A stretch of 63,899 nucleotides of DNA, the filler included. It is 5 parts of 5 records of this genome, joined end to end, with 100 filler letters (N's around TTAATTAATTAA, not from the genome) between each part and the next. Parts side by side here need not be neighbours in the genome. Positions count along the whole stretch, not along the records: positions 39,136 to 58,451 come from SRR31156797_6383; 4 more parts are not named here. The stretch is one strand, 5' to 3'. Shown here one piece after another: positions 1 through 63,899 of the stretch; within the stretch, counting starts at the first letter, position 1; each line of letters begins with the position of its first letter. Both the position numbers and the translations under genes were made by a program. Below the pieces are notes generated by a model that saw only the letters and a list, made by a program, of their open reading frames with translations, had not been told where the DNA came from and did not search any database.

Positions 1-159
1 CTGTCAAATCGATACAATAATGTAGGGAAGTGGCCAGCCTTATCGATGCACGATAGATGATCTTATATCCTATTGAAATACTAGTGAATCGGCTAGCCAC
101 TCTGACATTTTTCGTGGTATCTTAGCCTTGATATTAATTCAGAAAGTCAGGAGTTCCTT

Positions 160-792
160 ATGGATGTAGAGATACTGGCCGCCGGGCCTTTTCAGACCAA
201 TACCTATCTGGTGATCAGCCCCAAAACCAAAGAGGCTGTTGTAATCGATGCGCCCCCCGAGTCCTGGGATATGGTACAGGAGGAGCTGAACGGCAAGGGG
301 CTGACTCCCAAGGCCCTGCTGATCACCCATCCCCACTGGGACCATACCCTGGATACCTATCGCTTTGCGGCTCAGCACATCCCCGTCTATGCCCATGCCG
401 AGGCGGTTGAGGTGATCGAGCATCCCGAGCTTCAGGCTTCCATGGCCATCCCCGGCATGGAGTTCGTCGGGGCGAAGGTGGACCATATCCTGAAACATGA
501 TGAGCATTTTGAGCTGGGCGGGATGAGGTTCGAGGTCCGCGAGGCCCCGGGCCACGCCCCCGGATCCCTGCTTTTCTATCTGCCCGACGGGGGCTGCTGC
601 TTTTCGGGGGACGTGATCTTCGACAGCTCTGTGGGAAGAACCGACCTGCCAGGAGGGGACATGTCCCAGCTTCAGAGTTCCATCCGCAACCAGGTCTACA
701 CCCTGCCCGACGAAACCGTACTCTATCCCGGACACGGCTCCAGTACGCTCGTGGGCAAAGAGAAGATCAGCAATCCCTTCGTCACCGTTTAA
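160..792 (+). CDS. MBL-fold metallo-hydrolase (glyoxalase II-like, YcbL/YqgX type)
   Basis: THPHWDH (HxHxDH), PGHAPGS, FSGD and LYPGHG motifs; AGGAG SD upstream. Confidence 0.9.
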
Positions 793-806
793 ACCAGGAG
801 TGCCAT

Positions 807-1721
807 ATGCCGGTTCGCATACCAGATAAACTGCCCGCAACGGATATTCTGACCAATGAGAATATCTTCGTCATGACAGAAACCCGGGCCTTACACCAGG
901 ACATCCGCGCCCTGAGGATCATGATCCTTAATCTCATGCCTGTGAAGATTACCACCGAGGCCCATCTTCTGCGCCTCCTGTCCAACAGCCCTCTCCAGGT
1001 TGAGGTGGATCTGGTAAGGCCCTCCAGCCATGTGAGCCGGAACACGCCCCAGGAGCATCTGAAGACCTTCTACCGTACCTTCGACCAGGTGAAGGACCAG
1101 AAGTACGACGGCCTGATCATTACGGGGGCTCCCGTGGAGACCATGGCCTTTGAAGAGGTGAGCTACTGGGATGAGATCAAGGAAATCATGGAGTGGTCCA
1201 GGACCATGGTCACCAGCACCCTCCATATTTGCTGGGGGGCACAGGCGGGGCTCTACTATCATTACGGTGTGGAGAAGCATCCCATCGAGACGAAGATGTC
1301 CGGTGTTTTCTGCCATGGCATCAACGACAGAAAGGCACCGATCGTCCGGGGATTTGACGACCGGTTCTGGGCTCCCCACTCCCGCCATACCGAGGTAAGG
1401 CATGAGGAAATCGAGAAGATTCCCGGGCTGAGAATCATCTCCGAATCCGAGGAAGCGGGGATCTATATCGTTACAAACCAGAGCGGCAGGCAGATCTTCG
1501 TCAGCGGTCACTCCGAGTACGACCCCCTGACCCTGAAGGAGGAGTATGAGAGGGATCTGTCCAAGGGTATGAATCCCCAGATCCCCCGCAACTACTTTCC
1601 GGGGGACGATCCCTCCCAGCCGCCCCGGGTCAGCTGGCGCAGCCATGCCAACCTGCTTTTCTCAAACTGGCTCAATTATTACGTCTACCAGGTGACGCCT
1701 TACAATATCGAGGATATCTAG
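807..1721 (+). CDS. metA: Homoserine O-acyltransferase MetA family, probably acetyl-CoA specific
   Basis: [14 protein letters not shown], catalytic HICWGAQ and GHSEY motifs; AGGAG SD. Has Glu at the position-111 specificity site. Confidence 0.95.
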
Positions 1722-1763
1722 CTCTCAGGGACGCCGGCCGCGGAAGACCGGCACTGACGGGAC

Positions 1764-3755
1764 CTACTTCCAGGGCAGCCGGGCGAAGTATTTCTTTGCC
1801 TCGTCCGGATCTTCCACTTCGACCTCCACTTCCATCTCTTCCAGAAGATCCGTGGGGATCTCCTCCAGGAAGGGGGAGGGGCCCGAGTCAATCATCTCGC
1901 GCATCTGCTTCCGCTTCATACAGGAGCTGATGAACAGCTTTTTCCTCGCCCGGGTGATGGCGACGTAGAAGAGACGCCGCTCCTCTTCCATATTGGCGGG
2001 ATCCTCCGCCACCGCACGGGCGTGGGGGATGATGTCCCGTTCCACTCCGGCCAGGAAGACCACGTCGAACTCCAGTCCCTTTGAGGCGTGGATGGTCATC
2101 AGGTTGACCTTGCCCGCGTCATCATCAACCTCGTCCCTGGTCACCAGGGTGATGCGGTTGAGCCATTTCTGGAGGGTGGGGTTCATATTGTCCGGATTCT
2201 TCTGCCAGCGGTCCATAAAGTCTATGAACATGGCTATGTTGTCGTACTTCCATTTGGCGATCTTGTCGTTGTTGGAGTGTTCATGGAGCAGATAGTCCCA
2301 GTAAGCGATCTCTTCCACCAGCTCCTGGGCAGTGGCCGCCAGGGCCTTGCTGTCCTCAAAGCGCTCTCTGAAGTCCTCGATCAGCTCCATAAACTCGCCC
2401 AGGCCCACCCGCAGGGAATTGCTTATTCCCGAATCGGAGGCGAAGAGCAGGGCCGTCAGGGAGGAGTAGAGGGACTCGCCCCTCTCCTGCGCCAGGTTGA
2501 CAAGGGTCTCCAGGGCCTTCTTGCCCACGCCCCTGCGGGGGGTATTGATGACCCGCATCAGGTTCACGTCGTCGTCGGGATTGTTGATCACCCGCATATA
2601 AGCGATGATGTCCCGGATCTCGGCCCTCTGGAAGAAACTGGTTCCCCCGCTCATGGTGTAGGGGATGTTGTGGCTCAGCATGGCGTCTTCCACAGCCTTA
2701 CAGAGGCTGTTGGTCCGGATCAGGATACCGAACTGGTCGTACTTCATATGGTCCTGCATGCGCAGGGAAGCGATGGTGGAGGCGATGAACTCCCCTTCTT
2801 CCCGGTCGTCCTCGGGCAGGCAGTGCTTGATGGTCATCTCGTTATGGGAGAGCTCTGTCCACAGCTCCTTGAGCTTCCGGTTCGTGTTATTGGCGATCAC
2901 CGCGTTGGCCGCCTTCAGTATGGTGCCGGTGGAGCGGTAGTTCCTCTCCAGCTTGATCTCCAGAAGCTCGGGGAAGTCCTTCTCAAACTGGAGGATATTG
3001 CCGTAGTTGGCCCCTCTCCAGGAGTAGATGGACTGGTCGTCGTCGCCTACGCAGCAGATGTTCCTGTATCTGTTTCCCAAAAGATAGAGCATCTTGTACT
3101 GCATCATGCTGGTGTCCTGGAACTCGTCGACCATGATATAGCGGAACTTGTTCTGGTACCTTTCCCGGATATCCTCACGCTCCTCCAGAAGGCGGATGGG
3201 CTTGACGATCAAATCGTCGAAGTCCACGGCATTGTAGATCCTCATATGATCCTCGTACTCGTGGTAGAGGGCCTTGTGCTGGTCGTTGGAGCCGTCCCAG
3301 CCGATGCGCTCGGTCTTGATGGAGGAGAAGAGGTTTGCCAGTTCCATAAGCTCGGGATTCTCATACTTGAGCTTCAGCTCCCGGGCGGCCTCGCGGAGGC
3401 AGGCCATCTTGTCGTTGGTATCGTAGATGGAGAAGTTGGGTCTGTAGCCCATCTCGGCGAAGTTCTCTCTGAGGATGCGGACCCCGAAGGCGTGGAAGGT
3501 AGAGACGGTCAGGTTGGTAAGCTTTTTCCCGGTCAGGCTCTTTACGCGCTCCTCCATCTCCCGGGCCGCCTTGTTGGTAAAGGTCAGGGCCAGGATATTG
3601 GACTGGGGGATACCGTGGTTGAGCATATTGGCGATCCGGGTCGTGATGACTCCGGTCTTGCCGCTCCCCGCTCCCGCGATGATAAGCAGGGCGCCGTTGA
3701 TGGTGTCCACCGCAAGCTTCTGTTCAGGATTAAGACGTATGGAATTCAGATTCAA
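1764..3755 (-). CDS. SF1A DNA helicase, UvrD/Rep/PcrA family
   Basis: AGAGSGKT, TFTNKAA, VDEFQD, GDDDQSIYSWRGA, TIHASKGLEF and EERRLFYVAITRA motifs; no C-terminal extension (Rep-like length). Confidence 0.95.
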   Translation of the reverse strand: MNLNSIRLNPEQKLAVDTINGALLIIAGAGSGKTGVITTRIANMLNHGIPQSNILALTFTNKAAREMEERVKSLTGKKLTNLTVSTFHAFGVRILRENFAEMGYRPNFSIYDTNDKMACLREAARELKLKYENPELMELANLFSSIKTERIGWDGSNDQHKALYHEYEDHMRIYNAVDFDDLIVKPIRLLEEREDIRERYQNKFRYIMVDEFQDTSMMQYKMLYLLGNRYRNICCVGDDDQSIYSWRGANYGNILQFEKDFPELLEIKLERNYRSTGTILKAANAVIANNTNRKLKELWTELSHNEMTIKHCLPEDDREEGEFIASTIASLRMQDHMKYDQFGILIRTNSLCKAVEDAMLSHNIPYTMSGGTSFFQRAEIRDIIAYMRVINNPDDDVNLMRVINTPRRGVGKKALETLVNLAQERGESLYSSLTALLFASDSGISNSLRVGLGEFMELIEDFRERFEDSKALAATAQELVEEIAYWDYLLHEHSNNDKIAKWKYDNIAMFIDFMDRWQKNPDNMNPTLQKWLNRITLVTRDEVDDDAGKVNLMTIHASKGLEFDVVFLAGVERDIIPHARAVAEDPANMEEERRLFYVAITRARKKLFISSCMKRKQMREMIDSGPSPFLEEIPTDLLEEMEVEVEVEDPDEAKKYFARLPWK

Positions 3756-3893
3756 TTCTTTTCCTCATTAGATTCGTAGTTATTACTCTTGTTCACCCCA
3801 TGCCCGGGGGAAGGAACCTTCTGACGGGGCAGGACCCGGCGACTGGCCTTCGTGTTCAGGCACGGGAGCGGTAGAGCTAAGGCCTTCAGCGGC

Positions 3894-4709
3894 TTATTTT
3901 TCCGCCAGGAAGTATCCCCCCGCAAGTCCGCCTGCAAAGCTCAGCAGAGAGGCGATGATCTGGAGTCCTCCCGGAATACCGGGCCACAGGGTGATCACAG
4001 AGGCGATGACCAATCCCAGGATAACCGCATAAGTACCCTGGTGAAAGCGTGAAAGGAAGAAGCCGAGGGCGCGAGCGGTCAGGAGGATGCCCGCAGCCAC
4101 GCCGGCCATGATGCAGATCAGCATGGGGATGTTCATATCCGTCACGGCGCCGACGAAGGTGGTGTACAGGCCTATCAGAAGGAGCAGGAAGGAGCCGCTG
4201 ATTCCGGGTATGACCATGGCCGATGAGGCCAGGGCGCCGCCGCAGATGAGGAGGAGGGCCGTTTTTCCGTTAAACTCTGTCATGGCAGCCGTTTCGGAGG
4301 GGTCGATGAAGAAGGAGAGGACGATGACCAGGGCAAAGGCCAGCAAAAAGCCGACGATCCAGCCGGATCTTATTCCCTTGCCCTTGAACTCGCCCTTGTT
4401 CAGAAGACAGGGGAGCCCTCCCAGGATAAATCCCATAAAGCAGAAGAGAGTGGGCGCCGGCCAGTTCTCGAACAGGGCCTCCAGGGTGAAGGAGCCGCCG
4501 ACAACGCCCAGAGCGGCGCCAATAAAGTAGATCAGGAGGAAGCGCCACTCCCTCAGGAAATGGGCTATGGCATTCATGAACTCATCGTAGACGCCGGTGA
4601 TGACGGCCATGGTCCCGCCCGAGACGCCGGGAATGATATTGGCAACGCCGAAAAGGGCTCCCTTCCAGAGGAGGGTGATATCGAATCTTCTTCTTGTGCT
4701 GTCGTTCAT
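3894..4709 (-). CDS. DUF368 membrane protein (undecaprenyl-phosphate translocase family)
   Basis: Two repeated motifs, IPGVSGGT and IPGISGS, in a polytopic membrane protein. Confidence 0.9.
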   Translation of the reverse strand: MNDSTRRRFDITLLWKGALFGVANIIPGVSGGTMAVITGVYDEFMNAIAHFLREWRFLLIYFIGAALGVVGGSFTLEALFENWPAPTLFCFMGFILGGLPCLLNKGEFKGKGIRSGWIVGFLLAFALVIVLSFFIDPSETAAMTEFNGKTALLLICGGALASSAMVIPGISGSFLLLLIGLYTTFVGAVTDMNIPMLICIMAGVAAGILLTARALGFFLSRFHQGTYAVILGLVIASVITLWPGIPGGLQIIASLLSFAGGLAGGYFLAEK

Positions 4710-4927
4710 GAATGGTCCTTGATTACTTGGAGAGTATTATTCTTTCAAGCCCTATATTGAGGAAGAGGAGGGGGACTGTCAAGCTTATGGGGGCCGGGTG
4801 CTGATAAAAAGAACTCTTGTCTGCGGTACGCCGGTCAATGGCGCAAATCTCTTCCAGCCGCGCAATAGCCTTAGGACCGGGATTGCTCTATAATGGACTC
4901 AAATTCCCAATACTATAGGATGAGACC

Positions 4928-5809
4928 ATGACCAAAGATGATTTTCTGAAATATATTGAAACCCCTCTGGCCGCTGACGGTGCCTGGGGGACGGAGCTTC
5001 TCAGAAGGGGCCTGGAACAGGGGGACGCCCCCGAGGCCTGGAACCTGGAGCAGCCTGAGAAGGTAAAGGCCGTGGCGTCCTCCTATGCCGAGGCGGGGAG
5101 CCGGATCATCCTGACCAATACCTTCGGCGGCACCAGGATGAAGCTTGCCGCTGCGGGACTTGACGATAGCTGTGAACGGATCAACAGGGAAGGGGCCCGT
5201 CTTACCCGGGAGGCCGGAGAGGGCTTCCTCTGCTGCGGCGACATGGGACCCACCGGAAAGATGGTGTTTATGGGAGAGGTCTCGGAGGAAGAGGTGGAAG
5301 CGGCCTACGCAGAGCAGGCCGCCGCCCTGAAAGCCGGGGGCGCGGACATACTCCTGCTCGAGACCTTTACGGATCTGACCGAGCTTTCCGCGGCTTTGAA
5401 GGGCGCCCTGGGTTCCGGACTCGCCGTTGTCTGTACTATGACATACGACAAGATGGGAGACGGCAGCTACCGGACCGTCATGGGCCACAGCCCTGAAGAC
5501 GTCATCCCCGTGCTGGAGGGACTGGGCGCCGCGGCCGTAGGAGCCAACTGCGGAGCCGGCGTGGATCAGTATGTGGAACTGGCGTCTCTGATCTGTTCCC
5601 AGACGAAGCTTCCGGTCTGGATCAAGGCGAATGCGGGTCTGCCTATTCTGGAGGGTAACAAAGTAGTCTACCCCATGGGGCCGGAAGAGTATGAGAGCCA
5701 CATCCCCGCTCTGCTGGAGGCGGGAGCGTCTGTTATAGGCGGCTGCTGCGGTACCGATCCCGACCATATCCGGGGGATCGTGAGGGTGATCGAGCGCAAG
5801 GAGCCTTAG
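4928..5809 (+). CDS. Homocysteine S-methyltransferase family protein (stand-alone Hcy-binding domain)
   Basis: DGAWGT, TNTFG, LLETF and the Zn-ligand motifs GANCG and GGCCGT; no pterin or cobalamin domain. Confidence 0.9.
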   Translation: MTKDDFLKYIETPLAADGAWGTELLRRGLEQGDAPEAWNLEQPEKVKAVASSYAEAGSRIILTNTFGGTRMKLAAAGLDDSCERINREGARLTREAGEGFLCCGDMGPTGKMVFMGEVSEEEVEAAYAEQAAALKAGGADILLLETFTDLTELSAALKGALGSGLAVVCTMTYDKMGDGSYRTVMGHSPEDVIPVLEGLGAAAVGANCGAGVDQYVELASLICSQTKLPVWIKANAGLPILEGNKVVYPMGPEEYESHIPALLEAGASVIGGCCGTDPDHIRGIVRVIERKEP

Positions 5810-5860
5810 GGGATGGACGGGCCGGCGGCTTCTGGGCGTTTCATTCGGAGCGCCCGGGCC

Positions 5861-6544
5861 TCAGCTCTCAGTCCCCTTCGTGTTCCGGCCTTCCGGATCG
5901 TAATAGACGGACGCCCATATGATATAGAAGCTCCAGAACAGGTAGCTCCACAGGAAGGCATACAATTCGTATCTGATAGGGTCTACGGATGTGATTATAT
6001 CAGCCGCCAGGAAGAGGAGGGTCAGTATCATGGCCGCTCGGATCCATCGCGCCCTCAGAAAGACAGCATGCCGGGCGGAGTACATATTGGCTCCCATATA
6101 GGCCATTAGAAGCGTATAGTGGGGCAGGCCCATTACCTCCAGATGCTTGGCTTTGAACTCTGTGCCTGTGGGTGAGAGGAAGAGAACGATGTGGTCGACC
6201 ACAAAGAAGGAAGAGGACAGGGCGATCAGAATCTTCTCCCATCGTCTGCAGAATCTTCCGTTGAGCATGGCATTCAATCGCGCCATGATCACAAGCGGTA
6301 TTATGGTAAACAGGTTCAACAGCATATAGTAGATCAGAAGGACATTGTTTCCCTTCACGCTTATAAAGTCGTTATACAGATTAATGAAGACCATAAGGAC
6401 GATGATCAGAAAGGAACCCCAGAGGGCCGCAAATCGCCGTCCCGTATCGCTCCGAAGGTTCAGGGCCGTTGAATAAGAGAAGAAGGTGCTGACCAGGCCC
6501 GCGGAAAAGACGGCCAGATAGAGGGTAACGATGGCGTGATTCAT
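5861..6544 (-). CDS. Hypothetical polytopic membrane protein (about 7 TM)
   Basis: ATG start with GGAG upstream; repeated hydrophobic segments; no recognised catalytic motif. Confidence 0.65.
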   Translation of the reverse strand: MNHAIVTLYLAVFSAGLVSTFFSYSTALNLRSDTGRRFAALWGSFLIIVLMVFINLYNDFISVKGNNVLLIYYMLLNLFTIIPLVIMARLNAMLNGRFCRRWEKILIALSSSFFVVDHIVLFLSPTGTEFKAKHLEVMGLPHYTLLMAYMGANMYSARHAVFLRARWIRAAMILTLLFLAADIITSVDPIRYELYAFLWSYLFWSFYIIWASVYYDPEGRNTKGTES

Positions 6545-6645
6545 AATAACAAAACTCCCGGATTACTATTAACTATATTGCACATCGCCGAAATGAGAAA
6601 GCCTGGCAGAGAATATTGTTGAGGAATAATGGCTGAGTCAGAATG

Positions 6646-7542
6646 TCAGGGCAACGGTATCTGGTAACGGGAAAGATCCCGGAGGAATGCGTCCAGCAGA
6701 AGGAAGGATTTGGGATCCAGGGTCTCCACCGTGTCCTCCGGGCTGTGATTGTTCCTCCAACTCGGAGGAAGAGAGTCTTCCCTCAGTTCGTGGGGGGACG
6801 GAGGCGAAGTCCTGCGGGCGTCGACGCTGTGTCGCTCGCCGCCGCTGCGGCTAAGCGCCGCCTTCCATTCCCGGGCCTCTTTCCATGGCAGAAGGGATAT
6901 CTGCAGGGCGGTCATTCCTTGCAAGAGGAGCCCCAGGTCATCGGAAAAGAGTCCGTTGATATCCATCCTCTCCCTACGGCTGTAACGGATCAGAAGATCG
7001 GTCAGAGACTCGTAGACCGAGGCCACCCGTTTCAGATCGATTCCAGGCAGTTTGGCGGCGGTCCGTCCCCATATCAGGGTGTCCCCTATACCGCACATGT
7101 CAAACACGATAAAGAGGTCCCTTTCCTTCTGCTTCTCCGGCCAGATCTCTCCCAGCCTCCAGGCGCCCTGATCCATGATGGAGCTGCCCTCGAGGAGCTC
7201 CTCCCGGTCGGAAAACAGGAGGAGGGTGTTGTGAGGATAATCGGCTGACTGGAGCAGGTCTATATGCCGGAGCAGACTGAAGACGGCGGCGGCGTTGTCA
7301 TTGGCCCCGGGGGTGCCAGGGACACGGTCGTAATGGGCCGTCAGGATCTTGCGGCAGTGGTCCTTGAGAAAGGGCCTATGCCCCAGGGGCTTCACCAGGA
7401 TGTGATTCCCCCCGCCCGAGAGGATGTCATAGGGGATGTCCTTCCACTCCAGAAGGGTCGTCAGAAAGCTGTAGCGGTCGCAGTCCGGATCACAGAATCG
7501 TCTGAGAAGCTCTGTGAAGTTGGCGCCGTGGGTCTCTGTCAT
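6646..7542 (-). CDS. M28 family metallopeptidase
   Basis: TAHYD, PGANDNAAAV, FSDREE and FDMCG motifs plus C-terminal NHSPEDT. Start moved to the ATG of MTETHG, just after the upstream gene's stop. Confidence 0.8.
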   Translation of the reverse strand: MTETHGANFTELLRRFCDPDCDRYSFLTTLLEWKDIPYDILSGGGNHILVKPLGHRPFLKDHCRKILTAHYDRVPGTPGANDNAAAVFSLLRHIDLLQSADYPHNTLLLFSDREELLEGSSIMDQGAWRLGEIWPEKQKERDLFIVFDMCGIGDTLIWGRTAAKLPGIDLKRVASVYESLTDLLIRYSRRERMDINGLFSDDLGLLLQGMTALQISLLPWKEAREWKAALSRSGGERHSVDARRTSPPSPHELREDSLPPSWRNNHSPEDTVETLDPKSFLLLDAFLRDLSRYQIPLP

Positions 7543-7550
7543 TATCTTCT

Positions 7551-8231
7551 TCAGACCCTGCCTATCCTGATGGCGTCCTCCGGGCAGACCTCGTGGCAGC
7601 AGTAGCAGCGTATGCACTTCGAATAATCGATGGAGATCTTTTTGGGATCCTTCATTCCATGGGCCGTCAGGGCGTCGGCGGGGCAGATCTCTACGCATTT
7701 GCGGCAGAGGATACAGGGCCTGACCTTGAAAAACGGACGGGGAACATAGAGGTTCCTGACCGCCTTGTAGACAGCCGGTGGGACGGCCTTCTTGAAGAAT
7801 CCCGTATCCTTCAGCACCCTGACCCGTTTGAAATCGGGGATCAGGAGCTCCTCCGGATCAAGGGAGGGATAGTCTATCCCGTCGGCGCTGGCGATCCACG
7901 TTCCCCGGTCCAGGATCTCGCGGAAGATGGGGATCTCTTCAGGCCTGTATCCCATGATCCTGGCGGCGGCCATATCCAGGGCAGGGGCGTTGGGGGATGC
8001 CAGAAGGAGTCCCACCTGTCTGGGATAGCCGCTGCCCGGGCCGGGGCCCTCCATAGCGACGATGCCGTCCATGATGGCATAGTCGGGCTTCACCGCGTCC
8101 AGAAGGTCCACGATCAGGGCGGCGAAATCCTCCTTCTCGGGATAGTTCAGATGGAAGCGGGACTTCTTGAGGCCGCAGGTCAGTCCGAAGAGGTTCTTGA
8201 CGGCTCCGGTGAAATACATCATCTCATGGGT
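7551..8231 (-). CDS. DUF362 family protein with C-terminal 2x[4Fe-4S] ferredoxin domain (5' truncated at contig edge)
   Basis: TGAVKNLFG and DGIVAMEGPGPGSG motifs; two CxxCxxCxxxCP motifs. Confidence 0.88.
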   Translation of the reverse strand, partial: THEMMYFTGAVKNLFGLTCGLKKSRFHLNYPEKEDFAALIVDLLDAVKPDYAIMDGIVAMEGPGPGSGYPRQVGLLLASPNAPALDMAAARIMGYRPEEIPIFREILDRGTWIASADGIDYPSLDPEELLIPDFKRVRVLKDTGFFKKAVPPAVYKAVRNLYVPRPFFKVRPCILCRKCVEICPADALTAHGMKDPKKISIDYSKCIRCYCCHEVCPEDAIRIGRV

Positions 8232-8331
8232 NNNNNNNNNNNNNNNNNNNNNNNNNNNNNNNNNNNNNNNNNNNNTTAATTAATTAANNNNNNNNNNNNN
8301 NNNNNNNNNNNNNNNNNNNNNNNNNNNNNNN
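8232..8331. other. Artificial contig spacer
   Basis: N44-TTAATTAATTAA-N44; the core places stop codons in all six frames. Confidence 0.99.
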
Positions 8332-8370
8332 GTGTCCAGCGGCTATGTCTATCTGCGCTATCTGATATAG
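8332..8370 (+). CDS. C-terminal fragment of a membrane protein, possibly an ArsB/NhaD-type permease
   Basis: Translates VSSGYVYLRYLI*, resembling the YxYLRY end of that family; only 12 codons are visible. Confidence 0.35.
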   Translation: MSSGYVYLRYLI

Positions 8371-8547
8371 ATCTTTTTGCGCAGTCCGCCCTCTCTCGGC
8401 AGAGAAGGGGGCATATCCATCGGATCAATGATAAAAAAATATCGAATTTGATCCGGATTGTGCAAATTTGAATGATTTGTCTAAATCCGTCCGGCGGATC
8501 TTCCTCTACCATGGGGCCATAAAGCCAACTTACTGAAGGGAGTATCT

Positions 8548-10314
8548 GTGATGAAAAAGATTATGGCCTTACTGGCCGTGACAGTACTGTTAACGGCGGG
8601 GATCCTGTCCTGCGGCACTGCCAAGTACAAGGACGGAGTCTATACGGGCTCGGGCGAGGGAAAGGGCGGCGAGCTGGTCGTTCAGGTTACCGTCGCGGAC
8701 GGCGACATCGACGCTGTCGAGGTCCTGTCCAGCCATGAGACCGAGATGATCAGCGACGCGGCTATCCGCAAGATCGTCGCCGCCGTCAATGAAGAGAAGA
8801 GTGTGAATGTGGACGCCGTGTCCGGCGCGTCCATGACCAGCAACGCCATTCTGGACGCCATCAAGGACGCCCTGCGTCAGGCCGGAGGAGACGATGAGAC
8901 CTTCGCCTCCGACAAGAAGGTTGTTCTGGTTCAGACCGAGGAGAACCTGGAACAGGACTTCGACGTGGTTATCGTCGGAGCCGGAGGGGCCGGTCTCTCC
9001 GCCGCCGTTGAGGCTCAGGCCGCCGGCGCGAAGGTCGTGGTTCTGGAGAAGAATCCCAGCGCCGGAGGGAATACCCTGGTGTCAGGCGGAGGATTGAATG
9101 TCCCCGGCAGCCCCCAGCAGAAGCTGAGGGGCGTGGAAGATTCGGTGGAGCTCTTCGTACAGGACACCCTCAAGGGGGGAGACTACAAGGGGAATGAGAA
9201 ACTGGTCCGCGTCGTGGCAGACGGCGCTCTCGCGGCGTCCGAATGGCTGACGGGAGACCTGGGCGTCCGCTTTATGGAGGACAGACTGCAGCAGTTCGGC
9301 GGGCACTCTGTTCCCCGCGCCCTTATCTCCAAGGGCAACCACGGAACCGAACTGATCCGGAAGCTCCAGGAGCGTGCAGTTGATACGGGTGCGGTTATCA
9401 AGCTGGAGACCCGGGCGACGGAGCTCCTGACCGACGGGAACGGACGGGTCACCGGTGTCGCCGCCGTCAATGCGGCGGGCCAGGACCTGAGGTTTAACGC
9501 AGCCAAAGCCGTTATCCTGACCACCGGAGGTTTCGGCGCCAATATCGAGATGCGTATGAAGTACAACCGCGAGTACGACGAGCGCTATATGACCACCGAC
9601 CTTCCCTCCACCACGGGAGACGGCATCGCCATGGCCGAAAAGGTCGATGCCGCCCTGACCGGTATGGAGTACATCCAGACCTATCCCCTGTGCAGCCCTG
9701 TGACGGGGATCATCTCCTACGTGGCCAACTCCCGCTTCGACGGAGCGGTGCTTGTGAACGCGGAGGGAGTCCGCTTTGTGGAAGAGATGGGACGCCGCGA
9801 CCTGATCTCCAAGGGAATCCTGGCCCAGACAGGCGGCAGCGCCTATCTGGTATGGGGACAGGAGATCGAGGGAGCCGGCCATATGACCGAGATCCACAAG
9901 GACGAGTACGCCGCCATGGAGAAGGACGACCTGATCTACAAGGCCGACAGCCTGAAGGACCTGGCCGGCCACTTCGGTGTGGACGCCGCCGCTCTGGAGG
10001 CGACCATCTCCACATACAACGGCTATGCGGCCGCCGGAAAGGATGAGGACTTCAACCGCCGGGGCAGGATGAGACCCGTAGCGGAAGGCCCCTTCTACAT
10101 GCAGCGCGTCGTCCCTTCGGTCCACCACACCATGGGCGGTCTGGTGATCGATGAAAAGGCCCGTGTCCTCAATGCCGACGGCAAGCTTATCCCCGGGCTC
10201 TTCGCGGCCGGCGAGGTCGCCGGCGGTATCCACGGGACCAACCGCCTGGGCGGAAACGCCGTAACCGACGTGATCGTATTCGGCCGCATCGCCGGCCGGA
10301 ACGCCGTTAAGTGA
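8548..10314 (+). CDS. Flavocytochrome c-type flavin reductase lipoprotein with N-terminal FMN-binding domain (UrdA-like)
   Basis: Lipoprotein-like signal (ILSC); flavinylation motif DAVSGAS; FAD motif VVIVGAGGAG; HHTMGG and GEVAGGIHGTNRLGGN motifs; IQTYP where fumarate reductases have IQxHP. Confidence 0.88.
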   Translation: MMKKIMALLAVTVLLTAGILSCGTAKYKDGVYTGSGEGKGGELVVQVTVADGDIDAVEVLSSHETEMISDAAIRKIVAAVNEEKSVNVDAVSGASMTSNAILDAIKDALRQAGGDDETFASDKKVVLVQTEENLEQDFDVVIVGAGGAGLSAAVEAQAAGAKVVVLEKNPSAGGNTLVSGGGLNVPGSPQQKLRGVEDSVELFVQDTLKGGDYKGNEKLVRVVADGALAASEWLTGDLGVRFMEDRLQQFGGHSVPRALISKGNHGTELIRKLQERAVDTGAVIKLETRATELLTDGNGRVTGVAAVNAAGQDLRFNAAKAVILTTGGFGANIEMRMKYNREYDERYMTTDLPSTTGDGIAMAEKVDAALTGMEYIQTYPLCSPVTGIISYVANSRFDGAVLVNAEGVRFVEEMGRRDLISKGILAQTGGSAYLVWGQEIEGAGHMTEIHKDEYAAMEKDDLIYKADSLKDLAGHFGVDAAALEATISTYNGYAAAGKDEDFNRRGRMRPVAEGPFYMQRVVPSVHHTMGGLVIDEKARVLNADGKLIPGLFAAGEVAGGIHGTNRLGGNAVTDVIVFGRIAGRNAVK

Positions 10315-10353
10315 TTCCTGTCCGGATAAGGGATAGAATGAAAAAATAGCAAT

Positions 10354-10400
10354 CCGTCCGTCCCGGGATTTTCCTGAGGGCGGGCGGTCCTTCTTGTTCA
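10354..10400 (+). terminator. Probable intrinsic terminator
   Basis: GC-rich stem CCGTCCGTCCCGGGA...TCCTGAGGGCGGGCGG followed by a T-rich tail. Confidence 0.5.
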
Positions 10401-10418
10401 TTCTGCGGCTGCCGTGAT

Positions 10419-12017
10419 ATGAAAAGGATTATGACCTTCCGCTCCCTTAACGCCAGGATCAGCCTCGTCATCGTATCCTGTCTTGTCCTCCTCTTTGCTC
10501 TGCTGCAGCTGGATATCATCAGGCAGATGGAGGCCACGGTCCACCCCCTCCGTCGTCAGCTGACCGCCGATCTTGTGGAGGCCAAAAGCGAGCTGATGGG
10601 GGAGTGGCTGTCTCAGCGCTCGGAGGAACTCGCCCTGATCGCCTCCACCCTGGACTACCTTGTCGAGAAGGAAAATGTCCCCGACGCCGACTACCTGGAG
10701 GCCCTGCTCTCCGGCCGCGGGGATATCTACGAGTCATTCGGCCTGGTCGATCCCGAAGGGATGATCATCGTGACCGGGGGAAGCCGATTCTCCATCACAG
10801 GCCGGGACTACTACACTGAGGCCCTGAACAGGGGAGGCCCGGTGATCAGCAATCCCGTCCGCAGCCGGTCCAACAGCAGGGACATCGTCGTCATGCTCCA
10901 TCCCCTCAGCGCCCTGCCCGGTTATTTCCTCTCCGCCGCCGTCCCCATAGAGATCCTGAAGATCATCGCCGCGGGGATCAACATATACGACGGGCAGGGG
11001 TATATCCGCTATGACGGCGCAGAGAGCGCTCCCCGGTCCGGATTGCTGGTGTTCTCTTCCAGGATCCCCCATTCCCCCTCCTGGAGCCTGGAGTTTCATA
11101 TCTCGGAAGAGAGGATGATGGAGAGCAGCCGGCGCCTGAGGACGGGCTCGTCGCTTACGGTTATCCTGATGGGAATCGTCATGCTGGTGCTCCTCTCCTT
11201 CAGCAGTGCCTCCATCGTCCGTCCTCTGCAGAGGCTGCAGGAGATCATGAAGGGGGTGGAAGAGGGGAATGCGGAGCTCCGTTTTCCAGCGGAACGGAAA
11301 GATGAGATCGGCCAGCTGGCCCGGAATCTGAATACCATGTTGGAGGAGATCTACCGGACCCAGAGGGAGAAGAAGGAGATCGCCCTGCAGCTGATGCAGG
11401 AACAGATCAAACCCCACTTCCTCTATAACACCCTGGAGACCCTCCGCTGGATGGCCGGCGATTACGAGGCGGATGAACTGGTCGTCCTGATAGAGGCCCT
11501 GAGCACCTATTTCAGGATAGGCCTGAGCCGGGGGGAGCCCTTCATCACCCTGGAGCAGGAGCTGGACCACACGGAGAGCTACCTGCAGATCCAGAAGGCC
11601 CGCTTCGAGGAGCGCCTGGATTACCAGATCCGCTACGACGAGATAGAGGTCGAACGGAAGATACCCCGCATCCTGATTCAGCCCCTTGTGGAGAATGCCA
11701 TCGACCACGGCATCAAGCAGCTGGACCGGGGGCGTCTGGATATCCGGCTGGAACAGAACGGGGACGGGCTGCTTATCTATGTGGAGAACGACGGCCCCGA
11801 ACCGGACCCGAGTCGCCTCAGTCGCATTCAGGAAGCCCTGGACGACGACCGCAGGGATCCGGACCTTATGGGCTTCGGTCTCTACAGTGTCCATCATCGC
11901 GTCCGCAGCCTCTACGGGGAGGGCTACGGCCTGAGCCTCTCGGCAAGGGGCGGGCGCTTTCTGGCCCTTCTCGCACTGCCGGGAGGCCCAGGGCCCGGGG
12001 AGGGGGGGGATGTTTGA
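10419..12017 (+). CDS. Sensor histidine kinase, YesM/LytS-like (Cache, HAMP, His_kinase, HATPase)
   Basis: Two TM segments; HAMP motif DEIGQL; QIKPHFLYNTL, QPLVENAIDHG and GFGL motifs. Confidence 0.92.
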   Translation: MKRIMTFRSLNARISLVIVSCLVLLFALLQLDIIRQMEATVHPLRRQLTADLVEAKSELMGEWLSQRSEELALIASTLDYLVEKENVPDADYLEALLSGRGDIYESFGLVDPEGMIIVTGGSRFSITGRDYYTEALNRGGPVISNPVRSRSNSRDIVVMLHPLSALPGYFLSAAVPIEILKIIAAGINIYDGQGYIRYDGAESAPRSGLLVFSSRIPHSPSWSLEFHISEERMMESSRRLRTGSSLTVILMGIVMLVLLSFSSASIVRPLQRLQEIMKGVEEGNAELRFPAERKDEIGQLARNLNTMLEEIYRTQREKKEIALQLMQEQIKPHFLYNTLETLRWMAGDYEADELVVLIEALSTYFRIGLSRGEPFITLEQELDHTESYLQIQKARFEERLDYQIRYDEIEVERKIPRILIQPLVENAIDHGIKQLDRGRLDIRLEQNGDGLLIYVENDGPEPDPSRLSRIQEALDDDRRDPDLMGFGLYSVHHRVRSLYGEGYGLSLSARGGRFLALLALPGGPGPGEGGDV

Positions 12018-12753
12018 CGTTCTGATCGCCGACGACGAGCCCAAGATACGCCGCGGGCTCAGAAGCTGGATCGAAGAGAGTGACCGCCCCTTCCGGGTCT
12101 GCGGCGAAGCGGAGGACGGCCGGCAGGCCCTGGATCTGGCTTTGAGGCTCAAACCCCGGATCGTCCTGGCTGACATCAACATGCCCCGGGTCGGCGGCCT
12201 GGAAATGATTCGGCAGCTGAAAGCCGTCCTTCCCGAGGCCCTTGTGATCGTGATCAGCGGCTACGATACCTTCGAGTATGTCCGGGAGGCCTTCAAGCAG
12301 GAGGTCTTCGACTACCTGCTCAAGCCCGTGCCCCGCAGCGATTTTATGCGCATCCTCCTGCAGGCCGGAGCGAAACTGGAGGGCTCGGAGCTTCAGAAGG
12401 AAGGCGCCGAAGCCGGAGAGGGTGAGCCGAGCCCCCTGGCCAGGGATATACGCGCCTATCTTCTGGACCATTACGGCGACAGGGAGCTGAGCCTGCAGAA
12501 GACGGCGGATCAGTTCAGGCTCAGCAAGAGTTCCCTCAGCCGACTGATGAAGATGGAGCTGAACGCCTCATTTGTCGATTATCTTACGGGGCTCCGGATC
12601 GAGAAGGCAAAAGAGCTTCTGCGCCAGCCGGGGGAGGAGCTGAAGATGCACCAGATCGCCCAGAAGGTCGGGTTTTCCAGCCAGCACTACTTCAGCCGGG
12701 TGTTCAAGGCCCACACGGATCTCTCTCCCCTGGAGTACAGACGCCGCGGCTGA
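12010..12753 (+). CDS. Response regulator with AraC-type output domain (YesN-like)
   Basis: IADDE, ADINMP and YLLKP receiver motifs; C-terminal IAQKVGFSSQHYFSRVFK; overlaps the kinase stop. Confidence 0.93.
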   Translation: MFDVLIADDEPKIRRGLRSWIEESDRPFRVCGEAEDGRQALDLALRLKPRIVLADINMPRVGGLEMIRQLKAVLPEALVIVISGYDTFEYVREAFKQEVFDYLLKPVPRSDFMRILLQAGAKLEGSELQKEGAEAGEGEPSPLARDIRAYLLDHYGDRELSLQKTADQFRLSKSSLSRLMKMELNASFVDYLTGLRIEKAKELLRQPGEELKMHQIAQKVGFSSQHYFSRVFKAHTDLSPLEYRRRG

Positions 12754-12783
12754 GTCCTCTTCGATAATTCCGCGATCTGCCAC

Positions 12784-13533
12784 CTAATCCCGGGATAGCG
12801 CTCTGAACAGTTCGGGCCTGTCTGTGGTGATCGAGCCGATCCCCGGAGCCATGAAGCGGGACATGGCCGACTCGCCGTTTACAGTCCAGAGCATGACGGG
12901 GATCTCATGCGCCCTGGCCAGGTCTATCATCGCCTGACGGCAGGACGAGTGGCACAGGTTCAAAGCGCTGCACCCCCACTCCTCCGCCATCGCGAACTGG
13001 GAGAGGCAGTACTCTCTGTAGACCTCGGCGTCAGGGCTGTCCAGCTCCTCTCCTTCGCTGTTCAGGAGCATTGCCAGGCCCGGATACTCTTCCCTTATCA
13101 TGAGGACCTGCTCCGGATGGCAGCCCGAGAGATAGAAGCCGTCTTTCGAGAGCCCTTTCTTTGTCAGATCGTAAATCCCATCCAGGGCACAGTCGGTTTT
13201 CAGATCCAGATTCATAAACAGCCCCCGGGCACGGCAGTACTCAGCCCCTTCCTCCAGGGTAAGCAGGTCGGGCTTGAAGATTTTAAGGTCTTTCAGCCTG
13301 TAGGAACCGATAGGGCAGAGGGCGTTGCCGAAGCGAATCTCCGGATCATGGGAGAGTACCGGTACGCCATCCCCGGTGACCCTGACGTCCAGCTCGGTGA
13401 CATCCGGGCGGATGCGGGCCGCGTACATCAGGAAACCGGTGCTGTTGGGAAAGGTCCCTCCCGCGCCGCTGTGGAGAGTCAGTCCCGGCGGAAGGGAAGT
13501 CTTCCGCCGGGGAACCTCAATAGTATTCGTCAC
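12784..13533 (-). CDS. Glycerophosphodiester phosphodiesterase family protein (start uncertain)
   Basis: LHSG, ELDVRVTGDG..VLSHD, NLDLK, WTVN and ITTDRP motifs. A GTG overlapping the upstream gene was chosen as start. Confidence 0.8.
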   Translation of the reverse strand: MTNTIEVPRRKTSLPPGLTLHSGAGGTFPNSTGFLMYAARIRPDVTELDVRVTGDGVPVLSHDPEIRFGNALCPIGSYRLKDLKIFKPDLLTLEEGAEYCRARGLFMNLDLKTDCALDGIYDLTKKGLSKDGFYLSGCHPEQVLMIREEYPGLAMLLNSEGEELDSPDAEVYREYCLSQFAMAEEWGCSALNLCHSSCRQAMIDLARAHEIPVMLWTVNGESAMSRFMAPGIGSITTDRPELFRALSRD

Positions 13534-14227
13534 AGCGGTCGCCCATGCCGCGGGCCTGGGGTTTGAGCCCCGCCATGGCCATATGGGACACGTCTGCAAT
13601 GTGGAGGGCTCTGGGAACGGCCCATTCGTCCGATCTCTGATCGAAGTAGATGTCCGTCAGGGAGCAGGGCCAGCAGTAGAGTCCCGAGAAGACCAGGGGC
13701 AGGGGGATCTCCAGAAGATGGGCCAGGGTCATAAGGAGGGAGCCGTTGTGACAGAATATGGCTATCCTGTCGTCCGTCCTCTCGTCCACCCTGTAGCGTC
13801 CGCCCTCTCTGTGGTATCCGAACTCGCTCAGGAACTGGTCAAAGGTCTTCCTGTACTCCAGCCAGTCCTCGTAGAGGGGGCCTTCGTTGAAGGGGTAGCG
13901 CGTCTGCCAGTCGTCATGGCCGGGGAGGGTCTCTCCGCTTCGTATCTTCTCTCCATAGGTATCCCAGATCACATAATCGAATCCGTCCTGGGTGATTCGG
14001 ATCTGCTCCGGCTCCATGAGCCATGGTTTGATCTCTACGGGAATACCCAGCAGCTCCGAAGAGTACTGCGCCGTCTGGAGGGTGCGGGTCATATTGGATG
14101 AGTAGATCCTGTTGACCCCGTAGTTTTTCAGGCGGGGCGCCAGGGCCTCCGCTTCCCTGTGTCCGATATCAGTCAGTTCGTCGGGATCGTAGTTCGGATC
14201 GGCGTGGCGAATTAAATAAAGATGCAT
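13517..14227 (-). CDS. Histidine phosphatase superfamily protein
   Basis: LYLIRHA, YSSNMTRTLQTA and IFCHNG motifs. Confidence 0.9.
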   Translation of the reverse strand: MHLYLIRHADPNYDPDELTDIGHREAEALAPRLKNYGVNRIYSSNMTRTLQTAQYSSELLGIPVEIKPWLMEPEQIRITQDGFDYVIWDTYGEKIRSGETLPGHDDWQTRYPFNEGPLYEDWLEYRKTFDQFLSEFGYHREGGRYRVDERTDDRIAIFCHNGSLLMTLAHLLEIPLPLVFSGLYCWPCSLTDIYFDQRSDEWAVPRALHIADVSHMAMAGLKPQARGMGDRCDEYY

Positions 14228-14256
14228 TGTATTCTCTTATCTTATTGGTTTTGATT

Positions 14257-14293
14257 GAAGGGCGACGCCGGGAGCAACTCCGGCGCCACCTTC
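14257..14293 (-). terminator. Stem-loop downstream of the sugar-binding protein gene (mRNA stabiliser or partial terminator)
   Basis: Imperfect inverted repeat GAAGGGCGACGCCGG...CCGGCGCCACCTTC. Confidence 0.5.
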
Positions 14294-14304
14294 CGTGTTA
14301 GCGC

Positions 14305-15657
14305 TTACTGTTCTTTCAGCCAGGCGTCGGTCTCGGCCTGGGCCGCCTTCATGGCCTGGGCGGGAGTCATCTCTCCCAGCATGGCCTTTTCTACCTGGAC
14401 GCCGATGATGGTCCGGGGCTGGCTGGCCCTGTAGGGATAGCGGGGAACCCAGAGGTATCCCATGGTATCCAGAATCGTCTCCATCTGAGGCAGGGCGCTG
14501 ATGGAATCCCAGTTCATGGCCGCCTTGACGGTGGGCAGCGAGCGGTACTGATCCCAGAAGTACTTCTGGTAGGTCTCGGAGGCGGTGAACTTCAGCCACT
14601 CCCACGCGATCTCCTTGACCTGGGAGTTGGCGCCGATACAGGCGGGGCTTCCGGCGAACATATTGCCCATCCCCGCTTCTTCGTTCAGGAAGAGATAGGA
14701 AATGCCGATCCTGTCACCCCATCCCAGGGCTTCGATCTTTCTCAGGTTCTTGGGATCGTCCTGGATGTTGATGGCGATATTGTTGTCGGGGGTATACATC
14801 TTCTCGTCACCCTGGCGGGCCAGGTTTCCGGGAGGACAGTAGGCCTGGATGTCCTTCATCCACTGTACGGCCTCGATCATCTCGGGGGTGTCGAAGTTGA
14901 TAGTCATCTCGGTCCATTTGAAACCGGTGCCCCAGATATTCCCCAGGCCCTCGGAGATGTTCATGGCCGAGTCGGCGGCGTACTTGCCTCCTGTGAAGCG
15001 CAGGCCGTAGTTCTGCTCGCCAGTCTTGGGATTCTTTCCGGTCATGGCCTTTCCCTTCTCCATCAGCTCATCCAGAGTGGGGCGTGCGGAGAGGTAGTTG
15101 ACTCCCCAGTCGTCGAAAAGCTTTTTGTCGTAGCTTATGTATCTCGTGTCGCCGATAAAGGGGAGCCCGTAGACCTGGAGCTCCGAATCCTGAGACCCCA
15201 TGGCCATCCAGCCTTCCACCTGGTTATCGATATACATGCCCAGATCAAATCCGTCTCTCTCGATGTAAGCAGCGAGAGGTTCCATCAGATCCTGGGCGGC
15301 CAGGGTGGCTATTCCGGGAACCTGGAAGACGTCGGCCTCATCGGCCTGTGCCATGACGATGGTCTTCTGGGTGTAGCTGTCCCAGCCCATGAGAACGAAC
15401 TCTACCTCCACTCCCGGATGGAGCTTCTCGAACTGTTCCTTAAGGTAGTGAACGCCTACGACCTTCTTACCGGATACGGGGTTGGTCGTGTCCGCTTCCT
15501 TGAAGTCTCCGATGAGCTGAACCCTCAGCTTGCCGGAGAGGCCCGAGTCGGATGCAGCGGCGGCGCTGCCGCTCCCCTGCTGTCCTGAGGCGAATGCCAT
15601 GCCGCCGCAGAGGGCGATCAGGGCAACGAGGGAAACAAGTCTCTTCACGATTTTCAT
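14305..15657 (-). CDS. Carbohydrate ABC transporter substrate-binding protein
   Basis: Signal peptide ending AFASGQQ (spirochaete-style); family-1 SBP features; AGGAGG SD before MKIVKR. Confidence 0.9.
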   Translation of the reverse strand: MKIVKRLVSLVALIALCGGMAFASGQQGSGSAAAASDSGLSGKLRVQLIGDFKEADTTNPVSGKKVVGVHYLKEQFEKLHPGVEVEFVLMGWDSYTQKTIVMAQADEADVFQVPGIATLAAQDLMEPLAAYIERDGFDLGMYIDNQVEGWMAMGSQDSELQVYGLPFIGDTRYISYDKKLFDDWGVNYLSARPTLDELMEKGKAMTGKNPKTGEQNYGLRFTGGKYAADSAMNISEGLGNIWGTGFKWTEMTINFDTPEMIEAVQWMKDIQAYCPPGNLARQGDEKMYTPDNNIAINIQDDPKNLRKIEALGWGDRIGISYLFLNEEAGMGNMFAGSPACIGANSQVKEIAWEWLKFTASETYQKYFWDQYRSLPTVKAAMNWDSISALPQMETILDTMGYLWVPRYPYRASQPRTIIGVQVEKAMLGEMTPAQAMKAAQAETDAWLKEQ

Positions 15658-15676
15658 TAGAATCCTCCTAATTATC

Positions 15677-16522
15677 TTATTCACCCTTGATGCCGCTCAA
15701 GGCGACACTCTGGATGATATATTTCTGCAGGAACAGGAACACGACTATGACCGGCAGGATGCTCATGGCCGACAGGGCCATGGACAGTCCGGCATAGGTG
15801 GTTCCGTCTTCCATCGAAAACTTGGACAGGTAGATGGGAATGGTCTGGAGCTTCTGGCTGGTCAGGATGACCAGGGGCCAGAGGAAGTCGTTCCAGCTTC
15901 CCATGAACACAAGGATGATCAGGGTGGCCACCATGGGACCCGAAAGGGGCAGGAAGACCCTGTAGAAGATGGATACCTCGCCGGCGCCGTCGATCCAGGC
16001 GGCCTCTCTCAGGCTATGGGGCAGGTTGTCCATGTACTGCTTGGTCAGCAGAACGGCGAAGCCCATCATGGGGACGGTCAGGATGATGGGCCAGTAGCTG
16101 TTCACCATGCCCCATCTGCGGAACATCATGTACATGGGGATCAGACGGGATTCCAGGGGGATCATCATGGTGGCCAGCACGGCCATAAAGAAGAGCTTCC
16201 GGCCGGGGAATCTTCCCTTGGAGAAGGCGTAGCCTCCCGTGAGGGCGCAGATCAGGGTGAACGCGACCGTACCCGCTCCGACGAAGAAGGAGTTGGCGTA
16301 GGCCTTGAAGAGGGTCCCGTTTTCCACGACCAGCTTGTAGTTGAACAGAGAGGGTTCCTCGGGGATTATCTTCGGGGGGAAGGGCGGATTGATATTGGCG
16401 AAGCGCTCCAGGCTGACGCTGATCATCCAGAAGAAGGGCGAGAGCATGATGATCCCGAAGGCCAGCAGGCCCAGAAAGGGGAGGGCGCTCTGTTTTATGT
16501 CTTTCGTACTGATTGATTTCAT
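15677..16522 (-). CDS. Carbohydrate ABC transporter permease (MalG-like)
   Basis: EAAWIDGA (EAA) motif and WNDFLWP. Confidence 0.93.
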   Translation of the reverse strand: MKSISTKDIKQSALPFLGLLAFGIIMLSPFFWMISVSLERFANINPPFPPKIIPEEPSLFNYKLVVENGTLFKAYANSFFVGAGTVAFTLICALTGGYAFSKGRFPGRKLFFMAVLATMMIPLESRLIPMYMMFRRWGMVNSYWPIILTVPMMGFAVLLTKQYMDNLPHSLREAAWIDGAGEVSIFYRVFLPLSGPMVATLIILVFMGSWNDFLWPLVILTSQKLQTIPIYLSKFSMEDGTTYAGLSMALSAMSILPVIVVFLFLQKYIIQSVALSGIKGE

Positions 16523-16527
16523 CTCTC

Positions 16528-17406
16528 TTATATCTCCATCTTGGATATCTTCATATTGATCCTGGTGAATATCAGGATGATGAAGAACAGAACATAGGCG
16601 GCGGCGGAGGAATAACCGAACTCGGTACCCTGGAAGCCGCGGTCATAGATAAATCCGGAAAGGGTCATCAGGGCTCCGGCGGGGGTGCCCGTTCCCCTGC
16701 CCAGGATGTAGGGCTCGGTAAAGACCTTGAGGGCGCTGATCCACCCCATGATCAGGAGGAAGGCGAAGCAGGAGGCCATGCGGGGGACCGTTATGGCCCA
16801 GAATCTGTTCCATTCGTTGGCGCCGTCTATTTCCGCCGCCTCATAGAGCTCGGGGGGGATGGTCTGCAGGTTGGCCATGCAGATGATGATGACGAATCCC
16901 AGCCAGTGCCAGGAGGTGAGGAAGATGGTTCCCCACCGGGCGGGGGTCGGTTCGGCCAGCCAGAGCTGGGGCGGAATGCCGAAGATCCCCAGAAAGCTGT
17001 TCAGCAGCCCCTCTCCCGGATGGAGGATGAAGAGGAAGATCATTCCCGCAGCCACGACCGAGGTGATATAGGGGATGAAGAAGATGATCTTAAAAAGATT
17101 CTTACTGAACTTCGTTCTCAGGTTATTGATCAGGTAGGCGATCAGGAAACCCAGGGGAATAGAGATCAACAGCTTGAAGATTCCTATGTAGAAGGTGGTG
17201 TACAGGGCTCTCCAGAAGTTGTAGGAGCTGAAGATCCTGATGTAGTTTCTCAGCCCCACCCAGCTCTCGGCGGCGCCGTTGGACTTGTAGAAGCTCAGGC
17301 GCAGCGAGTCCAGTATGGGATAGGTCATGAAAAGAAGCAGGACCAGGAGGGAGGGAAGCAGGAACAGGTACCATACTCCGGTCTCTTTTAGTTTGTTGTT
17401 TTGCAT
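16528..17406 (-). CDS. Carbohydrate ABC transporter permease (MalF-like)
   Basis: ELYEAAEIDGA motif; start set at the ATG of MQNNKL. Confidence 0.92.
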   Translation of the reverse strand: MQNNKLKETGVWYLFLLPSLLVLLLFMTYPILDSLRLSFYKSNGAAESWVGLRNYIRIFSSYNFWRALYTTFYIGIFKLLISIPLGFLIAYLINNLRTKFSKNLFKIIFFIPYITSVVAAGMIFLFILHPGEGLLNSFLGIFGIPPQLWLAEPTPARWGTIFLTSWHWLGFVIIICMANLQTIPPELYEAAEIDGANEWNRFWAITVPRMASCFAFLLIMGWISALKVFTEPYILGRGTGTPAGALMTLSGFIYDRGFQGTEFGYSSAAAYVLFFIILIFTRINMKISKMEI

Positions 17407-17429
17407 TTTTAATCCTTTGCAGACGTTAA

Positions 17430-17572
17430 TGGGTATACCCAAAAATAGATTTGAGGGATACCAAAACAAAGTGATATCTTGACTTTATCCTATGATTTTT
17501 GCTTTGTCAAATTAAAGTTCAATAAAAACTTGACGATTTTATATGCCTGATCTATTATACGGTATACCCAAA
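17430..17572. promoter_or_regulatory. Divergent sigma70 promoters with GGTATACC operator palindromes
   Basis: Plus strand TTGACG(17530)-17-TATTAT(17553); minus strand TTGACA(17510)-17-TAAAGT. Palindromes TGGGTATACCCA at 17430-17441 and GGTATACC at 17561, with a variant GGGATACC at 17455. Confidence 0.7.
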
Positions 17573-17596
17573 GTATGTAGTGAGGCTTAAATCGTA

Positions 17597-18694
17597 ATGG
17601 AATCCAAATATGAAATACTGAAAAGAAAGATCATAGAAGAAATCCAATCGGGCGCCCTGAGTCCGGGAGATCAGATCCCTCCCCAGAGGGAGATGGAGGA
17701 GGTGTACGGGGTTAGTCGGATCACGGTGAAAAAGGCCGTCGCCGACCTGATTCAGGAGGGCGTTCTGGAGCATCTGAAGGGAAAGAAGGGCGTTTTCGTC
17801 CGAAAGCAGAGCTCCTTCTCAAACGGGGGGAGCAAGACGATTGCGGTGGCCCTGGATGATATCACAAGCTTCTACGATTCCAATCTGCTCAAGGGTATCG
17901 AGGACTGTCTGTGGAAGCAGGACTACCATACCATCATCTGTAACGCCAACCGGAATATCGATAAGGTCGAGGAGTACTTCCGCTCCTTCGACTTCACAAA
18001 GATCGACGGGATCATCTATCTTCCCGTCGTCGTGGAGGGGTATGAGGAGAGGAACCGGAGGATCCTGGAGATCTTCAGAGAGAAGGCCGTGCCCTTCGTC
18101 CTGATCGATCAGTATATCTCCGGCGAACCTGCCAACCTCGTCAGCACGGACCACAGGAACGCGGCCCGTGAGATCTGCCGCGTTCTCATGGAGCGGGGGC
18201 ATGAGAAGATTCTGATTGGCAAAGGAGTGGACTGCTTTGCGGTGGATGAAAGGATCTCGGGGATCATGGACGCTCACCGTGCGGCGGGCGTCGGGCTGGA
18301 TGAGGACAGGCTGCTGGAAATCAATGACAACCTGCTGATTCCCGGACGGGATCCCAATCCCGAACAGCTGGAGAAAATCAAGGATATGATCAGACGCGCC
18401 GGGGATTTCAGCGCCTTCTACGCCATAAACAACAGGATTATGAAGGCCGTTGTGATGGCCATGGTCGACCTGGGTATCGATATGAGCCGGATTCAGCTGG
18501 CCCTGCATAACGAGGTTAACAAACCCGTTCATCCTTATACGGACAGCATTCCCCACATTATCCCCCATCTGCACAAGATCGGTCTGGAGGCGGCCAACCT
18601 CCTGATGAAGGTCATCGAGACAGGGGACGATCAGACCGTTCAGCTGATCATAAACAGCGACGTCGTTCTGGACGGACTGAAGAGAAAGGAGTAG
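17597..18694 (+). CDS. GntR-HTH / LacI-type sugar-binding domain regulator (AraR-like)
   Basis: N-terminal YGVSRITVKKAVADL HTH; C-terminal periplasmic-binding-protein-like domain. Confidence 0.9.
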   Translation: MESKYEILKRKIIEEIQSGALSPGDQIPPQREMEEVYGVSRITVKKAVADLIQEGVLEHLKGKKGVFVRKQSSFSNGGSKTIAVALDDITSFYDSNLLKGIEDCLWKQDYHTIICNANRNIDKVEEYFRSFDFTKIDGIIYLPVVVEGYEERNRRILEIFREKAVPFVLIDQYISGEPANLVSTDHRNAAREICRVLMERGHEKILIGKGVDCFAVDERISGIMDAHRAAGVGLDEDRLLEINDNLLIPGRDPNPEQLEKIKDMIRRAGDFSAFYAINNRIMKAVVMAMVDLGIDMSRIQLALHNEVNKPVHPYTDSIPHIIPHLHKIGLEAANLLMKVIETGDDQTVQLIINSDVVLDGLKRKE

Positions 18695-18698
18695 AGCA

Positions 18699-20222
18699 TT
18701 GGAAAAGAACACATACATCAAGAACGGATTCGTTTCGGAGAATCTCTTTCGAACCGCCGAGGTCCGTCCTGACCGTCTTCCCCCATTCGAATCGGCGAAG
18801 AAGGTGCTTCCCCGGCCCCTTTGGGCCGGTCATGAGGATGCGATTGAGATGTACTGGAAGGCCTGGGAGATCGGTTTCGGCCATCTGAAAAAACCGACGG
18901 CAGAAAACGGCTTTCTCAGCAGCTATCTGGACACGGCCTATAACGGAAATATCTTTATGTGGGACTCCGTCTTCATCACCCACTTCTCCCGCTACGGAAA
19001 GAGGGTTTTCCCGTTTCAGAAGACCCTGGACAACTTCTATCGCAAACAGCATCTGGACGGTTTTATCTGCCGGGAGATCTACGGCGAGGACGGTACGGAT
19101 GCCTTCCAGCGCCATGATCCTGCCAGTACGGGACCCAATGTCCTGGCCTGGAGCGAGAGGGAGTACTACCGGGCCTTCGGAGATCTGGAGCGTCTGAATG
19201 CCGTTTATCCCGTCCTCTGCGCCTACCATCTCTGGCTCAAGGAGAATCGGACCTGGAAGGACGGCAGCTACTGGACCAGCGGCTGGGGAAGCGGCATGGA
19301 CAATATCCCCCGTATCCCCGCGGGAAGCCATCCCAACTTCAGCCATGGCCATATGGCCTGGGTGGACGCCTGCCTTCAGCAGTACATGAATGGCAGAATC
19401 CTCCTGGATATGGGTTTCGAACTGGAACGCTGGCAGGAGATCGAGGAGATCGAGGATGAGACCCACAGCCTGGGCGAGTTCATCCGGGAAAGGCTGTGGG
19501 ACGGCACGGAGGGATACCTCTTCGATCTTTACGCCGACGGCAGCCGGGCGGAGTGCCGGCATATCGGAGCTCTCTGGGCCCTTCACGCGGATGTCCTGAA
19601 AAAGGAGCAGATCGCCGCCATGACCGGTCTGCTGGAGAAGGACGGGGCCTTTGGCACGGACAGACCTGTCCCCTCTCTGGATCCCGGCCATCCCCGTTTC
19701 AGAGAGAACGGCCGCTACTGGCAGGGCGGTGTCTGGGCCCCGACCAACTATATGGTCCTTTCGGGGCTGCAGAAACAGGGCCGGGAAGATCTGGCTCACG
19801 CTCTCGCGCTGAAGCATCATCGGCACATCCTGAATGTGTACAAGAAGACCCGAACCTTCTGGGAGTACTACTCCCCGACTGAGGATGAGCCCGGTTTCGT
19901 GGCTCGCCCCGACTTCGTCGGCTGGACGGGGCTCGTTCCCATATCGGTTCTCTTTGAATTTATCATGGGGATCACTCCCGACTACAGCCGCAAAGAGATC
20001 CGCTGGAATGTCTCCCTGGACGAGGAGCATGGCGTCGAGGCCTACCCCTTCGGTCCGGATCAGAGTATCGATCTCCGCATCTCGGCTCCCGTGAAAGAGG
20101 GGAAGGAGCGGCAGATCACGCTGGCGGGCGGGGAGGCTTTTACGCTTATCACCAGGTACAAAGGGAAGACTGAGAGGCATGATGTTCTCAAGGGTAAAAA
20201 CAGGATCATCCTGAAGGGCTGA
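18699..20222 (+). CDS. (alpha/alpha)6 glycoside hydrolase, GH63/MGH1/trehalase-like
   Basis: FMWDS, SGMDN, YWQGGVWAPTNY, FWEYYSP and FVGWTG motifs; TTG start. Confidence 0.82.
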   Translation: MEKNTYIKNGFVSENLFRTAEVRPDRLPPFESAKKVLPRPLWAGHEDAIEMYWKAWEIGFGHLKKPTAENGFLSSYLDTAYNGNIFMWDSVFITHFSRYGKRVFPFQKTLDNFYRKQHLDGFICREIYGEDGTDAFQRHDPASTGPNVLAWSEREYYRAFGDLERLNAVYPVLCAYHLWLKENRTWKDGSYWTSGWGSGMDNIPRIPAGSHPNFSHGHMAWVDACLQQYMNGRILLDMGFELERWQEIEEIEDETHSLGEFIRERLWDGTEGYLFDLYADGSRAECRHIGALWALHADVLKKEQIAAMTGLLEKDGAFGTDRPVPSLDPGHPRFRENGRYWQGGVWAPTNYMVLSGLQKQGREDLAHALALKHHRHILNVYKKTRTFWEYYSPTEDEPGFVARPDFVGWTGLVPISVLFEFIMGITPDYSRKEIRWNVSLDEEHGVEAYPFGPDQSIDLRISAPVKEGKERQITLAGGEAFTLITRYKGKTERHDVLKGKNRIILKG

Positions 20223-20236
20223 TCTCCGGGGGAATC

Positions 20237-22402
20237 ATGATCAACATTTTCAAGGAACTGAGCCGGTTCCAATCCGGCGATATGGTCGTCCTGTACTGGG
20301 TGGATGAGGAGAGCTCCGTTCCGGGGCTGACTGTCTGTCCCGCCGGAATGGAAGGGGACTTCGCCGCCAGGCGTAAGGATATCAACGATCTGCCCTCGGT
20401 GAATCCCCTTCACAGGGTGTTTGAGGAGCATTTTCCGGCCTGTCATGCGGAGAATCTGGTACAGCTGAAGCTGGTAGGAGATCCCTACCCGGGAAGCTAC
20501 GCCGGCGGTACCACCATGCGGAACAGCTTCTCTTCTTTTCAATTGACGCTAGACGGTCAGCGGGCGGCCCGTTCCGGGAGGGAGACTCACATCGTCACCG
20601 TCCTGAAGGACAAGCGCGGGATCAATGCGGAGCACCATCTGCTCCTGAACGAGGACTCTCCCTATATGGAGTCGTGGACGGAGCTGGAAAACGCTTCGGG
20701 CGGGGCAATCGAAATCGAGATGCTCTCCAGCTTCTCCCTGGGGGGGCTTTCTCCCTTCCAGAGGGATGAGGGTACGGGCAAATACTTTGCCCACCGTTTT
20801 CTCAGCACCTGGAGCGCCGAGGGGCGCCATGAGGTCCTCCCTGTGGAGAAGATGAATCTGGAGCGGTCCTGGAACAATCACGGCGCGCGGAGTTTCCGCT
20901 TCGGACAGCTCGGATCCATGCCTGTTAAGGGGAGTTTCCCCTTTGCCGCTCTGGAGGACAGGGAGTTCGGCGTGTTCTGGGGAGCCCAGGTCGCCCATCC
21001 CGGCTCCTGGCAGCTCGAGATCTCCCGCAAGGGGGATCTTATGAATATCAGCGGAGGCCTGGCGGACCGGGAGCTGGGGCACTGGACGAAGGGCCTGGCA
21101 GGGGGTGAGAGATTTGTAACTCCCAGGGCCGTCCTCTCCTGCTGCCGCGGAGACATCCAGGATCTTACGTGTAGGATGGTCCGCTATCAGGAGGACAGGG
21201 AGTCTGTCCCTCCCTCTGAGAGTTCCCTCCCCATACTCTTTAACGACTGGTGCACCACCTGGGGAGATCCCAGTCAGGAGAATATCCTGAAACTGGCCGA
21301 CCGCCTTCAGGGGACGGAGGTGGGGTACCTGGTTATGGATGACGGGTGGTTCAACGACGGCAGCGGCTGTCAGAAGGGGATCGGCGACTGGAACGTATCG
21401 GGCGCCAACTACCCCCGGGGCCTGAGGTATCTTGCGGATACCCTCCGCGGCAAGGGATTCATCCCCGGCGTCTGGTTCGAGATGGAGTGCTGTACCGAGG
21501 GCTCCGAGGCCTTTGAGCTGACCGAGCATATGCTGCACCGGGACGGCCATGTCCTGCAGTGCGATAAGCGCCGCTTCTGGGACTTCCGGGATCCCTGGGT
21601 TCATGACTATCTCTACGGCAAGGTCATTGCTTTGATGAAGGAGAACGGACTTTCCTATATCAAAACAGACTACAACGATACCATCGGTCTGGGCTGCGAC
21701 GGAGCCGACTCCCCGGGGGAAGGTCTGAGGGCCCATCTCGAAGGGGTTCAGTCCTTCTACAGGAGGATGCGGCAGGAGATTCCCGAGCTAGTGATCGAGG
21801 TCTGTTCCTCCGGGGGGCACCGCCTGGAGCCGTCCTGGATGAACCTGGCCTCCATGGGCGGTTTTTCGGACAGCCACGAAGGGGCGGACATCCCCATCAT
21901 TGCGGCTAACACGCAGATGATGATCCCCGCAAGAAAGAATCAGATCTGGGCCGTCCTGCGGGAGGAGGACTCGCTGCAGCGTCTCCGCTACTCCCTGGCC
22001 GCCACCTTTCTGGGACGGATGTGTTTGTCCGGAGACATCCACACCCTGTCCGGGGAGCAGATGGAGGTCGTCCGCAAGGGGATGGCCCTCTACCGGAAGG
22101 TCGCTGGGATCATCGCCGAGGGGGATTCACGCCGCTTCGGCCCCTCTCTGTTGAGTTATACCCGGCCGGAGGGATGGCAGGCCGTGCTGCGCAGGGCGCG
22201 CGGCGGGGACGGCGCCTATGCGGTTATCCACAGCTTCGGGAAGGCCCCCCCGTCTCTCTCGTTTCCTCTGGAGGGGGGCTGGGAGATCTGCGGGAGCTTC
22301 GGGGCCGGCGATCTCTCCTGTGTCGTCGAAGGCGAAGAGCTTCGTATCGAGGGGTTGAGTGATTTCACCGGTCTGGTGGTCGCGCTGAAGCGGAAGGGCT
22401 GA
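20237..22402 (+). CDS. Alpha-galactosidase, GH36
   Basis: FNDWCTTW, VMDDGWF, GDW, nucleophile motif YIKTDYN, and EVCSSGGHR. Confidence 0.9.
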   Translation: MINIFKELSRFQSGDMVVLYWVDEESSVPGLTVCPAGMEGDFAARRKDINDLPSVNPLHRVFEEHFPACHAENLVQLKLVGDPYPGSYAGGTTMRNSFSSFQLTLDGQRAARSGRETHIVTVLKDKRGINAEHHLLLNEDSPYMESWTELENASGGAIEIEMLSSFSLGGLSPFQRDEGTGKYFAHRFLSTWSAEGRHEVLPVEKMNLERSWNNHGARSFRFGQLGSMPVKGSFPFAALEDREFGVFWGAQVAHPGSWQLEISRKGDLMNISGGLADRELGHWTKGLAGGERFVTPRAVLSCCRGDIQDLTCRMVRYQEDRESVPPSESSLPILFNDWCTTWGDPSQENILKLADRLQGTEVGYLVMDDGWFNDGSGCQKGIGDWNVSGANYPRGLRYLADTLRGKGFIPGVWFEMECCTEGSEAFELTEHMLHRDGHVLQCDKRRFWDFRDPWVHDYLYGKVIALMKENGLSYIKTDYNDTIGLGCDGADSPGEGLRAHLEGVQSFYRRMRQEIPELVIEVCSSGGHRLEPSWMNLASMGGFSDSHEGADIPIIAANTQMMIPARKNQIWAVLREEDSLQRLRYSLAATFLGRMCLSGDIHTLSGEQMEVVRKGMALYRKVAGIIAEGDSRRFGPSLLSYTRPEGWQAVLRRARGGDGAYAVIHSFGKAPPSLSFPLEGGWEICGSFGAGDLSCVVEGEELRIEGLSDFTGLVVALKRKG

Positions 22403-22623
22403 TCAGGGACAGAGCCTGTCCTGGAAAGCGGGAAGAACGCGGTCCCGGCGCTCCCGGTTGCGCTTTCCCTCCGATTCCCGGTAGCGCAGATCGGCGGCCG
22501 GGAGGATCAGAATTGCCCGGGGACGCGGGAGCGGCCTTCAGTTGAACGCTACCCTGGCTGTTGCGTCTCCATCTGTTCTGATTCCTTGTATTCGGGCCGG
22601 ATCGTCGCCATGGGAGCGCGGAT

Positions 22624-23709
22624 TCAATCGAAGAGTTCCAGATCAGAAGGGATGACCTTCTTGATGGTGATGCCGCTGCGGTCCGATTTGAGTTCCATCA
22701 GGGTTTTGGCTCCCTCGTAGCCCATCTGGTAGAAGGGCTGAACCACGCGCATAACCTGCTTCAGGTTCTTGAAGTTGTCCGGAAGGGAGTCATAACAGGC
22801 GGCCTCTATCTTCTGCTTCAGCTGCATAAGCCCGACAGCCTCATCCGCCAGTCTGAGAAGGGGGGTGTTCAGGGCTATGACGGCGCTGAAGTCGCCGAGG
22901 CTCTCCAGCTGCTCCTTCATAAGCAGAACCCTGTCTTCCTTATTCATGGTGTCGATGGTCCGGTCTCTGATGGACAGATCATTGATGGATAGCCGGTTGC
23001 GGGAGGGAATCTCAACGCCCTTGTCTCTGAGGCAGTCGTCAACCCCTTCTATCCTCTCTCTCATACTGGTGCAGAGGATTCCCGTCAGGAGGGCTATCCG
23101 TCTGTGCCCGCGGTCCAGAACTGCCTCGGTCATTCTGTAAGCGGACTCCCTGTTATTGGTGATCACATAGCTGGAGGAGACTCCGGGAATATAGCGGTCC
23201 ACCAGAATATAGGGGATTCCCTTTTCCTCCATCTGTTTCAGAAATGCCATATTCTTCTCTATGTAGTGCTCATCAATAACGGGGGAAAAGATAAAACCGT
23301 CAATGGGCCTGGAGGCCAGGGAGTCGAAGTACTCCTCCACCCTGCGGATATTTTGATAGGTGTTGCAGTAGACCGTATGCTTTTTATACTTCCACAGGCA
23401 GTCTTCTATGCCCTGGAGCATGTTCTCGTCATAGTTGGCGGTAGATTGGTCGATGGCCACCCCCATCAGGTCGGACAGCTCCGCTTCGTCCTTCCTGTGG
23501 GTCACGAAGGTGCCGCGTTTGCCCGGAATATGCTCCAGGTATCCGTCGGAAACCAGATCCTCAACCGCCCGTCTCGCGGTGATTCTACTCACATCATATC
23601 GCAGGGCCAGCTCCCTTTCTGACAGAATCTTGGTCCCCGCCGTCCAAGAGTAGTCCCTTATCTTCTCTGTAAGAATATTTTTCAGTTTCTCGTATTTATA
23701 ATCTTTCAC
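22624..23709 (-). CDS. GntR-HTH / LacI-type regulator (paralogue of 17597..18694)
   Basis: SERELALRYDVSRITARRAVEDL HTH; shares GIEDCLWK and VEEYF with the first regulator. Confidence 0.9.
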   Translation of the reverse strand: MKDYKYEKLKNILTEKIRDYSWTAGTKILSERELALRYDVSRITARRAVEDLVSDGYLEHIPGKRGTFVTHRKDEAELSDLMGVAIDQSTANYDENMLQGIEDCLWKYKKHTVYCNTYQNIRRVEEYFDSLASRPIDGFIFSPVIDEHYIEKNMAFLKQMEEKGIPYILVDRYIPGVSSSYVITNNRESAYRMTEAVLDRGHRRIALLTGILCTSMRERIEGVDDCLRDKGVEIPSRNRLSINDLSIRDRTIDTMNKEDRVLLMKEQLESLGDFSAVIALNTPLLRLADEAVGLMQLKQKIEAACYDSLPDNFKNLKQVMRVVQPFYQMGYEGAKTLMELKSDRSGITIKKVIPSDLELFD

Positions 23710-23753
23710 CTGTTGCTCGCTTTCGGCTGTTTCAGAGTTTCAGTATATATTTT

Positions 23754-23913
23754 GGTTATAACCGTAATGGTACTATTACGGCTAATGGTATTATGAATAG
23801 GGGTATTTGTACAGGTTCGGACCTATAAAATTTCTTGACAACTGATTTAAGCCACCTTAGTATATGACTGGTTATAGCCAAAAAGAGGTAGTGGTATTAT
23901 TATAATGATACCA
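23754..23913. promoter_or_regulatory. Promoter and operator palindromes of the second sugar cluster
   Basis: TTGACA(23835)-17-TAGTAT(23858); GGTTATAACC at 23754 and GGTTATAGCC at 23870; near-palindromes at 23762-23781 and 23892-23913. Confidence 0.7.
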
Positions 23914-23966
23914 TTAAAAGTTTGAATCAATCATTGAAGACGGAGAAATCCGAAAAGGAGACACAT

Positions 23967-25316
23967 GTGAAGAAAGGCATCATTCTATTGATCGTTTGTA
24001 TGGCAGCCCCGTACCTGTTCGCATCCGGAGGACAGGAGGGTGACGATGCTCAGACTCTGACCGTCACCTACAGTGACCATATGAGTGAGTTCATGGACCC
24101 GGCCATCGAAAAATTCGAGGCTGAAACAGGGGTTACCGTAGAGTCCGTTATCATTCCCCAGGGAGTGAATGCCGATGAAAAGGTCGCCCTCGACCTGGCC
24201 GGAGGGATCGCCACGGATGTATTTATTATGGATACCTATCGTGTCCCCGAGTTTGCCGAAGCCGGCTATATCAAGGACCTGACTCCCTATACCGAGGGCT
24301 GGAAGGACTACCAGGCGATCCACAGCGGCTTGAAGGATGTCTGCAACTTCAACGGCGGCGTATACGCGGTTCCCCATCAGACCGACGTCCGCATGCTCTG
24401 GTACTACCGCCCCGCACTGGAATCCATCGGCCTCCCCGGAGACTGGACGCCCTCCGACTGGAACGAACTCCTCGACGCCGCCGAAAAGATCAAGAAGGCC
24501 AATCCCTCTATGGAGTATCCCATCTACCTGCCCACGGGAACCAAGATGGGTGAAGCCACCACCATGCAGGGATTCTATATGCTCCTTCTCGGCGCCGATA
24601 CCGAAAGCCATGACGCCAACCGTCTGAGGGACCGTGAGCAGCAGAAGTGGATCGGCAAGAGCCCCGCGCTGCTGAAAACCCTCGGATTCTACAACACCGT
24701 ATTCAATGAGAAGAAGCTCTCCAATACGGACCTCTACTACACGCCTGACTTCTGGGGAGACGCCCGCATCGCCATGGCCGGAGGCAACACCGGTTTTATG
24801 CTGGGCGGCTCCTGGGAGTACAGGCGCTTCCTGATCGCCAACGGTGAACCCGATACACTCCCCGATACGCCCCATGAGCTCTTCGGCTGGGCTCCCTTCC
24901 CCGGTTCCGGCGTCAGCGGCGGCAAGGATTTTACCTGCATATCCGGCGGCTGGGGATTCGCCGTAAACGAAGCCACCGATAAGGAAGAGCTGGCTGTGAA
25001 ACTGGTGAAGGCTGTGATCGAGCCCGAGTTCCTGTCTCAGTACCTCGTCCACAAGGGACGGACCACAACCAGCAAGGACATCTCCGAGATGGACATATAT
25101 AAGGAGCAGGTCTATCTGAAGGAAACCTCCGATCAGCTGCTGCCCTATACCACCGGCCGCGACACCTATCCCGGTTACTCCAAGGTCTCCCTCTTCGTTC
25201 AGCAGGCCACCGAAGCCATTCTGGACGGTCAGACACCCCAGGCCGCCATGGATCAGTACTATGACAATATGGTTGCGGAGTTCGGAGAAGATCAGGTTCT
25301 GGATCTGACCAAGTAA
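23967..25316 (+). CDS. Carbohydrate ABC transporter substrate-binding protein
   Basis: GTG start after AAGGAG; signal ending LFASGGQE; YAVPHQTDVRMLWY and SGGWGFAV motifs. Confidence 0.9.
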   Translation: MKKGIILLIVCMAAPYLFASGGQEGDDAQTLTVTYSDHMSEFMDPAIEKFEAETGVTVESVIIPQGVNADEKVALDLAGGIATDVFIMDTYRVPEFAEAGYIKDLTPYTEGWKDYQAIHSGLKDVCNFNGGVYAVPHQTDVRMLWYYRPALESIGLPGDWTPSDWNELLDAAEKIKKANPSMEYPIYLPTGTKMGEATTMQGFYMLLLGADTESHDANRLRDREQQKWIGKSPALLKTLGFYNTVFNEKKLSNTDLYYTPDFWGDARIAMAGGNTGFMLGGSWEYRRFLIANGEPDTLPDTPHELFGWAPFPGSGVSGGKDFTCISGGWGFAVNEATDKEELAVKLVKAVIEPEFLSQYLVHKGRTTTSKDISEMDIYKEQVYLKETSDQLLPYTTGRDTYPGYSKVSLFVQQATEAILDGQTPQAAMDQYYDNMVAEFGEDQVLDLTK

Positions 25317-25346
25317 TCATCTGACACTTTTAAGAAACATCTTAAT

Positions 25347-25381
25347 CGGGACGACCTCTCCCATCCATTGAGGCCGTCCCG
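25347..25381 (+). terminator. Stem-loop after the SBP gene
   Basis: Inverted repeat CGGGACGACCTC...GAGGCCGTCCCG with no strong U tract. Confidence 0.45.
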
Positions 25382-25395
25382 AATGGAGGCTTATC

Positions 25396-26271
25396 ATGGT
25401 AGGCGTTTCCCGAAAATCCCTGTTCATCGCTATGATCCCCTTTGTCCTGATGGTGTGCGTTCTCGTGGTCTGTTCGCTGTGGACCGTATCGACCAGCTTC
25501 ACCAACTTCGCCCTTATAGGGAAGGCGGCCAAGAATCCCGAGTTCGTGGGGCTCAAGAATTATCAGAACCTGTTCCGGACGAATTTTCTGATTCATTCCA
25601 TTAATATCACCGGAATATACACCCTGTTTTCCGCCCTGATCGGTCAGAGCCTTCTGGGATTCACCTTTGCCATAATCCTGAGGCAGCCCCAGATCCGGTT
25701 CAAGAAATTCTTCGAGGCCGTCTTCGTCACCAGCTGGGTGGTTCCCGATATCGTCATCTCCTTCATGTGGGGGGCCTTCGGTTCCAAGGCGGGTTTTTTG
25801 AATGTGATCCTCTCTCCTCTGGGTATGGAACCCATCAACTGGATCACCACCGAACCGCTTCTGACGATCATCATCGCCAATATCTGGAAGGGAACGGCCT
25901 GGTCCTATATGCTTCTGTCCGCGTCCCTGGATACGGTTCCTCCCCATCTGAATGAGGCCGCCTCCATCGACGGCGCCTCCCGCTGGCAGACCCTGTTCAG
26001 GATCACCATCCCCTACATCTACCAGTCCATCCTAGTTAACCTACTGCTCATCACCATCTGGACCTTCGGTCAGTTCGCCCTGATCTACGGAATCACCGGA
26101 GGCGGACCGGGCAATGCCACCAAGGTCATCTCCATCCTCCTCTACAAGGAGGCCTTCGAATCCTTCGAGTTCGGTTACGGTACGGCTATCTCTCTGATCA
26201 TGACCCTGATCATCGGCTGCTTCGCTTGCGTGTACTTCTACTTTATGAAAAAGGCGGATAACAATGTGTAA
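25396..26271 (+). CDS. Carbohydrate ABC transporter permease (MalF-like)
   Basis: EAASIDGAS motif. Confidence 0.92.
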   Translation: MVGVSRKSLFIAMIPFVLMVCVLVVCSLWTVSTSFTNFALIGKAAKNPEFVGLKNYQNLFRTNFLIHSINITGIYTLFSALIGQSLLGFTFAIILRQPQIRFKKFFEAVFVTSWVVPDIVISFMWGAFGSKAGFLNVILSPLGMEPINWITTEPLLTIIIANIWKGTAWSYMLLSASLDTVPPHLNEAASIDGASRWQTLFRITIPYIYQSILVNLLLITIWTFGQFALIYGITGGGPGNATKVISILLYKEAFESFEFGYGTAISLIMTLIIGCFACVYFYFMKKADNNV

Positions 26272-27076
26272 AAAAAATGCCCTCTTCATACCTGTATATC
26301 TTTTTCTCACGGTCGTCGCCTTTTTCTGGCTCAGCCCCTTCTCCTGGCTTTTTCTGACCTCCCTGAATCCCCATGGAACGGGAGCCTTCGTTCTGCCGGA
26401 ACGCCTGGTCCTGGACAACTTCGCAGAGGTCTTCGCCACGGATTCCCTCAGGTGGCTGCTCAACAGTATCGTGATCTCCATCGGCGCTGCGACCTTCTCG
26501 GTTGTGGTCTCTCTCTTTGCGGCCTATCCCTTTTCCAGGCTGAAATTCAAGGGGAAGGACACCATCCTCTGGGGGCTGCTCGTTATCCGCATCATTCCCG
26601 TGACAGCCCTGCTCCTGCCCCTCTTCCTGTTCAGCATCAAGATTCACTGGCTCAATACCTGGGGACTGATCTTCGCGGTGACCGTATTGAATCTGCCCTT
26701 CAGCCTCCTGCTGTTGAAGAACTTCTATGATACGGTCCCTGTCACCTATGAAGAGGCGGCTCTCATAGACGGGGCCTCTCTTACCCAGACCATCACCAGG
26801 ATCCTCTGGCCCATGGCCAAGTCCGGGATTACGGTCATCTGGTTCTGGACCTTCAATATGGCCTGGAATAACTTTATTTTGCCTCTCATCTTCCTGAGGA
26901 ATCCCAAAACCTGGCCCATGTCTGTGGGACTCTATTCATCCTTCGGGATGCATGGGGAGATCAACTACGGATTCCTCTCGGCCTTTTCCATCATCTATGC
27001 CATCCCCACGGTGATCGTGTTCTTCACCGTGCGGAGAAAGCTGATGAGCGGATTAACCGGAACGGGTCTGAAATAG
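26264..27076 (+). CDS. Carbohydrate ABC transporter permease (MalG-like)
   Basis: EEAALIDGAS and WNNFILP motifs. Confidence 0.92.
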   Translation: MCKKNALFIPVYLFLTVVAFFWLSPFSWLFLTSLNPHGTGAFVLPERLVLDNFAEVFATDSLRWLLNSIVISIGAATFSVVVSLFAAYPFSRLKFKGKDTILWGLLVIRIIPVTALLLPLFLFSIKIHWLNTWGLIFAVTVLNLPFSLLLLKNFYDTVPVTYEEAALIDGASLTQTITRILWPMAKSGITVIWFWTFNMAWNNFILPLIFLRNPKTWPMSVGLYSSFGMHGEINYGFLSAFSIIYAIPTVIVFFTVRRKLMSGLTGTGLK

Positions 27077-27114
27077 GCTCCGGCCCTAACTCAAAGATAA
27101 TAAAGGAAGTCCCT

Positions 27115-30100
27115 ATGATTCACTTTAAAGCGGTAGATCCCAAACTCTGCCTTCAGCAGCTCAAGCACTTTCTGGAAACCATCGGAGAGAGCCACTATAA
27201 GGAAAGGATCGATCTGGAGGTCCTCTATACCTACGATCCCGAGACCCCCATCCCCCTGGACAGCCTGGAGGAGAGGAGCTTCAAGGTCCTGAAAAAGGGA
27301 GAGGTCTGGGGGGAGCTCTGGGGCTCAGCCTGGATGAAGTTTCATGGAACCGTTCCCGATCACTGGGCGGACGGAGAGGTGGCGGCCCTCATCGATATCG
27401 AGGCTGAGGGCTGCGTCTTCAGAGACGGCAGCCCCTATCAGGGGCTGACCCATAAATTCGATCGTCTCGCCTTTCACAGAAAGCGGCGCGTCCCTCTGTT
27501 CCCCAAGGCCGGGGGCGGTGAGTCCATCGATATCCTTATGGAGGCGGCGGCGAACCAGATCTTCGGTCAGTGGGGGGGCAATGAGTTCCGTCTGAAACAG
27601 GCCGAAGCGGCTCTGTTCGATGCGGAGCGCTGGGCCTATATCCTGGATTTCCGCTTCCTTCTGGACCTGCTCGAAACCCTCCCCGAGGCCTCGGTCAGAA
27701 CAAAGAAGATCCGTATGGGTCTGATCCGGGTCATGGCCCTGTGGGAGGACGGAGAGGGCCTTGAGGAGAGCCGGGCCGTCCTGACCGGGCTGCTGAACAG
27801 CCGGGCCCATGACTCGGCCCTGAACTCCTGTTCCCAGGGGCACGCCCATCTGGACCTGGCCTGGCTCTGGCCCCTGCGCGAAACCCGCAGAAAGGCGGGG
27901 AGAACCTTTTCCACCGCCCTCCGGATGATGGAAGAGTATCCCGAATACGGTTTCGGCGCCTCCCAGCCCCAGCTCTATCAGTGGGTGAAGGAGGACTATC
28001 CCGATCTTTACAAGCGGATCGGCGGGGCTGTGAAAGAGGGGCGCTGGGAGTGTCAGGGGGCCATGTGGGTGGAACCGGATATGAACCTGATCTCCGGAGA
28101 ATCCATGGTCCGCCAGTGCCTCTACGGGCTGGAGTTCTATGAGAAGGAGTTCGGAGTCAGGGTGAGGAATCTCTGGCTTCCCGATGTCTTCGGATTCTCT
28201 GCGGCCCTGCCCCAGATCCTGAAGAAATGCGGCGTGGATCATTTCCTGTCCATCAAGATCTCCTGGAACGATACCAACGACTTTCCCCACAGCAGCTTCT
28301 GGTGGGAGGGCATCGACGGGAGCCGCATCCTGACCCACTTCCCTCCGGCCAGAGAGTACCATACGGCCAATAAGCCCCAGGATCAGATCTTCTCTCAGGA
28401 GAACTTCAGGGAGACCGGTCTGTCCGACTCTTTTATGAACCTCTACGGGATCGGCGACGGCGGCGGAGGCCCCTCACGGGAGCATATCGAGTACGGCCTG
28501 AGAGGACGGGACTGCGAGGGAATGCCCAGAGTCCGCTTTGAGACGGCTGAGAATTTCTTTACGGCTCTGGAGGAGAATGAGGGAGAGAACCTTCCGGTAT
28601 GGAACGACGAACTCTACCTGGAATTCCACCGGGGCACCTATACCAGCCAGGCCCGGCTGAAGCAGCTCAACCGCAGGATCGAGCATCTGCTTCGGGATGC
28701 GGAGCTGCTGGCGGTTCTGACGGGCGGGATGAAGGCCTCCGACTTCGATGCCTGGTGGAAGACCCTTATGCTTCATCAGTTCCACGATATCCTTCCGGGC
28801 TCCTCCATCACAAGGGTGAACCGTGAGGCCCGGGAAGCGCTGGGGGCTCTGGAGGACGAGCTGATCCGCAGACGGGAAGGACTTTTGAGCTCGCTCTGCC
28901 GGGAATCGCAGGACGGTGAGTCCCGTGTTCTCTTCAATCCCCTGAGCTGGGAGCGGAGGGAGTTTGTCCGGCTGCCCCTGTCCGCAGGCGACGAGGCTGT
29001 CTATCAGGTCCGTAACAGCAGGGGAGACCTGCTTCCTTCCGAAAGGCTGGGGGATGATCTGTGTGCCTTTGTTTCCGTACCGTCTCTGGGATACGAGACC
29101 ATCTCTCTGCTCAGGGAGGAGAAGGGGGCTGAGCCTGCCTCATCTGAACGCCGACGGGATGGGGATTGCTGTGAAAACAGCCGGTTCCGGATCGAACTGG
29201 ACGGCAGCGGAGCCCTGACCTCCCTCTATGACAAGCTGGAGCAGCGGGAGTGGCTCTCGGGACGGGCGAACCGGCTCCTCCTCTGGGAGGATGATCCCTA
29301 TCGATGGGATGCCTGGGAGATCTCTCCCTACTACAGGAATACAGAGCCTCAGGAGGCCGTTCTGATAGACCGGCAGATCATATCCAATGGAATGATCACC
29401 GAGATCGTTCAGAATCTGAAGATCGGACGTTCCGACATCCGCCAGACCATCACCCTCAGGGAGGAGTCTCCCGTGGTTGAGATCGCCAACAGGATCGACT
29501 GGAAAGAGGAGCACAGGATGCTCAAGGTCCATGCGGAGGCGGCCATCCGCAGCGATCAGGCCAGCTATGAGATACAGTACGGGACGATCAAGCGTTCCGC
29601 AAGGAACAACAACAGCTGGCAGCAGGCCCAGTTCGAGGTTCCGGGGCACCGCTTCGCGGACCTGTCCAATGAGAAGGAAGGATTCGCATTGCTCAATGAC
29701 TCCTCCTTCGGCTACAGGATCAAAGACGGAGAGCTGGAGCAGACCCTGCTCCGCAGCGCCCGTGATCCCGATGCCGAGGCCGATACGGGCATCCATACCC
29801 TGCGCTACGCCTATATGCCCCATCGGGGCGGGTGCGGAGAGGCGGAGGTTCTGAAGAGGGCTCATGAACTGAACGCGCCGATCCTCATTGCAGCGGGAGA
29901 GCCGGATACGGCAGGGGGGCATAGCATGAACCGGAGTCTCTACTCTCTGGAAGGAGAGGGGGTCAAGATTGAGGTGGTGAAACCCTCCCGGGACGGAACG
30001 GGGACGGTGCTGCGCCTCTATGAGACCGAAGGAACAAGGCGGTCGGTGACTCTCTGCTCCGACAGGGCGTGGACAAGCGTTACTGAAACGGATCTGCTGG

Positions 30101-30189
30101 AGAATCCGGGTGAACCGGTCACAACATCGGACGGGGGAGCCTCTCTGGACTTCGGCCCCTTTGAGATACGGACCTTTCTGATCCGGTAA
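27115..30189 (+). CDS. Alpha-mannosidase, GH38
   Basis: GHAHLDLAWLWP, WLPDVFG, GDGGGGP, ELYLEFHRGTYT and QFHDILPGS motifs. Confidence 0.95.
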   Translation: MIHFKAVDPKLCLQQLKHFLETIGESHYKERIDLEVLYTYDPETPIPLDSLEERSFKVLKKGEVWGELWGSAWMKFHGTVPDHWADGEVAALIDIEAEGCVFRDGSPYQGLTHKFDRLAFHRKRRVPLFPKAGGGESIDILMEAAANQIFGQWGGNEFRLKQAEAALFDAERWAYILDFRFLLDLLETLPEASVRTKKIRMGLIRVMALWEDGEGLEESRAVLTGLLNSRAHDSALNSCSQGHAHLDLAWLWPLRETRRKAGRTFSTALRMMEEYPEYGFGASQPQLYQWVKEDYPDLYKRIGGAVKEGRWECQGAMWVEPDMNLISGESMVRQCLYGLEFYEKEFGVRVRNLWLPDVFGFSAALPQILKKCGVDHFLSIKISWNDTNDFPHSSFWWEGIDGSRILTHFPPAREYHTANKPQDQIFSQENFRETGLSDSFMNLYGIGDGGGGPSREHIEYGLRGRDCEGMPRVRFETAENFFTALEENEGENLPVWNDELYLEFHRGTYTSQARLKQLNRRIEHLLRDAELLAVLTGGMKASDFDAWWKTLMLHQFHDILPGSSITRVNREAREALGALEDELIRRREGLLSSLCRESQDGESRVLFNPLSWERREFVRLPLSAGDEAVYQVRNSRGDLLPSERLGDDLCAFVSVPSLGYETISLLREEKGAEPASSERRRDGDCCENSRFRIELDGSGALTSLYDKLEQREWLSGRANRLLLWEDDPYRWDAWEISPYYRNTEPQEAVLIDRQIISNGMITEIVQNLKIGRSDIRQTITLREESPVVEIANRIDWKEEHRMLKVHAEAAIRSDQASYEIQYGTIKRSARNNNSWQQAQFEVPGHRFADLSNEKEGFALLNDSSFGYRIKDGELEQTLLRSARDPDAEADTGIHTLRYAYMPHRGGCGEAEVLKRAHELNAPILIAAGEPDTAGGHSMNRSLYSLEGEGVKIEVVKPSRDGTGTVLRLYETEGTRRSVTLCSDRAWTSVTETDLLENPGEPVTTSDGGASLDFGPFEIRTFLIR

Positions 30190-30192
30190 TCA

Positions 30193-30276
30193 TCAGCTCA
30201 GGGGTACGGGGATCAGCCAGTCCAGGAAATCGGGGAGAACGCCGTCCCAGTACTCCCAGTTGTGCTTCCCCTCCGA
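30193..30276 (-). CDS. C-terminal fragment of an alpha/beta-hydrolase esterase (CE1/tributyrin esterase-like)
   Basis: Translates SEGKHNWEYWDGVLPDFLDWLIPVPLS*, containing the catalytic-His motif GxHxWxYW; cut by the contig end. Confidence 0.7.
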   Translation of the reverse strand, partial: SEGKHNWEYWDGVLPDFLDWLIPVPLS

Positions 30277-30376
30277 NNNNNNNNNNNNNNNNNNNNNNNN
30301 NNNNNNNNNNNNNNNNNNNNTTAATTAATTAANNNNNNNNNNNNNNNNNNNNNNNNNNNNNNNNNNNNNNNNNNNN
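30277..30376. other. Artificial contig spacer
   Basis: N44-TTAATTAATTAA-N44. Confidence 0.99.
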
Positions 30377-30434
30377 ATGACAAATTCACGCTAATCCGCG
30401 ATGACCTAGTTTTTTGAAGTAAAAGGAGGCAGAA

Positions 30435-30662
30435 ATGGAACCGGATAAAATAACAGCTGAAATAAACAGATTGAGCCTACCGCAAAAATTGATCCTGGCT
30501 CAGGATATTTGGGATTCCATTGCCTTGGAGAGCGGCAAATTACCCATGCCGGAATGGCAAAAAATTGAGCTTGAAAAAAGATATGGCCATTACAAACAGG
30601 GCAAAATGGAACTGCACGACTGGCGGGAAATTCACAACGGGTTGCGGGAAAGACGCAAATGA
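30435..30662 (+). CDS. Addiction module antitoxin (unstable antitoxin family)
   Basis: 75 aa with LSLPQKLILAQDIWDSI..MPEWQKIELEKR pattern; ATGA overlap with the toxin gene. Confidence 0.85.
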   Translation: MEPDKITAEINRLSLPQKLILAQDIWDSIALESGKLPMPEWQKIELEKRYGHYKQGKMELHDWREIHNGLRERRK

Positions 30663-30940
30663 GACTCCGCTATACCCACAGGGCCAGAGAAGATCTTGAT
30701 ATTGCTTTTGAGTGGTATGAAGATCAGCGGAGAGGTTTAGGTTTGGAATTTCTTGATTGTGTGGAAGCCGCCATTGAAACAATCCAACGAATGCCGAAGT
30801 TGTATGCCAGACAATACGATCATTTCAGGAGGGCTCTCGTGCGAAGGTTTCCCTTTTCCATTTTCTACACCATCGAAAAAATGGACATTGTGGTACACGC
30901 CATTTTTGATAACAGGCAAGATCCTGCCAGATTGCCATAA
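30659..30940 (+). CDS. Type II toxin, RelE/ParE family
   Basis: AREDLDIAFEWYE..GLGLEF, RRFPFSIFY and HAIFDNRQDP motifs. Confidence 0.9.
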   Translation: MRLRYTHRAREDLDIAFEWYEDQRRGLGLEFLDCVEAAIETIQRMPKLYARQYDHFRRALVRRFPFSIFYTIEKMDIVVHAIFDNRQDPARLP

Positions 30941-30967
30941 TTCTCTACAATTTACCCGAAGGGGGTA

Positions 30968-31789
30968 TCACGTTCCCCGCCGTCCCAGGGCGTACTTCCC
31001 CTGCTTTCCCGTAAAGGGCATGATCAGCAACCGGGGCAGGGTGACTTCGGAAGCGTCCCTGAACTGCCTTAAACCGATGGTCATTTTCAGGTGTCCGTCT
31101 TTGGGCTGAGCAACATAGGTGCCGAAGAATCGATCCCAAAAGGAGAGGTTGAACCCGAAGTTGCTGTTGGTTTCCCTGGGGTATATGGAGTGATGCACCC
31201 GGTGCATGTCCGGGGTGACCACCAGGAGCCTGAGTATCCGGTCGAAACATGACGGCAGTCCCACATTGCCGTGATTAAACATGGCCATGCCGTTCAGGAT
31301 CACTTCAAAGGCCACCACCGCCCCCGCCGGCGGCCCCAGTACCAATACCGCGGACATCTTGATGAGCATGGAAATGATGATTTCAATGGGATGAAACCGC
31401 AACCCCGTGGTCACATCGTAGTCCAGATCCGCATGGTGTACCATATGAAGCCGCCACAGCAGGGGGACCGCATGGAACATGAGATGCTGAAGATAAACCA
31501 CCATATCCAGTAAAACGATGGAAAGAATAAAGGATACCCCGTAAGGCATATCATAAAGGTTGAGGAGCCCCCACCCCTGTTCCCGGGCCTTGACGGCCAC
31601 CGTCACCGCCAGCACCGGGAAAAGAAGGCGCACCACAAGGGGGTTGAGTATTGTAAGGCCCATGTTCCATGTCCATCGGACGGCTTTTGAGGTGGTCCTT
31701 TTTCGTTTGGGCGCAATCACCTCCCATAAGGCCATCACCAGGAAGATCCCCAGAAAAAAACTCAGGCGGATAATGGCTGCTTTTTCCAT
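30968..31789 (-). CDS. Sterol desaturase / fatty acid hydroxylase family membrane di-iron enzyme
   Basis: His boxes QHLMFH, LHMVHH, FNHGN and MHRVHHS; NFGFNLSFWDRFFGT. Confidence 0.9.
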   Translation of the reverse strand: MEKAAIIRLSFFLGIFLVMALWEVIAPKRKRTTSKAVRWTWNMGLTILNPLVVRLLFPVLAVTVAVKAREQGWGLLNLYDMPYGVSFILSIVLLDMVVYLQHLMFHAVPLLWRLHMVHHADLDYDVTTGLRFHPIEIIISMLIKMSAVLVLGPPAGAVVAFEVILNGMAMFNHGNVGLPSCFDRILRLLVVTPDMHRVHHSIYPRETNSNFGFNLSFWDRFFGTYVAQPKDGHLKMTIGLRQFRDASEVTLPRLLIMPFTGKQGKYALGRRGT

Positions 31790-31813
31790 TGGATCACAGG
31801 TCCTTTCTTTTAT

Positions 31814-32635
31814 CTACCGAGCCCGGAGATTACCAATGATTTTTTCCCATAGATTAGAAAGGGAAGGCCCTGCTTTTGCGGCGGTGGCGATGACGGCATC
31901 AAGGGAAGTTTCCGCCATACAGTCCGGCAGGTTCATATTGGTAATGACGACGATGCCCAGGATCTTCATATTGCAATGGACCCCCACAATGGCCTGGGAA
32001 ACCGTGGACATACCCACCGCATCAGCGCCGATCATTTTTAAAAATCGCGTTTCCGCCGGTGTCTCAAGGGAAGGCCCCAGGACCCCCACATAGACACCCT
32101 GCTGCAGGGGAATCTTTTCATCAAGGGCCGCCTTACGGGCCAGACGCACCAGATGTGCGTCATAGACACGGGTCATATCGGGAAACCGGGGGCCGAAATC
32201 ATCCAGGTTTTGCCCGACCAGCGGATTAACCCCTTTCAGGTTGATATGGTCGGTCACAACCATGAGGTCACCCGCTTCAAATTGTGGATTCAAGCCGCCT
32301 GCCGCACTCGACATGAACAGGTATTTTGCACCCAGCATGGCCATGACCCTGACGGGAAATGTCACTTCCGCGGGTGAATACCCCTCATAAAGATGGAACC
32401 TCCCTTCAAGGGCCAGCACATACTTGCCGGCGATTGTGCCGCCCACCAGGTTTCCCGGATGTCCCTCCACCGTTGAGGTTGGGAAATGGGGGATCTCTTC
32501 AAAGGGGACACGAAAATCGACGGAAATTTTTTCGGTAAGGGTCCCCAGGCCCGTTCCCGTGATCATGCCGATCTCCGGTTTTTGTTTCATCAACGAAGCC
32601 AGATACCCAACGGTTTCTCTTATGTCACCCAGCAT
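31814..32635 (-). CDS. punA: Purine nucleoside phosphorylase (trimeric NP-I type)
   Basis: GTGLG, STVEGHPG, GRFHLYEG, GPSLETPAE and VGMSTV motifs. Confidence 0.92.
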   Translation of the reverse strand: MLGDIRETVGYLASLMKQKPEIGMITGTGLGTLTEKISVDFRVPFEEIPHFPTSTVEGHPGNLVGGTIAGKYVLALEGRFHLYEGYSPAEVTFPVRVMAMLGAKYLFMSSAAGGLNPQFEAGDLMVVTDHINLKGVNPLVGQNLDDFGPRFPDMTRVYDAHLVRLARKAALDEKIPLQQGVYVGVLGPSLETPAETRFLKMIGADAVGMSTVSQAIVGVHCNMKILGIVVITNMNLPDCMAETSLDAVIATAAKAGPSLSNLWEKIIGNLRAR

Positions 32636-33004
32636 ATAATCCCTCCTACGGTTTTTGTTTTTCCGGTTTATGACAGGTCCCCTCCAAAGTCAACATCAGA
32701 AAGCGTCTACGGTTCTTTTCCGAGAGGCCATGAAGACATGGTATTACAGCCTTGTGTGCCTGTAGATCAATGGCTGTGTGGTAAAAAGGACACCCTTTTA
32801 AACATTTTTTGTAGTCGATTATGGGCACCCTGTTGACCTGTTTTTTGGAAACAGGCTTTTAAAATACGCAACGCAATATCTCAAAATGGAAAATATTTTC
32901 CCTTAAAACATTGAAAAACTCAATACATTACATATATTTGTTTTTAAATGTACCTTGTTTTTCGCGTATTTCACCGTTTAAAAACCTAAGAAGAGATCCA
33001 ATTG

Positions 33005-33020
33005 TGGTACGTATTTTGCT
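33005..33020 (+). promoter_or_regulatory. Sigma54 (-24/-12) promoter
   Basis: TGGTACGTATTTTGCT has GG-N10-GC spacing, lies about 65 nt before the SLT start, and has AT-rich DNA upstream. Confidence 0.7.
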
Positions 33021-33084
33021 CGACCGCTCTTGCTTTGATGGTAAAGAAAAATATTTAAATTCACTCCAGCACAGGAGGTTCATC

Positions 33085-33726
33085 ATGGAGGAAAGTTCAA
33101 TATCATGGCCTTTTTCAGGGCCTGATGCCCATCACCCATATTTCAGGGTGGTTTATCTATTGCTTGTTTTCAGTCTCTTTTTTTTGATCCATGCTCAATC
33201 CGCACCCGGGGCGGACCCGGAGAAAACATCCCTGTCGAAACCCCACGAAATTTCACATCTCACAACCCTGGCCAGTGCCGGTATTTCCATCACACCGGTT
33301 CGGAAAACCAAATCGGATCGCTTTAACCGAATCATCACCAGCGCTGCTGACCGCTACAAAGTGGATACGGCCCTGATTAAGGCTGTGATTATGGCTGAAT
33401 CCGCATACAATCCCAAGGCCATCTCAAAACAGGGGGCAAAGGGGCTGATGCAACTCATGCCCGGAACCGCCCGTGCCTTGGGCGTGAAGAACGTTTTCAA
33501 CCCGGCCCATAACATCAATGGTGGCGTCAAATACCTGCGGCAACTCCTTGATGACTTTAACGATAACGTTAAACTGGCCCTGGCGGCCTATAATGCCGGA
33601 TCCAGCAAGGTTAAGCGGCATAAGGGAATCCCTCCCATTAAGGCAACCAGGCATTACGTCAAAAAGGTTTTCGCTTATTATCATCATTATAAAAAAGAGA
33701 TGGTCCGCGAAACAAAAAAGGTCTGA
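33085..33726 (+). CDS. Lytic transglycosylase (SLT domain) with N-terminal hydrophobic segment
   Basis: AVIMAES, GAKGLMQLMP and ALAAYNAG motifs; AGGAGG SD before the ATG at 33085. Confidence 0.9.
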   Translation: MEESSISWPFSGPDAHHPYFRVVYLLLVFSLFFLIHAQSAPGADPEKTSLSKPHEISHLTTLASAGISITPVRKTKSDRFNRIITSAADRYKVDTALIKAVIMAESAYNPKAISKQGAKGLMQLMPGTARALGVKNVFNPAHNINGGVKYLRQLLDDFNDNVKLALAAYNAGSSKVKRHKGIPPIKATRHYVKKVFAYYHHYKKEMVRETKKV

Positions 33727-33742
33727 TTTTTTTGGCTTCCCG

Positions 33743-33777
33743 CGGCATGGGGATATCAAAAATATATCCTCATGCCG
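33743..33777 (+). terminator. Stem-loop after the SLT gene
   Basis: Inverted repeat CGGCATGGGGATAT...ATATCCTCATGCCG. Confidence 0.55.
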
Positions 33778-33894
33778 TCATATCCCTTTAAATTCCATCC
33801 TTACCGTTTTATACCGATTTTTGCCCTTGACCTGTTTCTCGCATTTAATATAAGAATACGGCGGAGATGACGATCCAAAAGGAAAAACAAAAGA

Positions 33895-34893
33895 ATGAAA
33901 CAAATTATCGAAGATTTGAAAAATCCGGCAGCCCTACCTGAAAAAACATCCAAAGTGGATGTGGTTCAAACCCATATCTCCGTGGTCTTTGTGGCGGATT
34001 CATTTGTCTACAAGGTTAAGAAGCCCGTGAATTTCGGATTTTTGGATTTTTCAACCCTTGAAAAGCGACAGCATTATTGTCATCGGGAAGTGACCCTTAA
34101 CCGAAGACTGGCCAGGGATCTATATTTGGATGTCCTTCCCGTAACCCTGGTGAACGGAACATATACCTTGAACGGGCAGGGGCATGAACCCGTTGAGTAC
34201 GCCGTAAAAATGAAGCGGATTCCGGATGATCGCTTGATGAAGTCGCTTTTTGAAGCGGGTAAAATTACGCCTGAACACTTGATGGAAATCGCAAGGGTCC
34301 TATCGGAATTTCATTTCACCGCCGAGACCGGTCCGGAGATTTCCAAATATGCGGAACCCGAAAAATTCAAAATCAATACGGATGAAAATTTCCAGCAGGT
34401 CCAAAACCGTTGCGGTTTAACCATTTCAAAAGAACAATTCCGGGACATACGGGCCTATACGGATGATTTTTATAAATCCCATGGTGATCTGTTTTTCAAA
34501 AGAATTGCCAAAGGCCGGATCAGGGACTGCCACGGCGACCTTCACATGGAGCACGTCTGTCTCATGCCGGGCTTGCCCATTATCGATTGCATCGAATTCA
34601 ACGAGCGTTTTCGATTCAGTGATGCCATTGCGGATATGGCATTCCTATTGATGGATCTGGAATACCACGGGGGGGTGAAAGATGCAGAAATTCTCTGGAA
34701 TCATTACAAGGATCTTTCAAAGGAAGACCATGTGGATCATCTGCTCACGTTTTATAAAGTTTACAGGGCATTTGTCCGGGGCAAAGTGAATGGATTTCAA
34801 CTGGATGATCCCGCCATCGGGGATGCGGAAAAAGCGGAAGCCGTAAGACGCGCAAAGTCCTACTTTAACCTGGCCCATGGCTATATTGCCTAG
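33895..34893 (+). CDS. Aminoglycoside-phosphotransferase-like kinase (N-terminal half of COG2187-type proteins)
   Basis: QTHIS, YKVKKPVNFGFLDF, RDCHGDLH and IDCIEFN motifs. Confidence 0.88.
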   Translation: MKQIIEDLKNPAALPEKTSKVDVVQTHISVVFVADSFVYKVKKPVNFGFLDFSTLEKRQHYCHREVTLNRRLARDLYLDVLPVTLVNGTYTLNGQGHEPVEYAVKMKRIPDDRLMKSLFEAGKITPEHLMEIARVLSEFHFTAETGPEISKYAEPEKFKINTDENFQQVQNRCGLTISKEQFRDIRAYTDDFYKSHGDLFFKRIAKGRIRDCHGDLHMEHVCLMPGLPIIDCIEFNERFRFSDAIADMAFLLMDLEYHGGVKDAEILWNHYKDLSKEDHVDHLLTFYKVYRAFVRGKVNGFQLDDPAIGDAEKAEAVRRAKSYFNLAHGYIA

Positions 34894-34914
34894 CGTCCAA
34901 CTACTCGGAGCCAT

Positions 34915-35520
34915 ATGATGAAGGAAGCTTTTATCGATTTTATGAACAAAGAACTGGAACCCAACACCGTCCTGATCGCATGCGGCCTTCCCGCGTCCTA
35001 CAAGACGGAAACCACGGAAGTCATTGCAGACCTGAAAGGATATCGCATATTGAGATCGGATCTGATCCGCCTTAAGGTGCTGAAGCATGACGACATTTTT
35101 GATGAGAAAAAAGCTGCCAGCATGAAAAAGCGAACCCTTGTCTATGACGAAATGTTCAGGATGGCGGATGAGGCGGCCGGAAAAGGGGAGGGGATCATCC
35201 TGGATGCCACCTTCGTGACCCAGTCCCTCAGACGGCGTGCCGCAAAAGTGGCCGCGGATCATGGAAAAACCCTGGTGATCCAGCAGACCCAATGTCCCAA
35301 AGAGGTGTCATTGGACCGCATTTCAAAGCGAACCGAGGAAAATTATGAATCCAATGCGCTGACGGAAGTGGCCTATACCAATAACGTCAAGAAATTTGAA
35401 CCGGTTGACCTGGAAGACTTGAAACAGCGTCATCCGGCCCTGAAGGTGGTTCATCTGCTGGTGGATACCACCTCTGATTTGACCGACCAATGGCATGTGA
35501 TCAATAAAAAGACGGCGTAA
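34915..35520 (+). CDS. P-loop kinase, AAA_33/COG0645 type
   Basis: Degenerate Walker A CGLPASYKT; LRSDLIR and IILDATF motifs. Confidence 0.8.
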   Translation: MMKEAFIDFMNKELEPNTVLIACGLPASYKTETTEVIADLKGYRILRSDLIRLKVLKHDDIFDEKKAASMKKRTLVYDEMFRMADEAAGKGEGIILDATFVTQSLRRRAAKVAADHGKTLVIQQTQCPKEVSLDRISKRTEENYESNALTEVAYTNNVKKFEPVDLEDLKQRHPALKVVHLLVDTTSDLTDQWHVINKKTA

Positions 35521-35524
35521 AGAT

Positions 35525-36415
35525 ATGTCATCAAAATCTGTTGGAATTATATACAAACATCATCACGAACCGGCAAGAACCGAGGCCCGGAAACTGGAGA
35601 CCTGGTTTGAAAATCGCGGCATTACGGTATTTTCCCAGGAAATGAACGCTGAAACGGTGGAGGACGGCACTTCCCGGAAAACCCTTTTCATCCCGAAGGA
35701 CGTGGACTGGGTTCTGGTTCTGGGTGGAGACGGCACCTTGCTGGGAGCGGCCCGCCAGGTGGGAAGATACGGCGCCCCCATCCTGGGGGTCAACCTGGGG
35801 GGGCTCGGGTTTCTAACCTGTATCCCGTTGGAGCGGCTCTATCCGGTGGTTGAAACCATGGTCAGCGGCGGTCTTCAGGTGGAAAGCCGGATGATGCTTG
35901 AAACAACCGTGTTGAGGGATCAAAAAGAGGTCATCCGCTTTCAAGTTTTAAATGATGTGGTCATCAACAAAAGCACCCTTGCCAGAATCATAGATCTTAA
36001 CGTGGCCATCAATGATGTCTTTGTGACCACATTCAGGGCCGATGGTCTTATTATCTCCACCCCCACGGGGTCCACCGGTTACAACCTCTCGGCGGGAGGT
36101 CCCATCCTGTATCCCACCATTGAAACATTTGTAATAACCCCCATTTGCCCCTTTACCCTCACCAATCGGCCGATCATCGTACCGGATACCGCCGTCGTCG
36201 GCATAGAGCTGGGTCGGGAAAGTGAGGAGACCGTTCTCCTCACCTTTGACGGTCAGGTGGGGTTTGACCTTCAACACGGTGACAAGGTCAATATTTTCAA
36301 ATCAAAGGAAAAAATTAATCTTTTTAAACCCCCTGATCAGGATCATTTCCGCATTCTCCGAACAAAACTCATGTGGGGAGGCGTCACCTACAACAAACAT
36401 AGGGAGCTTTCCTGA
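35525..36415 (+). CDS. nadK: NAD kinase
   Basis: GGDGT, GVNLGGLGFL, LND and DGLIISTPTGSTGYNLSAGGP motifs. Confidence 0.95.
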   Translation: MSSKSVGIIYKHHHEPARTEARKLETWFENRGITVFSQEMNAETVEDGTSRKTLFIPKDVDWVLVLGGDGTLLGAARQVGRYGAPILGVNLGGLGFLTCIPLERLYPVVETMVSGGLQVESRMMLETTVLRDQKEVIRFQVLNDVVINKSTLARIIDLNVAINDVFVTTFRADGLIISTPTGSTGYNLSAGGPILYPTIETFVITPICPFTLTNRPIIVPDTAVVGIELGRESEETVLLTFDGQVGFDLQHGDKVNIFKSKEKINLFKPPDQDHFRILRTKLMWGGVTYNKHRELS

Positions 36416-36434
36416 TGCTTCAGGATGCAATCGC

Positions 36435-36656
36435 TTGAACAGCGTTAAAAAGATATTCAAGGTAGACCGAAGGGAAATCCATTTTCTGAGGTTCACCCTT
36501 GAATCCTATGACGGGATGGCCCTTGTTTCCACCATCGATCCGCATCTGGCATTGATCGAAGTATCCATGGCGCCGGGTTGTGAGGTACTGGTTCTTGAAT
36601 TGATGGATGCCTTAAAAGATGAAGGGTTGAACATTTCACCCCCCAATGAGGTGTAG
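36435..36656 (+). CDS. DUF4911 family protein
   Basis: DRREIHFLRFTLESYDGMALVSTID pattern; located directly before miaB; TTG start inferred. Confidence 0.75.
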   Translation: MNSVKKIFKVDRREIHFLRFTLESYDGMALVSTIDPHLALIEVSMAPGCEVLVLELMDALKDEGLNISPPNEV

Positions 36657-36658
36657 GA

Positions 36659-37978
36659 TTGAATAAGCGTTTTCATATCAAAACCATGGGCTGCCAGATG
36701 AATGAATATGATTCCGATTTTCTGGCACAGTCCCTGATCCAAAACGGTTTTTCCCCGGAAAATGAAGTCCGCCGGGCGGATGTCATATTGATCAATACCT
36801 GTGCCGTTCGGGCCAAACCGGAACAGAAAGCCTGCAGTTTCCTCGGGCGGATGGCGGATCTCAAAGAAAGGAATCCGGAACTGATTGTCGGCATGATCGG
36901 TTGCCTTGCCCAGATGAAGGGAAAGGAATTGATGAAAAGATTCCCCCTGCTCGATTTTGTCATGGGTCCACGGGAGCTGGGTCGAATCATTGAAATTATA
37001 GGCGAAATCCATGACAGACGTCAAAAGATTGTGGCCACGGGGTTGAAGGGTGCGCCGCCGTCCCCCGTAAACTGTTCGGGATATTTCCGGAATCAGACAT
37101 CGGGCTTTATTTCCATCATGGAAGGATGTAATAATTTTTGCAGTTACTGCATTGTTCCGTATGTCAGGGGGCGTGAATACTTCCGCCCGCCCGGGGATAT
37201 CCTTGATGAGGCCGAACACCTTCTATCCGAGGGGATACGGGAAATAACCCTGCTGGGCCAGAATGTCAATTCATATACATGGGATGATAGCAAATCTTGG
37301 AATTTCGCATCCTTGCTCCATGCCATGGATGATCTTGAGGATCTGCGCAGACTCCGCTTTACCACTTCCCACCCAAAAGACCTTTCCGATGACCTAATTG
37401 GGTGTTTCCGGCAAATAAACAAGCTGGCAGGCCATATTCACCTGCCGTTTCAAGCGGGCAGCAACCGCATTTTGAAATTGATGCGGCGGGGGTATACACG
37501 GGAAGGATACCTGGAACGGATCGCGAAATTGAGAACATATCAAGCGGATATTGCCATTACAAGCGATGTTATGGTAGGATTTCCGGGGGAAACGGAGGAA
37601 GATTTCCAGCTTACCCTTGATTTACTACAACATGTGGAATTTGATTCACTTTTTTCCTTTAAATACTCTGATCGCGAAGGAACGCCCGCGGCAAAGATGC
37701 CGGACAAAGTCGATGAAAGGGTCAAAGTATCACGGCTTAAGCGCCTTCAGGATCTCCAGAACGGCATCACCCTTATCAAGAACAGACACCTGGAAGGCCG
37801 GCAGTTGAAGGTGCTGGTGGAAGGGACAAGCAAAAAGGGAGGACAGCTTACGGGGAGAACCGGTTCCAATAAAGTTGTCAATTTTGATGGGGACGTCCGT
37901 TTGATCGGAAAACCGGTTGAAGTTCTCATCCGGGAGTCTTACCTTAATTCACTTAAGGGTGAATTAATCAGGTTTTAG
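36659..37978 (+). CDS. miaB: tRNA-2-methylthio-N6-dimethylallyladenosine synthase
   Basis: GCQMNEYDS, NTCAVR, radical SAM motif CNNFCSYC, LLGQNVNSY, RFTTSHP and a C-terminal TRAM domain. Confidence 0.95.
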   Translation: MNKRFHIKTMGCQMNEYDSDFLAQSLIQNGFSPENEVRRADVILINTCAVRAKPEQKACSFLGRMADLKERNPELIVGMIGCLAQMKGKELMKRFPLLDFVMGPRELGRIIEIIGEIHDRRQKIVATGLKGAPPSPVNCSGYFRNQTSGFISIMEGCNNFCSYCIVPYVRGREYFRPPGDILDEAEHLLSEGIREITLLGQNVNSYTWDDSKSWNFASLLHAMDDLEDLRRLRFTTSHPKDLSDDLIGCFRQINKLAGHIHLPFQAGSNRILKLMRRGYTREGYLERIAKLRTYQADIAITSDVMVGFPGETEEDFQLTLDLLQHVEFDSLFSFKYSDREGTPAAKMPDKVDERVKVSRLKRLQDLQNGITLIKNRHLEGRQLKVLVEGTSKKGGQLTGRTGSNKVVNFDGDVRLIGKPVEVLIRESYLNSLKGELIRF

Positions 37979-37993
37979 GCATAGAATATATCC

Positions 37994-38887
37994 ATGAAAA
38001 AGAATGACATTACATATGGAAACGAACATGTTCTGCTGGTCGATGATGAAGATATCGTCAGGGAACCCATTTCAGCCATGTTGCGACACCTAGGGTTCAA
38101 AGTGGATAGCGCTGTGAGCGGTGCGGAAGCGCTGGAGAAATTCAAAACAAATGCCTACAGTTTTTTGTTAACGGACATCCGAATGCCGGGGATTGATGGA
38201 CTCGAGTTGATCAGAACCGTCAAAAGAGAGTACCCGGAGGTATGTGCCATCGCCATGACCGGGTATAGCAAAGAATATAAATATGTGGAAACCATCAATG
38301 CCGGCGCCACGGATTTTGTGAACAAACCGTTCGGCATTGAAGAAATCGAAGCCAAATTCAAGCGGGGCATTATTGAACGAAACATTCGGCAGGAACTGAA
38401 CCGGCTTTCCATCACGGATTCCTTGACCGGTCTTTACAACCAGCGGCACTTCTATGATCGCCTCAACGAGGAAATTGTCCGGGCGGAGCGGCAAAATCAC
38501 GACCTCGCGTTGATCCTTCTGGATCTCGATGATTTTAAACAATTCAATGACAATTTCGGCCACCTGGCGGGAGATGATCTGCTCCATAAGGTGGGTGCCG
38601 TCATCAACGGAAAAATGCGGCAAAATGTGGATTCCGGATATCGCTATGGCGGGGATGAATTTGCCGTCATGTTGATTGAAGCGGATGAGCCCGTCGCAAA
38701 AATGATGGCCAATCGTATCAAATCAGGAATTCTGGAGGATTGCCGTATTTCAGCCAGCAGCGGTTATGCTGTTTTTAAACAGGGGCTCAGTTCTGAAGCG
38801 TTGGTGGGTGAGGCGGACCGTAAATTATATGAAGACAAGGCCCGCAATAAAGCCGAAAAGGCCGCCATGGGAAATCATAAAAAGTAA
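37994..38887 (+). CDS. Response regulator-diguanylate cyclase (REC-GGDEF)
   Basis: LVDDE and TDIRMP receiver motifs; DSLTGLYN and RYGGDEF; no RxxD I-site evident. Confidence 0.93.
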   Translation: MKKNDITYGNEHVLLVDDEDIVREPISAMLRHLGFKVDSAVSGAEALEKFKTNAYSFLLTDIRMPGIDGLELIRTVKREYPEVCAIAMTGYSKEYKYVETINAGATDFVNKPFGIEEIEAKFKRGIIERNIRQELNRLSITDSLTGLYNQRHFYDRLNEEIVRAERQNHDLALILLDLDDFKQFNDNFGHLAGDDLLHKVGAVINGKMRQNVDSGYRYGGDEFAVMLIEADEPVAKMMANRIKSGILEDCRISASSGYAVFKQGLSSEALVGEADRKLYEDKARNKAEKAAMGNHKK

Positions 38888-38915
38888 ACGGAGGTCATAT
38901 GGACCCCGTCTGGAA

Positions 38916-38943
38916 ATGTCTGATAATAAATATTATGTAAACT
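38916..38943 (+). other. dif: dif site (XerC/XerD chromosome dimer resolution site)
   Basis: ATGTCTGATAA-TAAATA-TTATGTAAACT has the 11-6-11 architecture with a near-canonical XerD arm and is intergenic. Confidence 0.85.
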
Positions 38944-39035
38944 TAATGGTCCGGGTTGGTTTTTTCACGTCTCCTTCTTTGTTTGCTGCCCTTTCGAAAA
39001 ATAGCGGTCAGTACTGACGCACGAGTATGAAGATC

Positions 39036-39135
39036 NNNNNNNNNNNNNNNNNNNNNNNNNNNNNNNNNNNNNNNNNNNNTTAATTAATTAANNNNNNNNN
39101 NNNNNNNNNNNNNNNNNNNNNNNNNNNNNNNNNNN
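39036..39135. other. Artificial contig spacer
   Basis: N44-TTAATTAATTAA-N44. Confidence 0.99.
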
Positions 39136-39136
39136 G

Positions 39137-39256
39137 GATCGGCAGCGGCTGCGGCAGATGATCCGCAACGCTAAAAAAGAAAAAGCCGGGAAGGGCAAAT
39201 CCTCAAAATCCCAAAAAGCCCTTGAGGAGATGCTCAACAGTGCTTTGGCCCAATGA
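39137..39256 (+). CDS. yjgA: C-terminal fragment of ribosome-associated protein YjgA/DarP (DUF615)
   Basis: Translates DRQRLRQMIRNAKKEKAGKGKSSKSQKALEEML..., matching the DRQxLRQLIRNAKKE family motif. Confidence 0.75.
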   Translation, partial: DRQRLRQMIRNAKKEKAGKGKSSKSQKALEEMLNSALAQ

Positions 39257-39371
39257 GTGTTTTTGTTGGGATTTTTTTCAAAGCTAGGGAATCTGAAAAA
39301 GACAAGGGATCAATTCTTTCTTTATCACATTTATCTTTCGTTATGGGGTCTTTTATTTAAAGGAAATTTTT

Positions 39372-40604
39372 TTGCCTGTATTTGAATATAAAGCATTAAA
39401 CGGGGACGGTAGAAAAATATCAGGTATCCTGGATGCCGACAGTAAAGCGACAGCTACCCGGAAATTGAAAGCTCAATCTTTATACCCGTTTAATCTCTAT
39501 AAGTTGGAAGCATCCAAGCCCAGGGAACAAAGTCGTATCAAAGGGCAGAGATTCTTTAACCTTTTTTCGCGGATTGGATTTGCAGAGGTTGCCATGATTA
39601 CCCGATTATTGTCGACTTTAATATCTGCCGGCTTTCCATTAATCGATGCTGTGAGCGCGGTTGCAAAACAGACCGACAATAGGGCCTTTCACCGCGTTTT
39701 ATCCCAGGTAAAGGATAAAATTGAACAAGGAAACAGTTTTTCAGAGGCCTTGTCCGTGTATCCGGGTGTTTTTTCTTCGGTTTACATCAATATGGTTGCC
39801 GCTGGCGAGTCTTCGGGGACTCTAGATATTGTTTTAGAAAGACTGGCAGATTTTGCAGAGAACAGAGAAAAAACACAAAAAAAAATAGGCGCTTCCCTGG
39901 CCTATCCGATCATTATGGCTTTAATCGGCGCCCTTGTTCTCACCATCCTTATGATATACATAGTGCCAGGGATCGTTTCTATCTTTTCGGATATGAATCA
40001 TGATTTACCCTTACCCACAATAATTCTGATTTCCATTAGTGATTTTTTTATTTCATTCTGGTGGGCCGTATTGGCTTCTCCACTTGTGATGACGCTGATT
40101 ATTTACGGAATCCGTCAAACGAAAAAGGGCCTGTTAATAACGGACCGGCTCGTATTAAGGCTGCCGATTGCAGGACCTTTGATGCAAAAGCTGGTGGCGG
40201 CAAGGCTTTCAAGGACCCTGGGTTCCCTTTTGGAAAATGGGGTTCCCATGTTAACGGCTTTGAAAATTTCTAAAAATGTGGCTGGCAACAAAATCATATC
40301 AAATTTGATTGAAACTGCTGCAGATAAGGTTGAAAAGGGGGGAGAACTTGGCAATGCTTTGACCACTTCTCCATATTTTCCCGGGTTGGCAATTCAAATG
40401 ATTCAGGTAGGGGAAAAGAGCGGCAAGATGGAAGGTATGCTGAAAAAAACAGCAGATCTTTTTGACAATCAGGTTGAATCCTCCATTACTGCAGCCACAG
40501 CTCTCATTGAACCCATGATCATTCTGTTCATGGGAGTCGTTGTGGGGCTCATCATTATGGCCATATGCCTGCCCATTGTCGAGATTAACCAAATCATTGT
40601 TTAA
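39372..40604 (+). CDS. gspF: Type II secretion inner membrane platform protein F
   Basis: MPVFEYKAL start; AGESSGTLD, SLAYP, VGEKSG and LIEP motifs; two T2SSF repeats. Confidence 0.93.
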   Translation: MPVFEYKALNGDGRKISGILDADSKATATRKLKAQSLYPFNLYKLEASKPREQSRIKGQRFFNLFSRIGFAEVAMITRLLSTLISAGFPLIDAVSAVAKQTDNRAFHRVLSQVKDKIEQGNSFSEALSVYPGVFSSVYINMVAAGESSGTLDIVLERLADFAENREKTQKKIGASLAYPIIMALIGALVLTILMIYIVPGIVSIFSDMNHDLPLPTIILISISDFFISFWWAVLASPLVMTLIIYGIRQTKKGLLITDRLVLRLPIAGPLMQKLVAARLSRTLGSLLENGVPMLTALKISKNVAGNKIISNLIETAADKVEKGGELGNALTTSPYFPGLAIQMIQVGEKSGKMEGMLKKTADLFDNQVESSITAATALIEPMIILFMGVVVGLIIMAICLPIVEINQIIV

Positions 40605-40608
40605 TCCG

Positions 40609-41559
40609 TTAAAAGGAATGGTTCAGCGTCAAGACATAAGAATTGTTCACAGGATTAATCCGGGCACTCAACCCAAAACTTTGATTCAAAATTTTTATTT
40701 GTTGAGACCTGTTATATTTATGGGCGGATGAGATAGATCCATAGATATTACCGGCATAGAATCCCGATTCAACAAAGGTGATAATGCCCCCTAAGGCGGG
40801 ATTGTCTTTGTTGAACGCATCATAGGCCGCATACATTAAGCCGGCATTAAGGCAGAATGTAACAAAGGCATCCTTATATCGTTCACAGTACAAAAATCCG
40901 CCTCCGGGGATGATCGCAAGGATTCCGGACAGGGCAGGGCTCTTGGCCGGAGCCTCTTTGGCATGGGCTATGGTGTCCAGTTGGGCAGGGATATTATATT
41001 CATCTTTGCTATCCGGGCTGATCATGGTTAAATATTGTTCGGCCTCATCTAGGCCGGCTTTGTTTAAATTCCGGAATTCCCTGATATGGATACGGGCCAG
41101 TTCCAAGTAGATTTTATCTTTTGTTTTGGTATCCTTGGTTAATTTCAAATAGTTTTGAAGCACCAATTGGGCATATCCGGCATTGCCCATGGCTAGAAAC
41201 GATTTACTCTGCATAAAATAGGATTCCCGGATAAATGAATTTTCATTTCCGGCTTCACGTATCAAGGTGTTAAAAAGGCGGGCGGCATCATTGAACTGAT
41301 CTGAATGGTACAATGATACGGCCGCTTTGAATTTTGCTTCTTCTGTTCGAGAATGATCCGGGAAAAAATGGGCAAAGCGTTTAAACTCGACCTGGGCTGT
41401 CATATAATCTTGTTCCCGGAACAATTTGTCCGCATATGAAAATTGGAGCCCGGGAGTTATAACCAGGCCGGGCAGTGGCCCGGCAACAGCATACCCATGC
41501 CCCAAAAGCGTCAGCAGAAAAACAATTAACAAAGGTTTGGATGTATTAAATGGGGTCAT
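40609..41559 (-). CDS. Exported TPR protein with C-terminal hydrophobic (TM2-like) region
   Basis: Signal peptide; TPR-like helices (EFKRF, A..K.A..LY); KSPALSGILAIIPGGGFLY motif. Confidence 0.7.
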   Translation of the reverse strand: MTPFNTSKPLLIVFLLTLLGHGYAVAGPLPGLVITPGLQFSYADKLFREQDYMTAQVEFKRFAHFFPDHSRTEEAKFKAAVSLYHSDQFNDAARLFNTLIREAGNENSFIRESYFMQSKSFLAMGNAGYAQLVLQNYLKLTKDTKTKDKIYLELARIHIREFRNLNKAGLDEAEQYLTMISPDSKDEYNIPAQLDTIAHAKEAPAKSPALSGILAIIPGGGFLYCERYKDAFVTFCLNAGLMYAAYDAFNKDNPALGGIITFVESGFYAGNIYGSISSAHKYNRSQQIKILNQSFGLSARINPVNNSYVLTLNHSF

Positions 41560-41939
41560 TGAGCCGGCGTGTCGGTGGTTTTTGTGTTGTCAAACCACCA
41601 GAAATCATTATGGCTGACAGGGTCAAACACATATTCATTATTTTTGATCCGGATGCGGGATGAAATATCAGCCTCATCCCTTCCGCAACGGACCAAACGG
41701 TCACAAGCCATTATCCAGCCAAGGGCCAGGCCGTGTTTTTTGATTGCCCGGTCAGCGTATTCTGAACAGGAGGGTGTCATGGGGCATCTGCCCCCGTCTG
41801 CCGCAGAAATGTGAGACTGATAAAACTCTATGAAAAAGTTCTTCGATGGCTTGTCCTCTGCCGCGGCCGGTAAGATGATACTAGTCATCAGCATTGAACT
41901 TAAAATCAAAAGAACGGGCAATTTAATTTTGGGTAACAC
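41556..41939 (-). CDS. YidD-family (membrane insertion efficiency / haemolytic domain) protein with signal-like N-terminus
   Basis: FYQSHIS, CPMTPSCSEY, AIKKHG and DRLVRC motifs. Confidence 0.8.
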   Translation of the reverse strand: MLPKIKLPVLLILSSMLMTSIILPAAAEDKPSKNFFIEFYQSHISAADGGRCPMTPSCSEYADRAIKKHGLALGWIMACDRLVRCGRDEADISSRIRIKNNEYVFDPVSHNDFWWFDNTKTTDTPAQ

Positions 41940-43608
41940 GAAGGACCTCCGCTATGGTTGTGATGCCTTGACGAACTTTTTCCAGGCCGTCCTGCCTTAA
42001 AGTCTGCATCCCTTTTTTTATGGCCGCATCTCTGATCACATTGGAATCCGAGGTTGCCAGGATTATGTTTTTCAACTCATCATCCAGATCAATGATTTCA
42101 AAAATGGCCTGTCTTCCTGAATATCCGGTATTAAAACATGCGGAGCAGCCGCCGGCCTTGTATACGGTTGTTCCCACCAATTGTTCTCCGGTTTCACCTA
42201 AGGATTTTACATCCTCGTATTTAAGCTGGTTTTTTTCACGGCAGTTTGTACACAGAACCCTGACCAGCCGCTGGGCTATTATGGTATTCACAGAGGAACA
42301 TATCAAATAAGGCTCAATACCAAGGTCAACCAGTCGCGTGACGGCTCCGGGCGCATCGTTGGTATGAAGGGTGGAAAACACCAAATGCCCTGTCAGGGCG
42401 GACTGAATTGCGATTGTTGCTGTTTCGATGTCCCGGATTTCCCCAATGAGGATGACATCCGGATCCTGCCGGACAATGGATTTCAGCCCCTTGGCAAAGG
42501 TGACGCCGGTTTTGGGGTTAACCTGTATTTGCCCGATCCGTTCTATGTTGTATTCAATAGGATCCTCAATGGTGATGATGTTTTTATCGGGAGAATTAAT
42601 TTCCGACAGCCCTGCGTAAAGGGTGGTTGTTTTTCCGCTTCCCGTCGGACCTGTAACAAGAACGATGCCGTGGGTCTGCCTGATAATCGTTTTTAAATGG
42701 GACAGCCTGGCCCGGGGCATTCCGAATTCAGACAATGAGAGAAGAGAGCCGGATTTGTTGAGCAGTCTCATTACCAGCCGCTCTCCAAATTCCGTAGGGA
42801 CTGTGGAAATCCGTAAATCGATTTCCTGGTCTCCTATTCTGACCTGGGCCCTGCCGTCCTGGGGGACTCGTTTTTCCGCGATATTCATTCCCGCCATCAC
42901 CTTAATTCTTGAGATGAGCGCGCTTTGGACTCCCTTGGGAGGGTGGAGTGTTTCATACAGGAGTCCGTCAATCCGATATCGGATTATCACCTGGTCATGA
43001 AACGGTTCAACATGAATATCACTGGCACTGGCTTTGACCGCCTGGGAGATCATATGATTTACCAGCCGGATCACCGGGGCATCACTGGTGTCGTCCAGAA
43101 GGTCCTCTATTTCTCCGATGTCCTCAAAGGAGGTCAGTTCATTGTCTTCCATATTTTCAACCAGTTGGCGGGCCTGGTCTTCAGAATGGTCATAAAAGGC
43201 GTTGATTGCAGATAAGATTTCCTGTTTAGGCGATAGGATTAATTTATAATCCTTTTTTTTCAGTATATGCATAAGATCATCGGGAGGACTAAGATCCGAA
43301 GGATCATTCACGGCTATTGCAAAAGCATTCTTCTTATGTGCCGGTACCAGACAGTATTTTTTAAGAAAGGATTTTGAAACCTGCCGGGTCCACTCTTTTT
43401 TTGGGGGGATTGAAATGGCCGGAGAATAATCAATGTTGTAGACCCCGGCCAAAGCCGTGAGAACGGAATGTTCAGACACCAGCTTGGATTTAACGGCCGC
43501 TTTGGTTAACCGGGTTCTGTTGTCCAACAGCAGATTGAGCAGTTTCTCCTTGTCTGCCCCGGATAAAGCCTCTTTTTCGGAAATGATGGTAACCAGTGTT
43601 TCTATCAT
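41923..43608 (-). CDS. gspE: Type II secretion ATPase E
   Basis: ASDIHVEP, GPTGSGKTTT, TIEDPIEY, RQDPDVILIGEIRD, STLHTND and a tetracysteine motif. Confidence 0.95.
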   Translation of the reverse strand: MIETLVTIISEKEALSGADKEKLLNLLLDNRTRLTKAAVKSKLVSEHSVLTALAGVYNIDYSPAISIPPKKEWTRQVSKSFLKKYCLVPAHKKNAFAIAVNDPSDLSPPDDLMHILKKKDYKLILSPKQEILSAINAFYDHSEDQARQLVENMEDNELTSFEDIGEIEDLLDDTSDAPVIRLVNHMISQAVKASASDIHVEPFHDQVIIRYRIDGLLYETLHPPKGVQSALISRIKVMAGMNIAEKRVPQDGRAQVRIGDQEIDLRISTVPTEFGERLVMRLLNKSGSLLSLSEFGMPRARLSHLKTIIRQTHGIVLVTGPTGSGKTTTLYAGLSEINSPDKNIITIEDPIEYNIERIGQIQVNPKTGVTFAKGLKSIVRQDPDVILIGEIRDIETATIAIQSALTGHLVFSTLHTNDAPGAVTRLVDLGIEPYLICSSVNTIIAQRLVRVLCTNCREKNQLKYEDVKSLGETGEQLVGTTVYKAGGCSACFNTGYSGRQAIFEIIDLDDELKNIILATSDSNVIRDAAIKKGMQTLRQDGLEKVRQGITTIAEVLRVTQN

Positions 43609-45581
43609 TTTGTTTTCCCGGTATTTTTTTGTCCTAGCGTATCAATTTTTTTAAAAAGACTGACCTCTCCTTTTTTGATGCTCGGTTTTAGGGATTCCTT
43701 TTTTGCATCGTATAGTTGTTTTGCTTCGGTGGGGTTTTTGATGACTCTAGGGGTTAGAAAAACATAGAGATTTGTCTTTTCTTCACCTTCATTTACGGTT
43801 TTAAAGGCCCATCCGAGACCGGGCAGATCTCCAAGGCAGGGGGTTTTATTTTCCGACCGGGTCAGGGTTTCGTCTATAAGCCCTCCGATTACAACCGAAT
43901 GGGAATCTTCTACAATAATAGTGGTTTCAATTTCACGCTTGAAGGTTGTCGGGCGGTCCGGACTGCTTTGATTGACAGTATCAAGTTTAGTGAGCTTCTG
44001 GTACACATCCAGCCGAACCAGTCGTTCTTTGGAAATCTGGGGCGTAATTTTCAGGCTGATTCCCACATCTTTGTATTCATACGAACTATAGGTCTCTGAT
44101 GATGATTCTGCAGCAGATCTCGTCTGGTAGGGGACGTTTTTGCCCACGGAAATCACGGCTTCTTCATTTTCCGTGGTCAAAATTTGGGGGGTGGCAAGGA
44201 TATTCACGTCTTCGTCGGATTGAAACGCATTTACAACAGCCTGAATATCCGGGAATGTGACCCCTCCGATATTGAAACTTTTACCCATAACTCCCAAAGA
44301 GAACCCCTTGGGCAGACTACCGTCGGAAGCAACGCCGCCAATATTGGCGTATCCGCTGTCTCCTGTACCGCCAAATCCCCCAAAGCCCACTTTTTCACCA
44401 CCGCTGAAAGATTGAGAGGTTTTCCATTCTGTTCCGATATTTAACCCTTTGGTGACGTTCACTTCCATAATAAGACACTCTATGAAAACCATGGCTCTCG
44501 GGATATCCAATTTGGCAATCACATCTTCCAACACCGGATAGTCTTCTTTCTCTGCCATGATGATCAATGAATTGGTTGCCTTGTCCGCATTGATATGCAC
44601 TGTTTGAGAAAGAATGGGGGCTTGTTTTTTCCCGGTTTTTTTATTATTTCCGGTTTTAGTCGGGATCTGTTGAAGCACCTTGACCATTTCTTCCGCAATA
44701 GCGTGTTCAAGATAATATACCCGGATGCGTTCTTCCCCTTTTGGTACCTGTTGATCCAAAAGAGCGACCAATTTTGTGATCCGCTCTGTCTCAACCTTTG
44801 ATGCAAGAAGAATGACGCTGTTTGTCCGTTCGTCTGCGGTAAGGTGGACCATAAGGTTTGAGTCCTTTTTCCCTTTTTCCTCTTTAACCCTTGCTGCAAA
44901 TACCGCAGAAAGGGTTTTAACAAGCTTTTCAGCATTGGCATTACGGATGGGAATAATGGAAATTTTTTTGCCGATATTGGGAATGTCAATGGAGCGGATT
45001 ATTTTAAGAAGCCTGTCAATGCTGGACAATGTCGCTGTCACAATCAGCATGTTGGTATCTTTGTAGGACAGCATAATACTGCCTTTGGGTAAAAGCGGCG
45101 CCAGCAGCGTTTTAAGTTCTCCCGAGTCCGCATATTCCAGGGGAATAAGCCTTGTAACCATCCTGTCTGCCGCTGTTTCCGGGCCACCGACAACCCGGGT
45201 GTCGATATTGTCTGACTTTGCGCTGGGAGCCGGGACTATTTTTATTACTTTTCCGGATGTCACCGTTGAAAAACCGTGGATTTCAAGCACGGATTCAAAT
45301 ACCTGAAACGCTTCTCCAATGGATATTTTCGTCGGTGAAATGACGGTAACCTTTCCTTTTACCCGGCTATCCAATACAAAATTTTTTCCGGTGAGCTTAC
45401 TGATGAATTTCACAAAGACCTTAATGTCCACGTTGTCGAAATCAATGGATATCCTGCCTTGGGCGGGCGCTTTTTCACATTGACCGGGGGCGGGATCAAG
45501 CAATATGCAGAAAGCCGGTAAAATCGTTAAAAGTATCAGAAAAGCAGAATGTTTTGAGAGCAAACTACGAAAACCGTGCAT
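43605..45581 (-). CDS. gspD: Type II secretion secretin D
   Basis: N0-N3 domains (DERTNSVI, DKATNSLII); secretin motifs PQILTTENEEA and PCLGDLPGLGWAF. Confidence 0.95.
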   Translation of the reverse strand: MHGFRSLLSKHSAFLILLTILPAFCILLDPAPGQCEKAPAQGRISIDFDNVDIKVFVKFISKLTGKNFVLDSRVKGKVTVISPTKISIGEAFQVFESVLEIHGFSTVTSGKVIKIVPAPSAKSDNIDTRVVGGPETAADRMVTRLIPLEYADSGELKTLLAPLLPKGSIMLSYKDTNMLIVTATLSSIDRLLKIIRSIDIPNIGKKISIIPIRNANAEKLVKTLSAVFAARVKEEKGKKDSNLMVHLTADERTNSVILLASKVETERITKLVALLDQQVPKGEERIRVYYLEHAIAEEMVKVLQQIPTKTGNNKKTGKKQAPILSQTVHINADKATNSLIIMAEKEDYPVLEDVIAKLDIPRAMVFIECLIMEVNVTKGLNIGTEWKTSQSFSGGEKVGFGGFGGTGDSGYANIGGVASDGSLPKGFSLGVMGKSFNIGGVTFPDIQAVVNAFQSDEDVNILATPQILTTENEEAVISVGKNVPYQTRSAAESSSETYSSYEYKDVGISLKITPQISKERLVRLDVYQKLTKLDTVNQSSPDRPTTFKREIETTIIVEDSHSVVIGGLIDETLTRSENKTPCLGDLPGLGWAFKTVNEGEEKTNLYVFLTPRVIKNPTEAKQLYDAKKESLKPSIKKGEVSLFKKIDTLGQKNTGKTK

Positions 45582-45589
45582 ATTGTTAT

Positions 45590-46441
45590 CTATTCCTTTT
45601 GTCCGCTGTAAACAAGTTCATGGGACCGTCCCCTTCTGAACATTGAAATCCGGATGTCCGATTCAGAATCAAGGTTGAGGGAGTGAAGGTCATGGGCGGT
45701 TTTGATTTTTCTGCCGTTTACACCCTCTATAATATCTCCGTTTTTTATGCCAAGTGCTTCAATCTCAGATCCCGGACGTATTCCGTAAATCAACACCCCG
45801 GCAGGTACTCCCTTCTTCAGGTAAGGCCTTGCCTTCATGGTTCCCATCAGTTCGTTTATATTTGATTGTGTTCCTTGGGCAAGAATTTCGGATGGTGGAT
45901 CAGGGGGGGGGGCGGCCGTGCTCACAGCCCCCTGAGCAGGAGGAGGGGCGTCTGCTGTATTGGCTTCGAGGATTTGATCCTTTCCCCTTACATTCAGCAC
46001 AACCTGGTTTCTGGTGATTTTTTTAATCTCAGCTCCCTGAATTCGATCCCCGACCTTGACCAGAGACTGGTTATGGTTGGCTTGATCCTCAATTACCGCC
46101 CAGCTGTCCGATGTGGTTTCTCCTGCCGCCGTCCCCCAAAGTATCAGTCTTAATTTGGTTTTTTCCGGTTTGGATTTAACCGGTTCCATGGCTTTATTAA
46201 TTGAGGATCTGTTTGTGGCCGCCTTGAAAAGGTTCCGTTGGAGAATGGAACCCATCTGTTTTTTTTCCGGATGTCTGCTGCTGACTTCCGCAGTCTTACC
46301 CGGGTTGGAATCCTGTGTCCGGATTTTTTGCTTTGCCATTGCATATTTGAAAGAAGGGGCGTCCGGGCGAATGAATTCAATCCCCTGGAATACAACAAAC
46401 ACCGCAAGGCCTATATTTAATCCCAGTAACAAGGCCTTCAT
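45590..46441 (-). CDS. gspC: Type II secretion protein C (HR + PDZ)
   Basis: N-terminal TM; LWGT..AVIED HR domain; PDZ-like LGIKNGDII; positioned before gspD. Confidence 0.85.
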   Translation of the reverse strand: MKALLLGLNIGLAVFVVFQGIEFIRPDAPSFKYAMAKQKIRTQDSNPGKTAEVSSRHPEKKQMGSILQRNLFKAATNRSSINKAMEPVKSKPEKTKLRLILWGTAAGETTSDSWAVIEDQANHNQSLVKVGDRIQGAEIKKITRNQVVLNVRGKDQILEANTADAPPPAQGAVSTAAPPPDPPSEILAQGTQSNINELMGTMKARPYLKKGVPAGVLIYGIRPGSEIEALGIKNGDIIEGVNGRKIKTAHDLHSLNLDSESDIRISMFRRGRSHELVYSGQKE

Positions 46442-46977
46442 ATTTTTTTCCCCTTTGGGGTCAGTGTCTGGACTTCAATAACAGCGTCCAGAAATTTTTT
46501 TTCTTTACCGGATTTATCAAGCAAAAGATAGGTTATACGGATCCCTTCTTCCGACTCCACCTTTTTTAAAAAAATTAAAAACTCTTTGAGTACAATTTTC
46601 TTGAGTTTGAGTTTTACAGAAGACAGGTCATAATCGCTGTTTTTTAAAATTTTTTTTGAGGGCTGCATATAGTCGATATTATTTTTAATGCCAGTGCCCG
46701 AAGTTTGCTGGTCTATAAAAGAAAACAAGGTGAATTTTCGGTCCCGTTTTTGTATGAAACCACTATCTTTGTCCGGGGAGGGCTTAAGGCTCCGGTATTC
46801 TTTTTCCAGAAGCCGGATTTTATCCAAGGCTTCTATTTTTGCCGCCAATACATTTTGCAGATCTGCCTTCTGGTCGTAGGCAGGCAGATAAATGAACTGA
46901 ACAACAATAAAAACAAGAAAGAAAAATCCACCGCCCAGCACCGTTATTTTTTCCCTTGAAGAGAGTCTATCCATCAT
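46438..46977 (-). CDS. gspM: Type II secretion protein M
   Basis: LSSREK followed by a TM and coiled coil; positioned after gspL. Confidence 0.78.
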   Translation of the reverse strand: MMDRLSSREKITVLGGGFFFLVFIVVQFIYLPAYDQKADLQNVLAAKIEALDKIRLLEKEYRSLKPSPDKDSGFIQKRDRKFTLFSFIDQQTSGTGIKNNIDYMQPSKKILKNSDYDLSSVKLKLKKIVLKEFLIFLKKVESEEGIRITYLLLDKSGKEKKFLDAVIEVQTLTPKGKKI

Positions 46978-48428
46978 AGCTCCACGATAAATTTAAACCG
47001 GACATGATGACCGGTTTTATCCGATTTGGCACTGTTTATATTGACGGTTTTGAAGCCAGGGGCCTTTTCCATAAGGCTTTTTATTTTATCCACATCATTA
47101 AAATTTGTTGTGCTGCCGGTTATAACCAGTCGATTATTGTTGAATCCCAACCTTGTTATTTCCATATCGATTGGTGGCGGAATCCGGCTGGACAAATCAG
47201 AGAGTATTTTTAAAATGCCCGTGTGATTATTGGCCCGCCATGCAATGTCTTCCGCCGAATTTGTTTTTCCTTCCCTGGCTTTTTTAACTTTGGACTCCAT
47301 AAAAAGTAATGGCGCCTGGATTGGTTTCCGGTGGGGCCGGGGAAAGGTCTTTTCATAAACGGCAACGGCCTCTTGATGAACCTGGGAGATATTTTCCTTT
47401 AAAACAACAGTTTGACGGTGGAGATGGGCAAGGTTTAAGCTAAAAATCATAAACACCAGGCAGGTAAGGGTCAAAAGCCTGTTTTTGTGCCGCCCGAAAA
47501 AAGAATCTGCCCTATAGCGTCCAACACAAAAATTAAACATAAACGGCAGGGAAAGGTTTAAGTTTTTGGGCCAGAGTTCCATCTCCTGTGTTTCCATAGC
47601 CCCGGCAAACCTTATGTCATGATTGGCTGACGCCACTGCCTTATGAATCTGCTCCTGTATAACCTGACAATTTCCGGGAACAGAGAATTTTATATCCAGG
47701 GCGGTAAAGACCTTCTTGTTTAAGCCGGCCCGGATGTCGGCACCGGCCAGGGTCCTGTGGACTGCTTCAACCAATGCCGGATAATCAATCTGTGAACCGT
47801 CGGGCCCCTTAATAAAACCAGCCAGAGATCTTATGACCAAAGGCTGTCTGTCAATGATCAAAGTCAGCGTGGTCTCCTCCGGGGCCATATGGACGTGGAG
47901 TATATTCGTTAACTTTCTTTGGTCTGCCAGCAACGCCATTGCATGTGTGCATCCCCTCGGTATCATCATCTTTGGGGAAATTTTCCGGGATGCCAGGCCT
48001 GAAAAAATCTCTTCTACTCTTTCTTCTGCCAGGCTGCCGGACAGAACCAGGGATTGGTCTTTTTTAAACTGCAGGTTGAGAATATGAAAGTCCAAGAGCG
48101 TTTCGGTTTCAGGAAAAGGATATGATGATTTAAGTTCAAACGACAGGACCTTCTCAATCTTTTTTTTATGATTAAACGGAAAGCTGTTATGCCTGAACCA
48201 TACCCAGGAGGACGGAATCGTCACAAGGGCGTGATCACACCCCGACAAACGATCCTCTTCAAATAGATGGGCCAGTGCACGTTGGAACAACGAAGAGGTG
48301 TGTGCCTCATCTTCGCCTGATAATGTGTCGTAGTCTATGACAGAAAACGGACCGATTGATCCGGCAGTTCCTAGGGCTGCCGATATGCCTGTGTCATAAA
48401 TATTTAGGTATAAACAGGGCTTTGCCAC
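46974..48428 (-). CDS. gspL: Type II secretion protein L (PilM/PilN-like)
   Basis: Cytoplasmic actin-like region (FPFNHKKKIEKVLSFEL), TM, and PilN-like C-terminus. Confidence 0.8.
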   Translation of the reverse strand: MAKPCLYLNIYDTGISAALGTAGSIGPFSVIDYDTLSGEDEAHTSSLFQRALAHLFEEDRLSGCDHALVTIPSSWVWFRHNSFPFNHKKKIEKVLSFELKSSYPFPETETLLDFHILNLQFKKDQSLVLSGSLAEERVEEIFSGLASRKISPKMMIPRGCTHAMALLADQRKLTNILHVHMAPEETTLTLIIDRQPLVIRSLAGFIKGPDGSQIDYPALVEAVHRTLAGADIRAGLNKKVFTALDIKFSVPGNCQVIQEQIHKAVASANHDIRFAGAMETQEMELWPKNLNLSLPFMFNFCVGRYRADSFFGRHKNRLLTLTCLVFMIFSLNLAHLHRQTVVLKENISQVHQEAVAVYEKTFPRPHRKPIQAPLLFMESKVKKAREGKTNSAEDIAWRANNHTGILKILSDLSSRIPPPIDMEITRLGFNNNRLVITGSTTNFNDVDKIKSLMEKAPGFKTVNINSAKSDKTGHHVRFKFIVEL

Positions 48429-49541
48429 CTAATCGTCCTTTTCTATTTGAAGAATCCTGCATGACCATTCACCAGATATTTTATCTTTGGTCCTGTGTAT
48501 CAGGGCCGTAAGGGTTGTCCTGACTTGATTGACGGTTGACTGGGACCTGACGCTGAACAGATCACTATCATATCGTGCCACACGAACTAAATCGGATTTC
48601 TCTTTTTCAGACAGTTCTATAACCTGTGTCACCCACCCCTTGTCAAGGGAATTGGTATAGATATCCCCCCCTTCGGCCTTTTCTTTTCTAAAGCTTGCAA
48701 GCTCTTCTGCCTGCTCTGATGCATGCAACGGCAACAGAGCCCTGAGCACCTCCGGGGGAGCGGTGTTGATGTTTATCTTTCCCGGGAACCTATACGTGTC
48801 CCGAGACATATTCTCAGTCTCTATCCCATGTACCGTAATAAGATTTTCCGGAATTATGTTTTCAAGATCAGTATCCGGCTCAGGATCATCCTGATTTATT
48901 CTGAACAGATCCGGGGTAATGCCTTTGACCATAAAAATTTCTGAAATATGGGTAAAGGGTCCGTTTGTACACCGGTATGGGGGATCCAGAGAAAGATAAT
49001 AGTCGGATTCCGCACCGGAGAGTCCGGAAACCGCATCGTCATCCCGGCTGTCGAGCCAATCTTTAAGGCAATTTGCCAAGGCCTCCGGATCCTCGGCCAG
49101 AGGGTCGAAAAACCGTTTCCATATCCGGAATTGATCCGGATTCAATTCCCGTCCCGGGTATTCCTTTATGAGGGAATTAATCTGAATTTTCCCAAGTTCA
49201 TCCCGGATTTCCAGTATGAGGTCGTCCTTGCTATACCCCAAATTCTGAACTGCCCGGGCCAGTTTTTCCGGCCTGGCCCAGTCTTCCTGAACAGAATCCG
49301 TTTCAGATTCGGCGGCATCATTTGTCAGAATTGCCACTGCCAGATGGATACCGGCCATGGACTGCTCTTTGGCCATAAAACCATCTGCATTATGGCCGGA
49401 TGTCAGGGCGGATCTGCCGGTTGTTTTGGCCAGTTCAAACCCCAGTATCAAAAGAACCGACATCACAGAAAGCACAATCAATAGCGCCATGCCCGAATGA
49501 TTGTCCCAAAAAAAAGGGTGAAAGCGATAGGGATTTTTCAT
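48429..49541 (-). CDS. gspK: Minor pseudopilin K
   Basis: G|MALLIVL cleavage site; DELGKIQIN, DWLDSRDD and ININTA motifs. Confidence 0.9.
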   Translation of the reverse strand: MKNPYRFHPFFWDNHSGMALLIVLSVMSVLLILGFELAKTTGRSALTSGHNADGFMAKEQSMAGIHLAVAILTNDAAESETDSVQEDWARPEKLARAVQNLGYSKDDLILEIRDELGKIQINSLIKEYPGRELNPDQFRIWKRFFDPLAEDPEALANCLKDWLDSRDDDAVSGLSGAESDYYLSLDPPYRCTNGPFTHISEIFMVKGITPDLFRINQDDPEPDTDLENIIPENLITVHGIETENMSRDTYRFPGKININTAPPEVLRALLPLHASEQAEELASFRKEKAEGGDIYTNSLDKGWVTQVIELSEKEKSDLVRVARYDSDLFSVRSQSTVNQVRTTLTALIHRTKDKISGEWSCRILQIEKDD

Positions 49542-50233
49542 TCTTCTATTATCCTGCTGACGGGAATATTGACAAGGGTTTCAACTATATTCTCAGGGGT
49601 GTCGCTTTTACTCACCCGGATCTTTATCTGTGACGGTAAGGAAAAATTAAAATCTTCATCCCCACTATCCCATGTCTGATGCTCATTGCCTTTATTATCA
49701 TAAAAGATCAGGTCAAATTCCTGGACATCCATGAACAGAACGGGGGCTGAACATTTTTTTTCAAAATCGTTTTCATTATAGGTTTCAGGATAGCTGTCCG
49801 CCCGGTGAATATGGATGCCTTCCCCGTGGCGTACAGCATAATAGGTAATGCGGGTGATTCCGGGTGGATTGTGATACGGGTTTGAAAATTGTACCTTATT
49901 GGTACTGGTAAAGCTTAAAAAAGAAACGGATGCACCGTTGATGTCTTCTTTTCCCGCCGTAAATTGAAATTTTGATGTATCCCCGGATTTGTCTGACGCT
50001 TGTTGAAACCGAGGCGGCTGAAGGACAAAAACCTGTTCCAGATCATCTGCCATGATATTTAATGCAAGCCCGTAATTTTGCCGTCTTTGGTTATGGGCCT
50101 TTATCATGTCTCCTGAAGATGTAAATGCATTAAATGATGAAAACAGCGTCAGCATCAGAACTGAGAATATAGTCAATGCCACCAGTACTTCCACAAGGGT
50201 AAAGCCCGTGTTTTTTTTGATTCTAGCGGGCAT
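49538..50233 (-). CDS. gspJ: Minor pseudopilin J
   Basis: Class III signal G|FTLVEVLVAL; gene order. Confidence 0.85.
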   Translation of the reverse strand: MPARIKKNTGFTLVEVLVALTIFSVLMLTLFSSFNAFTSSGDMIKAHNQRRQNYGLALNIMADDLEQVFVLQPPRFQQASDKSGDTSKFQFTAGKEDINGASVSFLSFTSTNKVQFSNPYHNPPGITRITYYAVRHGEGIHIHRADSYPETYNENDFEKKCSAPVLFMDVQEFDLIFYDNKGNEHQTWDSGDEDFNFSLPSQIKIRVSKSDTPENIVETLVNIPVSRIIEE

Positions 50234-50636
50234 TCATGTACCGCCATGTTTTAAAGGTAAGGCTGCGGCGTTTACCCGGCCCGTAAATGATCATGGTGAT
50301 TTTTTTCAGCTTTGACGATTCCCGGTCGGCCAAGATTGATTCCCAGTCCCCTTCATCAATACCGTCCCTCACCTCACAGGCGATTGAATAGTCTCTAAAG
50401 TATCCGTGGTACTCTTCCGCTAACCGGTCAGGGTCGAATCCGTTTTGTTCAAGTTCAGATATGGTCTGCCGGGCCAGGAGAAAGGATAAGGATTTAAAAT
50501 CAGCCGCTTCCGATAACGCTGCGGTCGAAGACTGAAGCTTGAACAAAGCACCGAAAACAATTGCCAGAACTGCGAGGCTCACCATGATTTCTATCAGGGT
50601 AAACCCTTTTTCAGATACAGTCATCGAAGAATACAT
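50223..50636 (-). CDS. gspI: Minor pseudopilin I
   Basis: Class III signal G|FTLIEIMVSL; gene order. Confidence 0.82.
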   Translation of the reverse strand: MYSSMTVSEKGFTLIEIMVSLAVLAIVFGALFKLQSSTAALSEAADFKSLSFLLARQTISELEQNGFDPDRLAEEYHGYFRDYSIACEVRDGIDEGDWESILADRESSKLKKITMIIYGPGKRRSLTFKTWRYMNAR

Positions 50637-51096
50637 ATCCTTTAATGATTTCTACATTTGCAAAGAAAGGATGAAGCTTTAAGGTAAATTCTTCATCCCC
50701 GGATCTCATCTGAATCAAGGCCATGTCCGAGTAGCCCTTATTGTAAAAACGTATGACGGTCTCTTCGGGGGCGTTTTGGCCTTTTACCTCAATGTGGTCG
50801 ATGGATAAATTTAAAAGCGGCTCTCTTTTTTGGGGTGTAATGTTGAGACTTTCCTGGCTGTCTTGGGTGATCCAAACCTCTCCGGACAACTGGTCAATAT
50901 GGAGTAAAAAAGTTTTGTTTTCCTGAATGGCTTTTTGTTTAAGAGACGCCATCAGTTCAGAGATGGTCCGGTGGCCATCGACAGTACTTTTTATATTTAA
51001 ATACGGAACCGCCCCAAAAGCTGCAATCGATAAAATGGTCAGTACCACCAATAGTTCCAGCAGGGAAAATCCGGATATGTAACCGTTTTTATTCAA
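50611..51096 (-). CDS. gspH: Minor pseudopilin H
   Basis: Class III signal G|FSLLELLVVL; gene order. Confidence 0.82.
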   Translation of the reverse strand: MNKNGYISGFSLLELLVVLTILSIAAFGAVPYLNIKSTVDGHRTISELMASLKQKAIQENKTFLLHIDQLSGEVWITQDSQESLNITPQKREPLLNLSIDHIEVKGQNAPEETVIRFYNKGYSDMALIQMRSGDEEFTLKLHPFFANVEIIKGYVFFDDCI

Positions 51097-51532
51097 GCTC
51101 CCAGCTTTTAATGTCTAAGTTCTTCCCCTGGCCGCCCGGCGCTCCGTCTGCTCCATAAGACAGGATATCAAATTCACCGTGCGTACCAGGCGATATATAT
51201 AAATAATCACGGCCCCAGGGGTCTTTGGGCAGCTTTTTTTTATCCAGGTATCCGTTTTTGCTCCAATTGTGCGCTTCAGGTTCCGTCCCTGGTTTTTCGA
51301 TCAAGGCTAGAAGCCCCTGCTCACTGGACGGATACGTTCCATTGTCTAAGCGGTACAGCTTCAAACTTGTTTCAAGCGCAGCAATGTCCACCTTTGCTTT
51401 AACCGTTTTTGCCTCATCGGTCCTCCCCATATACCGGGGAACTATCATCCCGGCCAGGATACCGAGAATCACCACTACAACCATTAATTCTATAAATGAA
51501 AACCCGTCTTCATTTATTGCTGCCGGTCTCAT
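51089..51532 (-). CDS. gspG: Major pseudopilin G
   Basis: G|FSFIELMVV; YPSSEQGLLAL, DPWGRDY and SYGADG motifs. Confidence 0.95.
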   Translation of the reverse strand: MRPAAINEDGFSFIELMVVVVILGILAGMIVPRYMGRTDEAKTVKAKVDIAALETSLKLYRLDNGTYPSSEQGLLALIEKPGTEPEAHNWSKNGYLDKKKLPKDPWGRDYLYISPGTHGEFDILSYGADGAPGGQGKNLDIKSWELE

Positions 51533-51642
51533 AAAATTTTCCTTAAGCTATTAATTATGGAGGAAGGCTGTGAAGGAAAGACTCAGCCCTGTCCATCCGA
51601 AATATTAATGATAATTGGTGCTATTGATTAGTACAGGCACAG

Positions 51643-51835
51643 ATAAAAATCAATCAGGGATTCCCATTAATTCAATATTTTTTTGATCTTCAAGGGATTT
51701 TCCTGATTGGCGTTTCTTTTTTTCCATTTCAGTCCCAACGGGATTGTCAATATTTTTTTTAAAATAAAAGTTTCGTAATTTTAGTGGGTTGAGAAAAAAG
51801 AGCGAAAACTAAGGGAAACCCTGATTGATTTTTAT
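51643..51835. promoter_or_regulatory. Mirror-image 23-bp sites in the divergent intergenic region
   Basis: ATAAAAATCAATCAGGGATTCCC (51643-51665) matches the reverse complement of GGGAAACCCTGATTGATTTTTAT (51813-51835) at 22/23; partial copy AAGGGATTTTCCTGATTG at 51692-51709. Confidence 0.75.
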
Positions 51836-51956
51836 TTTTGGGCGTAATAGTTAAGCACTCTGCCAGGATTAATTATAGTTCGGCATGAGGTATTATAAAC
51901 AATTGTTGTATTACTGATTTGATGTTGACTTGAATGATGAAATAAGGAGTAACAAG

Positions 51957-52427
51957 ATGAAATTATTGACCAAATGGATGGCAGGGATTTTCTTTGTTTG
52001 TGTGACAGCAACAGCTGCCTTGGCCCAGGACGGCGGGATTACCATAGATGCCAACGGAAATACGGGAGTCGGAACCGAAACGCCAACAGCAACGCTGGAC
52101 GTCAACGGTGATACAAAGATACAGGGCGATTTGACCATGACAGGTAAAGTAAAGCAGTCCCAGGCTCCGGCCGAGGGCAATGACCTTGTTAATAAATCCT
52201 ATGTCGATGCCGCAGATACGGTAAAATTCAATGCACTTCAGTCTCAAATAAACTCTATTGCAAATGGCGTGTTAGGCCCTGTAAAAGGTCGTCTCAAATG
52301 TACAAGCGGGTACAAACCTTTTGGTATTACCCACGGATGTTACACATATACTTTATGTATAAAACCGGGGTATTGGCATAGCTATCGCAAGCCAAGATGT
52401 GGCAGCGGAGGAGGAAGCGGTAAATAA
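51957..52427 (+). CDS. Small secreted fibre/adhesin-like protein
   Basis: AAGGAG SD; signal peptide ending ALA|Q; GNTGVGTETPTATLDVNG and NDLVNKSYVD motifs; 4-Cys C-terminus. Confidence 0.75.
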   Translation: MKLLTKWMAGIFFVCVTATAALAQDGGITIDANGNTGVGTETPTATLDVNGDTKIQGDLTMTGKVKQSQAPAEGNDLVNKSYVDAADTVKFNALQSQINSIANGVLGPVKGRLKCTSGYKPFGITHGCYTYTLCIKPGYWHSYRKPRCGSGGGSGK

Positions 52428-52549
52428 AACCGATTTCCGGTCTTTATTTGTTCATATAATCCGGCATCGAATTTATTTGAATCCCTGTTGGAGATGTGTA
52501 GTTTGCCGATTAAAATTCCATTGACTGTCGTATTCTTAGAGGAACGTCT

Positions 52550-53611
52550 ATGTGTGCCAGGTTGCCCAGCTTTTTGATCTGTTTTTTGTTTTCATGTTAT
52601 CCGGTTTTTGCCCAGGACCTTATATTGACCGGCCCGCAGACTTCGGGATGGCAGTATATCGAAAACCGTATATTGTCCCGGGGTGACACCCAAATCGGTG
52701 ATGGGATTGATCTGGATTTGATGTCCAAAACAGGGGTGAGGTTGGCGCCTGGGTTTAAAGTTCTGCCGGGTGGGGTTTTTAAGGCCTTTGTCAGCCCGGA
52801 CAGCGACGGGGACACCATCCTTGACCTGGCAGAAAAGCGTTCCGGGTGCATGAATCATCTATCGGCGGATACCGACGGGGACGGACTGGCGGACAATGAA
52901 GAAGACACCAACGGCAACGGTCGCCATGAGATGGAATTCAACGAAACCAGCGCCTGCAAACTGGATACCGACGGGGATAATATCGGAGATAAGTGGGAAA
53001 TAGACAACGGGTTTAATCCTTTGGTGCCCGATGCGGACCAGCATTTGATTTTGACGGGTAGTCCTGCCTCCGGCTGGCATTACATTAACGGTATCATAGT
53101 CTCCAAAGAGGCCACTACCATTAATCCGGGCGTTTACCTCGATCTGGTCGCCCAGGTCCGGGTGAAATTCAATCCGGGCTTCAGAGTATTGCCCGGGGGG
53201 AGGCTCAGGGCTGTAGCAAGTCCGGACTCTGATGGTGACCGTATTCATAACATCGTGGAACGGCGGTCCGGCTGCATGAACCCCGACCTTGAGGACACTG
53301 ACGGCGACGGCCTCCCCGACAGCCAGGAAGATGCAAACCGCAACGGCATCCTTGAGGAACTGAACGAAACCAGCCCCTGTAATGCAGATACGGACGGAGA
53401 TAAGATGAATGATAAGTGGGAAAAGGACCATGGCTTGGATCCCCTGGTCGATGACGCCGGCCTGGATGCGGACAATGACGGATTGACCAATTACCTGGAA
53501 TATTATTTCAAGGTTTCCGACCCCCAAGACCCCGACAGTCTTCCACCCAGAGGTTCCTATTACGAGTATGACGAATTGGGCCGAATCAAAAAAATAGTCC
53601 GTATCAAATAG
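52550..53611 (+). CDS. Secreted protein with two 142-aa repeats (beta domain + DxDGDG Ca-binding repeats) and a C-terminal YD repeat
   Basis: Signal ending VFA|Q; PGFKV/PGFRV motifs; many DTDGDG/DSDGD motifs; ends YYEYDELGRIKKIVRIK. Confidence 0.85.
   Translation: MCARLPSFLICFLFSCYPVFAQDLILTGPQTSGWQYIENRILSRGDTQIGDGIDLDLMSKTGVRLAPGFKVLPGGVFKAFVSPDSDGDTILDLAEKRSGCMNHLSADTDGDGLADNEEDTNGNGRHEMEFNETSACKLDTDGDNIGDKWEIDNGFNPLVPDADQHLILTGSPASGWHYINGIIVSKEATTINPGVYLDLVAQVRVKFNPGFRVLPGGRLRAVASPDSDGDRIHNIVERRSGCMNPDLEDTDGDGLPDSQEDANRNGILEELNETSPCNADTDGDKMNDKWEKDHGLDPLVDDAGLDADNDGLTNYLEYYFKVSDPQDPDSLPPRGSYYEYDELGRIKKIVRIK
52616..53457 (+). repeat. Intragenic tandem duplication with 426-nt period
   Basis: DLILTGPQTSGWQYI at 52616 aligns with HLILTGSPASGWHYI at 53042; SPDSDGD, RSGCMN and NETS.C..DTDGD are shared. 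Confidence 0.9.
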
Positions 53612-53629
53612 ATCTTTCAGGAGTCGAAA

Positions 53630-56600
53630 ATGAATACGCTGGTATCTGCACTCTCAAAATGGATGGTTTCTCTTCTCATTTTCCTTCTTATTATTATTCC
53701 CGCACGGGCCGGGGCGGATGATGCCGGAACCGGTTATGGCGATGTTGCTGTGGAATTGGTGGAAGAGGATTTGTCGGAACAGGGATGGATTGAAGACATA
53801 GAAAGCACGGGCGAAGAAGAGGAAAAAGACCCTGGAGAGGGTGAGGCGGCACCGGAACGCCTATTAAAACCTTCGGCCATGGAAGCGGCCGCTCCCATGA
53901 TGGCGGAGGCGTCACCAGAACCAGAACCGCCCAGCCTTGAAGAATCCGTCTTTGACACAGGTGCCACTATTACCGTTCCGGAAATTTCCGTGGGCATCGG
54001 GGCCGCTGTTCTGGAATACCCCATCCAGGTGCCGGCGGGCCGGAATGGCCTGACACCGGCGGTAATACTCGGCTATAATTCTTCCAGAAGAAACAGCAGG
54101 GCCGGGGTTGGCTGGGACCTGGGCATCTCTTCCATCAAGCGTTCCATTAAGCGGGGAACATGCTATACCTGCAATAATTTTACCTACAACGGCGAAGAAA
54201 TATTTCCGGTCAGCGTGGACTCCAGCGGATACGGCACCTATCGACCGGAGAAACAGCAGGCCTTTTCTATCATTGAATTCAACACCGATAATTCCTGGTC
54301 GGTCACCTTTAAAGACGGTACCGTCTATGAATTCGGCCCTGGCCCGGAATGCCGGCAGGACAACGGCCAAGGTACATTCCAATGGCTGCTGTCAACCGTA
54401 AGGGATTCTAACGGCAACACCTTGACCTACACTTACGCCAAAGACCATGACCAGGTATATCTGTCCATCATCCGATACCTCAATTATTACACCCTCTCTT
54501 TTTATTATGAAAGCAGGCCGGATCAGATTATTGATTACCGTTCAAAATTTAGAGTGGTGACGGCCAAACGCCTTAAAACCATAGAGGTTCGTTCCAACGA
54601 TCATCAGATCCGGGCCTATGATCTGGCCTATACCCAAAGCGCCAATACCGGGCGCTCCCTTCTGACCCGGATCACCCGCTACGGATCGGATTATTATCTG
54701 GATGGGGAGAACCAGATTACCGGGGGATCAGCCCTGCCGTCTACGGAAATAACCTACGCCCACGACCAGACTCCCTTTGCCGCCTCCCCGGAAAAAATAT
54801 CGGATCTGTCCAAAGGACAGCATTTTTTCAATACCTATATCCATCCCATGGTCACCGGAGACTGGAACGGGGACGGCCGCATGGATATAGGCCGGGCCGG
54901 TGCTGACGGCATTGATTTTTATATCTCCGGCAAAAACGGTTTCCAGACCATGGATTCCCTGTCCGACCTGTCCGTTGGTCAGGGATACCCAAATGCCAAT
55001 GCAAGCCCCGTCCTCACCGGAGACTGGAACGGAGACGGGAAAACCGATTTAGGCCGGTCCGGTAGTTCCGGGATCATCTTTTATACAGCCAAAGGTGCCG
55101 GCTGGGAGAGATATCCAAAGCTGAATCACCTGTCCGGATACCAAGGGTATAAGAACCAAAGCTCATTTCCGGTTTTCACCGGGGACTGGAACGGAGACGG
55201 GAAAACCGACATGGGCAGAGTCACGTCAAATGCTGCGGTCTTTTATGTTTCCACCGGCAGCGGCTGGCGGCGTTATAGCGGATTCTCTGACCTGGCTGCT
55301 CAGCAGGGCTATATCAATATCAGCGACCACCCGGTTTTTACCGGGGATTTTAACGGAGACGGCAGAACCGATGTGGCCCGGGTAAGCAATACGGGGATTA
55401 AGGCCTACACATCAACAGGAACCGGGTTCCGATATTACGGGACCCTATCCGCCCTGAGCGCCCAACAGGGGTTTCATAACCAAGGTGTGTTCCCCCTTGT
55501 CACCGGCGACTTTAACGGTGATGGGATGACGGATATTGCCCGGGCCGGTTCGAACCAGATTCTTACCTATCTGTCTTCAGGTAGCGGATTTATCAAAGGC
55601 GGCCGGATAAATGACCTGACCTGGAGCCAGGGATGCAGAAATTACAATACCCATCCAATATTCACGGGGGATTTTAACAACGACGGGCGCATAGATATCG
55701 GCCGGGTCAAAGAGGGTTCCCTGGCCATTTATGTGTCAACTGGTAAGGGCTTTACCTCTTACAAAAACCCTGGCTCCAGACTCAGTCCGGCCCAGGGGTT
55801 TGCCACCAATCATGAATATCCCCTTGTCACCGGGGACTTCACCGGTGACGGCAGAACCGGCATTGCCCGGGCATCGGCCTCAGGGGTTTGTTTTTACTCC
55901 CCCCAGGGGGATGCCGATGACCTGATGCACCGGATTTCAGCCTCGTCGGGCAGTATCACCGACATTGAATACACCCCCTCGTCGAACTGGGCCAATATTC
56001 GTCTGCCCATGTTGCTTCAGACAGTGTCAAAGCGGACTGTAAACGACGGCCTGGGCAATACCTCTGCCACCGAGTATTCTTACTCCGGCGGCTTTTACGA
56101 CTATGAAGACCGGGAAGTGAGGGCCTTTGAGTCCGTGATAAAAATCAATCCCGAAGGTACTATAGAAACCCGGTTATTCCACCAGGACAGGTTCCTTGAC
56201 GGTCGTAAAATAAGCACCGAATACAAATCCCCGGACGGCACCCTGCTGTCCAAGATCGAACATAACTGGGAGAGCACCCCATACGATAGCCGCACGGCAT
56301 TTATCCGGCTTAATTCTCAAAAGGAGACCCAATACGACAACGGAAACCAGTCGTTCCGGCAAGAGGCGTATACCTATGATCCGGAGCATGGCAGTATCTT
56401 GACCTCCACGGTGTCCGGCACCAACCTTACCGACTCCGTCACCATGAGTTACGACTATGACTACTACGGATCCGGCCAGAGTTACCCCCTTTGTATCATT
56501 CGAGAAACTCTCACAGGCGCTGCCGGCATGGTTCGCCAGACCCTTTACGCCCATGAGCTGCACTCAGGGAATATGCTCTCCCGGGAACAGGTCAATGCCG

Positions 56601-58451
56601 GCGGCATTAACCCTGTCACCACCTATTCCTATGACAGCCACGGAAATCTCGTCTCACTCCGGGACCCCAAAGACAATGTTTATTTCTTTGAGTACGATTC
56701 CGCTATAGACACCTGGCCGGTGCGCATTGAAAAGCCCTCCACGGGAATCCACACCCATGTGGTCCGATACCCGGATATCGATCTTCGGTTCGGCAAGCCC
56801 CTTTCTTTTGAAAATGAGAATGGCTTCCAAACGGTGTACGCTTATGATGTTCATGGAAGACTAACCCGATTGGACCATCCGGACAACGGCCAGGAAAAGT
56901 TTATATTTGACGATGAATCTATGCCTAGGTCCCAGACCCGGCGGGTCAAGGAAAGTGATGACGCCTTCATTGACACAGTCACCTACACCGACGGCCTGGG
57001 CCGCACCGTCCAGACCGTGGCAAAATCCAAGGAAGGCTACGCAGCAACCCTGTTCACCTTTGATCTCATGGGACGGGAAGCCTGTACCAAAGGGCCTTTT
57101 TTTATACCTTCCCCTGCATTTTTATCTGCCGATCATACCAGCCTGTCTGCCGATCCCGGCACCGTCAATGCCGGTGCCATCACGACCTGGGTGAGAAATT
57201 ATTATGATTACAAAAGCCGGATCACCAGACTGGAACAATCCGGGGGGATTGATACGCTTTTTGTCCACAATAATCTCAACATAACGGTCACCGACCCGGA
57301 CGGCCACAGCAAATCCCAGGTACTGGATATCCTGGGCCGGGTCATTAAGGTTATTGAGCACGGCCCCAGGGACTTTCCCGTCACCTATAGCTATACACCG
57401 GCAGGGGACCTGACAAAGGTCTCCCGGACCAACCCGGCCACGGGCAATCCCATTGACAACATCGTGGTCTACAACACCCTGGGCCAGAAAATCTCCATGA
57501 CGGATCCGGACATGGGGCAATGGCATTATACCTATGATTTAAACGGCAACCTTGAAACCCAGACCGACGCCCGGAACATCACCCTGACCTTTGCCTACGA
57601 TGAGCTGAACCGCCTCGTCCGCAAAACCTATCCCGACACCAGCTTTGCCTCATGGGCCTATGACTCAGGCACCAATGGTACAGGCCAGCTCTACGAGAAG
57701 TCCAATGCCAATGCCGTCACCCGGTATACCGCCTATGACCCGGCAGGCCGCCTCCAGTCAGAAATCCGGACCGTTGACGCCCAGACGGTGAAATTCGACT
57801 ATACCTGGGACATTGCCGGACGCCCGGCGTCAAAGGCCGTAACCTACAATAACACCCCCTTTAAAGCCCTGGCCTATGAGTTTTATCCCGGCACCCGCCT
57901 CCTGGCCCGGGTCAAACAGGAAGACAACCGGTCCGTCACCGAGATCACCCAGTACACGCCCCAGGGCAAAATCGTATTCCTGAACCATTTAAACGGAACA
58001 ATTGCCAATTATATTTACGACTATGCCACTTCACGTTTGATCCTGATCCATTCCTACAATCTCAGTGAAACCATCATGGACAAGGGCTATACCTATACCA
58101 AAGCCGGGGATGTAAAGACCGTTACGGACAACCGGACCGATACAACCCGCACCTATGCCTATGACCATAACCACCGCCTCATCTCCGAGCAGACATCCGG
58201 CGCCGGTGCCGCGGCCGGAACCCGTGTGCAAGTCATTGACCTTAGTTATGGAGAGGCTCCGGGGCAGCCCGTACATGCCCCAAAAGAAGTCCGGATCAAC
58301 GGAGCCCTGACCGAGTATGCCTATACGGCAGCGGGTAACAGATCCTTTAAAAATCAAGGAATAACCGCTACTAATTACGACTCAAATCCCGACAATATGA
58401 TCTCAAAGATATCTGCCGGCAGCACTGAGACCCTATTTTTCTATGATGCGG
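53630..58451 (+). CDS. Secreted SpvB + FG-GAP propeller + RHS/YD repeat protein (TcB-TcC-like fusion), 3' truncated
   Basis: Signal ending ARAGA; SpvB motif PIQVPAGRNGLTP..LGYNS...GVGWDL; seven GD(W/F)xxDG repeats; YSGGFYDYEDRE midN-like motif; YD repeats (DPDMGQWHYTYDLNGNL, YDELNRL). Confidence 0.92.
54800..55900 (+). repeat. Seven 54-aa beta-propeller blade repeats
   Basis: Repeat anchors at 54853, 55015, 55177, 55339, 55501 and 55663 (162-nt period) and 55828 (+165). Confidence 0.92.
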
Positions 58452-58551
58452 NNNNNNNNNNNNNNNNNNNNNNNNNNNNNNNNNNNNNNNNNNNNTTAAT
58501 TAATTAANNNNNNNNNNNNNNNNNNNNNNNNNNNNNNNNNNNNNNNNNNNN
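58452..58551. other. Artificial contig spacer
   Basis: N44-TTAATTAATTAA-N44. Confidence 0.99.
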
Positions 58552-59259
58552 ATTGCAGTTGATAAAAACTTTGATTATTTCAAAAAATCAATTGGTCTTA
58601 CTGAGGAAACTCTGGAAGATATAATATATTCACCATTTGATTATAACAAGCAGATGAAAGTATATATACCAAGAAATGCACCTCAACCAAACAATATTGA
58701 TTTCATGGACAATGTCCAGATGTTTATTAAAAGTTTATTGAGAAAGGCAGGGGGAAATACATTCATACTGTTCACTTCATACTCTCAGCTTAATTATTTA
58801 TATTATTTAATTAGAGATGAACTTGAAAGTGAAGGTTTTGATCTATTTATTCAGGGAATGGCACCTAGAAACCAACTGATAAATATGTATAAAACCAGCA
58901 AAAATCCGATTCTGTTTGGAACGGATAGTTTCTGGGAAGGTGTAGATGTTAAGGGAGAGAAACTTAGCTCTGTAATAATGGTAAAATTACCATTTAAAGT
59001 TCCTAGTGATCCTGTCGTTGAAGCAATAATTGAAAATATGACAAAAGAAGGAAAAAATGCTTTTATGGAGTATCAGATTCCAGAATCTGTTATCAAATTT
59101 AAGCAGGGAATAGGTAGATTAATTAGAAGTAAAGAAGATAGAGGAATTATTACAATTTTAGACACAAGGCTTATTACAAAAAGATATGGGAGAATTTTTA
59201 TAGATGCGATTCCTTCGAAAAATATTCATTATAAAACAATGGAGGAGATTGCAGACTAG
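58552..59259 (+). CDS. dinG: DinG/YoaA family helicase, C-terminal part (5' truncated)
   Basis: SPFDY, LFTSY, GTDSFWEGVDV, KLPF and KQGIGRLIR motifs; open from the contig edge. Confidence 0.9.
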   Translation: MAVDKNFDYFKKSIGLTEETLEDIIYSPFDYNKQMKVYIPRNAPQPNNIDFMDNVQMFIKSLLRKAGGNTFILFTSYSQLNYLYYLIRDELESEGFDLFIQGMAPRNQLINMYKTSKNPILFGTDSFWEGVDVKGEKLSSVIMVKLPFKVPSDPVVEAIIENMTKEGKNAFMEYQIPESVIKFKQGIGRLIRSKEDRGIITILDTRLITKRYGRIFIDAIPSKNIHYKTMEEIAD

Positions 59260-59303
59260 GGAGAAGTTTTCAGGGATCAACTGATCTCTGAAAGGAGGAC
59301 ATT

Positions 59304-61388
59304 ATGAAGGATATTATCCTGTTTGGAAGAAAGATAAGCGTACGTTTAGAGACTGTAAATTCGAAAAAAAAGAAGAGAGTTAAAATATCTGATAAAAGAG
59401 TATTCAATGGTAGAACTAATTTTATATTTTTAATTTTCTTAGTTTTTGCTATCAGTAGTCAGTTATATTTATTTAATGTTAAAACTTTGAGAATTGGTGA
59501 AAAATCTAAAAAAAATATAATTGCTCCAACACCAATGAAGTTTAATGATGAAAATAAAAAAAGAAAAGTAATTGAAAATATCTTGGAAAATTCCGAAGGT
59601 GTTTTTATAAGAAGTCAATCAGTTGAAGCGAATGCTTTTTTAGAACTTCAAAACTTTTATAATACTTTTATGACTTTTGAAAAGGCAAATGTTATTGAGT
59701 ACCTGACTATAAAAATGCCTGATTTAGAATTTAGAACTCTGAGGAAGATAGCAGATATTACTGAAATTACAGTAAAAGAAGCTCTTAAAGAGGAAACTAT
59801 TCAGCAGATGAATGGTTTATTTAATGAGGGGATAAAAAGTACTGAAAAGACGCTTGAGTTAAGAAAGGAAGCATTAACTGGCGAAGAACCTTTGAGTTAT
59901 ATAATTGCACTTCAATTTGCCAGACCAAATATGCTATATGATTACTCAAAAACTGAGAAAAAATTTGAAACAGAGATAGCTAATATAGAAGATATGACAG
60001 TATCAATTGATGCTGGTGATATCTTAGTAAAAAAAGATGAAATTATAACAGAAGAGAAAATGGCTCTTTTGGAAAGATTTGGTTTATATAGTGTTACCAC
60101 GAATTTTAAAATATTTGTCGGGACTATTCTTTATACAATAACTCTTTCAGGGTTGTTCTTTTTAATCCTAAAAGAAACGCAGAAATCAAGAATACTTAAT
60201 AGAAATTATTATTATTCTACTTTAATAATACTATTAATTGTTTTGACAGTTACAAGACTTGTATCAAATCAACTAATATGGATTATACCTTTTGAGGCAG
60301 TTGCTCTTTTACTGGGAATATTAGTCAGTATGAGTTATGCACTGACTTTTAGTGTATTTATGCTTTTATATCTATTTCCGTTAATTGGCTTTAATTATCT
60401 ACTATTTACAGTGAGTATGTTCTCGATGATATTAGTAGTTAATTCTATTAAAAGTGTAAAAAACAGAACAGATTTAGTTAACGCAGGAATCTATATCGGA
60501 CTTACAAAAGTTCTTGTGGGAACTGCACTATTTTGGATAGCAAAAAAAGAGTTTTTCTTTATTATATTTACTGGTGTGGAGCTTTTATTATCCGGTATTT
60601 TAGCAGGAATGATAACAATTGCTTTACTTCCATATTTTGAAAACTCATTTAATATATTAACAAAACTTAAATTAATAGAACTTGGTGATCTGTCACATCC
60701 TTTACTTAGAAAGATGTCATTAGAGGCACCCGGAACTTTTAACCACTCTATGCTTGTGGCGACTCTTTCTGAGCAGGCAGCCGAAGCAATTGGAGCAGAT
60801 TCGACTTTTACCAGAGTTGCGTGTTATTATCATGATGTGGGTAAAATGAAAAGGCCGAATTTTTATGTAGAAAATCAATCTAACGGGATCAATCCGCATA
60901 ATACTTTAACACCAACTTTAAGTACCATTATTATTAAAGCACATACTAAAGATGGACAGGAGATGGGTAAAAAGTTTAAAATACCTGTTGAGATAAGAAA
61001 TATAATGGCAGAACATCAGGGAACAACACTATTAGCATATTTTTATAATAAAGCTAAAAAAGAGAATCCTGAAATTAATGAAAATGACTTTAGGTATGAC
61101 GGGCCTAAACCGAGAAGTAAAGAATCAGCAGTTATTATGCTTGCTGATTCGATAGAGGCCGCAGTGAGATCATTAGATGTAAAAAATCCTATAACTATAG
61201 AAAAAATGATAAGAAAAATCATAAGCGGTAAAATGGATGATGGTCAATTATCAGAAGCTGATCTTACTCTTAAAGAGTTAGAGATAATAATAAGTACATT
61301 TGTTAAAACTTTACAGGGAATTTATCATAGCAGAATTAAATATCCTGATCAGGAAGATGTAAGAAAAAAAGTAGAAGAGATTAGATAA
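59304..61388 (+). CDS. pgpH: 7TM-HD phosphohydrolase, PgpH-type (cyclic-di-AMP phosphodiesterase family)
   Basis: Extracellular domain, multi-TM region, APGTFNHS, YYHDVGK, EHQGT, FRYDGPKP and MLADSIEAA; upstream of ybeY as usual for this family. Confidence 0.85.
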   Translation: MKDIILFGRKISVRLETVNSKKKKRVKISDKRVFNGRTNFIFLIFLVFAISSQLYLFNVKTLRIGEKSKKNIIAPTPMKFNDENKKRKVIENILENSEGVFIRSQSVEANAFLELQNFYNTFMTFEKANVIEYLTIKMPDLEFRTLRKIADITEITVKEALKEETIQQMNGLFNEGIKSTEKTLELRKEALTGEEPLSYIIALQFARPNMLYDYSKTEKKFETEIANIEDMTVSIDAGDILVKKDEIITEEKMALLERFGLYSVTTNFKIFVGTILYTITLSGLFFLILKETQKSRILNRNYYYSTLIILLIVLTVTRLVSNQLIWIIPFEAVALLLGILVSMSYALTFSVFMLLYLFPLIGFNYLLFTVSMFSMILVVNSIKSVKNRTDLVNAGIYIGLTKVLVGTALFWIAKKEFFFIIFTGVELLLSGILAGMITIALLPYFENSFNILTKLKLIELGDLSHPLLRKMSLEAPGTFNHSMLVATLSEQAAEAIGADSTFTRVACYYHDVGKMKRPNFYVENQSNGINPHNTLTPTLSTIIIKAHTKDGQEMGKKFKIPVEIRNIMAEHQGTTLLAYFYNKAKKENPEINENDFRYDGPKPRSKESAVIMLADSIEAAVRSLDVKNPITIEKMIRKIISGKMDDGQLSEADLTLKELEIIISTFVKTLQGIYHSRIKYPDQEDVRKKVEEIR

Positions 61389-61405
61389 AAAATTATATAA
61401 GCGAG

Positions 61406-61595
61406 ATATTAAAATAAATTTTAGTTTCTTTAATATATTTTTTCATCAAAAACTCTTAAAGCGTGAGTATTTGACTCAAAATATAAAAGAAACAAAAAAA
61501 TTGAAGGAATATTAAAATAAATATTAATTTCTTTAATATATTTTTTCATTAAAAACTCTTGAAGCGTGAGTGTTTAACTCAAAATATAAAAGAAA
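61406..61595. repeat. Two direct copies of an 87-bp AT-rich structured element (103-bp period)
   Basis: 61406-61492 versus 61509-61595, six mismatches by eye. Confidence 0.92.
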
Positions 61596-61628
61596 TACAA
61601 TATTTATTTTAATTTAGAAGGAGTGTAC

Positions 61629-62105
61629 ATGCATATTACAGTTGACATTACTAAAACAACTCAGGATTTTGATAGAATGGTAGATATAAGTACTATCGAA
61701 GATTACGCTAAAATAGTACTGTTGGATGAGTATGAAAGTGAGAAAGATATTTACGTTTCACTTTTATTAACAGACAATGCAACAATTCAAACAGTTAACA
61801 GAGATTACAGAGGAAAAGATAAACCTACAGATGTAATATCATTTGCATATTTAGAAGTAGAAGAGGTAATTGACGCACCGGTTGAAACATTAGGTGATAT
61901 TGTAATTTCACTTGAAAGAGTAGAAGAACAAGCTAAAGAGTACGGACACTCATTTCAAAGAGAGCTTTTTTACGTATTAACTCACGGAATTTTACATTTA
62001 TTAGGATACGACCATATTCAAGAGGAAGACAAGAAAGTTATGCGTGCAAAAGAGGAAGAAATTCTTTCCAAGCACGGGTATACCAGGAGTAACAACGAAG
62101 ATTAG
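61629..62105 (+). CDS. ybeY: rRNA maturation endoribonuclease YbeY
   Basis: NRDYRGKDKPTDVISF, LGDIVIS and HGILHLLGYDH motifs; AGGAG SD before the ATG at 61629. Confidence 0.96.
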   Translation: MHITVDITKTTQDFDRMVDISTIEDYAKIVLLDEYESEKDIYVSLLLTDNATIQTVNRDYRGKDKPTDVISFAYLEVEEVIDAPVETLGDIVISLERVEEQAKEYGHSFQRELFYVLTHGILHLLGYDHIQEEDKKVMRAKEEEILSKHGYTRSNNED

Positions 62106-62808
62106 AGAACATTCTATTATAGATTCGTTTAATTTCGCAATAGAGGGAATTATTAATGCAATAATTAGTGAACGGCATATGAAGATTCATGTTGTTGCCA
62201 CTATTGTTGTTATACTAGGAGCATTATTTCTCAGAATGAACGTTCTGAGTATAGCCCTATTATCATTTGCAGTTTCATTGGTATGGGTGACAGAGCTTAT
62301 TAACACAGCTGTAGAAGCGCTGGTTGATCTGCTGAAGCCTGAGAAGCATCCACTGGCTAAAATTGCCAAGGATGTAGCAGCAGGAGCTGTATTCGCAGCT
62401 ACAGTTAATGCAGGTTTGGTTGGATATTTATTATTCATTAATCATCTGCGAAGTAGTTCGTATACATTGTTTAGAGCACTAAAAAGTTCGTATTTTCATA
62501 CTGTTGCTGTAATCTTTGTAATTGTGGCAATATTAGTAATTGCACTTAAGTCCATTTTTAAAACAGGTACACCTCTTGAGGGAGGGAAACCGAGTGGGCA
62601 TAGCGCCCTAGCATTTTCAGCATGGGTGGCAATATTAGTAACAAGTGATAATATTGTAATCGTTGCTTTAGCATTTTTTATTTCGGTTTTGGTGGCTCAA
62701 TCTAGAATAAAAAACGGAATTCATACATTCAAGGAAGTTATTTACGGAGGGGTTCTTGGTGCAGGTGTAACCTATGCCTTGCTAGCACTGCTACAGCTTC
62801 AAAATTAA
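62095..62808 (+). CDS. dgkA: Diacylglycerol/undecaprenol kinase (DgkA/UdpK) fused to a PAP2 phosphatase domain; start uncertain
   Basis: SFNFAIEGI, ELINTAVEALVD and AKDVAAGAV kinase motifs; GGKPSGHS and SRIKNGIH PAP2 motifs. The SD points to ACG at 62095; GTG at 62044 is the alternative. Confidence 0.88.
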   Translation, partial: TKIREHSIIDSFNFAIEGIINAIISERHMKIHVVATIVVILGALFLRMNVLSIALLSFAVSLVWVTELINTAVEALVDLLKPEKHPLAKIAKDVAAGAVFAATVNAGLVGYLLFINHLRSSSYTLFRALKSSYFHTVAVIFVIVAILVIALKSIFKTGTPLEGGKPSGHSALAFSAWVAILVTSDNIVIVALAFFISVLVAQSRIKNGIHTFKEVIYGGVLGAGVTYALLALLQLQN

Positions 62809-62816
62809 GGTTAATC

Positions 62817-62864
62817 ATACTATATATCGTGTGTTCGGATAACGAAAAGCACAATATATAGTAT
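62817..62864 (+). promoter_or_regulatory. Tandem NrdR boxes
   Basis: ATACTATATATCGTGT (62817) and GCACAATATATAGTAT (62849) fit acaCwAtATaTwGtgt, are 32 bp apart, and lie upstream of nrdD. Confidence 0.88.
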
Positions 62865-62872
62865 TTTTTTTA

Positions 62873-62901
62873 TTGACAAGCATAAGCTGATGGGTTATAA
62901 T
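62873..62901 (+). promoter_or_regulatory. Consensus sigma70 promoter of nrdD
   Basis: TTGACA-17-TATAAT. Confidence 0.9.
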
Positions 62902-62918
62902 TTTAATGAAGATAAAGC

Positions 62919-62959
62919 TTTGCATAAATCGCCTATCGGTGAGCTATGCAAATTTTTTT
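62919..62959 (+). terminator. Terminator-like hairpin in the nrdD leader
   Basis: TTTGCATA-aa-TCGCC-tatc-GGTGA-gc-TATGCAAA followed by T7. Confidence 0.6.
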
Positions 62960-63030
62960 ACGAAAAATTCGCGGGTATGACGGGGAGTTATTTATTGCGG
63001 AGATAAAACTTATAAAGGAGTTAAGTGAAT

Positions 63031-63899
63031 ATGATTGTAATAAGAAGAGATAATACAGAAGCTAATTTTAATATTTCCAGAATCAAAGAAGCTATTCAAA
63101 AAGCATTTGAGGCAACTCACTATAGTTTTACAGATGGAATGATTGAAATGATCTCACTTAGAGTTACAGCTGATTTCCAATCAAAGGTAAAACATGGGAA
63201 AGTTTATCTTGAGGATATTCAGAATTCAGTAGAAAAAGTATTAATGGATGTAGGTTATCTTGAAGTGGCTAAAGCATATATTTTATATAGAAAACAAAGA
63301 GAAAAATTAAGAAATCTGGGGAAAACAGCCTTAGACTATAAAAACGTAGTAAATTCTTACTTAAAAGAAGCTGACTGGAGAGTTAAAGAGAACTCAACAG
63401 TAACATACTCAATCGGAGGACTTATACTTCATAATTCCGGTGCAGTAACAGCAAATTATTGGTTATCAGAAGTATATGATGACGAGATTGCACAAGCACA
63501 TAAAAACGGTGATTTCCATATCCATGACTTATCTATGTTATCAGGATACTGTGCAGGATGGTCATTAAGACAATTAATAGAAGAGGGATTAGGAGGAGTT
63601 AACGGTAAAATTACTTCTTCTCCGGCAAAACATCTTTCAACTTTATGTAATCAAATGGTTAACTTCTTAGGAATTTTACAAAATGAATTTGCCGGAGCAC
63701 AGGCATTCAGTAGTTTTGATACATATTTAGCAGCATTTGTTAAAAAAGATAACTTATCACTTAAAGAAGTAAAACAATGTATTCAATCATTTGTTTACGG
63801 AGTAAATACTCCAAGCAGATGGGGAACACAAAGCCCGTTTAGTAACATTACTCTTGACTGGACACCTCCAAAAGATATTGCTGAAGATTATGCAATTGT
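63031..63899 (+). CDS. nrdD: Anaerobic (class III) ribonucleoside-triphosphate reductase with ATP-cone, 3' truncated
   Basis: Missing from the ORF track; manual translation gives MIVIRRD..EDIQNSVE..AKAYILYR (ATP-cone), DWRVKENS, HIHDLS, YCAGWSL, QNEFAGAQ and PFSNITLD. Confidence 0.95.
   Translation, partial: MIVIRRDNTEANFNISRIKEAIQKAFEATHYSFTDGMIEMISLRVTADFQSKVKHGKVYLEDIQNSVEKVLMDVGYLEVAKAYILYRKQREKLRNLGKTALDYKNVVNSYLKEADWRVKENSTVTYSIGGLILHNSGAVTANYWLSEVYDDEIAQAHKNGDFHIHDLSMLSGYCAGWSLRQLIEEGLGGVNGKITSSPAKHLSTLCNQMVNFLGILQNEFAGAQAFSSFDTYLAAFVKKDNLSLKEVKQCIQSFVYGVNTPSRWGTQSPFSNITLDWTPPKDIAEDYAI

Follow-up and report, generated by a model that had tools for sequence, protein, structure and literature searches.

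A TcdB/TcaC-like toxin module and a type II secretion cluster lie head-to-head on a Desulfobacter-like contig, probably as neighbours rather than as one machine

A type II secretion system (T2SS) cluster and a TcdB/TcaC-like toxin module that diverge from a shared intergenic region are, in our assessment, two separate units side by side, neighbours rather than one dedicated machine. We put this reading at about 60%, because the module and the gsp genes are usually apart in relatives. Both lie on a single 19.3-kb metagenomic contig (positions 39136-58451), which comes from a Desulfobacter-like organism of an anaerobic lineage and is one of five contigs, with N spacers between them, that make up the window (the whole stretch of DNA analyzed, 63,899 nt). 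Two gene blocks face each other head-to-head, the gsp side on the minus strand and three genes for signal-peptide proteins on the plus strand. This layout, gspGHIJKLMCDE(+F) against three signal-peptide genes, had been proposed by a sequence-only reading of the locus and was borne out by Pfam and NCBIfam matches and by the arrangement of the ORFs.

The contig was confirmed by reads of run X1; because this run probably represents the source sample, the confirmation is not independent. The first bases (39136-39257, plus strand) are the 3' end of an ORF of a multi-copy element, whose frame stays open until the stop codon at 39254-39256. The 2264-nt Logan record 1 covers 39136-39216 and extends past the contig start, at a depth of 107 versus 19.1 for the main contig. 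At the other end, 58451 is the final base ahead of the spacer (N, TTAATTAATTAA, N). According to the run X1 reads, both contig ends enter repeated sequence from which there was no usable extension; branch points in the assembly graph fall near position 57472 and at the end of the contig.

The gsp genes constitute a bona fide, apparently complete general T2SS cluster, in the series gspG-H-I-J-K-L-M-C-D-E, a YidD-like gene, a TPR gene and gspF. The major pseudopilin gene gspG (51089-51532; PF08334 1.4e-42; TIGR01710 177.6 bits, cut-off 88.85) opens the minus-strand block and is followed on that strand by the minor pseudopilin genes gspH (50611-51096), gspI (50223-50636) and gspJ (49538-50233), each with an N_methyl motif and the last with PF11612 in its homologs, and by gspK (48429-49541; PF21687 53.2 bits, PF03934 24.5 bits). 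Next on the minus strand are a gspL-like gene (46974-48428), whose product has a PilN-type C-terminal domain above its cut-off (PF05137 23.3 bits) and a weak TIGR01709 match below it (27.8 bits, cut-off 65), and two genes whose products score above the Pfam cut-offs, namely gspM (46438-46977; PF04612 35.2 bits, cut-off 27.8) and gspC (45590-46441), with its HR (T2SSC) domain and PDZ matches (PF11356 1.1e-13). The same strand carries gspD (43605-45581), for an outer-membrane secretin with Secretin, Secretin_N and GspD N0 domains (TIGR02517 516.7 bits, cut-off 351.35), and gspE (41923-43608), for the secretion ATPase (PF00437 3.2e-140; TIGR02533 652.8 bits, cut-off 630.25). The inner-membrane platform protein GspF is encoded on the plus strand (39372-40604; PF00482 4.8e-66; TIGR02120 429.1 bits, cut-off 424), convergent to the remainder of the cluster. 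No prepilin peptidase GspO was found among the 16 ORFs of the contig.

Two minus-strand genes within the cluster had not figured in the earlier description. One encodes a YidD-like protein with a signal peptide (41556-41939; PF01809 8.6e-16), and the other a TPR (YbgF/BamD-like) protein with a signal peptide, an h-region score of 3.36 and a hydrophobic C-terminal part (40609-41559), recognized by weak YfiO and TPR_6 matches and by a tol_pal_ybgF match of 39 bits that is below the cut-off.

The divergent arrangement invites the view that the three secreted proteins belong together with the T2SS to one dedicated, co-regulated system, in which the secretin pathway exports or displays the Rhs cocoon. 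We consider this unlikely, although the head-to-head layout, the 424-bp shared control region (51533-51956, GC 0.33) and the Sec-export look of all three proteins speak for it. The mirror-image sites that had been noticed between the operons are present as two inverted copies of the 18-nt motif AATCAATCAGGGWTTCCC, at 51648-51665 (plus) and 51813-51830 (minus); they are putative regulatory sites, through which both operons may be co-regulated. These were the sole two matches in the window at three mismatches or fewer (0.30 expected; two were reached in 3 of 100 shuffles), for a pattern built from the very two sites on which it was then counted. Composition argues the other way, in that GC3 is unequal on the two sides: it is 0.62 in the accessory and RHS genes versus 0.42-0.55 in the 13 gsp-side genes, a shift of which part could stem from the unusual amino-acid make-up of RHS repeats.

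All three divergent plus-strand genes encode proteins whose N-termini resemble signal peptides, in line with the earlier claim, as judged by a heuristic rather than by SignalP. The hydrophobic cores of the proteins starting at 51957, 52550 and 53630 reached 10-residue Kyte-Doolittle maxima of 2.36, 2.44 and 3.52, versus 1.77 for the cytoplasmic GspE, and were followed by the predicted cleavage motifs ALA|Q, VFA|Q and ARA|G, respectively. The first gene (51957-52427, plus strand) encodes a small secreted protein of 156 aa that has a repeat motif like those of tail fibres and is rich in Cys in its C-terminal part. A search with this protein gave 8838 matches, mostly to a repeat within giant proteins, and the leads from an Atlas search were all below 0.9. 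The only matches of the full-length type were P0279 (query residues 1-149) and P0298 (residues 2-86), which are HUN04_12385 and HUN04_12405, each encoded directly upstream of an accessory gene.

That accessory gene (52550-53611, plus strand, in the window) encodes a secreted protein of 353 aa made up of two copies of a beta-rich '3-coathanger stack' and TSP3 calcium-binding repeats, with a YD-type hairpin at its end (GCX_COOH 28 bits, cut-off 26; CglD/MtsD TSP3 matches). Ten C-terminal positions were invariant in 13 sequences (Y338, Y340, D341, G344, R345, K347, I349, R351, I352 and K353), and the predicted structure (pLDDT 64.7) placed a hairpin at residues 336-351; compared with the PDB by Foldseek, this model had no match at E <= 0.001. 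Among 107 distant loci, a single one (L006:4491-4829) has, immediately before the RHS gene, a small ORF whose product ends in a YD hairpin, so this accessory type is clade-specific.

The third and largest gene (53630-58451, plus strand) joins SpvB, propeller, midN and RHS/YD regions in one chain, and Pfam domains supported this part of the sequence-only reading throughout. After the signal peptide comes an acidic linker, with 26 D and E among the 82 residues 29-110, then SpvB at residues 124-275 (56.4 bits, cut-off 22), an FG-GAP propeller of six FG-GAP_3 stretches (88.5 bits) in which we counted seven TGD[WF]N.DG repeats by eye, TcdB_toxin_midN at 735-848, and the RHS repeats of the shell (RHS_repeat 94.3 bits). 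The ORF breaks off at 'FFYDA', at the contig end; compared with the 1916-aa homolog P0001 it lacks about 310 residues. The C-terminal payload is cut off, as had been stated, and the RHS core is missing with it. A variable toxin tip and an immunity gene would be encoded downstream of 58451; no immunity gene was seen.

This protein belongs to the already described 'TcdB/TcaC' class of polymorphic toxins, which Table 1 of Zhang, de Souza, Anantharaman, Iyer and Aravind (2012, PMC3482391) characterizes by a signal peptide, SpvB, an integrin-like propeller and RHS repeats and records in delta-proteobacteria among others. The architecture is common to both, and the class also has a variable C-terminal toxin. 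Passages of that paper treat SpvB and the propeller as the export determinant itself, and describe no upstream YD-hairpin accessory, fibre-like first gene or gsp neighbourhood.

With the Tc BC proteins (TcdB-TccC, YenB-YenC) the window protein has SpvB, propeller, TcdB midN and RHS shell in common, with B-like and C-like parts joined in one chain; its residues 124-208 align to 35-120 of TcdB1 and 36-118 of YenB, and outside these first ~85 residues the likeness consists of profile matches only. It differs in its N-terminal signal peptide, in its small secreted partners and in its anaerobic, Desulfobacter-like lineage. Canonical TcB proteins are not known to have a signal peptide. The shell at residues 1222-1526 also matches solved chains of T6SS Rhs effectors (RhsA, Tse5, Rhs1-EagR and the Salmonella bongori Rhs protein; best 2.3e-13), and RHS core and variable tips are common to those effectors and the window protein's homologs, but the window protein begins with a Sec signal and a TcB-like part rather than a T6SS loading domain.

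The 16 ORFs scanned on the 19.3-kb contig gave no family match to TcA, VgrG, PAAR, holin or endolysin, as the letters had suggested, and neither an Eag chaperone nor any other T6SS feature was found there. TcA was likewise missing from 62 flanking ORFs of 15 related loci and from 34 ORFs of L080-L082. The evidence supports a Sec-signal-bearing, BC-fused Rhs protein within a polymorphic-toxin family, with no TcA on its contig. To this extent the proposal of a TcA-independent Rhs cocoon is supported; the dedicated T2SS pairing attached to it is not.

The small protein, the accessory protein and the SpvB-RHS protein form a self-contained, conserved three-gene module, which makes the two smaller ones concrete candidate partner proteins of the shell. 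One search returned more than 1100 homologs, and a signal-peptide-like h-region was present in 90 of the 120 listed. The best 7 of these 120 (45-73% identity) each have an accessory homolog on the same contig, as judged from contig-length fingerprints and accession order rather than from DNA. RHS and accessory accessions are consecutive in GY710 (..525, ..526), V6Z89 (..379, ..380) and HUN04, and one apart in WC836. In HUN04, the closest genome, the module is in tandem duplicate, in the order small protein (WDP90448), accessory (449), RHS (450), one gene (451), small protein (452), accessory (453) and RHS (454).

The homologs also bear on whether the large protein carries a toxin at all. It could instead be a teneurin-like adhesin or a payload-free surface shell, since the payload region falls outside the window, and both the TSP3 repeats and the fibre-like motifs are features typically seen in adhesion proteins. 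We regard this as highly improbable: all six full-length close homologs (P0001-P0005 and P0007) have a conserved RHS-core stretch followed by dissimilar C-terminal tips, that of P0002 being Ntox10 (155 bits), and the extra gene that the accession gap reveals after the first HUN04 RHS gene is in the place expected for an immunity gene.

The position of the module beside gsp is not conserved. In HUN04 the GspJ homolog WDP88820 is ~1630 protein accessions from the Rhs module. Of five contig-level tests for RHS near gsp, one was positive: on a 168.8-kb contig of the Desulfobacter MAG V6Z89, GspJ (MEH0021368) is 11 accessions from the RHS and accessory genes (..379/..380). This recurrence favours a dedicated system, and a lone T2SS that close to RHS is unlikely by chance (estimated at <1% per locus), but the V6Z89 gene order differs from that of the window. 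Module contigs of 11.8, 7.6, 48 and 166 kb had no GspJ among the 23 GspJ proteins that a word-based search, with misses possible, found in all. Conversely, 10 of the 12 related GspJ contigs of at least 10 kb did not agree in length with the contig of any accessory or RHS match listed.

At greater distance the picture was similarly mixed. In the phylum of G001, a secretin lay within -7/+13 kb at 4 of 92 SpvB loci versus 2.6-4.2 expected, a chance rate that counts against dedicated pairing in a test of little power, made in a different phylum with ~5.6 secretins per 2-Mb genome. A metagenome scan with generic FG-GAP patterns gave 78 loci, to which the distant locus L001 from a genome-contig scan was added (79 in all); 15 reach the SpvB region, and none is a close ortholog. 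In favour of linkage, the distant, high-GC locus L028 pairs gspD and gspF, in divergent orientation, with an SpvB gene whose product has a signal peptide, and L016, from the same lineage, retains a degraded secretin piece. Linkage is also seen in L080, where a secretin, a GspL-like gene, a 174-aa gene and SpvB-RHS follow one another with overlapping gene junctions, and in L082 (RHS, RHS, a 158-aa gene, GspD and GspE). The recurrence of the adjacency in relatives had been named beforehand as a test of a single conserved, co-regulated system. It recurs in V6Z89 and L028 and fails in HUN04, on the four module contigs, on 10 of the 12 GspJ contigs and across the 92 loci, and we conclude that the gsp and Rhs genes are probably not such a system.

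There are T2SS clusters in which an adjacent, divergently read gene does encode a substrate, as with pulA beside pulC-O in Klebsiella, and for this type functional pairing has been established by genetics. The window has in common with them a gsp operon head-to-head with genes of Sec-exported proteins; it differs in that its pairing fails the conservation tests and its candidate substrate is far larger than the T2SS substrates quoted in PMC10550240. In the passages of that source, T2SS substrates and the endopilus are ~55-60 Å, a width that the shell, at least 210 kDa, should exceed. The likely mismatch is a further argument against a dedicated T2SS; the passages searched gave no figure for the outer dimensions of Rhs or BC shells. 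Tc BC cocoons are roughly 90-100 Å. The library searched yielded no report in which export of an SpvB-RHS protein was shown to depend on a T2SS or T9SS.

The size of the shell also raises the alternative that it bypasses the secretin, assembling in the periplasm and leaving in outer-membrane vesicles or, in the manner of Tc toxins, when part of the population lyses, with the accessory and fibre-like proteins decorating it. PMC10847048 reports release of Yersinia entomophaga Tc toxins through lysis, a precedent that favours this route and weighs against a dedicated T2SS, and the module occurs without secretion genes in HUN04 and on short contigs. We nevertheless hold this scheme improbable: the 16 ORFs of the short contig gave no holin or endolysin family match, and release by lysis would not need Sec signal peptides on all three proteins. 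Furthermore, in 6 of 15 loci, Bacteroidota-like relatives encode a T9SS-signal protein immediately before the RHS gene, which suggests active secretion, at least of the partner. The same 6 loci count in favour of a dedicated secretion system, as a hint that members of the family make use of the Sec-dependent outer-membrane machine resident in their host.

If the cluster and the module are two neighbouring units, as we prefer, all three module proteins would cross the inner membrane via Sec. The shell would then fold in the periplasm and enclose its self-cleaved toxin tip in the way known from Tc BC cocoons and Rhs effectors, and the accessory protein would attach to it, perhaps with its YD hairpin lined up on an edge strand. 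Accessory and fibre-like proteins may replace TcA in surface attachment or target recognition, with competitors as the presumed targets of the toxin. For the outer-membrane step, we tentatively consider two options, the resident T2SS acting as a general rather than a dedicated exporter and, with like reserve, some other route altogether; lysis or vesicles seem only slightly less likely.

A more specific proposal, to which we give a low probability, is that an upstream-encoded adaptor docks on the Sec-exported SpvB-RHS cocoon and hands it, independently of TcA, to the Sec-dependent outer-membrane machine that a given lineage possesses. The adaptor would be the small T9SS-signal protein in the Bacteroidota-like loci (6 of 15 loci), and in Desulfobacteraceae the TSP3/3-coathanger protein with its YD hairpin (7 of 7 close homologs), there working with the T2SS. 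Were this true, the gsp neighbourhood in the window, V6Z89 and L028 would be a real, if loose, functional linkage, and these three are natural settings for checking the T2SS link. If that link fails, the window would show an unremarkable representative of a known toxin class beside a housekeeping secretion cluster. What is at stake is how signal-peptide-bearing, TcA-less Rhs/Tc-like shells exit diderm cells and locate their targets.

The contig that bears the gsp and Rhs genes spans positions 39136-58451 of the window (19,316 bases), and any absence from it is to be read as absence within 19.3 kb. Four spacers of the form N / TTAATTAATTAA / N (8232-8331, 30277-30376, 39036-39135 and 58452-58551) separate five contigs, which range in GC from 0.29 to 0.61 and are probably from different organisms in one metagenome assembly; the remaining four carry unrelated housekeeping genes. 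Sugar ABC transporters and GH38 lie on one window contig, and YbeY, DagK and NrdD on the 0.30-GC contig. The putative label 'Desulfobacter-like' for the organism with the gsp and Rhs genes derives from the names of its best protein matches. Its contig begins partway through an ORF, near the 3' end, in a high-copy element (39136-39257; Logan record depth 107 versus 19 for the contig, in the probable source run), directly upstream of gspF, and this element may be an IS or similar repeat.

The sequence-only reading had placed the gsp genes head-to-head with three genes encoding signal peptides, and every element it listed is present. The minus strand carries gspG, H, I, J, K, an L-like gene, M, C, D and E, followed by genes for a YidD-like protein and a TPR protein with a signal peptide, while gspF is on the plus strand, convergent with the remaining gsp cluster. 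GspD, GspE, GspF and GspG passed the curated NCBIfam equivalog cut-offs and the GspL-like protein fell below its own; the T2SS of the contig is ordinary. The YidD-like gene and the TPR gene (YbgF/BamD-like, with a hydrophobic tail) occupy 40609-41939 between gspE and gspF, both with signal peptides; such a pair is unusual within T2SS clusters and could conceivably act as a pilotin or in assembly. On the Rhs side, three genes on the plus strand begin at 51957, 52550 and 53630, and each product starts with one or two basic residues, then a hydrophobic core with a small-x-small site, a signal peptide call made with a crude hydropathy heuristic rather than SignalP. The gap between the two sides is 424 bp long and AT-rich (GC 0.33). 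The mirror-image sites reported there were recovered as an 18-nt motif present twice in inverted orientation, 147 nt apart, with no further match anywhere in the window; the chance estimate for this pair is generous because the pattern was defined from those same two sites.

The third ORF (53630) does join TcB-like and RHS regions in one chain, as first noted: SpvB, FG-GAP repeats, TcdB_toxin_midN and RHS repeats, before it meets the spacer at 'FFYDA'. With residues 1-900 as query, 1113 of 7998 scored proteins matched at E <= 0.001, from Desulfobacter, Nitrospirota, Myxococcota and many metagenomes, and most were about 1900-2400 aa with the same Pfam set. Among the matches listed, 90 of 120 homologs had a signal-peptide-like N-terminus by the heuristic, and several of the other 30 were truncated gene models. 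This SpvB-RHS architecture is already known: Table 1 of Zhang et al. (2012; PMC3482391) describes a 'TcdB/TcaC' trafficking class with a signal peptide, SpvB coupled to an integrin-like beta-propeller, and RHS repeats, and gives delta-proteobacteria among its phyla. Six full-length close homologs continue past the break in the window through a conserved RHS-core stretch and then end in mutually unlike C-terminal tips, one of which is Ntox10 (155 bits). Compared with solved structures, the N-termini of the Tc toxins TcdB1 and YenB match residues 124-208 of the window protein, and T6SS Rhs proteins match its shell region. Together, the homolog tips, structure matches and class definition mark the window protein as a BC-fused Rhs polymorphic toxin that carries a Sec signal, and about 310 of its residues lie outside the window. 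The assembly graph branches at ~57472 inside the RHS gene and again where the contig cuts the gene off, and in the probable source run a 243-nt record common to 57472-57516 has a depth of 80.6, with a terminal record at 27.7 versus 19.1; such branching would be expected if the conserved 3' stretch (57472-58451) is common to more than one RHS copy or strain, as the depths indicate.

Gene conservation points to the three-gene module of small protein, accessory and SpvB-RHS protein as the real unit. Homologs of the accessory (353 aa) lie on contigs of the same size as those of all seven best RHS homologs (6,044,721; 48,120; 168,838; 6,947; 11,839; 7,649; and 166,480), and the two genes adjoin by protein accession in the relatives GY710, V6Z89 and HUN04, with one gene between them in WC836; these neighbourhoods were deduced from matching contig sizes and accession order. 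Of the 8838 matches to the small first gene, only two are full-length-type relatives, both in HUN04 and each directly before an accessory gene, thus giving the order small-accessory-RHS, tandemly duplicated (WDP90448-WDP90454; P0279, P0265, P0001, P0298, P0121, P0264: small, accessory, RHS, one gene, small, accessory, RHS). The extra gene after the first RHS gene is likely an immunity gene. The accessory itself is a tandem duplicate of a two-part unit that is single in most relatives, with a beta-rich first part matching the NCBIfam '3-coathanger stack' and a second part of TSP3-type calcium-binding repeats. At its C-terminal end, 16 residues make up a YD-type motif that hardly varies across 13 sequences and that a mediocre model (pLDDT 64.7) predicts as a lone beta-hairpin; this hairpin would add to an edge strand of the RHS shell. 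The small protein has a repeat common to very large fibrous proteins and a Cys-rich C-terminal half. A full-text literature search found no published account of the conserved accessory with its terminal YD hairpin or of the fibre-like first gene, although the supplements of Zhang et al. (2012) may list such neighbourhoods.

Adjacency of gsp and RHS genes largely fails to recur in relatives. In V6Z89, GspJ is at ..368 and RHS and accessory are at ..379/..380, close but in an order unlike that of the window; by arithmetic on accession numbers rather than a read map, the numbering fits exactly accessory, RHS, one gene, gspF, TPR, YidD, E, D, C, M, L, K, J. Of the relatives, HUN04 is the closest (73% identity for RHS, 83-84% for the accessory), and its only detected GspJ homolog is ~1630 accessions from the Rhs module. 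The word-based search gave 23 GspJ homologs, 12 of them on contigs of at least 10 kb, and only the HUN04 and V6Z89 contigs also carried the module; the other 10 lacked it. GspJ matches were absent from the 11.8-kb and 7.6-kb module contigs, whose size would reach gspG-gspJ if syntenic with the window, and from the 48-kb and 166-kb module contigs; the 6.9-kb contig is too short to show linkage. The accessory and RHS genes have a GC3 of 0.62, compared with 0.42-0.55 for genes on the gsp side and 0.43 for the small gene; the GC3 shift, the assembly depths and the branches in the assembly graph count as further evidence that the two sides are separate.

Among 79 distant loci (78 from a metagenome scan plus L001), 15 reached the SpvB region, and at one of these, L028, an SpvB gene with a signal peptide diverges from gspD and gspF. 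A locus of the same lineage, L016, represents a decayed form of the L028 arrangement: at 7526-10130, adjoining an SpvB/FG-GAP gene, a transposase is flanked by remnants, namely the frameshifted N-terminal part of a secretin and a stray piece of RHS shell. A wider test centred on the genome of L001 covered 301 genomes of its phylum, 72 of which had SpvB matches at 92 distinct loci, each scanned from -7 to +13 kb with T2SS proteins. Secretins lay near 4 of the 92, and two more loci had E, F or G-type genes only, where per-genome secretin counts predict 2.6-4.2 loci by chance (P = 0.26-0.61); the test is weak because genomes in that phylum are small with many secretins each, and it gives no support for general gsp-RHS linkage. 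At L080 (G173:C56, 365-13208, minus strand), a TPR gene, a 181-aa gene, a secretin, a PilN/GspL-like gene, a 174-aa gene, SpvB-RHS (2180 aa) and a 146-aa gene are co-oriented with overlapping or near-touching junctions, resembling an RHS gene that ends a secretin operon. At L082 (G168:C6), two full SpvB-RHS genes are directly followed by a 158-aa gene, GspD and GspE. L080 and L082 are striking singly, yet they occur at the background rate. The genome of L082 also holds a tandem SpvB-RHS array (G168:C1:463865-484224) with four SpvB matches ~6.6 kb apart.

Folded periplasmic proteins have the T2SS as their generic route. Published figures for its substrates and endopilus are ~55-60 Å (PMC10550240), and the Tc toxin of Yersinia entomophaga is released by lysis (PMC10847048). 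An Rhs shell, at 210 kDa or more, should be wider than the T2SS scale. A dedicated, co-regulated T2SS-Rhs system, as the sequence-only reading proposed, has the arrangements in the window, V6Z89 and L028 on its side; against a secretin route stand the size of the shell and the lysis precedent, and we consider such a system unlikely. Use of the T2SS as the route of the Rhs protein across the outer membrane is a somewhat better prospect, though still a doubtful one. The full-text literature search turned up no demonstration that SpvB-RHS proteins depend on a T2SS or T9SS. In six of the 15 distant loci (L006, L015, L032, L036, L037 and L063), all Bacteroidota-like, a gene 4-71 nt before the SpvB-RHS gene encodes a small protein (148-424 aa) whose C-terminus is a T9SS sorting domain, Por_Secre_tail. 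The first gene encodes a fibre-chaperone (Peptidase_S74) in L032 and DUF3244 in L036 and L037, and in L006 a 112-aa ORF ending in a YD-like motif lies between the T9SS-signal gene and the RHS gene. This layout parallels the three-gene order of the window and is suggestive for the outer-membrane step.

The analysis shows which genes are present, that their products start with signal-peptide-like stretches, that the module is conserved and that homologs differ in their tips. If it behaves like the Tc BC and Rhs proteins of known structure, the shell protein would be exported by Sec, fold in the periplasm around its self-cleaved toxin and be used against competitors. The conservation of the accessory and small protein suggests that they may be structural partners replacing the missing TcA in attachment or targeting.
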